A stretch of DNA of 64,000 nt from Antedon mediterranea. Taxonomy: Eukaryota > Animalia > Echinodermata. The DNA is taken from positions 27,934,912 to 27,998,911 of the forward strand of contig NC_092675.1 in the NCBI RefSeq assembly GCF_964355755.1, read 5' to 3'. This document shows positions 1 through 64,000 of this stretch, piece after piece. The notes beneath the pieces are model-generated. The model did not search any database. It had not been told where the DNA came from and saw only the letters and a list, made by a program, of their open reading frames with translations. Position 1 is the first letter of the stretch; the number at the start of each line of letters is the position of its first letter. The position numbers and the translations under genes are program-made.

Positions 1-10757
<10,757 letters not shown>

Positions 10758-11552
10758 AAATGTTGAATTATCGTAGAAAGTATTATATTGTGCCTGGAGA
10801 AATTAAAGATATTTGAACCTGCCTTATTCATATGCTGCACTATGTGTTGTTGTTTGTGAATGTTAGTGTCTGAAGATACAATAGTGCTGTTTAAAAGAAT
10901 GTTTGATTTGTTTAGAAAATTGACTTTTCTGTTATGTTGTGAATAATATGTGCGTAATCTCAGAGTAGAGGTACTTATGACGACCATACCGACTCACACA
11001 CACACACACACTTCAGTTGGTGGTGATCATGCGATATGCCATTTTTTTAACGCGGGTGGGGGAGGGGGGAGTAAAGACTTTCTGAGTGAGTGCAATAAAG
11101 CACATAGTGTGTGGGTGTGTGTTTGTTTTATAATTTTTCTTTTGTTTAAAAGTATTAATGACCGACCAAGTTGTGATAAAATGGTCATATGTCACAATCT
11201 ATTTGTTATATAATAAGGTGAAACCTACTGTTGTTTGTAACTTTTTAATATTTTTTTGAAAACTTGTTTTAAATGAACACCTAAAAAAACTAACACGCAC
11301 TAAGTATTGCATGTTCTTTTAGTATTATAGTATTATCTTTATGAAACTAACTGTCAACAATATGACTAGCCCATAAATTCTTAAGTTAAAAATTTCTTTT
11401 TTTTGTCAATATTATTAATCTCAAAAGCAAAATAAGCAATATACTCTTTTAACATTTTACTAATTATGCAAGTCATTACTAACTGCCTTATCACCTCAAA
11501 ACCAAATGTTTTGACCAAAGTTTAAATACACATTTAACAATGTATATAAGAT

Positions 11553-11705
11553 TTTGTTTATTTTATTATAGAAGTAACTATTGAACATTATTGTATCAAA
11601 TTGTCAAATTGTGTTTGTTTATTTTATTATAGAAGTAATTATTGAACATTATTGTAGCAAATTGCGTTTGTTTATCTTATAGCCTAGAAGTAATTAGTAT
11701 TGAAC
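11553..11705. repeat. Tandem repeat, about 3 copies of a 55-60 bp unit, in the probable DOCK 3' UTR
   Basis: TTTGTTTATTTTATTATAGAAGTAA(C/T)TATTGAAC repeated three times. Confidence 0.7.
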
Positions 11706-13648
11706 GAACAAAAATTGTTTTTTTTTATTAAAGTATATAAGTAATCAGGTTATTAAAAACATATTTTATAATGTTATTTTATAATATGAGGCGTTAATTT
11801 ATCTAAGATTGTTATATAGGTGCCAATAAAAAACAAATATATTTTCTTTAGATACATAAACTAATATCCAATCATGTAACTGGGTCAAATAATCTAATAT
11901 TAATATTTGACCTAGAAAATTGTTATAACCTAACATGGAAGTACTGTTGTCTTAGAAAACACCAGTGTCATAGATAATTGAATATTCTTAAAGTATTTTT
12001 AATGATTTATTATTATTATGCATAAATGAAAACTATAGGTTATCAAAGAATTATAGACAAATTATTTTGCAAATTAACATATGAAGCAATGACAACCAAT
12101 ATAAGTATACAATTACTGATTTGGCCATAATTCCACCCTAGTGGTGCGTATGAAAGGTTCCTTGAGAGTATAAAGTAAAACATTGCATTTAGTCCTTTGG
12201 TATAAGCCCCTCCTCAAAGTGGGTTACACCCACCTCAATATAGTACCTTTAATTCCTATTTTTAAATGATAAAGTAGAAGCCTTTCTGCCAATACTGTCC
12301 CAAACCATAAACCAAAGCACATAATATGCCTTTAATATTGACCTGTCATTACTCTAATATTACTGTGGGGTGTCAAAATAATTCACAATGCAAATAAATC
12401 AGTTATAATCCATAGTAATATGTTAATAATCTTTATTGGAAAAAGACACCTTTATATCAAGTGGCACTTGTGTCAACAGTGCGTCCTTACAAGGTGAATA
12501 TAACAAGAAATAATCTTCAACCTTAGTAGAGCAAGTAAATTACAGATAACCACTTATATATTTATAAATAAGTGTAATATTTTATTTATAGGAATCATTG
12601 TTTTTTTTTATATACAGTATTGTTGTTTTTAAACAATTTACAATTGTCTTTATTAAGAGATACATTACATACATGTTTTCAATGTCTGCCTAGTCGTATC
12701 AAACGAGTTGACGTGCCCAAATATGATATGATGTCATCCACTGTGTCCATATATGGGCACATAAAGTTTGAAAGTGTAGACGAAGCTTAAATCATAAGTA
12801 ATTTGGTGCTGTGAATATTTTCTTTATGTTGTACAGTTCGTGGTATACCATACCTTAGTCAAGCTTTTATTTAACAGCAGCATTTAATTAATGCCTTTAG
12901 TATTTATTTTGTATTATTTTGCAATCAATTAATGTATATACATTCATGCTTCATAAAATAAATAACATTACAGATTTTTGATTACTGTTTTTAATTGTCT
13001 AACTTCCAAGTAGTAAAATTGCATCCTTATTTTAAAATAATACCATAAAGTCTCGCGTTGTCTACAGTACATATATCAAGCAGAAACCAACTCATGATTT
13101 TCTCATTGTTCAGCAAATCATAGAACTCGACACAAAGGGACCCTTAGGGGAGTAGAAAGTTGTGGTATGTGTCGTCTACACCTGTGTGCAATTCAGCCCA
13201 GTAGGCTGCAAGTCACAGGTTATTCCCCCATTTACATTTACAAGCATTTTGAACCATATTCAAGAGGCAGATGTCCATATCTTATTTGTTGCCCTATTAT
13301 TATTTCATTCTCATAAGTTCCCAATAAAAAAACAGATACAATACAAACATCTTCATAAAGGCATATTGTGTTTATCTACACAAAATTTGGTTCTTTAGAT
13401 AAAAAGGTTTAACATTTAGTACTCCTTAGATAAAAATTTCTTAATAAATAATTTGGTCAATCAAAATTATCATAATCATATCACAAAAATATACGGTATA
13501 TAGATCTACTTAAAACACCTTGTGTATCTTTTCATTGGATGATCACGTATTTTCACGATTAGGTGTTACAGGTTCAGGAGTCGTAAAAATGTTGAGAATA
13601 TTATGCAAGGCCTGTAGTAGGCTCCATTTCAGCACAAATAGGAATCAT

Positions 13649-19147
<5,499 letters not shown>

Positions 19148-22100
19148 ATGGAAAAGAAGAAAAGTAGATCTGTTGCAAGCACAGGAAAGATCAAAATGAA
19201 AAAGAAGTTTGCCAAGCAAGGTAAAGTGAAGAAAGAAAATAGGAGTGCAAAGAAATCAACTTCTGGAATAAAGAAAAAGAAAGACAAAACGTTTGAGGAA
19301 AAATCTGAAAAGTTTGTGAAAATGGACTTTGAAGAAATGGTGGCTGCAGAAGGAGATGACAATGAAGAGGAAATAGAAGCTAAGGAATTAAAAGAAGCAA
19401 AGAGGGAGAAAGGAGACAAGCTGGAAAAAGGAAAGAAACGAAAAGCAGAAGGTATTATTAATGAAATAAAGTGCTATTTTTGGTGGATCAGACCTTGATT
19501 TATAAATATAAGAGGAGAGCTCCTAATGGCTCTCCTCAATATGTTGAGGAGAGCCATTATTTTGATTAAGTATTCGAGGCACAGGCCCACCATGGTTGGG
19601 CCTGTGGCGAGCCGAATTTTGATAAATGACACCTCTAGATGGCCGGAAATGGTACTCTCGCAGCTCGCACGTAAAATTCATCGTAGGTCATTGTTCTCTG
19701 AACGTAGTCTACGAATACGATTTATTGTTATGATAATTATCTATGCGTCGATTGTAGGGTGGTTCGTAGAATCGTAGGGTTAGCAAACACCATTGTCATC
19801 GCCTTTAGAAGCATGGACAATGCAAACTATTGTTTGCTAATTAAAATCCTATCTAAAGATAGTAGACGTCAATTTTTGTAGCCACCCTAGCTAGGCCTAC
19901 GCATCGGTTATCCTAATTTGGACAGAAATCCGCCGACGAGACAACATCGGGTCCGTGGACCTCAGCTCACGCAGAGAGAGAGTCAAGGCTATCTAGGCCT
20001 AGTCTAGTTTCGGCGGCCTACACTATAAATTATTTAATCCTACCTTGGGTTAGCGAATTATAAAAACAACGACACCTAGACTAGGACACCAACAAAATAA
20101 ATATATATTCCATATATTATTAATTACTTTAAGATTTAACATAAAGGCCTTTTAAAATGATTACGACATGTGTATAAGAAAAGGCCCGACCAGAATTTGG
20201 AGGGGAAAACATGTGAGCAGATCAGAGAGAGTATTATGTTTCATGTCATGTGACACAAAATCCAGGTACACGATCTTAATTACTGTTTATCGTCGGCAGC
20301 CACCCTCTCGTACTGAGTTTAAAAAAAACATGTGAGATGTTGCGGTAAAGCAGAGAGTATCGCGTTTCATGCCATGTGACCAAAAAAATTAGGTCTGTAC
20401 AATTACGGTCTTCTGTCGGCAGTCTTTTTGAGCGACCGATTGAACGTTCTGATACTATATTTAGAATGAATTGTTTACGATATTTTTCTCGCAACATCAA
20501 AGATCGTTTGCGCGCCTAGCCTATCGGGGGTAGCCATAACAAAGATCGTTATAGGCTAGACTGCGTGTTGTATTCGGGGTTAATATTCTTATCAGAGCGC
20601 CAAGGAGCGTCAGCGCCATGGCGCTCCTTTTAAATCAAGGTCTGGTGGATATAAAAAAAAATGTTGATTTTACTGTGAAAAGAAACCAATCTTTACAAAT
20701 ATCATTAATGAATAATAACATAACGATTGAAGGTATTTATTTTGTATTATTGTCAACAGATTCAGATAAACCAGATCTTTTGCAAATGAGTAAGAAACAG
20801 CGAAAAGATGTACGCAAACAAGTGAAAACAAACTATGAATTGTCTCAGAAAACCAAGAAAATGTGGGAAGTCTTAAGACAGTAAGTTATTTAATAAACAA
20901 ATTCATCTTTTATTATCTTTATTTATTATATTAATTATTATTTATTTATCTTCAGTAAAAGAGGTCAGACAGTGGCTGTGTGTGTACTAGTATAGTACAT
21001 CAGGGTAACCCCCTACTCGTCTCGAAAGATATACTACTACTCTTTAAGGTGCACATGAGCTAGATGTGTACACTGGACCTAAATTTTTACAGCCCTTAAT
21101 CTGAAAAAAACTTGTTCTACTGTACCACCAGAACCATGGAGCGAGTGAGCCTCTAACCCTTGGCTACATAATTACGGTTCAACTGCTCGGCCACTCACTC
21201 GCTTGTTTACTCACAGCATAACTACTAATAATCACAGTCTCTATTGTTCAGTAGTTTCTTTTGTTGGTCCAGTGTTACTGTACCTCTTTAAAACGTTGTG
21301 ACAGCGTTGTTCCATACCAATATATTTCTAACTTTCTTAAGGTCTAAAAGTTTCCAAATTGTTACTATTAAAAACACATACTAGACATATTAGTCTAGCA
21401 CAAGTGTGTCCGGTAATGGGACAGTTGACTTTCAACAACATAACATTACCATACAATTTTTTTTAAATGTACAGTATAATATTTAATTAAAAATATAAAA
21501 CACATGGGCTTTACTTAACTTTATTTATTTTATTTTTTTCAGAGAAAAATGTAGCAAAGAAAAGCGTAAAGAAATCCTTGACGAATTAAAAGAACTTGTC
21601 AAAGGAAAAGTGTTAGAGGTACAGTACATATTTGGGCACATCATACTTTTTTTTGTCAAACAGTTACTGCATTATATGTCTGTATGAGTGTCTAAACCAT
21701 TTCTTTCTAAATAAATCTGATAAATTTAATGATATATTTTGTTGTAGCTTGTGTATGCTCATGATTCTGTGCGTGTAGTACAATGTTGTTTAAAGTTTGG
21801 AGATGGAAGTTTACGTACTGACATGTTTAATGAGGTTAAAGGTTAGTCATTGATAACAATATGTATAATAATTAAATTTTTATTAGTCCAATATAAATGT
21901 TAAGTACTGCCCTCTACGTGTAGCACAATGTTAAAGTTTGAAGATGAAATCTATATGTTTAATCCGGTTAAAGATTAGTAATTGGTATAACATTTATTTA
22001 CTAATTTGATTACTATAATATAACATATTTAATACTGCCCTCTATACATGTAGCACAATGTTTAAAGTTTAAAGATGAAATCTTTGTGCTAACCAGTTTA

Positions 22101-25100
22101 ATCAGGTTAAAGATTAGTAATTGGTAAAAAATGTATTTACAAATTTGATTAGTCTAATATAAATGTTTAATACTGCCCTCTACGTGTAGCACAATGTTAA
22201 AGTTTGAAGATGAAATCTATATGTTTAATCCGGTTAAAGATTACAGTAGTAATTGGTATAACATTTATTTACTAATTTTATTAGTCTAATATAAATACTG
22301 CCCTCTGTATGTCAATTTTGACGAAGAAATCTTTGTACTAACCAGTTTAATCCGGTTAAATTAAAGATTAGTGATATAATATTTACTAATTTGATTACTA
22401 TGATATAACATGTTGAATACTCCCTCTATGCATTTAGAACAATGATAAAGTTTGTAGGTGGATGTCTATGATGTATATGTTTAATAATGATGTTAAAGGT
22501 TTAACATTAAAGCATTGGTTACATTTTATTATTTGCAATTACAGTTATTTTATTAAACTTTAAATAATATACAATGTTGAATAATCCCTCTATCATGATC
22601 ATGTATAAAGTTATACTGTAAATTGTTTTATACAATGTACTTATATTGTTTTATTTTCTATCTTTTTTAATAAAAAATAATATGTTTCAAAAATAAAACC
22701 TACATTAATAATAACAATATTGTGTGGATAATATTGTGATTATTACATGTATGTTTTATTATATTATTAAAAACATATACCATTACCAGACATATTAGGC
22801 TAACCCAAGAGTCTAGTTCATTTCAATGTGAAGCGCCTTGTCACTTAAGTTAAAAGCGCTATATAAATTATTATTATTTAATGGGACAGTTGACTTTATA
22901 AGGATAATATTGTGATTATTATGTATGTTTTATTATTTCACAGATCATATCCTAAATATGTCGAAATGCAAGTATGCTAAATTTTTTGTGAAGCAAATGT
23001 TACGATACGGAACCAAGGAACAGCGCAATCATATAATGATTGCATTTCACGGTAGCGTATGTAAAATGGTCCGACACAAAGAAGCGTCAGAAGTAATTGA
23101 GATGGCGTACAATAACCATGCAAATTTAAAACAGAGATTGAAATTACTTGAAGAGTTCTATGGTCCTTCATTTGCTGTATTTAAGGTACTATAAATACAA
23201 ACAATTTTAATAATTCCAAAAATAATTTAAAAAGAAATAAATAAATTTTCTACTGACAAACTCAAGCAAATTTTGTTCCGAAGTACTCTTAAAGCTTGAT
23301 TCCCACTTGGATGTAACGTAACGACGTCGCATCACCACAAATAATGACCAATTATGACGCGGTGGATCAAGTGGGAACCAAGCTTAGGCTTAACAAATTG
23401 TGTTTCTACTATATAAAATAATTAAACACAAAATCGGTTAATCTGTGAGAGAATCTGTGACAATATATCTTATTCACAAGCTGCAAATTTGGTTTACTTT
23501 ACAGAAAGAAGGCATTGAGAGTCTGGATGATATTATTAAGGCAGAGCCTGAGAAGAAACGTCAAATCACAGAATTCATGGCAAATACACTAACATCTATG
23601 ATAGACAAGTGAGGATTATTATTAATTAATTAATTTTTATATATAAGTTTTTACAAACACAGTACAAGGTAGAACAATAACAATGTTCAATTATCAATTT
23701 TTGTGTATTAATTTGTTTATTTTTCTCTTGCAGGACTGTTATTAAACATAGTTTAATACACAAAGTTTTGTATGATTTCTTTCTACACGCAAGACCACAG
23801 CTGAGATCAGTAAGTAGGCATATTTTGGTGTAAAATAATACATTTTGTATTAAATGTAGCAATCCATTCACACACAAGTGAGACTTAATACGTGACCACA
23901 ACCTAATCTTTCTCTTAATATGCTCATCAATTTTTATGTAAATGGTTTTCTTTTTTACTTAAAAGGCTGATAAAGATAACGATTCATTGCCGTAATGATA
24001 AAAATAAGTATTTATTAGTACTTTAAGGTTTAAAAAACAGTGATTTGTTTTGCTTTTATTTCTAAAATGATGAAATTAAAGAAAACCAAAAATGTTTTAT
24101 ATGAGTATCTCTTACTATTTGTTTTATAATGACATATTTTAATATGTTTTTCATGTGAAAACTAAAGTTATTGGAGCATAATTATAATAAAGATATTAAA
24201 TTATGATAATTATTATTATAATTGCACATTATAACTACAATAACTTTATCAGGTGTATTTCATTTTAGATTTACAGGAACTTTTGGTTTTGTTTTAATAT
24301 TATTTACTGTACATACTGTTATGAAATATATAATCTATCTATAAATTTAGTACAATGTGTATTAATGTTTAGATGGCGTGACAGTCAAAGATATTAAATT
24401 TAAGTTTTCTTTTTAACAACTTTCTCATTAAATTTCAGTTTTCGTTTTCATTTTTCATACCATAAATTTTCTGTGTCTAAATATTGATACAGACATGTAA
24501 ATGTTTGACCAAAATAAATTGTACCAGCTTTTTAGTACCCTCTGATTTTAAGCATTTTATTTATAATTAGTCATACGCAATTTGATTTTATTTAATAGAT
24601 CAGCAAAATGATAAATGTTTTGTATTCATTGAATGGGGAAAGTATCATAAGTTGAAATATTGACTGTTGAAATATTCAAAGAAGTAAAAACTATTATTTC
24701 TATATTAATTATACTTTTTTTTATATTTTTAAAGGACATGATAGAATCCATAAGAGAGGTCGTAGTTCAAATTCTTCACACACACGATGGTGCTCGTGTT
24801 GCTATGCAGTGTATTTGGCATGGCACAGCAAAGGTATAAATATATTATAACATATACACAGGCGGTATCCACATAGTCACATCATCAAGAGAGAGATTAA
24901 ATCTAAAGCCAGTTTTCCAATAAGCCATCAAACATTGATTGATTTTTTGTGCATTCTTTACCATCACAAAAATTATAAAGTGCATACAAATGGAAAGAAA
25001 CCAGTGATGTAAAGCCGAAAGTGATTCCAACAGGAGGGGGAACCAACAAGATGGTGGCTGTAAATGTGTTCAAAAACATTATTTAATATAAAAAATCTAA

Positions 25101-28100
25101 TATAATACATTAAAAGGTGCGGGGAAAAAATTTCTATTGATCATACATTCCAATAATTATCGATCTATAGTTTCCCCTATGTTTCATAATTTTTGGGATT
25201 TTATTTGTGTTAAACAAGCTTGTTGAAAATAAACACTTTCTTATCAGTGGGGGGATAGTTCAAATTACACAGTAAAATCTCTATTCTTTTGTACACAAAT
25301 TTTGTAAATAGAGAGGCATTTTAAAAAGCTATGAAAATAAACGGTGTGGTAAAAAAGTTAATACTAAATATAGGTAAAATAACTTGAATTTTACATTTCT
25401 AGTACTTTTATTCAACTTCACATTTTTTTTCATGCTATAGGAAAAATTATCCACCGTATATCCACATCTTTTTTCACCTTCTAGGGAGTCACCAGACATG
25501 TTATTACAATAGGTTAAAATACCTAACTACTGAAAAAAGGTCTTCCTGGTTTTTATAGCAGAATTTTGCCAAATTTTGTATTTGACCATATTAAGGGAAA
25601 TTCATGTTTTTTCATCTTGATTTCTGTTACAAATATTTGATTTATGTACAATTAACCAGATATTATATTTAAAATTCATGCCTGTATCTGAGCTTTAAGA
25701 CCACATAAATTACAACACATATTCTTGCCAAAGCACAGTGAAATTTTTATAAAATTAAATATATTGTTAAGCACAATGGAATTAATAATTTCTTAGTAAT
25801 CTAGAATTTTTTTGTATGCGAGGATCGTATAGAATGCGTTCGCGTTATACGCTTAACACGCTGTGTTGCGTATCGTTCTCACGCAGATAGGCTCAACACA
25901 AGCGTATAGCAGGGCATATCTGATTGGTCGATTACAGCCGCCATCTTGTTGGTTCTCTCTCCATGGAGAATCACTTTTTGAACTGCGATAACATTGTTCT
26001 TTGCAATCTAGCCTTCGGCTATATAAATCTTTGAAAGAAACTCAAATAGATTCCCTTATAGTCGAAAACAGGCTTTAGACAAAGGTTGTACAAAAATCAA
26101 ACACACATTATAATAGTCCAATTTCACTAATGTTTTGAACAAATACTTAACTCATGTCAGTTTATTTTATTTTCTGGTTTTTATGTTAAGTATGTCCATC
26201 AACAAGCTGAATTCCAATTTATAGCATAGCATCTGCATAATTTATAAAATAAAGCATTTAATTATACACATTTAATTGTTGTTAATAACTTGGTAATTTA
26301 TTATTTGAATTGATGTAGGATCGTAAGGTTATTATGAAATCTTTCAAGACGTATGTTTCCAAGATATGTCGTGAGGAGTACGGCCATTGGGTCATGTTGG
26401 CATTGTTTGATTCAGTTGACGATACAAAGCTTTTGGCAAAGATTATTCTGACGGTATGTGTTATTAATTAATTGAAATATCCCAGAAGTCAAAATGATAA
26501 GCATAGCAGTGAGATAGTTTTTGAATTTTTACAACTTTATAAAACACAAAACTTGCATCTAGGTTTGGCCCTCAAAGAAGTAATTGGCTGGTAACTGCTT
26601 TACATTGCATAAAGTTGTAAAAGAAACTTATGAACAAATATTAATTACATTTTAATTGTTAATGTCATATATTACAGTATATATGATTTATAATGGCTTA
26701 AATGAAATCAGAACCTTTATTTCACTAAACAAAAATAGAGTATGCATGTACATATAGTACATTATATTTTTTATTTATTCAATTTTCTGCCATATACAAT
26801 ACAAAGAAGACAAAACAAATAAAAGGCAAGGAAATACCAAACAGGTGCTAAACACCTATGATAGTTGGTCAACCCAGAACAGAGCACAGAAATAAAACAA
26901 AAACAATTTATTTTCTACAATTAAAGCATCTACAAGAAAGCGACCAACTACACATACACATTATATGGAACATAATGCTGATTTCTATTTACTGTACCTA
27001 CAAGAATTAGGTAGATTGTAACAGCATTGTGTTGCAAAAAGTAAATATGATTAGTGATAATTGTGTCATAAATACTGATAGTGATTTTACTAAACAAATA
27101 AATTTGGTACTTGCTATTAACCATTATAGGGAGGTTTCGCAACCTTACGAATACGATAACGAAAACAGATACGTCATACATTTGTGAAACTTTTGAGCTG
27201 ATCCCCATTTCATATTCGTAAGGCGTATTCGTGTTGACGAATATCACCAGTCATATTCGTAACTACAAAACGAGTATAGTTTTTGATCTATTTGCACATT
27301 TTGCATTTGAATCAGGAATGATTCTAGATTATAATATAATTATAGATTTATTGAAAGTAATTTACTAAAGTAATTTACTAAAATGCCAAGTCAATTTTGA
27401 TAAATAGCAGTTTTTAAAGTCCTCACTCGCTTTGATGTTACGCTAGGCCTAGGCAGCCAAGCACCACCAAGCAACACGTACCTGCGCTTCGCTCAAATTT
27501 ACCGCAGTCATATTTTGGACGCGCCTCAATATTTCGTTGCCATGCGAAACAGATTTTTTTATGACTTACGTAAACAAATACGTGTGCGTGACGTATCCGT
27601 TTTCCTTATCGTATTCGTAAGATTGCGAAACCTCTCTAATGTTAGACTTTAGACACCTTTTATGGATGATATGAATTTTTTTATATAATACTGATGTTTT
27701 TACTCCAATGGGTACAAAACCTTGATATTTTTTTAATACATTATCTATTTTTCAATAATTTTAAGTGTATGTAAATGTATACATTTTTTACTGCTATTTT
27801 AAAATGTTAAATAATGATATATTCAATTAAAAAATAATAATTACATGTCATATATTACAGTATATATGATTTATAATTAATTAATGGCTTAAATGAAATC
27901 AGAACCTTTATTTAATATTATAGGAAATGATGAAGTGTTTAAGTGAAATCTGTGAAGATCAATATGGTAGAAAGGTGTTGTTGTACATCCTGTGTCACAG
28001 ACATCAACAACACTTCCATCCTCACATCATTGAATTACTGAAGAAGGGTGATGGCAATGCACATAGGTTAGTACAATTATTTATATTATATTTGTAATTG

Positions 28101-30501
28101 TTTTGAAATCATAATGATATTATCATCGTCATAATTTATATTATACTTTCATGGATAAATAACAATTGCGGAAGTTTTTATTTTTAATCCAAGTTTCAAT
28201 GTAAACAAATTTCTGATTTATTGATAATGCAAATATATTCATGACCATGTTATTTTTACATTTGTTGTACTATATTTTTGTACAAGCGGTAAAAAAGGTT
28301 TTGTTGTATAACAGTCATTTATTGCAACGCACACCATTTTTACTCCACAGAAAGTTGACTGATATAGATTGTACTTTTGTTTCAATAAAAAACAATAACA
28401 AAAATGCTTTTTGGTTTTTAATTCATGATCAATCATAGAATTCCATCAAATTGCACATAATTAATGTTGCCCAACTCTGACGTCATTAAAAAATAGGAGG
28501 TTTCCAAATAGAAAATATTATGCTTTTATGTTTGACCAACAAATGGCAGAAAGAAAGAAGAATAATATGAAAAAATAAGATGATCCTTGGCAATCACAAT
28601 GGTTATCCATTATGTGTGGATAAACAAAAAAGTCTTTGTTAAAATAATATATATTTAATCTTTTAAAGTAAGAAAGATGCAAACACTCGGAAACAAGAGT
28701 TAATAGAATCTGTTTCAAAACCATTGCTGGAACATGTAAAGAATTTTGCCAGACAACTTGTACGTAACAAACAAACATGTCTTCTTGTTACGGCCATCTA
28801 CCAAAATACTATTGGTAAGTTTTACATCACACCTTTAAACTGTTTTGTTGATGTCTAGACTATATAATATATATACTCTACATGTGATGTATTCTTAAAT
28901 TTATTTCATCTTGGACACATTCGTCAATTGGTTCAATATTCTTTATTAAAATATGAAAAATAAATACTTGGTATTATCTAAGTTTTGTCTCAGCAAAGGT
29001 AGTAAAGCATTAGATGTTTAAAACAATGAAGCATTATTAAACTTGTTACTTTTTCCAGGTGATAAGAACCCCCTAATGGAAGCTATCTGTGGGTTAGCAT
29101 CAGAAGACTTGGTAGCAGTTCCAAGAGATTCAAAAGATGCACTTGATAAGGTAATCGGCCGTGGCTAAAACAATTGTTCTTGAATTAAACTTCTTTTTTT
29201 TATTTTCCTGGATGAGGCAAGATTATTCTAATAAAGTCATCTTTAAGAGTGTGTCAAATCTAGTTTTTAGTAAGTACCTATGGAGTTCCACTGTACATTA
29301 AATATGATGGGTTTGGTGCATTCAACTAATCTCTTCAACATTGTTTCTTTTAGATGCATATCATTGAGCATCCAGCTGGGCATTTAGTATTGAAGAAACT
29401 AATACAACTAGACAAGGACACACAAGATACAGGTTAGTAACTTAGATCAGTAGTGAAAGGTCTAGTGGATCTGCATGCAATTCTGATGATGAATGTGGAA
29501 CAGACAGATATAATCTGTCTGTTCAAGTTTAAATATCACCTTCAAAGTTGCAAAACATTTATTTACATACTGTATTCTGACAAAAGATAAGTAGGTACAA
29601 TGCAATACATTATTGATATAAGGTATGAAGGAAAGATTTAGGTTTGTTTAGCTACATGTTGATGTACCCACATCAACTGTCTGTGATAACTACACCTAAT
29701 GATAGAATGTTTTTTTGTTTTGTGTTTTTTTTACCATATTTAATGAGGGTGATCCATTCATTGCTGAACATTAGGGACCCTCAGAGGTTCACAAGATAAA
29801 TAAATATATATATATATTCAAGATGCTCTATAAACAAAGTCTTATTACAAGTCTTTGGGAGTGGAGTTGTAATTTTGTCCTTAGAAATAATCCTGACATG
29901 TTACAGGACTTGAACCCAAGACCCTTGGAGTGGTAGCCAAGCATCATAATCACCAAGCCACAACTCCACTCCATAACAGAGAATGTTAACAGATATAATG
30001 TATCTGCATCTAATAAGATATAATAATAATGTACATATTAGATAAAATATTGATTTATAATTCATTATTTTTTTACTTGATTACATAACTTGTATTTTAC
30101 TTGTAAAGCAGTTGTATAGATGGGATCTGATGTAATCGCAAAAAAATCTGCACTGTATTTTTTTTTTTTGTGTAGTTTTCTGTAAGATGTTGATTAAAAA
30201 AGTTGGCACAGATAAGATAACAACATGGAGCACTATAAACAGAGGAGCTTTTATACTTGTTAGGTGAGTGAATTCATTGATTGTTGGGCTGTCTGTCTTT
30301 TGCTTATAAATCCTTTGTCTGGGTTAATGAGAATACTTTTTGAAAAAAATAATGATTATGTGTTCATATTTCAGTTTAATGGACTGCGGAAATGATGATG
30401 TGAAAAATATTATTAAAGATGCTATGACACCTCTAATTAAGAAATTACAAAAAGCTGAGTTCAAGGGAGCTGAAGTATTGCAACAAAAATTAGAATCTTA
30501 A
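19148..30501 (+). CDS. PUM3: Pumilio homolog 3 (Puf-A/Puf6/KIAA0020), 641 aa
   Basis: 15 exons total 1926 nt and join in frame: 19148-19451, 20760-20880, 21543-21618, 21748-21841, 22944-23185, 23505-23608, 23734-23809, 24735-24833, 26319-26453, 27924-28066, 28669-28814, 29059-29150, 29354-29432, 30176-30263, 30375-30501. Lys-rich N-terminus; YAHDSVRVVQC, HTHDGARVAMQCIWHGTAKDRKVIMKSFK, FDSVDDTKL, GDGNAHSKKD, EHPAGHLVLK, NRGAFILVSL. Confidence 0.95.
19489..20644. mobile_element. Non-autonomous TIR element (CAG..CTG ends, possibly hAT-like) in PUM3 intron 1
   Basis: 14-bp TIR CAGACCTTGATTTA / TAAATCAAGGTCTG, flanked by a GTGGAT direct repeat; absent from the pseudogene copy near 48335. TSD length is ambiguous. 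Confidence 0.65.
21000..21200 (-). mobile_element. tRNA-derived SINE
   Basis: Minus strand GAGTGAGTGGCCGAGCAG...GGTTAGAGGCTCAC (A/B-box-like); body shared with the 7010 copy. Confidence 0.6.
21772..22600 (+). repeat. Degenerate minisatellite (about 125-140 bp unit, about 6 copies) derived from the PUM3 exon 4/intron 4 junction
   Basis: ACTGCCCTCT...GTAGCACAATG...AAAGTTTGAAGATG...GGTTAAAGATTAGT repeats mirror the exon end GTAGTACAATG...AAAGTTTGGAGATG...GGTTAAAG|GTTAGT. Confidence 0.75.
23292..23385. mobile_element. Small MITE
   Basis: TIR AAGCTTGATTCCCACTTG / CAAGTGGGAACCAAGCTT; a related end lies at about 62095-62111. Confidence 0.55.
25018..25978. mobile_element. Degenerate TIR element (about 1 kb) in PUM3 intron 8
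   Basis: About 50-bp inverted repeat AAAGTGATTC...GAACCAACAAGATGGTGGCTGTAA / TTACAGCCGCCATCTTGTTGGTTC...GAATCACTTT; the segment is missing from the pseudogene intron near 51780. Confidence 0.6.
27127..27638. mobile_element. MITE with about 50-bp TIR (superfamily uncertain)
   Basis: TAGGGAGGTTTCGCAACCTTACGAATACGATAACGAAAACAGATACGTCA vs TGACGTATCCGTTTTCCTTATCGTATTCGTAAGATTGCGAAACCTCTCTA. Confidence 0.75.
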
Positions 30502-31729
30502 ATAGTATTGAGATTCTTTGAAATTGAGTTTTTACCACTGATGTAAAGCTTCCATCACTGTAATGCAGATAATGTAAACAAAAATAAACGAAAAAGAAAA
30601 CTATATATAGACAGTCTTTGTATTATAGTTTTATTTACACTCAAAAGACTCGACCTTTGATTCATTGTGTTTATGCTGACGAATATGTCGACAACTTTTT
30701 AGATAAAATCAATGTAAGTAAAGCTACAATCACAATCATTATCCTGTCTATAGTCAATATTTACCCAGTTTATAGCAAAATAGTAGAAACCAATTTAGTA
30801 GCAAACATTAGTATGTAAAGGCATAACTCATTTGAGGATTCATCGACGCAGGTCGAACGAGTTGAGGATTTCAGTAAATCATAAACGTAAGTTTGCCTAA
30901 GTTTAAATCTTGTTTATCTTTCCTTCAGTTTGTTCATATTATCAGTGATTTTTTCCCAGTCTCATAAGCTTCATGTCTCCCAATGAAGAATCGCTTTTCT
31001 TTTCTACATTGTGTTCAGTTTTATTTGTTGTTTCTTGAAATGTTGCCAATTCGTATACAGTGGTCCAGTGTCCATCGGGTCCTCGAGTTTTTACACAATG
31101 CAGTTTGATCATGGTGATCAAACTTGAAAGAATTGTTATTAAACTTACTTAATAACGATACTATTTTACTTCGATAAATTATTGTTTAAACTCACTCTTT
31201 AGTTTTAAGTCGTTGAGCAATAGGATAAACTTTGATTTTAAGATACCAGTGGTGCGCGCGCCCTTCTCGTATTAGCCACACGCGCCTTGGTTTTGTAAAA
31301 GTTCCCGCTCTTTGTATTCATAACACAATTCGAAAAGTACTTTGATTATTGATGTTATACAATGCTCGCACTCTCACCAGAATAAGGATTATGACGTAAT
31401 CACACTTTTGTACACAGACTGTAGTGATGCGCGCAACCGATTTTTTAAAATGCGTTAGAGTTGGACAAGGAATCAAAATTGGTAGCGGCGGATTGGTCAG
31501 TGCATTAAATGTACACTCCTAAATCAAAGTTATCCTTGCATAACTCATCTCTGTAATCACGTGTCTTTAGTTGAGATTTGTCTTTGAAGTGTGATCATTG
31601 GAGACGCAAGATAAACAGGGTAATTGTCACGAGAAGGTCCAGTATCAACCATTGATCAAAATTCAGTTTGCAGCAACTTCCATCAATAGTTTTTACAAGT
31701 GTTTGGTCTAAAGTGATCGATATTGAAAT

Positions 31730-32854
31730 ATGCCAAACAACACTGTATTGTTCATGCTTTGTAGTATCGTAATATTGCTGTTTTCTGTTGTAAACTCTGT
31801 TAACGGTAGAGACAATATGTGTTGTTATCCAGTTGATAGAATTGATGCTTTTATTGGTCAAAATGTCTCCATCAGTTGCTCTATAACAATTCAACCAAGT
31901 TCATCCAACAACGTCACCATTACTGCTAAGTGGATTCACAATAAACAACGTGTCGCCAAAAGCGAGTATATACACTTACCGTTAAATAATACTGTTCATA
32001 AATTTAATATTTCACTTATTTTTACTAATTTAAGTGAATCAAACCATGGCGAATATGTATTATTTGTTACCGGCGGTACCTCGATTGAATTACTTTTCCC
32101 ATCTACCGAAATATTTGTTTGGTCACCGCCATCTGTAAAAGTATGCAACGCATCTAAATCGCATTACTCCAATAGTGATGTAGCTACATTGAATTGTGCA
32201 GTAACCTCTCCAGCTAGATATTCTTTGCATTGGTTAATTGAGCCAGAGATGCATGACAGACCATTGGTTTACACTAATAAAGATAAGGTTGCAAGTTTAA
32301 AATTCAACGTAACATCGCTGCTTGAAAAGAATGCCTTTATCTGTTTCATAAAAGGAGTGAATTCGTTAGACAGGCAAATGTTGTGTAAATTACAACTAAC
32401 ATCAACTGTGGTCAGAAACAGCCTGCGTATTGATGTTTCATCTTTGTTTGTTATTGGACAGAAGACAACGGTAAAATGCAAGTTTATTGAAAGCTTCTCT
32501 TTAAAGTTTGTTAGTGGAGGTGATGAAGTCTTTTCGAGTGTTGAAAAGGCAAACCAATATTGGATCTCAAATAATTCTGCAATAAACAAACAAATAAATA
32601 ATAATAACACAAGCACGTTGCTTATTGAGAAAGTTTCTCCTGACATGAACAACAGTGAAATTACTTGTATAGTTGACCAATGGAACATTTCAAAAGTAAT
32701 ACAAGTTTCAACAAGGTATGCAACAACTATACAACCGACACATTCCAGTATTGAGACAATCAAACTTAGAAACTACATTTTAGTTGCCGTCAGAACAAGT
32801 ATGCTAGTAGCGACTATTATAATGTTTACTTATTTTAGTGTACAAACAACTTAA
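31730..32854 (+). CDS. IgSF type I membrane protein A1: signal peptide, 3 Ig-like domains, Thr/Ser stalk, Arg-containing TM, 3-aa tail; single coding exon
   Basis: Intact 374-aa ORF with hydrophobic N-terminus; Ig motifs VSISC..AKW..SLIFTNL..GEY, ATLNC..LHW..FIC, TVKC..YW..LLIEKV..ITC; many N-x-S/T sequons; paralogous to 34763 and 62770. Confidence 0.85.
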   Translation: MPNNTVLFMLCSIVILLFSVVNSVNGRDNMCCYPVDRIDAFIGQNVSISCSITIQPSSSNNVTITAKWIHNKQRVAKSEYIHLPLNNTVHKFNISLIFTNLSESNHGEYVLFVTGGTSIELLFPSTEIFVWSPPSVKVCNASKSHYSNSDVATLNCAVTSPARYSLHWLIEPEMHDRPLVYTNKDKVASLKFNVTSLLEKNAFICFIKGVNSLDRQMLCKLQLTSTVVRNSLRIDVSSLFVIGQKTTVKCKFIESFSLKFVSGGDEVFSSVEKANQYWISNNSAINKQINNNNTSTLLIEKVSPDMNNSEITCIVDQWNISKVIQVSTRYATTIQPTHSSIETIKLRNYILVAVRTSMLVATIIMFTYFSVQTT

Positions 32855-34762
32855 ATTTAAACCTACTGCAACGTCTAGTAACTAAGTACCAAGTGCCGAT
32901 ACTTTAATTCTTTTGAAAAAATTAGACCTTCTGTAGTAAGTATGAGATGTTTTGTTTAACTGAAGTTTGACTGCGCCACTATCTCGTGTTGTTACAAACA
33001 AAGAATAATTTCAATGAGTATATTTGTTTAACTGCACCTTATTAATAAGCTGTTGGACGTTTGCTGGGTTATTGCCAACATTTTTGGTCAGCAGACAACC
33101 TAATTCTTTTTACCATTATATTGTTGTATTGACCATTCCATTACGTTTTTAAGTTTAACCGTATCCACAGCGAATGTATCAAATCGATACCCATTGTTTC
33201 ATTTAGTTTTGTTAGACCTACTTTCAATTTACATTGTAGATATTCTTATCAGATGTTAACCACTTCAGTTCGTGTGTCTGTCATTCCAAGTTTTGAATTG
33301 ACAGAAATTATTTGGAATAAAGTGAATTGAATTAAACTCTATCTATGTCCCTACATGGCATTTTCATCAAACGCAGGCATTACATAGGCTTTACAAAATA
33401 CGCAATAATGTTATTTTCTTTCTCCTTAACATATTTTCACATTGATTAATTTATAAATTTACACACACCTTGTCAACACATAAAGACAACTAATACTTTG
33501 GCAGACAGAATTGATAAAGACATGACGTTTTAATTATAACTCTGATTAGTGGGGAGGGAGAAAGTGTGGTAGGCGTAATTGTCTCTCCCTCCTCACTTAT
33601 ACAGTGAGTAAGCCTAGCATTAGAATAGTAGGCCTACTAGGACCGAGACAATATAGATTATGTTCACGAGAAACTACTTTTATTTATAAGAATTTAATGA
33701 GAAAAGGAAGTGCTGATAATGTTTAAAATAGTACTGGAATCTAGGCCTATATATCATGTTTATTTGATTCCACTAGTATGCTGTTTTACTTTCGTGAGTG
33801 ATAGCATATTCATTTATGTATTTCAAATGATAACATGAACGTTTTATAATCTCTTACAAACATAATCGTTTATCATACTTGTTTATAATAGCTATTATAT
33901 TCTTTCCTGGACTTAGTCACGTATTGATATTTAGAGAGACTTATTTCGCCTATTTAAAATATTATATAAACCATAGAAATATAATATACATAATCCTAAC
34001 AGTATCAAACAAATACATACACTATTTCTCATTTCTGAGTCAGTTTTTTTTCTTCAAATGAATACTTCATATTTTTTTAAGGCTTCATACAGTATTACAA
34101 AATTAGTAATAATGCCTATCAAAGATACGTATAGAAATAATGGACGGAGACCACAAAAAGTAAAAATGTTGCCATCATCCCTGGTTAGCCTTGAAGTGGT
34201 CCAGATTTGGGATCCTGGTCCGGATTGGCTCTAAAATGTATGGAGTAATTTGTTGCTAGCCTATATACGGTTTCAGTAGTTTAAATTTGATAAAGATCCG
34301 TCTGAATTAGTGAAATATTTTAAAAAGTAGTTCAGAGTTGGGATCCTGATCCTCTAAAATCGTTTGTTGCTATTATTATAGCCTACCTTCAATGGTTTCA
34401 ATTTGGTAAAGATCATTCTATGAAATGCCATGTGTGCCAAAATACTTATTATTTTACCAATGTTAAGTTGAAATGTAGTCAAGAACTTACGACTAACGAC
34501 TAAGTATAACGTCATAACACTGATAACGTCCTTAGTCATAATTATACTTTAAGTAGTGGACACCCGTTATCGAAATGTCCAATCAGGACCTGTCTTTGTT
34601 TTTACTTTGTCTATATAAGTGTAATCGCACAAGATAACTATAACCAATGTCACACGTAGGTCTAGTGTAGAGTATGGATATATTTGTTTCAAGCACTAAT
34701 AAGTTTTAGAAAGTGTGTTTTACACTACTGGCACATTTCATCTACAGATTTATTATTGAATT

Positions 34763-36513
34763 ATGCCAAACAACACTGTATTGTTCATACGTTGTAGTAT
34801 CGTAATATTGTTGTTTTCTGTTTTAAACCCGGTTAACGGTAGAGACAATATTTGCTGTTATCCAGTGGATAGAATCGATGCTTTTATTGGTCAAAATGTC
34901 TCCATCAGTTGCTCTATAACAATTCAACCAAGTTCATCCAACAACGTCACCATTACTGCTAAGTGGATTCACAATAAACAACGTATCGCCAAAAGCGAGT
35001 ATATACACTTACCGTTAAATTATACTGTTCATAAATTTAATATTTCACTTATTTTTACTAATTTAAGTGAATCAAACAATGGCAAATATGAATTATCTGT
35101 TACCGGTAACTCGACTGAATTACTTTTCCCACCTACCGAAATCTTTGTTTGGCCATCGCCATTTGTAGAAGTGTGTGACGCCTCTAAATCGCATTACTCC
35201 AATGGTGATGTAGCTACATTGAATTGTGCAGTAACCTCTCCAGCTAGATATTCTTTGACTTGGTTAATTGAGCCAGAGATGCATGACAGAGCATTGGTTT
35301 ACACTAATAAAGATAACGTTACAAGTTTAAAAGTCAACGTAACATCGCTGCTTGAACCGAATGTCTTTATCTGTTTCATAAAAGGAGTAAATTCGTTAGA
35401 CAGGCAAATGTTGTGTAAATTACAACTGACAGCAACTGTTGCCATAGACAACCTGCGTATTGTTTCATCTTTGATTGATATTGGGCAGAAGGCAACGTTA
35501 GAATGCAAGTTTATTGAAAGCGTCTCTTTAAAGTTTGTTGATGGAATTTCTCCAAGTGATGACTTCTTTCCAAGTGTTAAAAAGACATCCAATATTGGAT
35601 CTCAAATAATTCTGAAATAAACAAACAAATAAATAATAATAATAACACAAGCACGTTGATTATTGAGAAGGTTTCTCTTGACATGAACAACAGTGAAATT
35701 ACTTGTATAGTTGACAAATGGAACATGTCTAAGGTCATAAAAGTTAAGAAAAAAAGAAATTCATTAAAAAAAAATTTCACCAAATGAAGAGCCAACTTAA
35801 ATCTGGTTTTGATGTTATGCTATCCATTACCGTTGGTTCGCTAGTATTGACGTCTGCCATTATACTTGCATGTTGCATATACACATGATGTATGTCGGAA
35901 ACGAAATTCTGCCTTATCTCAAAGCTCAGAAAGTGTGCCAAACTCACCAGTTAATCAACACATGTCTCCAGGTGGAATCGCTACAAACCAATCAACTTTA
36001 ACCCTAAGTACATTACCATTAGAATACCATACGTTGAATGACAGTTTTGAAACTATTTATGACGAGATCAAAGATTTGATGCCAAATCGGGATTGCAGTA
36101 ACACAGTGCCGTTGCAATGCAATGAATCGGTTGAATTCCGTTTTAATCATACAGACGAGAACTCTGAAATACTTGAATTAATATCAAGTCCACAATACGC
36201 CGAAGTCAACATCGATCACGAAAACAGTGCTAAAGATACAGTGAAACAGAAAGGAGATGAAGTAACAGAGATATCTTCAATTACTTACGACCAACTGAAG
36301 ACCCATAACCCTGATGGAGATGACGATTTTACAGAGGATTCATTATATGCAATACCGAACAAGGTGAAACAGAAAGGAGATGAAGTAGACCTAACAGAGA
36401 TATCTTCAATTACTTACGATCAACTGAAGACCCATAACCCTGATGGAGATGACGATTTTACAGAGGGTCCATTATATGCAATACCAAACAAAACCAAATA
36501 TAGTTTTCGTTAA
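34763..36513 (+). pseudogene. IgSF receptor A2: 3 Ig domains, uncharged TM, long ITIM/ITSM tail; disrupted by three frameshifts
   Basis: Ectodomain aligns base by base with A1. Indels are needed at about 35588, in the A-run 35766-35774, and at about 35885 to join ORF 34763-35620, the end of D3, the TM VMLSITVGSLVLTSAIILACCIY (35814-35882) and the tail ORF 35866-36513. A splice acceptor CTACAG lies at about 34747. Confidence 0.8.
36241..36492 (+). repeat. In-frame tandem duplication (123-nt period) in the A2 cytoplasmic tail
   Basis: VKQKGDEV(DL)TEISSITYDQLKTHNPDGDDDFTE.(S/P)LYAIPNK occurs twice. Confidence 0.9.
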
Positions 36514-37280
36514 ACTTGATTCCAGCTACGATTTATAAATAGGTAATGCTCCTTGATAATACATTTGTACAGACATATTGAGAGAATGTTGACTATTATT
36601 CTTCTGTATTGTGTATTAGCATATATTAATGTTTGTAAATTTGTATTCGTTTACTGAATTTTGCTAAATTGTACACGTTTCTAAATAAAATTGATGAATT
36701 CGAATGCTCCAATGTGGTCCGTCGCAACATCTAAATTTTAACCAATATTTTAATTTTGTTTGGCGTAACTAGATTTGAAATGGACGAATCTGTGAATTTA
36801 ATTGCGTGCGCTTCCAGAATTCTTTTATAGAGGAGTGGGTCGAGAAAACGCGTCATAGTTCATTTTCTATTGGTTGTACAATTGTTCGCTTCACAAAAAG
36901 TAGAAACAATTCGAACTACAAATTTCCCTGAAGCGAAAAACTCAAGAAACTAGAATTCGTCGCAGAGCGGGATTTGAAAGATGGAAACATGAATATTCAC
37001 TGACGCTTTCAATTCGCTCAGCGGAAAATCGGCTTTAATGCTTATTTAACAACTTTATTAAAAATTTTCAAATTAACATATCATTTAAAAAGACATTGAC
37101 ATATTTTAATAATTGTTATTAATAATAAATGTTATTCTTTCAGGTGTGATCAAATAATTGGTACATATAGGCCAACAAGACGTGAATATAAGAAGAGAAA
37201 TATAATAACAAACATCATGGCAGCCGTTACTGTATTCTTACTAACGTGTTTGTACATTCCCGTAATTAGTGGATGTTCTC

Positions 37281-40200
37281 TAGTCCAGTCAATCTAATGA
37301 TATACCCACCACAAATTGCAATAGTAACAAAGCTAGTATTTTTGAATTCGATATAATTTGTAGAACGACATACTAAAAGTCACCGAAAATCCAAGCATTG
37401 GGTCAAGGGGTCAGAGGTCAATAAAGGTAATTTTATGTCAAAATTAATATGCCCCATTAATTACATATATTTAACCATTTAAAATACATTATATACAAGT
37501 GGGATTTATGTCATCCGAAAGCTTATTAAATTTCCTATTCAGTGATATCAAACTTATAGTCATAACATTTTATTTAGAATGTCAATTTTGCGAAAAAACA
37601 CAACATAATGTGTCAATTTTGGCTAAAAATGTTGTTTTCGCTGTAAACAACAATGGTATACACACAGGGATTCCCTGGGGTGAACATTTCAGTCCAACGC
37701 GATACACATGACCAGTTCAAGATGCAGATGAGTGACATCTCCGTTCCTGTTGCTTCTGGATGATCTACATTCCATTTTTTCCAGTTGGCATTTGTGTTGC
37801 CATGGTTACAGTATTTATATTGGAATGTATAAGTATTTTTTAACTAGAAATACAAAGATATTCAACAGCAGTTTGACAATGACCTCCATGTTGTATGACG
37901 TTCGGACCATCTGGGCTGGATTGTCAACAGACCTGCAGGTGATTGAAAAAGTTTCTATGAGAAGCCTCAAAGAAAACAAGAGGTTTGACAAGAAAATATA
38001 GGAATGCGTACATCCAGACCAAATCTGCGCTGAAATGTATGTAATGCCTTGTAATAGTATCAGGGCGTTACTCCAGAGCAGCAGCGGCCAACATAAGACC
38101 TTATGGCAACACGTCAGGAACACAATGGCAATTGAAAAATCCATTTGGTTACGACTCAGAGACTTCATACCATTGACACGGGAGTTACTGCAGGTGACTC
38201 GGAATATTAGCAATGTGGTATTAAGCATTGAATATTTTGGTCAGAAAGTCTTCCAATGTATTCAAGATCCTGGCAATAAAGTCATATGTGTGCATCAATC
38301 CTACAGTTCCAGAGGAGACTCGAGGTGACTTTGTTATCCACCACCACTTTTTGAAACTACCAACTTACAATACTTTCAGCTAATAAACCAACATGATGCC
38401 ACGTGGAAACAACTTCTTCTGAAAAGTCTAATACATCCAACTCACTGAATGATGTCCAGTAGGCCTATATTTTAGATGGTAGTGCTCTACTGCACAGCAT
38501 TCATATGGAATAGTGTAGAGATCTGTAAAAAATATTGCTCTGCATAGTCTTTGATAATTATGAAAGCGGCTCGTCCACCAAAGACGGCGCACATGGTAAG
38601 GCGGGTCAGGTGGTAGTGTCCCTGTACATTTTACCAGTGACATGTTCCACAAAATAGGATCACTTTCGTAACAAACAACAATTTATAAATCTTCGTAACT
38701 AGTATTTGAACAACATGGCAATGAGTGAATGCAGCTGCTGATGCAGATGTTCTTTCGGATAGTACAAAAAACCATTGAATCAGCAAACAGGAAAACAGCT
38801 GTCATTATCCGATGACACGGATCTACTAGTGCTCCTCTGCAGTCAAGCATTTAAAACATCTTGTGATATTCTTTAGACTGGAGCTGAGATGCTGGACTAT
38901 CAAACTGGTTCAAACAGTACATTTTTGAGAGACATCTGTGATAACCTTCTGTTTGCTCATGCGATACTGGTGACACAACATCCAGAGTTTTCGGAATTGG
39001 AAAACAAGTGGCTTTAAAAAAAGCTTGTCATTGCACTTATTTCTGACATTATGCTGTAGTCTTCAAATGCAAACAAGCTACAAAGGATGACATTGTGGTT
39101 GCTAGAGAAAATGGTTCAGTGTGTCTGTACAATGGACTACCTGTACAACGTGGAATGCCTTTGACTCCATCCCATCTACAAGTACAACCTTGCATATCGC
39201 CAACTTCATAATCGTACCACAACCAAGGTACTTAACATCAGGTTCAAGTTCAAGTTATCTTTTAGCAATGGAGTGGGGTTGATATGTGTACCGAGGATTG
39301 GGGATGGAAGATCAGATGATGGAAACATGGTTCCTCTACACACAGACTTAAAGCCAGAGCCTGAGTATCTCCTTGAAGCATTCAGGGGTAACTAGAACTA
39401 CATGTGGTGAATGCAATGGCATTGCACTGTACTAATACCCGAACAAGAAAGTGATACTGATGACATATAAGTTGTGAGTCCTAGTTCAAGAATTTAAGAG
39501 TCGGATGGCAACTGGCAAAAACGAATTTCTTTTCCAGTTTGTTCTACATGCCGGGCATTGAAAGCGACGCCCATGAGGCATGAGCTCGAAATCACTGAAC
39601 AAGGCATGGTTAACATTTTTTAGAATAGCTCTACTTTTTTCTAGAGTGTGCATGTCACAGAAGGAAGACAAGCTACGAAGTTGACAACCTATTAATTATA
39701 AATAAACAACTTTGTAGTGAGTTTCTCTCTTTGACCCTAAGACTAAAAAACCAGCATATAAAGGAAAAAAGTTAAAACATTCTCAATAAAGGAATTATAA
39801 AAAACCATGAGAATTACTTTATTGACATTAAAATGGTTCAGCTTCCTTAACAGATAAAGTCTCTGGTGTCCTTTCTTTACTATTGCCTCTGTATTTAATT
39901 CCCAGCTGAGATTGTCCTCAAATATAGTACCTAGGTATTTAAAGGAATGGACAATATCGCTGGTTCGTCATTTGTGGGGGATACCAGAGGGCTGCGTCCT
40001 TTCTCCTTCCTAAAATCTACAATTATCTCCTTGGTTTTGGTGACATTGAGTTCCAAGTAGGAGTTTCCACAAAATTGGATAAAACCATCTAATGCTGAAC
40101 CATGACCGTCCTGTGAATTTTGAAGGAGAGACAGCAAGACAGTGTCGTCAGCAAATTTAAAAAGATTGTCCTGTTTGCTCCGACAGTCATCCGTGTATAT

Positions 40201-41259
40201 AATATACAAGAGAGGAGAGAAGACGCAACCCTGCGAAGATAAAATACTTCTCATTACGTACATTCGTTGATACTAAAATTATCAAAAATCTATCTATAGT
40301 AAATCATGAGTTGATTCCAAATTATCAAGACTCATTAATTAATCATCAATAGTACATACCGCCGCTAATGAATTTCAATTTTCTTCTAGCTAGTATAATT
40401 TTTCCTATTTCATGACGATACAATAGGTACAAGAAAAACATTATTTGCACCAAATACTTCCAAAATATAAATATAATATATATAAACATAATTTAGTTTT
40501 ACGCTATTTTAAGAACATTTGAGTTTTTGTAAAAGGTCAATGACCTTTTGACCTCTAGTTACGTATAACTGTTATTAATTGTTTTTTAATGTATATTATT
40601 AGTAGGATATATATACTCTACACATTGGTACTAAAGCTATTTAGATATGATTATAAAACAATGGATTATAGGCATAAACGCTACCCCCTACCCCAAAATT
40701 GTTTACATTACATTTGATCAAGAATCAATTTCAATAAGAATAGTACATCATTACTTTTAAAATTCTTCTAGTTAACATCATGTTTGCTATTTTATATATC
40801 GATAGGTACAGATAAAACACAATTTTGATTAAATGCATATACAATTATGGCACAATATTACAGTTAATCATTTTTTTAAGAAAAAAAATGAGTTTTTGTA
40901 AAAGGTCAATAACCTTTTGACCTCTAGTTATATAAATAAATGTTGTATTTTGTTTTTGTAAATTGCATATTAGAAAAAAATGTATATATTCTACACATTG
41001 ATATCAAGATTATTGAGATTGGATTATAAAACCACAAGTTATGGGCATAAATGTTACCCCCTACCCCAAAATATTTATGGAATAAAATCACTATATAGTT
41101 GTTGAGATTACGTAAAAAATAATGTGTTCCAATGCTTCAATTTTTGGTGACTTTTAATATGTCATTATAAACTACATTTGGAATGAAAAAATTAATGTTT
41201 CGTTACTATTCCAATTTGTGGTGGGTTTACCTCTAAATATCACTAGATTGACTGGACTA
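37281..41259 (+). mobile_element. Decayed Academ-like (XPG-nuclease-encoding) DNA transposon
   Basis: About 120-bp TIRs starting TAGTCCAGTCAATCTA(A/G)TGATAT; TAG..CTA ends; flanks TCTC/CCTC. Frameshifted internal peptides WAGLSTDL.VIE..MRSLK, LDGSALLH, IVFDNY...STKD, ADADVL, DDTDLLVLL, LFAHAILG.DTTSRVFGIGK (XPG/FEN1 H2TH-like), DWGWK. Superfamily assigned from recalled hallmarks, not a search. Confidence 0.75.
39486..40263 (-). mobile_element. Decayed LINE 3' fragment (Rex1/Babar-like RT) nested in the Academ-like element
   Basis: QGCVFSPLLY..YTDD, KFADDTVL, LNVTKTKEIIVDFRK and C-terminal SFLPVAIRLLN, with stops and frameshifts between them. Confidence 0.8.
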
Positions 41260-43220
41260 CCTCCTGATTTCAACAATACTGTAGTAGAAGGTAATCTCTT
41301 ATCCATGCACTGCGTGTTTCGCTGTCACAAGAATAGAGATGTATTGGGTCTTTGGACTAGAGAGGACTCTAAGGTTATGAATACGGAACGGATAAAGGTA
41401 ACAACAATTACTCAAAGTGCACGCGGCAATGTAGTAAGAACATCATTGACAATTGGGGATACTAGATTAGACGACGAGGGTAAATATCGATGCCTTTTAA
41501 AAGATCTTACTTTAGATGTAAACATAGGGACGTCATCCGGATTTCAAGTACATGTGCTGAAGCCACCAATCTTTCCTATCATCATCCACCAGTCTTGGAA
41601 ATAAGGTAATGCTAGCAACCTGCGTCACGGAGAAGACTGTGCCCAAACCTCAGCTTACTTGGCTCGATCAAACGGAGCCGCATTATGCTGACAATGCAAC
41701 ACACATAATGATACAGAAAATATCTAAAGTTGATGAGGAAGTCGTTTGCATTATGCGTTGGTATAATGAAGCACCGCGAGTTCACACCTTTAGATCTGGT
41801 ACGGGACAAGATAACACAGATGGGTATAGGCCTACCTCAGATAATGATAGCAAGCAACTTCAATCCTCATTGGCACCAGTGACGTCAGCATGGGAACCTG
41901 AAAATGACAAGCCAGAAAAACCCATCAACCTTAACATAGTAATTTTTATAATCATAAGTTTCCTCATATTATTTACAGCTTTTAGTATTACATGTATTTG
42001 TATTCTTTGTGGCATGTGGCGCCAAAATAAAGAAACTGACATAGAATATGACGAAGTGTATGAAATGAATTTTGAAACCGTATCTATGCCCCAATTATCC
42101 TGTTCCACCATGGATTCACACATTTAGATTTGGTACGGGACAGGTTAAGACAGATGGGTATACCACAGATGATGATGATAACAAGCAACTTAGCCTAAAT
42201 CTTCAATGGCACCACTGACATCAGCATGGAAACCTGAAAAAAGTGACAAGCCAGAAAAACTTAGCAGCCGTGAAATAGTAATTTTTACATTCATAACTTT
42301 ACTCATAATATTGCTTGCATGTTTTTGTATAATATCTAGTGGGATTCTTGTTTGCGCAATGTGTCGCAAAAGATGTTGTAAACAAAAAGGCAATGGGGAG
42401 TCACGGGAACCTCTTAATGGTTACATTGTTGAGCGTAAAGATAATAAAGAATTTGAAATAGAAGGGAAAATTTATGAATTAGTTTTAAAAAATGATAGTG
42501 TGTAATATATCTGCCAGAAATATTGGTCTCAACTGCGTAAAGCAAAGTCATGAGATATTAAATAATTTACGTTACAAACATAATAAATGATGTTAATATA
42601 ACGATAATATTATGAATAATAACTACTAACTTAATTTCGATGAAATAATGTGTCTAAATATAAGAATATCAAACCAGATTAATTGTAAATCCTTGAATAT
42701 AATTGAAACAAGTAGTTACTATATATTCGTTTAAATTTTCTGTTGATTACGATTACTCTTTACTGTTCACACCCGAGTCTAATATTCCAATAACATTGTT
42801 ATAACAAAAAGAAATTGCCCTTTAAATCTTATGTAATAGTAATGGCATATGTTTGATTTAATAGTTTTATCATAGTTTTAAGATTATCACAAACATGGGC
42901 CTATATTAGGTCCATAATGCAAACATGGGGGAAGTACAAAAGTATGATGGTTGTTAAAAGTTGAAATTTGAGAATGTTAATGATTTAGATACGGGTCCCA
43001 GTCAAAAAAGGTCCCGGCGCTGGTTTTATATTGTATATATATACATACAATATTTTACTTTTTGTATATATAAAAATATGCGACAAATTGAACTGTTGTC
43101 GACGGCGACGTTACAGTATTTGTCTGCATTGTTAACATTATTATTAGTATATGCATTGTACAGTATTATCTGCATTGTATTATATATACAAAGATACAAT
43201 TTTTCTAGAATTTTTTTTTT

Positions 43221-43340
43221 ATATACGGTCATACAGCGTTGAAACACCGGTTCTCGTCAAATCACCGAAGTTAGGCAACGTTGGGCGTTGGTCGCATTCT
43301 GGATAGGAGACCGTCTGGAATCGCTGCGGGTTCTGTATAT
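43221..43340 (+). pseudogene. 5S rRNA-derived sequence (diverged 5S pseudogene or SINE3-type head)
   Basis: TACGGTCATAC.GCGTTGAAACACCGGTTCTCGTC..ATCACCGAAGTTA.GCAACGT.GGGCG...TGGAT.GG.GACCG.CTGG matches metazoan 5S over about 120 nt; box C is altered and no T-run terminator follows directly. Confidence 0.8.
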
Positions 43341-43952
43341 ACGACCTAATCCAAATTTCCTCAGTTTCTAGTTAAGCTTTAAGGACAAAATATAAATACC
43401 TTATGTAGGCTATATTTAAATTGCATTTTAATTTTACTACTTTATTTTAAACTATTTTGTGATTTATGTGTTACATTGGACTCCACCGGCTAGTGTGACA
43501 CTTCGTGTTCATGTTATATAAGACTATATGCATAGACATAATGTTATTATAATCAAAGCAAAAAGAAGTGAATCAAATAAATGAAATAACAACTAGGAAG
43601 TTGAATTTATTATTGAAACTGCGTTTTTTTTCTGTAATCTGAAATCTGTAATCCAGTTTTCAGTAGTCAAAACCTTCATCTTCATCAGTAGCCTATACCA
43701 CACTAACAACTAACGTTACTATTACGTCACTATGTTGCTGCCCTTATGTGCTGCTTATCTACCAAATTCGGTTGAGTTTGTATGCAGTAAAAATCAATTA
43801 AACAAATTGTAAAAACGGATTACTGTTATATGCATATCATACTATAAATTTCAAGACAAATATAACTGTCATTTGAAATTAGTTTTAAATATGCACTTTA
43901 TGTAAGATAAAAATGTCATAAAATATTAACTGGGAATTACAATAGGTCTAAG

Positions 43953-44151
43953 CAAGGCAATCTAACAGGATGCTGAGCTCCGGAGATCAAAGTGTTTATC
44001 TGTGGCTGCGACACGATCAGTTCCACGCCCCTTATTAGTTAGTACAGCACTGTGGCATGGTATTTGTCGCAGCCAGACATAAGATCAAATGACTGTTACG
44101 AGTTCCTATATTTTCAAGGCGAGCTCAGTGTCCTGTAGTTAGATTGCCATG
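43953..44151. mobile_element. MITE with CA..TG ends and 7-bp TSD (P-element/Galileo-like)
   Basis: Same family as 6410-6605; flanks GTCTAAG/GTCTAAC. Confidence 0.75.
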
Positions 44152-44488
44152 GTCTAACGGAGTTTCCCAGATTACTACTTAGATCGTGTCAGATTTCTAG
44201 AGATAGTTTTATTATTACAGGAGGGTACCATAAATGTCCGATCCGACGGCATTGTCTTCTTCATGATATGATGGTCAAAGAAGATCGGATCGACTATAAA
44301 TGGAGTTATTCAAATCATAGACCACTGGCTGGTTATGAAGCTTTCTTTTATACTACTGGATGGACCATATAGGCTACCATTTAACCGATTGTGTACGTGT
44401 TATCATAAAATATTGCCCTTGTGGTAGGCCTAACTTTTTTCGTTATTGAGAATCCTAACTTCCAAAATCATAACCCTTTAAAAAGTAA

Positions 44489-46730
44489 TAGTCCAGATCC
44501 CTATGTCAAAAAAAGTGCCTTCGTGTGCAGATCATGGGGAAAGTGTAAACATTGTGTTTTATGAATATTTGAATCATGCTGGTTATAAAAACCCATGTTG
44601 TCAAATTTCTAAAATTCATCTTTGACCTCTGACCTCAATTTGAATGTTTTGACCCATTGAAAACAAAATGGTTCTATCTTTGCAACGCTTAGATTAAATG
44701 AAATAATTTTAGTGTCAAATTATTTGAGAGATGCATATTAATATTCGTTCTAATGGAAAAGTTTGTCCAAAAATGGCTGGAAGTATGATTTTTGGCATAT
44801 TTGACCTTTGACCTACATATCATATAACTCCGTAACTAATAGATGGAACAATTTTAAATAGGGCTCAAATTAATCTGAAGGTATATGTTTCTATTCAGTC
44901 TAATAAGAACTTTTTCAAGCAAATGACCCGAAATATTTTTATTGACCTTTGACCTGTACTGGTAGTACACATTTCTATAATCTCAAAAACTATTGGCCGT
45001 AAAATGGTTGTTTTTGTGAAATGGTTCGAAAAATTTACATTTATATGTTGTATAATAACAATATTTTATAGAAATGTAAAATAATTCTATTTATGATCAC
45101 TAACTTTGTAATTTATTAACATCACTAGCATTTGTTATAATATTAAAATGTGTTATATTTGCTGATTTTAAGCAATTCACATAAATTTATCTGAATTATG
45201 TGTATTTAATATAAAGTTTTGTTTTTTTTATATAAAGAAAATTTAATTATCTATCAAATAAGACTATTTTCAAATTATTATGGCTAAAACTTAATTAGAT
45301 ACAGGCAAAAAAGTGTATTTTTACTTGTGTGAACAGCGCCCTCAATCTTTATTTTTTCCCAAAAAATACCACATTTTTATGTGGTTTCATAAACTTAGCT
45401 GGTTGTAACTTTTTAAAAGATTTGTTGTCAGTGACGTGTAACTTACATACACCTTCTACCATATACTAATAAAAAAGATTTTGATTTTGTGCTAAAAATC
45501 CATCTTTTTGGTCCAGTACAAACAATCTTGTACAGCCATTCTTACACAATCAGCATATTTTTTTGGAAAGATAATCATAATATCTATCCAATAAAATATG
45601 AATTGTGTGTATTAATATCTGCTAGATTGCTTTTATTAAACCAAAAAGATGGACTTTTAGCTCAAAATTAAAATATTTTTTTGGTGTGTATCATGTAATA
45701 ACCTCAACAAAAATATCAAGCTATCGGAATATTTTTCTAAATTTTTTTCAGAAACTGACCTAGTACGTTATAAAAGTGGTATGTAAATTACCGGTTACTG
45801 TAAAAAGTCTTTAAAACAAAGTAATAACCTGTTAAGTTCAGGAAACCAAATAAAAATGTGGTATTTTTTGGGAAAAAATGAATATTGAGGGCGCTGTTCA
45901 CACAAGTAAAAATACACTTTTTTGCCTGTATCTAATTAAGTTTTAGCCATAATAATTTGAAAATAGTCTTATTTGATAGATAATTAAATTTTCTTTATAT
46001 CCAAAAAAAAAACTTTATATTAAATACACATAATTCTGATAAATTCATGTGAAGTGCTTAAAATCAGCAAATATAACACATTTTAATATTATAACAAATG
46101 CTAGTGATCTTAATAAATTACAAAGTTAGTGATCATAAATAGAATTATTTTACATTTCTATAAAATGTTGTTATTATACAACATATAAATGTAAATTTTT
46201 CGAACCATTTCACAAAAACAACCATTTTACGGCCAATAGTTTTTTAGATTATAGAAATGTGTACTACCAGTACAGGTCAAAGGTCAATAAAAAATGTTCG
46301 GGTCATTTTCTTGAAAAAGTTCTTATTACACTGAATAGAAACATATACCTTCAGATTAATTTGAGCCCTATTTAAAGTTTTTCCAACTATTAGTTACGGA
46401 GTTATATGATATGTAGGTCAAAGGTCAAATATGCCAAAAATCATACTTCCAGCCATTTTTGGACAAACTTTTCCATTAGAACGAATATAAATATGCATCT
46501 CCCAAATAATTTGAAACTAAAATTATTTCATCTAATCTAAGCGTTGCAAAGATATGACCATTTTGTTTTCAATGGGTCAAAACATTCAAATTGAGGTCAG
46601 AGGTCAAAGATGAATTTTAGAAATTTGACAACATGGGTTTTTATAACCAGCATGATTCAAATATTCATAAAACACAATGTTTACACTTTCCCCATGATCT
46701 GCACACGAAAATACATAGGGATCTGGACTA
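44489..46730. mobile_element. 2.24-kb foldback element (non-autonomous, Academ-like ends)
   Basis: 44489 to about 45470 is the reverse complement of about 45760-46730 at high identity; ends TAGTCCAG..CTGGACTA; exact 3-bp TSD TAA (44486-44488, 46731-46733); no ORF. Confidence 0.85.
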
Positions 46731-48926
46731 TAATGCCGTGATAGATGTTCGCACAGGATCATCGGTGCTGTATCTGTATCATCTGTCATCAGCTGTATCA
46801 TAGGCAAATTCTGTGATACAGCCTGTGTTTCTCACGTGGTGCCTGTATCATGAAAATCTGAGGTACAAGGGGTTAGGTTAGTGTCTATAACTGGTGTTAA
46901 GTGAAACAAATGAGATGCTGTATCACTGAATTTCCCTATGATACTCTGGAGAACCTTAGTACAGAGCAAGACACTGACAGCACAATGATCCAACAAAAAG
47001 TAATATAAAGGTCTAGCAAATGCTCCTTCTAAAAATGTACCGCAAGCTTGAAGATAACATGACATTATTGTATACTAAGAATAGCACTCGTTTCAAAATT
47101 TTCATCGTCATCATTTAGGCTAGTTAAAATCACACCACACTCTTGGTACAAAAAATATTTCTTAACCGTTATCATTCGTTTTTTGAAATAAAAAAATAGG
47201 GCCAATTTAAAAAGTCATTTACATTAAAATTAGTAGTTCCTCGTAAACTATTTGTAATCCATTGGCTAGCAGCCAATTTGACCATTTTTTGCTTTAAATT
47301 AAAATTTTTTCCTGTAAATACATTTTTTTTTCGATCCAATTTTTTGTCAAAGTGGATAAATATTATGTTACATTAAAATGGAATATTTTAAAAAAAATGT
47401 ATTAAGAATAATTTTTTCAGGGGGACAATACATAAGTGGACGTCAACGTACGTGTCATATTATTGATGTTGTGATTCTCTGTGTTTAGATAAGGATGCTT
47501 TAGACCAGGTCCGCCTTATATTATTAGCCAATCAAAATCGTATAAATTTTGGAGGGAAAATGTTATCCTCCTCTGAAGCCTAAAATTTGCATGTCCAGTA
47601 TAAAAGTGGAATGTAATAGATATTAAAGGAAGAAGAGAGAATAAGATCAGAGTAGATAAACGGAAAGATGATAAAGAAAATAAGGCTTGACTGGTAGTGG
47701 TAGAAAGATGTATTAATTGAGTTACAAGGAATAAAAGTTCTAGTTGAGTTAAATATACTTTTTGTATGAGTTATCATTCAGTGACAGCTGTGTACGTCGC
47801 GTGGAAATATATACGCCTGAGAAAGCTCGGAACCAACTAATATATTCACTACAGTACAGAACAAGCGGTACGAGTAATTTCGCCCTTTTTTAAATAGTAA
47901 TGTTTAGGCCTACACGTCCTTAAATTTAATTCCAAAAACTAATTAATAATCTCTTATTTATTAAGTAAATTCGTAAGCATGTATAGTTTTTAGTAATCAA
48001 ACGTTTATTTATTTAGTCTGAGTCAGAATTATTGTCTTATATAGAATTTGTTTCTAATTATTATTGTATAGGCCTAAGCCTAGATTTAGCAGAAAAGGGG
48101 CAGGTCCATTGCAAACACAAGAAAGATTAATTTAAAGGAATTTGGCCAAGCCAGGTAAGGTGAATAATTACAAAGAAATCAACCGGGAAAAAAATTGTGA
48201 ATGGACATAGGCCTGGACCTATTAGAGGAAGGGTGGATTTAGAATGTGATAACAAGATGAAATAGAAGCAAAAGGGAGAAAAGAAACAAACTGGAAAAGG
48301 AAAGAAACGAAAGACCGAAGGTATTAATGAACATTTGTGGAAATTCCTAATAAATATCTGTATTCTGTTTAAAGTACAGTAATAATGTTTGGTGGATTGT
48401 CAAAACAATCTTTAATTTCAACAGATATTCCAGATCTTTTGTAAATGAGTATGAAACAACGAAAGGATGTGCGCAAACACAATCTATGAATGTTTGGAAC
48501 ATTTTTATAAAAAGTAGTATCGTTTTGTAAGCTCTTCGATGTTGTTTCCTTTCCTTACTACTCTTTAAAAGTTGTGACCGGGTGTTGCTGTTACGTAACA
48601 GAATGTTTCGTTCCAAGGTGTTTATAATCTTGAGTAGTAGCTCTTTCAGTAATAATGTACATTGCCAAATTCTTTTTTACCGTTCGGTATTTGATTTTTG
48701 ACTGACTTTATAAGATTGTTTTATTTCTTTCCTTCCCCATAATTAAAACAATTTACCACTTTATTTAACTTTAAATATTTTGTAGGGTTTTTTTCTTCTA
48801 GAGAAAAATGTAGCAAAGTAAGAAAGAAAAGTAAGTAATACTGGATGAATTGAAAGAACTTGTCAAAGGCAAAGTGTTAGATGCACTATTGTTCTTTATG
48901 TTGTATACCGTTATATAAAGTTATTC

Positions 48927-49500
48927 ACTGCCCTCTATACATGTACTGACACGTTTAATGAGGTTAAAAGGCTAGTAATTGGTAACATTTATTTACAAAT
49001 TTGATTAGTCTAATATAAAATGTTCTATACTGCCCTCTATACATGTACTGACACGTTTAATGAGGTTAAAAGGCTAGTAATTGGTAACATTTATTTACAA
49101 ATTTGATTAGTCTAATATAAAATGTTCTATACTGCCCTCTATACATGTACTGACACGTTTAATGAGGTTAAAAGGCTAGTAATTGGTAACATTTATTTAC
49201 AAATTTGATTAGTCTAATATAAAATGTTCTATACTGCCCTCTATGCATGTACTGACATGTTTAATGAAGTAAAAAGGCTAATAATTGGTAACATTTATTT
49301 ACAAATTTGATTAGTCTAATATAAAATGTTGTATACTGCCCTCTACACATGTACTGACACGTTTAATGAGGTTAAAAGGCTAATAATTGGTAACATTTAT
49401 TTACAAATTTGATTAGTCCATGGAGGAAAATAAATAATTTATTTTTTCCTCCATGATTAGTCTAATAATAGCACGTTGTATATTGCCCTCTATGCACGTA
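48927..49500. repeat. Homogeneous 102-bp minisatellite, about 5 copies
   Basis: ACTGCCCTCTA units start at 48927, 49029, 49131, 49233, 49335; homologous to the PUM3 exon 4/intron 4 repeat. Confidence 0.9.
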
Positions 49501-50914
49501 GCACAATGATGTTAAAGTCTGAATATTCTACGTACTATTTATGAGGCTAAATGCTTTAAAGCATTGGTTGCAATTGATTATTTGCAAGTACAGTAACTGT
49601 AAATATTAATATATGAATACTCCCTCTATAATGAATTGTTATCTATAAATTGATACTGTGTATTGTTATTACAATGTATTAATAATATTTTGTTTTATTT
49701 CATATCATTTTCAGTAAAAGAATAATTTCTTAGATCATATTCTAAAATATGTCGAAATACAAATATGCTAAATTTTTCGTGAAGCAAATGTTACCGTACC
49801 ATACGGAACAAAGGAACAATGCAATCATTATAATGACCACATTTCACGGTAGCGTCTGAAGTAATTAAGATGGCATACAATAACCATGCAAATTTAAGAG
49901 TTCTACGGTCCTTCATTTGCTCTATTTAATTCATTTTTCCAGTAATTCCAAGAGTGGTTAAAAACAAACCGGAAAAATTATTTGAATATTGTATTCATAA
50001 GTACCCTTAACTACATTTAATACAGTGTAAAGCAGGCAACATTTTAATGCAAAAGGACTGACAAAGGCGAATATATATTTCTTACGGATATACTCAATGA
50101 TTTAATAAACATAATTAACTCAAAGTAATTTTTATTAATATTCATTTTTCATGTTTTTGGGGGACAATTATACATTTTTAATAGGTGACCACAACTCAAC
50201 TAATCTCTTACCATGCTCATCAATTTTTACGATGCACCAGTTTGTTGTTTTTGTTGACCTTATCTTCTATTTTAAAAACTGACCAGATATTACTGATAAA
50301 GATACCGAAACATTTCTGTAATGATAGTTTCAAGTATTTATAACCACAGTTAGTACATTTGATGTTTAGAAAACAGCGATTAATTGTTCTTTTCTTTTGA
50401 AAAACTTATGAAATCAAAGAAAACCGAAAATGTTCTATAGTCGTTGTTATGGGTATCTCTAACTATTTGCTTTATAATGACATATTTTAATATGTTTTTC
50501 ATGTGAAAACTAAAGTTATTGGAGCATAATTATGATAATTATTATTATAATTGCACATTATAACTACAATAACTTTATCTGGTGTAATGTTTAATTTTAG
50601 ATTTACAGGAACTTTTGGTTTTGTTTGATATTAATACTGTACATACTTTTAGGAAATATATAATCTATCTATAAATTTACCATAGTGTGTACTAATAATT
50701 AGATGGCGTGACAGTCAAAGATATTAAATTTAAGTTTTCTTTTCTCACTAAATTTCAGTTTTTGCTTTCATTTCTCATAATTCATCAATTGTCTGTGTCT
50801 AAATAAATACAGAAATTTAAATGTTTGACCAAAATAAATTGTACCAGCTCTTTTTAGTACCCTCTGACAACCATTTTATTTATAATTATTCTTACGTAAT
50901 TGGAATTTACTTAA

Positions 50915-51463
50915 AGATGTATTGTCCCTTGAAACACAAAAAATGAAAAAAAAAAATTCTAAATTTAAATTGGCCATATCAAAGTAATATTAAAGTTATT
51001 CACTTTAAGTCGAAAATTCGAGCCAAAAACAACAAGTTTACGTAATTAACAGGTAAATTAATTTGATTACATTTCGTCTGGAAAATCGTCACGAGCAAAA
51101 GTAAACAAAGATTTCAAATCATTAGTATGCATTATGCATGATGCTACTTAGGATTGTTTACAACTTGTCGCAGTTAGTTGAGAAGGTTTTTTCACACAGA
51201 TCGCGAAGAAGTTTTATGAATATGCATACAGAGTAGCCAAACAAGCGCGTTGCATTATGAGATATGTTTTGATCGAAAATTTTGACTGGAAGTCAAAGTT
51301 ATTTTTTTAACAAAAAAACGTCTGTATTTTGGTTAAATTATTTTTTTTCCGACTAATTTTTTGTGAAAGTTAATAACTATTATGATACTTCAAAATGACC
51401 CACTTTTTTCGAAATATTAAAAAAAAATTTTTTTTTTGAATTAGTCAAAGGGACAATACATCT
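50915..51463. mobile_element. Non-autonomous Kolobok-like MITE inside the PUM3 pseudogene
   Basis: 16-bp TIR AGATGTATTGTCCCTT; TTAA TSD (50911-50914, 51464-51467); the paralogous empty TTAA site is at 24592-24595. Confidence 0.85.
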
Positions 51464-52255
51464 TTAATAGAACAGCAACATGATAAATGTTTTGTATTTG
51501 TTGAATGCGGAGAATATATTCATAAGTTAAAATAATGACTATTAAAAGATTTGAAAATGCATTATTTCTGTATTATATACTTTTTTTTTCTATTTTTAAA
51601 GGACATGATAGAATCCATCGTCGTCGTAGTTCAAATTCTTCACACACACGATGGTGCTCGTGTTGTTATGCAATGTATTTATTTGGCATGGCACAGCAAA
51701 AGTATGAAATATATAAATAATACAGACACATAGATTAGATCTAAAGCAAGTTTTCCATTGGGCCAATGAAACATGATTCCTGCATCGCAAAAAATAGATG
51801 GGATCTATCTCAAATAGGCTTTAGACCAAGGTTGTACAGAAATCAAACAAACATTACAATTAAATTGCCTAATTTAGCTCATGAAAGTTGCACAAATACA
51901 ATATAATTGCAAGTTTGCTGGTGATTTTGTTAAGTAAATCCCAGCAACAATCTGAATTCTAATTTATATCATATCCTCTGCTTAATTTATAAAATAAAGC
52001 ATATATGCATTTAATTGTTATTAATTGCTTTTTAAAATCTTTCAAGACGTATTTTTCCAAGATATGTCGTGAGGAGTATTGTCATTGGGTCATGTAGGCA
52101 TTGTTTGATTCAGTTGACGATACAAAGCTATTGGCAAAGATTATTCTGACGGTATGTCTTATTAACATTAATTGAAATATGTCAGAAGTCAAAATGATAA
52201 GTAGCAGTGAGAGAGATTAACTGAAAAATTTCTTTTAGATACTAATAGTGAATGG

Positions 52256-52847
52256 GTGTCAAACATTCACTAAACAAACATATAGCATTACATGTTAGAT
52301 TAGACTACTTTTATGCAACACAATACTCGTTTTTATTTGCTTATAAAAGTAATTACTGTAGATAGTAAGTAATTACTGATTAAATTGCGTCAGTGGTGGC
52401 GCCAGGTTTTGCCCGATACATATTATTTGAACACATTTCACTTATGTCGATAGATAGATAGATAAATATTTAGCTATCTATCTATTTATCTATATGTATC
52501 AGTATTTATGACATAATTAAATAATTCAGGGCGGCAGATGGTAAATTCTCTTTGAGGCAAAGGTTGCACTTTTTGTTTGCGCTACCAGGCCTATATGTTT
52601 TAGTAGATGACAAGATGCGTCACGAGATTGAATATTACTAATTATATTAACTTTATGCAGCACAATGATGTTATTATCTACTAATAAGAAATAAGCTTCC
52701 ATAAAATTGTCTAAAGTCCAACTAACATGAACTTACTATCTACAGTATTTTATAAGTAAATAGAAGCAAGCATTGTGTTGCATAAAAGTTGTCTGAAGTT
52801 CAATCTAACATGTACTGCTATTGTTTGTTTAGTGGATGTTTGGCACG
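52256..52847. mobile_element. Degenerate MITE with about 115-bp TIRs
   Basis: GTGTCAAACATTCACTAAACAAACA...TACTGTAGATAGTAAGT vs ACTTACTATCTACAGTA...TGTTTGTTTAGTGGATGTTTGGCAC. Confidence 0.6.
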
Positions 52848-54490
52848 AGGGGAGAGTGTGCCCAATTAAGGATTTTCAACTTTAAAAGCGACTAAAACTA
52901 CCCTCAAATTAATGTCTAATATCATCTGGAGTTTCTGGAGGCTCCACCCATGTAGCGTAATAGGCGAGGGAACAGGTGTCCCCCGACGGATTTTACCGGG
53001 CTGGAAAATTTGTACCAGACTGGATATAGAAGAAAAAAAAGAGTTGGGAAAGACAGGGGAAGGAAATAAAAAATGGTTTATTGTAGATCAAACTTGTACA
53101 TACTTGTATCGATAGTATTACATCAATGACACTTTCTAGATATGACAACGTTAGCATAAATTCAGTATTTTAAAAGGAAAATTCCCGGAAGCTATCATCG
53201 AAAACCCACGCAAATACTCTGTATTTTTATTTATACCTGTAGTTGGTTGCGACGTATCTAAAATCAGGCCTATTTTCCATCCCAATATAACCTGACATTT
53301 TTAAAGTATAAATAGTGCATTCCGGGGACCTCAGCTCTATTTTTTTAAATGTTCTCACCTCAGCCAATAAATATTACTTACTTACTAGCCCCAACCACGA
53401 TGGAGCTAAATTCTTGTAGAGTGGTTTTTTTTTTTGTTCGTTTTGGGCAGTTTCCTACACCAAGTCATAGATTAATAACCCACAAATTATTATCTTTGCA
53501 CACCCTGACCCAAGACCTGTTATGCGGCTGGCTCCGCTTATTCAGTTTTTTGTAAGATGTTGATTGATAAAGTTGGTACAGATAAGATATCAGCATGGAA
53601 CACTATAAACAGAGGATCTTTTATACTTTTTAGGCGAGTAAAATTCATTCGTTTTCAGAGCTACTGTATTTGTTTCTTTGTATATAAATTTAAATTTATG
53701 GGCTGATCACAATTAGCAACGACTGTGACAAAGGTTACATTCATACCTGACGTGATGTTGTTTGAATAAAATAGATAATCACAGAATAAATAACAGAACG
53801 TTTTATACCAGGCTGACATGCAAGTAACATGTAGGTGAGAGAAATTGTTAACTAACAATTCAAAGGTACAATTTAGACACCATCACGCATGACCTCAATT
53901 CAGTGGCCACTCATAATTTGTCCTACATGTTGTCAATATTTACTATAGAGGCCTATATATATGTTGTACAGCTTAATTGTCAATCCTTTCCCGCAGGTCG
54001 GCCGTACGCATGGTAAGTTAAGGATTTTTTTAGTAAATTTGTAAACATAGGCTTGTAATACATATAATCTGTTCAATGCGAACTGTTGATCAGATCCTGC
54101 AATCAGAATTAACACCCAAAACATCTGCGCTACATCTTTTCTTCTGACGTATTGTATTTAGCAAGTGCATTTGTACTCAAACCCACGATATGTCGGTCTT
54201 TATAAAAATAATCTTGATAAATTATATACGATAAAGTTCAAATAATTAATTTGTATTTAAAATTGCACTAAGCAGGACTATTTAAGTAGGAGTTTCTACT
54301 GTTGTTTAATTCCATTATTTTTACGTTTGTTTTTAAGTTTATTTACTGCAATAATTCAAACTCAACCGGATTCACTATTCAATGAGCGAATCTCAAATAT
54401 CATACACACCAGATAATATAGTTTATTTTAATTCGTCAGTAATAGCGATTTTTGTGGCAGGTCCTTAACTCGAACTTTCTCATTTGATAC

Positions 54491-57400
54491 TTTTTTTTTT
54501 TGTCTTATGTAGGATCGACCCACTTTTATTTCTTCATCAATAAAATGTTCGTTTACAATGAGTACATTGAGCACATGAGTAATGTAATGATACAATACAA
54601 TATAATTGACATTAACTAACTTTCAGTACAACTGATATCTCACTCCTACCATTGCATTTTATATATAATAGTATAAGGAAAGAAAAAAAAATCCTCTATG
54701 TTATACACTCTTTACACGTTTTTCAATTCTTAACAATGTACGTATAATTTACCACAGAATTCTTAATTTTATAACTCTTTTTATCTCTTTCAGGCAATCA
54801 AAAAAAAAAGTTATATTTTACTTTACCTAATATCAATTTTATAAACGTTAATTTTATACCTTGCTAAATTGTTACGGTCCATATCTGACCACATTTTTTT
54901 TGCCTTTTCTTTATTTATTAAAAACTCACAATTGATTATATCTTCTAACTCCGCAGTGAACATTAACCATGGACATTTTTTAACAAGTCCTAGTCTGTGT
55001 TTGACTTTATTTTTATAAACACAGAAAGTTAAAATGGAAAATATTTCATTAATTTTGACATCATATTTTCCAAGTAAAATTTTCTCCCATGTAACTTCCT
55101 GAGTAAATGCAAAACATGTTTTCAGCATAGCGCAACATTTTACCCAGCAATGTTTTACTTCTTTGCATGTAAATAACATATGCTTTTCATTTTCAACCTC
55201 CTCATTACAATATTCACAATAATTACTGTTTGACAAATTCCATAATTTTAGCTTACACCTAGTTGGTAAAATTTTATGTAGCAACTTAAAATTAAAGAAA
55301 GCCACTCTTTTTATGTGCAACATACTCTTAACTTTGTTTTTCCAACATAGATTCCAGTCGATAAAACAATTTTGAAGTTGGTTTTCCCATTTATCCTGTG
55401 CTTTTGGTATGCACGCTTTATATGCTACATCGGTAAAAGTGGAATAGAATTGTTTGACAGTTGTATAATTTGAAGTAACATTAACATTTTTGTCTATTGT
55501 ATCAACCTCTTTATGTATATAACAATAGGGTTTCTCAACCACTATAACTTTCCAGTTTCTTGGAATAGCGTCAATTAGTGCCATATATTTTAAAAATGCA
55601 TTTTCCCTTCGTTTCAACAGTGGAGTTATTTCATTAATATGCTTAAATCTAGACTTATCCATAATATCTCCTACTGTTTTTATACCTGATTTCACCCAAG
55701 ATTTACAGAATAGTGATTTTTTGTTATGCATGACATATATATTCTCCCATAACCTCTGAGTTTTTATTTCACATATACATTGAGGTTTTTTAGTATAAAT
55801 ATTACTAAACCGTATGCAGGCTTTAAGCAAATTTATATAGAATGTATTCACATATTTGAGTGCATTATGCTTCTCAAAGTTTGCTTCCGTCATACTTAAT
55901 GTATAATCAATTGGATATAAATTGTATAATGGAATACATTTCCACTTTCCTGGATCCGGGCTTAGTAAACGTTTTACCCAGCCTAACTTTAAAGATTCAA
56001 TCATAGAGTTAAAGTCTATCATTTTAATCCCACTATTTTCAATGTTTTGTATCAGAGTATTTCTTTTAATTTTTTCTTTATTACCACTCCATAAAAAGTT
56101 GTATAAAATCTTGTTTATTTCAGGAATAATAGATTTTGGCAAGTCTGTGACACTTGCATTATAAATAAGTTTTGATAACGCTAGCGTTTTAATTACCGTT
56201 ATTTTCCCAAAGAATGATATTTTTCTTTTTTCCCATGTTTTAAGGATCTTTTTTAGATTTTCAATTTTCTCATACCAATTTTTTGTATTGCAAATATCCT
56301 TATCATAACCAATGTAAATACCTAGAAACTTAATAGGTTCTTGATTAAAGGTAATGTTGCAATAGTTACTAATTTTCTCTTTATCACAACCAATCCACAT
56401 TCCCCTTGTCTTGGATTTATTTAGCATCAGACCTGACATTTCACAAAAACAATCTATTTCGTTAAAATAACTTTGTATGGCTTTTTCATTCTTGGCAAAA
56501 ATCACAGTATCGTCTGCTAATTGTGCAATCTTTACATTAACATTTTCATTAGTTACTGACGGCAATTTGATACCTTTACACAAATGATTATTTCTTATAT
56601 TTGTTGCCATAACTTCGACTACTAAAATAAATAAAAGTGCTGAGAGTGGACAACCTTGACGGATTCCTCTATTCATTAAAACACCTTCTGACATCCATCC
56701 ATTATTTACAATGTAACTTTCAGTATCGTTATACATAACTTTAACCCATTGTATAAATTGAATACCGAAACCAAATTTTTCTAAAGTTTTAAACATAAAA
56801 TATCTGCCTACAGAATCAAAGGCTTTTTCAAAATCTATAAAAATCAAAGCACCTTCTTGTTTATGTACGTCACTATAATTAAGTAAATCTTCTATTAATC
56901 TTATGCTTTCACCAGAGAACCTGCCTTTGATATATCCCTTTTGATCATTATTAATTATGGAGCTAATGACCGAATGTAACCTATTGTCTAACACTTGTGC
57001 AATAATCTTATAATCAATATTCAAAAGAGTAATAGGTCTCCAATTATGAAGTTTCTCTCTTTCACCTTTTTTATACAGTAATGAAATAATACCTTTACGT
57101 TGCGAAGATGTCAGTTTTTTATTCAAGAAACTGAAGTTAACAGAATCACACAATAAATTTCCTAAGGAATCCCAGAATGTGCGATAAAATTCGACTGTTA
57201 GCCCATCTGTACCAGGACTTTTATTTAACTTCATGTGTAAAAGAGCCATCTTGCATTCATAATTTGTTAACATACCTTCACATTTTTGCTTTTCTTCAAA
57301 TGACAGTGTATTGATTTTAGTACTACCAAAATAACTATTAATATTTTCCTGGTTTGAAGGGGTTTCTTTATACAATTCTTTGAAAAACCTAACTTGCTCG

Positions 57401-57684
57401 TTAAGAATTTCTTGGGTGTTTGTCGTAATTTTTCCATTTGGTTTAAGTACTGACGTAATATGTTTTTTCTTAGCCTTGTTTTTTTCTAAACCTAAAAAGA
57501 ACTTAGTATTTCTTTCTCCTTTTTCAGTCCATTCTACTCGAGCCCTAATTTGTGCTCCTTTTGCTTCAGATGTATAAATTTGGTTTAGCTCGTTTAATTT
57601 GTTATTTAATATCTTTTCTGACTTTTGATCATAAGCACCATCAAGCTCATCGTTTAACTTATACACTTCTTTAATTAATGTATT
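54491..57684 (-). mobile_element. 5'-truncated non-LTR retrotransposon (Tx1/L1 clade), recent insertion
   Basis: Poly(A) seen as T11 at 54491-54501, with minus-strand AATAAA at 54525-54530; exact 16-18 bp TSD CTTTCTCATTTGATAC(TT) at 54475-54492 and 57685-57702. Confidence 0.9.
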
Positions 57685-57693
57685 CTTTCTCAT
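54823..57693 (-). CDS. LINE ORF2 reverse transcriptase (956 aa, lacks the N-terminal endonuclease)
   Basis: GERNTKFFLGLEK, KSPGTDGLTVEFY, NWRPITLLNIDYKI, DFEKAFDS, GIRQGCPLS, QLADDT, KFLGI and C-terminal CxxC...HxxxxC; uninterrupted. Confidence 0.92.
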   Translation of the reverse strand: MRKNTLIKEVYKLNDELDGAYDQKSEKILNNKLNELNQIYTSEAKGAQIRARVEWTEKGERNTKFFLGLEKNKAKKKHITSVLKPNGKITTNTQEILNEQVRFFKELYKETPSNQENINSYFGSTKINTLSFEEKQKCEGMLTNYECKMALLHMKLNKSPGTDGLTVEFYRTFWDSLGNLLCDSVNFSFLNKKLTSSQRKGIISLLYKKGEREKLHNWRPITLLNIDYKIIAQVLDNRLHSVISSIINNDQKGYIKGRFSGESIRLIEDLLNYSDVHKQEGALIFIDFEKAFDSVGRYFMFKTLEKFGFGIQFIQWVKVMYNDTESYIVNNGWMSEGVLMNRGIRQGCPLSALLFILVVEVMATNIRNNHLCKGIKLPSVTNENVNVKIAQLADDTVIFAKNEKAIQSYFNEIDCFCEMSGLMLNKSKTRGMWIGCDKEKISNYCNITFNQEPIKFLGIYIGYDKDICNTKNWYEKIENLKKILKTWEKRKISFFGKITVIKTLALSKLIYNASVTDLPKSIIPEINKILYNFLWSGNKEKIKRNTLIQNIENSGIKMIDFNSMIESLKLGWVKRLLSPDPGKWKCIPLYNLYPIDYTLSMTEANFEKHNALKYVNTFYINLLKACIRFSNIYTKKPQCICEIKTQRLWENIYVMHNKKSLFCKSWVKSGIKTVGDIMDKSRFKHINEITPLLKRRENAFLKYMALIDAIPRNWKVIVVEKPYCYIHKEVDTIDKNVNVTSNYTTVKQFYSTFTDVAYKACIPKAQDKWENQLQNCFIDWNLCWKNKVKSMLHIKRVAFFNFKLLHKILPTRCKLKLWNLSNSNYCEYCNEEVENEKHMLFTCKEVKHCWVKCCAMLKTCFAFTQEVTWEKILLGKYDVKINEIFSILTFCVYKNKVKHRLGLVKKCPWLMFTAELEDIINCEFLINKEKAKKMWSDMDRNNLARYKINVYKIDIR

Positions 57694-58005
57694 TTGATAC
57701 TTACTACAAATGTTAACTTACTATTAGGCCTATTGATTTTATAGTCCCATAGGCTATCCAAACCAATGATTTCTCGCGTTCTCTCTGGATCCGTTCAATT
57801 AAGGAAAATAGGTCTGCTTGCTAATTAGTCATAAGTACGGTATTGTAGTTTTGAGAAAATGATAATAATTGTCATGTTTTGATTCCAAAATATTCAATTC
57901 AAATAATTTTTTTAATGTACTTTCTTTTTAGACCGTCCGATCCTGCATACGCACAAAAATGAAAAAAATGAGGAAGAATTAGTAAAACGGACGAAATTGG
58001 CCAAT

Positions 58006-58842
58006 ATGAAAAGAATAATATTTATGACACTATATTTGTCAATTTCCTTAGTTGCGGGATGCTATCTATATTCACCTCTCAATGTTAACAAAACTGTCAT
58101 AGAAGGTGAACACGTCTTCATGGGTTGTATTTTTCACTGTGATGGGAATAGAAAGTATATTGGACGGTGGACAAGAGCCCATGTAAACGTTATAGATACG
58201 GAACGGATGAATGTAGCCACACGTACCCGCCGAAATAACAGCGAAATAATAGTGAGTACGTCATTCAAAATTAATGACGCGAAAATAAAAGACGAAGGTG
58301 AATACCGATGTATTTTGATAGACCTCAGTTTAAATGCAATTGTAGGAACCTCCGATGGCTGTCACGTGCATGTGCTACAGTCACCAAGCGTATCATTTCC
58401 GGTCATTACATCCTCTAATCTTCAAAATGGCATAATGTCAGCAACTTGCATTACGGAGAAGGTTGTACCCAAGCCACACCTCTATTGGCTTCATCAAACG
58501 GAGACGCTCTATGCTGATAACGGAACACATATTATGATACAGACGATATCTGAAGTTGATAAAAAAGTAATTTGCATTATGCTTTGGTATACCGAAGAAC
58601 CACGTGTCCGTATTTATACGCCTAGATCTGATACAGGGCAGGATAAAACAGATAGCTATACCTCAGAATATGATAACATGCAGCTTCAATCCTCAGTGGC
58701 ACCTGGAAATGATGACAACAAGTTAAAAACACACAGTTCATACGTAATAATTACCGTAATAATTTTTTCTCTAATAATAATTATTATTATGCCTAAGTAT
58801 TTGTTGGCAAATAAGAAATCAGCAATTAGATGCACAACATGA
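58006..58842 (+). CDS. IgSF type I membrane protein B2 (signal peptide, V-set, C2-like, stalk, TM); single coding exon, possible frameshift in the TM
   Basis: ATG at 58006 (MKRIIFMTLYLSISLVAG); FMGC..GRW..FKINDAKIKDEGEYRC; ATCITEKVVPKPHLYW..VIC; TM YVIITVIIFSLIIIII; upstream acceptor TTTTTAG at about 57931. Confidence 0.82.
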   Translation: MKRIIFMTLYLSISLVAGCYLYSPLNVNKTVIEGEHVFMGCIFHCDGNRKYIGRWTRAHVNVIDTERMNVATRTRRNNSEIIVSTSFKINDAKIKDEGEYRCILIDLSLNAIVGTSDGCHVHVLQSPSVSFPVITSSNLQNGIMSATCITEKVVPKPHLYWLHQTETLYADNGTHIMIQTISEVDKKVICIMLWYTEEPRVRIYTPRSDTGQDKTDSYTSEYDNMQLQSSVAPGNDDNKLKTHSSYVIITVIIFSLIIIIIMPKYLLANKKSAIRCTT

Positions 58843-59202
58843 TACTCTAGATCGAGAAGCGTTAAAAGTATAATAAAGTCGAGTGAAATAAGCCTGTACG
58901 GAGTATGATCGGCATACAATACATAGATAATATAAAATAAATAAAAATTTAATTCATATTTTACACAAGCATATTTATTGGTGTTTGTTTAATATCATGG
59001 GTCTAGGATTATAGTACAATATCAATGTATCAATTTGTCGTATAGGCCTATACAAAATAAATTTACATTTTTGTTATGGATATATTTGTGCTATGTCTTT
59101 AGTAAATTTTATCTACAATGTTATGTTATTTTTTATTTTTGCAGTTTATGAAATATCTCCGGCATTGATTTTTAAAGTAAGAATCATATCGTTCTACGTC
59201 CT

Positions 59203-59292
59203 ATAGGCGGCTAGAAAACTCAGATCTAGAAAACTCAGATATATCTGAGATCTTAGTTTTCTAGATCTGAGTTTTCTAGACACCCATTATAG
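59203..59292. repeat. Small palindromic element
   Basis: CTAGAAAACTCAGATCTAGAAAACTCAGAT followed by its near reverse complement. Confidence 0.6.
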
Positions 59293-60252
59293 GCACGGTT
59301 CGTCACAACATATTTTCTGATCATGGTACGAAAACGTCTATTTAACTGTTGACCTAGTTCCTTTGATTAAAAAAACACGACTCAAGTAAAAACATAATAA
59401 CATTCCAGCACTTTCATGATTCAATCAACATTTATTAACGGCTATATACAAAAGCGAGACGGTACGTTTAACACATAACTCAATTCGTTCTTGCTTTTAT
59501 TGTGTTGGGGGCAGACGTAGTGTGTGGTTGACTTGACCATAATCCGTATAAATGAGGTTTGACCCCCCAAAAACAGAAGGTTTTAATTAACTGTTTTATC
59601 TAGTTTGGTAGGGTGTGTGTGGGGGGTGGGGGTGCTTACCATGAGTAGCACACTCAAAATAGGACAAAATCGGAACACCGGAATGGGTTTAATTTGCATA
59701 TTTTTATAAAAATAATTGCGGCCATTTTTATAAAATGTCTATAATCTCCGCAAGAGAGCTGATTGTATGTCCGAATGTTCACAATATATTTACTCTATGA
59801 TGAGACAATGATACATTTTGTCAAAAAAATGACCAGAACTACGATTTCTGACCTTTTTTGACCTTTCACCTGTGTATTTTTGTATCTCAATATAACTATT
59901 GGTGACACAAAGATACAACTGGACGGAAGATGGTCAGCGAGCACGTATGTTTATATTTGTTATATATTATACAATTGTGTGTCACGGGGTGACTGAAACC
60001 ACAGTATCATTTGACATAATTCACTCAAGTAAAACGTCCATTAAAATTATAGTTAATTATAGTATATTGTTGTAAATGTTTCGTTTCATACCAAGTAGGC
60101 CTATTGACATTTGAACCAATCAACAACAAAAAAAGATTGCTTATTGTGCAGAGTGGCACCGGTTTGTTTTAGTTTTTGACTCAAAATTCTAAATTGCTGT
60201 GCTGTTTAGTGGTACTGATAGATATTTGGTATGAATACATTATGCTATATAT

Positions 60253-60330
60253 ACCGTATTTATTCGAATAAACGCCTCCCTCGGATAAACGCCTTCAAAT
60301 GGCATCATTTTGAATAAACGCCGCCCTCTG
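60253..60330. mobile_element. Probable Tc1/mariner-pogo-type transposon end
   Basis: TA|CCGTATTTATTCGAATAAACGCC with repeated ATAAACGCC motifs; the matching end was not convincingly found. Confidence 0.35.
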
Positions 60331-62769
60331 TATCACCCACTAATGTAACAATTAACCACTAAAACCACTATTTACGACAAGTTAGCAACAACTGGAGCGT
60401 ACAACTGGCAGAACACGCCGCGGAATTTTCAAAAGTTTATAATTCAGAACGAATAATAGGCCTACTTTCAATTTTAGTCACTTAATAACAATAGTCGTTC
60501 TTCTATATATAAATTTACGTAAGGGCAAAATTCGGTAAATCGCGCCTTACTTCTAGAATTTTTACTCGATGGTATATAAAGTTGGTTCGTACTTTCGGTA
60601 CTGATTTTAACCACCTGATGTAATCCTGTTTACTAATTAAATTAAGTTAGATAATTAGTTATTGACGATCAAAACGAATTTAGGTTCAACGATTTGCCCC
60701 AAATAGGGGTGTTTTCCGATCGTGGTATACACTGTCTAATGGATGTCCATCTTGAAAAATACCCGCCACAAAAATGCCAGGAGGCTTCGCATTTTCCTAT
60801 CTCCTACGATAATTGTTTTTATTAGCTGAAAACCGGTTGAACAGCTAGAGTACAGCATCATAATGTTGAAGACAGGCCGATTTTCTTTAAAAAATACTAT
60901 TTTGATAGATTTAATATACGATTATACAAATGTATTGATTTGCGATGAATGGAACATCCCAATCTCTCAGTCTGCCAGAGTTTGGTTTAACACAAGTAGG
61001 TAAATTCATGAGCCCTTGGTTTAACACATACGGTAGGTAAATATATGGGCCCTTTGGGAATAAACTTGCAATACTTTGACAATACTGTAAATACCTATTA
61101 ACTATTTTTGGTCCTCATTTGAATCGAACATTTCTTACTGTGAATGTTCGTACTGTTAGATGTAATATAAAAATATATACAAATAAACTTTATTACTGAG
61201 ATTGTGGTTAGGCTTCACTGTTAGATATATAAACACATTATTATATACAAATAAACTTTATACTGACAGTTCCCTCTCAACGTTTGTATTAATTATTAAT
61301 TAATAATTACCAATTTATATAAACGTCGTAGTGGTGTATCGTGACATATACTTTAATATTTCAATTGATTATGACAGTGACAGTTTTAACAAAGTATTAA
61401 ATCGCAAATGTTTTACTGTATTTAGAGGTATATTATTTATAGGCCTATAAAACGTGAACAAAATATTTCGTTACTGAGTGGATAAAGAATATATTTAAAA
61501 ATTGTTCCTCGTTGTACCTATCCGTTTTCCCATCCCTCAAACCTAATGTTACATACAAAACACAAATTGAGTTTCTTTAAATGAAAAAATTGAGTCCAAA
61601 TCAAAAATTTGGACTCATTTTGTGATAAGTTTCTCCTTCGGAAGTAATTCACAGGGTGCTAATTTTAGTTGACTACATAAATCATCGTGTCTATTTATTC
61701 GTTTCTGTAAACGACAATGTATTATAATTATAATAGTACATTTGAAATCGCCAGTTTTGTTACGCTGAAATTACTGTGTATTCGAGAACCATCTGTGGGC
61801 ACGACCTAGATGGTACGCGAGCGAAGCGACCGTAAAGGTAAAGCACAAAGCTTCTAATAAGCGCTTCAAATTGTTACCCTCGTCATTTTTTTGTATCAAA
61901 CACATAATATGTACAGTCTCATAATGCAGCTAGTAATCAGCGCAATTGTGTTTTGTACCTTGTGAGGTACACATTTGTACATCTGGGTGGAGAGACGCAA
62001 ACAAGGGATAAAAGCAATGCGACGAGCGTAGGATTCGACCAATTTTGACCAATCGCAAGCGATGAATTATTCGAACTCGAAGCGTTTACGTCCTAGTGGG
62101 AACCAAGCTTAAATGATCCGGCCCACATACTAGCCTAGGCCTACAACCTAGGGATAACAATTCAATTCAATTCAACTTTTATTTCAGACAATTGTCCATA
62201 TGGTATAATACATTACAAAAAAAAAGATGAGGGAGAGAGGACCAAAACTTTTATCCATTTGTAGTTGTCGTTCGAGTATTATCATTTTGTTTTAAAAATG
62301 AGTTTATTAAATCAAATATTAATTATGTAATTCATAGTTGGGTATATCTCATTATGATGTATTAATACGTGTAAACAAAAGTACAATTGAGAGTAAAGAG
62401 TTTCTGTAAAACAAACCTTACCATACCAAATTATTTTTTTAATTGTTTGAAAGTAATGCTCTGATAAATAGTGTGGTGTCCTTTTATTGATCATGAACAT
62501 CTCAATAAACGAACTGCTTGTGATACATACTATTAGTTTCGAAATGGAGCTAGGTATATAAGAAGTCCGAATATACATTTTAGTTCATTGACGGACATTC
62601 TTACGGACCAGGATAATTATTATTGCTATATATAATTATTGTCAGACTTCTTATTTGAATTTCATCGCGATTTGTAGGCCTATTATGTTCATCTTAAATC
62701 TGTATTTTATTTTTACAATTGCAATAAATCAATAAATATAATTCTACTGAACCAATAAAAATTGGAATT

Positions 62770-63942
62770 ATGGCATGTGCATTTTCAATCTCTCATCTCA
62801 TCGTTCATTTATTTGTTTTATCAATTGGCGAAGGCAGCTTCAACATTCACTGTAATCCAGAAGATAGAATGGATTCTTTTATTGGTGAAAAAGCCTACTT
62901 CAGTTGTCAGATCAATCGTCTAATTATTTCAACGCAAAACGCAAACTTCACTGTTAAGTGGATTCACAATGGGTATAATCTAGTGAAAACCGAACATGTA
63001 CCGGTAAACACAACTGGGTATACCATTCATGTTTCACTAAGCTTTAATAATTTAAGTACATCTCATACCGGTGAATATAGAGTATCGGTGATGGATAATA
63101 TTGATAAGAATTTCCTTTCTGATCCTATCGAACTCTTTGTTTGGCCACCGCCATTCGTAAAACTTTGCAACGCTTCTAGATCGCATTACTCTAGTGGTGA
63201 AGTGGCTACATTGAATTGTGTGGTAACCTCTCCAGCTAGATACTCGTTGTATTGGTCAATTGAACCAGAAATGCGGGATGTTGCTTATGTGAACACCACT
63301 GATTTTAATGGTAAAACGAAGAATGTAAGTATGATGTTCAACGTTACGTTGTCAGACCAAAATACATTTAGCTGTTTTATAAAAGGACTAAATTCGTTTG
63401 AAAGGAAGCTTTTGTGTATATTAAAACCATTATTCGAATTTTTCGCCATAGATAGCCTTCAGATTCTGTCTTCTACATTTATTCTTGGTAAGAATGCTCA
63501 GTTGGAATGCAAGTATACTGAAATAATGACTGTACATATTGTTGAGGCGTTTGCTAAAAGAGATGATATATTACCAGACGCGCAAAATGTATATTGGGTC
63601 TCAAACAACTCTGCAGTAAACAAACAAATAGAAAAGGGTAATGGCACAGGATTGCTGACATTGAAAAACATTTCTTCTGACATCAACTACAGTAAAATTA
63701 CTTGTATAGTTGGCCAATGGAACATTTCTACTATCATACAAGTTGTAACAGGATATGCAACAACAACTGTACAACTGACAACTCTATCAAATACACATAC
63801 CAGTATTGAGACAATTACAAATAAAAACGAAACATACTTATACATTTTAATTGTGGTTAGAACAAATATATTATTCGTGGCGAGTATAACGATTATCTAT
63901 TTTCTGTACACACAAATTAAACGTACATACTACAACGTCTAA
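62770..63942 (+). CDS. IgSF type I membrane protein A3: signal peptide, 3 Ig-like domains, Thr-rich stalk, Arg-containing TM, 10-aa tail ending YYNV; single coding exon
   Basis: Intact 390-aa ORF; shares DR.D.FIG, KWIHN, SHYS.G.VATLNC.VTSPARYSL.W.IEPEM and ITCIV.QWNIS with A1/A2. Confidence 0.87.
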   Translation: MACAFSISHLIVHLFVLSIGEGSFNIHCNPEDRMDSFIGEKAYFSCQINRLIISTQNANFTVKWIHNGYNLVKTEHVPVNTTGYTIHVSLSFNNLSTSHTGEYRVSVMDNIDKNFLSDPIELFVWPPPFVKLCNASRSHYSSGEVATLNCVVTSPARYSLYWSIEPEMRDVAYVNTTDFNGKTKNVSMMFNVTLSDQNTFSCFIKGLNSFERKLLCILKPLFEFFAIDSLQILSSTFILGKNAQLECKYTEIMTVHIVEAFAKRDDILPDAQNVYWVSNNSAVNKQIEKGNGTGLLTLKNISSDINYSKITCIVGQWNISTIIQVVTGYATTTVQLTTLSNTHTSIETITNKNETYLYILIVVRTNILFVASITIIYFLYTQIKRTYYNV

Positions 63943-64000
63943 GTAAGTACCTTGTACCAAGTACCGGTACTATTATAAGTTTTTTTTATTTAGGTATTAG

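Follow-up and report, generated by a model that had tools for sequence, protein, structure and literature searches.

The window, the whole 64,000-nucleotide stretch analysed here, contains five IgSF membrane genes in the order A1, A2, B1, B2 and A3, all on the + strand between positions 31730 and 63942 (~32 kb). An earlier note, made from the sequence letters, had described five co-oriented genes of this type in an invertebrate; open reading frames and domain searches bear out the first point, and an exon of PUM3, the gene that flanks the cluster, is 100% identical to Antedon mediterranea, a crinoid. A DOCK7 exon gave a single match, at 54%, to a brittle star. Every one of the five Ig genes is confined to one exon, and A1, A3 and B2 are uninterrupted single open reading frames. 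Of the five, A3 and B2 are intact and A2 and B1 are pseudogenes, whereas A1 has an open frame but a clipped tail. For organism A (Antedon mediterranea), a single DNA sample contains the stretch, and its contigs are referred to as same-sample contigs. The genes and two further features of the cluster are as follows.

31730..32854, + strand: A1, a 374-aa single-exon open reading frame with signal peptide, three Ig-like domains, Thr/Ser stalk and Arg-bearing transmembrane segment (TM) (open reading frame and Pfam; 0 differences in same-sample contigs over 32648-34906)
34763..36513, + strand: A2, a pseudogene with three Ig-like domains, an uncharged TM (about 35814-35882) and a 208-aa tail, with frameshifts near 35585, 35768, 35791 and 35886 (sequence, with contig support)
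37217..42505, + strand: B1, a pseudogene with signal peptide (37217-37282), V domain (41260-41580), short C2, TM and a tail with IEYDEV (stop at 42127), then a duplicated stalk-TM-tail to 42505 (open reading frames and Pfam)
37283..41257, no strand assigned: DNA transposon of 3,975 bp directly after the B1 signal peptide, bounded by terminal inverted repeats and flanked on each side by TA
48759..53649, + strand: part of the flanking PUM3 gene in a second, degenerate copy, the mark of a segmental duplication within the cluster
58006..58842, + strand: B2, an intact 278-aa single-exon open reading frame with signal peptide, V, short C2, uncharged TM and a ~16-aa tail without ITIM (open reading frame and Pfam)
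62770..63942, + strand: A3, an intact 390-aa single-exon open reading frame with three Ig-like domains, 13 N-glycosylation sequons, an Arg-bearing TM and a 10-aa tail ending KRTYYNV (open reading frame and Pfam)

Paired receptors as a functional class are described, in the available part of PMC3533184, by conserved ectodomains, an ITIM-bearing member, a short-tailed member with Arg or Lys in the TM that uses an ITAM adaptor, a small gene cluster, and overlapping immune expression with opposite outputs. The crinoid genes form a small cluster (five genes in 32 kb), and the combination of a short tail with an Arg in the TM is found in A3, which is intact, and in A1, the tail of which is clipped. 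The arginines (Arg355 of A1, codon 32792; Arg364 of A3, codon 63859) lie 7-9 residues into the hydrophobic stretch and were seen in two genes only. The Arg-containing TM with almost no tail that had been proposed for A1 and A3 is present in both, though A1 owes its shortened tail to a +1 frameshift, relative to A3, late in the gene. As it has no Lys or Arg after the TM, A1 could be GPI-linked or damaged. The NxxR motif of the FcRγ-associating receptors (LILR, PIR and XFL), given as a feature of the TM start in the available part of PMC2413239, was sought at that place in the Arg-bearing genes and was absent.

Domains 1 and 2 of family A match Ig models in Pfam, the whole A3 protein reaching E=1e-9 for Ig_3 and the single domains scoring more weakly; domain 1 has no F-strand Cys. 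The third domain is weakly supported as Ig, by a Cys pair 63-65 residues apart and a match to PF22009 (E=3e-4), and gave no match in a search of the PDB. AlphaFold2 models were too poor for use (pLDDT 29.8 for A3 and 33.2 for domain 3 alone).

A1 and A2 share one tract that spans the ectodomain only.

31721..32707 (A1) and 34754-35745 (A2), + strand: homogenised tract common to both genes, which starts shortly ahead of the ATG and ends with domain 3

Within this tract blastn identity is 90.7% over 999 columns, 92.5% of the aligned bases are identical and dS is 0.085; outside it, the upstream flank falls to about 70% identity and the stalk and TM to shuffle level. In A1 and A3 the stalk, TM and 3' end are 79% identical and the ectodomains have a dS of 0.67. 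At the protein level the ectodomains are conserved and related, with 84% amino acid identity between A1 and A2 and 49% between A1 and A3, so that the earlier description of a same three-Ig ectodomain suits A1 and A2 but overstates the likeness of A3. An organism B contig in which an A2-type domain 3 end is joined to an A1-type stalk is a further mosaic of this type. Homogenisation is thus limited to the predicted ligand-binding part, as has been reported for paired receptors in the available parts of PMC3210942 and PMC5701461. Judged from these alignments, the A1/A2 ectodomain has recently been homogenised on unrelated stalk and TM ends, which is a hallmark of paired receptors; the chimerism, pseudogenes and transposon load described from the letters are all present. 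The dN/dS of 0.92 between A1 and A2 fits pseudogene relaxation as well as diversifying selection.

The cytoplasmic part of A2 carries tyrosine motifs in two blocks.

36019..36069, + strand: motif block with ITIM-consensus LEYHTL and ITSM-consensus TIYDEI, which jointly form a canonical ITAM (YxxL-x7-YxxI, 36025-36069)
36190..36491, + strand: distal tail with QYAEV, then a tandem duplication (36241-36362 and 36364-36491), each copy with ITIM-consensus ITYDQL and LYAIP (YxxP)

The tail holds three ITIM and one ITSM consensus matches, or three motifs when the 43-aa duplication is counted once (p=0.004, composition shuffle); the excess is modest, because 166 aa of random open reading frame from the AT-rich window already hold 0.86 such motifs. 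The ITAM has a shuffle p of 0.010-0.017. The earlier note had given A2 an uncharged TM and a tail of about 200 aa with ITIM and ITSM motifs, and the TM, the length and the motifs stand, but the gene is broken by four frameshifts and the first ITIM and the ITSM together make up an ITAM, so the inhibitory label of the tail is unproven. The last three breaks (35768, 35791 and 35886) lie within a same-sample contig that has 0 differences over 35686-36072, and the first, near 35585, lies outside the stretch compared (3/4 breaks covered). The frameshift of B1 (near 41575-41590) falls within 41235-42700, which likewise shows 0 differences in same-sample contigs. Assembly error was rejected as the cause of the covered A2 and B1 breaks, since the same-sample contigs are identical. 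Splicing rescue of A2 was also rejected, as all 17 of the frame-restoring single GT-AG introns drop the TM. The haplotype seen here cannot yield the A2 tail.

Related contigs from other samples carry the long tail in better condition. In two contigs of a related organism B, from two samples, the long-tail frame is open across the A2 break sites, a read-through that rests on at least 18 substitutions, among those listed, and that may conceal an unseen stop. A second long-tail gene, a paralog, keeps its frame both in organism A's sample and in organism B, and both organisms have further members of the family; the long-tail contigs are each partial, and none covers the whole gene. Because frame-preserving forms occur in the relative and in the paralog, the long tail is in frame in some members over the stretches covered, which keeps the reading of the earlier note alive, and the contigs indicate that the long-tail design is real although A2 is broken here. 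The ITIM consensus of the paired-receptor definition is thus present in a gene that is broken in the window, with the relatives' frame open over the part covered and an ITAM overlapping it. At one domain 3 position, 7, 9 and 9 contigs (alleles, overlaps included) differed from the window in runs X3, X5 and X6.

The ITAM (p about 0.01) raises an alternative in which the wiring is reversed or cooperative: long-tail members would be activating or dual through their own ITAM, short-tail members would be decoys or ligand-binding subunits, and A and B genes might be inherited or act as pairs. A same-sample contig of 2,632 nt, on which a B-type gene lies behind part of a long-tail gene in the same orientation, as in the A2-B1 order, agrees with this scheme, as do the Botryllus fester-family/FcoR genes, which are encoded as pairs and switch ITIM and hemITAM motifs (PMC12582321, available part). 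We nonetheless regard it as unlikely, since the distal ITIM-consensus site is present in duplicate and a diverged paralog has an ITIM-like SNYNE(L) at the equivalent place. The IYDE core is kept in paralog contigs, but the first ITAM tyrosine is shifted or lost in one paralog lineage, the second long-tail lineage, and a decoy would not need a TM arginine.

Family B consists, as had been suggested, of V plus short C2 proteins, but the ITIM assigned to it carries little weight. Shuffling produces IEYDEV in 9% of cases, and B1's own duplicated tail has not kept it, so it was set aside as a meaningful ITIM, and B1 is dead; both window genes with tyrosine motifs (A2 and B1) are therefore pseudogenes. 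The B1 transposon holds a nested RT fragment and is repetitive in the sequencing runs searched. Like B7, CD80, PD-L1 and nectin-type proteins, family B combines V with a CD80-like C2, and weak matches to VNAR, PD-L1, CD80 and ICOS-L were found; it differs in its single exon and very short C2, and its E-values are at the level of any generic V domain, a likeness short of orthology. Profile comparisons of A domain 1 with the B V domain (probability 2%) and of domain 3 with domain 2 (0.3%) were too weak to be informative on kinship of families A and B.

Older paralogs have dN/dS below 1 (0.54 for the A1/A3 ectodomain, 0.29-0.45 for B1/B2), and divergence is greater in the outer domain D1 (40% identity) than in D2 (61%). 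These values bear on the very improbable case that the Ig genes are retroposed or virus-derived copies in a decaying array, with no present function. Such an origin would suit the intron-less state of all the genes, the two of five that are dead and the third that is clipped, and the weak viral look-alikes among atlas and Pfam matches (Marek glycoprotein C and poxvirus). It is already disfavoured by purifying selection, and it fits poorly with two intact open reading frames, the conservation of cysteines and signal peptides, frames that are open in a second organism, and the lack of a relative among viral contigs (0/32 viral and 0/118 metagenome pattern matches confirmed).

An exact look-up of A1, A3 (with two starts) and B2 in protein collections found 0/4, and a search for A3 homologs found none among 1738 candidates. 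A profile search of 1.84 billion representatives returned 10 matches, all generic multi-Ig repeat proteins by stretch count (five were checked in Pfam) and none a family relative, and the best PDB hit had E=0.007. By the last three of these searches, LILR, PIR, KIR and CHIR have no sequence homology to the cluster genes beyond generic Ig. Atlas neighbours include the adhesion molecules MCAM and BCAM, and the YNV end of A3 is a possible PDZ-binding motif. YxxP and YxxΦ motifs have roles in endocytosis and with cytoskeletal adaptors. The genes might on these grounds encode fast-evolving recognition or adhesion molecules outside immunity, in gametes, neurons, or skeleton-forming or regenerating cells, with tyrosine motifs that serve endocytosis or cytoskeletal adaptors. 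We consider this quite unlikely: birth-and-death clustering and ectodomain-only conversion between different tails are typical of immune receptors, and adhesion genes as a rule stay conserved between species, unlike these genes, which have no detectable family relatives.

The architecture, as read from the gene models, fits the sequence part of the textbook paired-receptor definition (PMC3533184, available part). With the vertebrate paired Ig-like receptors (LILRA/LILRB, PIR-A/B, KIR, Siglec-11/16 and Xenopus XFL) the crinoid genes share clustering of type I Ig receptors, pseudogenes, ectodomain-restricted conversion, and the opposition of a long tyrosine-motif tail on an uncharged TM to a short tail on an Arg TM. 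They differ in being single-exon, in lacking NxxR and the domain 1 F-strand Cys, in the ITAM that the long tail also carries, and in having no sequence link beyond the generic Ig fold; because of this missing link, independent origin is more likely than shared ancestry. Invertebrate Ig clusters with ITAM or ITIM tails have already been described. Hydractinia Alr (bioRxiv 10.1101/2022.03.04.482883) is a cnidarian cluster whose IgSF membrane genes are multi-domain and unusual, include pseudogenes and have ITAM or ITIM tails, but in the available text its domains, spacer and TM occupy separate exons, whereas the crinoid genes are single-exon, and "charged" occurs there twice, both times for an Ig salt bridge and neither for a TM residue. 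The Botryllus Fester family and FcoR (PMC12582321, available part) belong to an invertebrate deuterostome and comprise two families inherited as neighbouring pairs with intergenic recombination, and their tails, like that of A2, mix tyrosine motifs (ITIM, hemITAM and core motifs in Botryllus). FcoR is Ig-Sushi-Ig-Ig, whereas no Sushi match was found in the crinoid genes with Pfam; the word "charged" does not occur in that part of the text, and allorecognition has been tested in Botryllus, whereas the crinoid genes are known from sequence. Allorecognition loci such as Alr and fuhc are marked by extreme polymorphism between alleles, from which fusion or rejection can be predicted. Since the Alr and FcoR clusters are described, the novelty would lie in the arm with a charged TM, in the echinoderm host and in genes built of a single exon.

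On balance we lean towards a crinoid single-exon Ig family in which a shared ectodomain is exchanged between two ends, one a long tyrosine-motif tail and the other an Arg anchor with a short tail. The family would act as a set of paired receptors, in immune recognition or in telling self from non-self. The invertebrate paired-receptor reading of the earlier note survives in its two-module design, its ectodomain-only homogenisation and its crinoid host, but not in the inhibitory label, given the ITAM in the tail, and NxxR is absent. Under this proposal the long tail would be tyrosine-phosphorylated and recruit SH2 proteins: SHP-type phosphatases at the distal ITYDQL sites, and Syk-type or other SH2 proteins at the proximal ITAM or single IYDEI site. 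The Arg TM would need a partner with an acidic TM residue for surface arrival and signalling. Conversion would keep both modules on the same ligand, with turnover driven by pathogen or non-self pressure, and, given the single-exon build, a single crossover directly behind domain 3 is sufficient to swap modules. More tentatively, and less probably than not, crinoids may have evolved on their own a complete paired-receptor system with the adaptor-dependent charged-TM arm so far described for vertebrates, in which single-exon genes switch signalling sign by a 3' end swap; echinoderms would then possess an acidic-TM signalling adaptor that has gone unrecognised, and the A and B genes of a pair could code for a receptor and its linked partner.

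Most of what is known of echinoderm immunity concerns expanded pattern-recognition families. The terms ITIM, ITAM and IgSF do not occur in a 2026 review on immunity in sea cucumbers (PMC13673367). If the favoured proposal is correct, fast-turning crinoid Ig receptors with swappable signalling ends would represent paired-receptor logic that arose again in a non-chordate deuterostome, and signalling by charged TM residues through a separate adaptor becomes a testable question outside vertebrates. As the cluster genes are apparently missing from protein collections, similar single-exon families may be overlooked elsewhere.

None of the listed runs that contain the stretch is recorded as RNA. Run X8, which we guess to be RNA, contained contigs matching A3 and a long-tail paralog, but repeats as well, so it was kept out of the evidence; in one of its contigs all 30 of 30 letters of the A3 stalk are present.

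The cluster of Ig receptor genes described in the earlier note is present, with its pseudogenes, chimerism and transposon insertion, but A2, which carries the long tyrosine-motif tail, is broken by four frame changes.

Ig genes of the window
31730-32854, plus strand, A1 (family A, three Ig-like domains), single unbroken ORF, signal peptide through tail
34763-36513, plus strand, A2 (family A), pseudogene
37217-42505, plus strand, B1 (family B, V and short C2), pseudogene
58006-58842, plus strand, B2 (family B), single unbroken ORF, signal peptide through tail
62770-63942, plus strand, A3 (family A), single unbroken ORF, signal peptide through tail

Region-by-region identities show that A1 joins an A2-type ectodomain to an A3-type anchor. 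From the ATG through domain 3, A1 and A2 are 92.5% identical (dS 0.085); upstream, identity is ~70%, and across the stalk and transmembrane segment (TM) similarity is at shuffle level. A1 and A3 share 72% identity in the ectodomain (dS 0.67) and 79% in the stalk, TM and 3' flank. The proposed chimerism is thereby confirmed, and the proposal of one ectodomain across family A is borne out for A1 and A2 but not for A3. One contig of a related organism (organism B) is a mosaic similar to A1. Homogenization confined to the ligand-binding part is described for the KLR and PIR paired receptors (PMC3210942) and for Siglec-11/16 (PMC5701461). Between the old paralogs, dN/dS is 0.29 to 0.74 by region, which indicates purifying selection, and the outer domain diverges more than domain 2; the A1/A2 value of 0.92 is ambiguous because A2 is dead. 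Decay without function, with which the pseudogenes would agree and the purifying selection would not, seems very improbable.

In B1, the signal peptide (37217-37282) is split from the V domain by an element of 3,975 bp that has inverted ends and is flanked by TA at either side, the two parts remaining mutually in frame despite it; there are also one frameshift and a duplicated 3' end. Contigs from two sequencing runs of one sample (X1 and X3), which is probably the one behind the window, show zero differences from the window over 35686-36072 and 41235-42700, which rules out assembly error as the source of three of the four A2 breaks and the B1 frameshift. Splicing rescue of A2 was also rejected, as all 17 of 17 frame-restoring single introns would remove the TM.

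Pieces of long-tail genes were also seen beyond the window. In organism B (runs X5 and X6, from two samples of the same study), one 366-nt contig spans 35710-36072 with five gap letters placed exactly at the three A2 breaks. Once the differences among those listed are applied (18 of its 22 substitutions, so an unseen stop is possible), the frame stays open from domain 3 across the stalk and TM and on into the tail. In a second contig of organism B the TM/tail junction is shorter by a net 7 bases, and the frame is again kept. Another X3 contig, with a domain 3-to-tail join of 144 letters compared with 141 in A2, also keeps frame by length; since it has variants in common with the second organism B contig, it probably represents a second long-tail gene. 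Further contigs run on into differing stalks and tails, and all 14 loose ends translated (of 22 among the matches listed, out of 37) stay open for about ten codons. At position 35716, 7 (X3), 9 (X5) and 9 (X6) contigs differ from the window, counts that include alleles and overlaps and are not copy numbers. Even so, the family extends beyond the members in this window. As to whether an ITIM-bearing member is intact in any haplotype, these frame-keeping contigs were seen, and no contig spanned a whole gene. A 2,632-nt X3 contig, another locus apparently without the B1 transposon, repeats the A2-B1 order, with a long-tail A piece followed by a B-type gene.

The A2 tail contains three ITIM matches and one ITSM match. 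With an internal duplication counted once, there are three motifs per ~165 aa (p=0.004, shuffle), compared with 0.86 expected from random ORFs of the window. The first two also have the spacing of a canonical ITAM, YxxL-x7-YxxI (p=0.010-0.017), under the consensus given in the Alr paper (bioRxiv 10.1101/2022.03.04.482883). The paralogs seen all retain IYDE, with the ITIM-like SNYNE(L) standing in for ITYDQL in one of them, while the second long-tail lineage has the first Tyr displaced or missing. Motif counts, ITAM spacing and paralog conservation argue that the A2-type tail is a real tyrosine-signaling module of uncertain sign. It is possible, if rather doubtful, that long tails activate and that short forms are decoys or co-subunits, a view that the ITAM spacing would suit and the distal ITIM matches would not. 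The ITIM ascribed to B1, IEYDEV, is present, but 9% of shuffles produce it too, and the duplicated B1 tail does not retain it.

A1 and A3 both carry an Arg, set in a common VRT context, 7 to 9 residues into their C-terminal hydrophobic stretch; NxxR was not found at either TM. Both have hardly any tail, as had been claimed; that of A3 is 10 residues, and that of A1 was cut by a +1 frameshift at the TM end, a remnant of the ancestral tail end lying just past its stop. Pfam backs Ig folds in the first two domains of family A and in both the V and the C2 domain of family B. Domain 3 of family A, a putative Ig domain, has a Cys pair and one weak match, and too few relatives were available for a usable structure prediction of A3 or this domain. 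Domain 1 (e.g., 31808-32128) lacks the canonical F-strand Cys and has a conserved Cys close to its start; domain 2 has four conserved cysteines.

On balance, we lean toward a family that works like paired receptors. A single ligand-binding ectodomain, kept alike by conversion, would be wired to an SH2-recruiting tail in one form and to an Arg TM requiring a partner in the other. The module wiring and gene turnover are observed and favor the paired-receptor interpretation of the earlier note; its inhibitory sign is less secure, as the tail holds ITAM spacing too. The model further predicts phosphorylation, an adaptor, a cell type and a ligand, and the same wiring might instead serve recognition outside immunity, which we consider unlikely. 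Of the sequence-level features in the paired-receptor definition (PMC3533184), related ectodomains, a short-tailed member with an Arg TM and a small gene cluster are present, and the A2-type tail is a candidate for the ITIM-bearing member.

Membership in LILR/PIR/KIR, Alr or FcoR fails by homology, NxxR, exon structure or domain order. Ig receptors whose tails bear an ITAM or ITIM are already known from Hydractinia (bioRxiv 10.1101/2022.03.04.482883), Botryllus (PMC12582321), oyster and amphioxus, and receptor pairing in invertebrates was noted earlier (PMC2413239). The literature matches listed (full text, few subscription papers) include no echinoderm family of such design and no invertebrate Ig receptor activating via a charged TM, although the Alr/FcoR supplements may bear on the latter. 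A small V-C1-TM Ig gene cluster reportedly figures in the 2006 sea urchin immune-repertoire papers. A3 and B2 have the same top atlas neighbor, a 93-member cluster whose commonest phylum is Echinodermata.

The window is of animal-type DNA (GC ~32%), and its left half holds three genes with ordinary introns.

about 1-10760, plus strand, DOCK7-like gene
18321-18569, minus strand, adenylate-kinase-like exon
19148-30498, plus strand, PUM3

One PUM3 exon, of 81 aa, matches the Antedon mediterranea protein at 100% identity and that of Anneissia japonica at 95%, which makes the host a feather star (Crinoidea), either Antedon or a very close relative. The exon lying head-to-head with PUM3 we take, from its ORF, to be adenylate-kinase-like. 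These three provide framework genes for finding the Ig cluster, which begins 1.2 kb past the PUM3 end, in other echinoderms. Inside the cluster lies a decayed partial PUM3 duplicate with a 102-bp tandem repeat (48810-49421), related to a repeat in an intron of intact PUM3 (21766-22485).

A LINE-type retroelement ORF directly upstream of B2 (54823-57717, minus strand, 963 aa) carries RT (E=1e-36) and zf-RVT domains; a domain search of it gave no endonuclease match, and it is therefore probably 5'-truncated. An isolated 5S rRNA-like sequence (43221-43341, plus strand), which scores 49.2 bits where the gathering score is 38, is either a pseudogene or a SINE head. A palindrome at 44488-46731, with arms of ~970 bp at 94% identity, is a foldback-type element, and an array of direct and inverted GCGCAATT-rich repeats at 17212-18098, with perfect 50-bp outer arms, is MITE-like.
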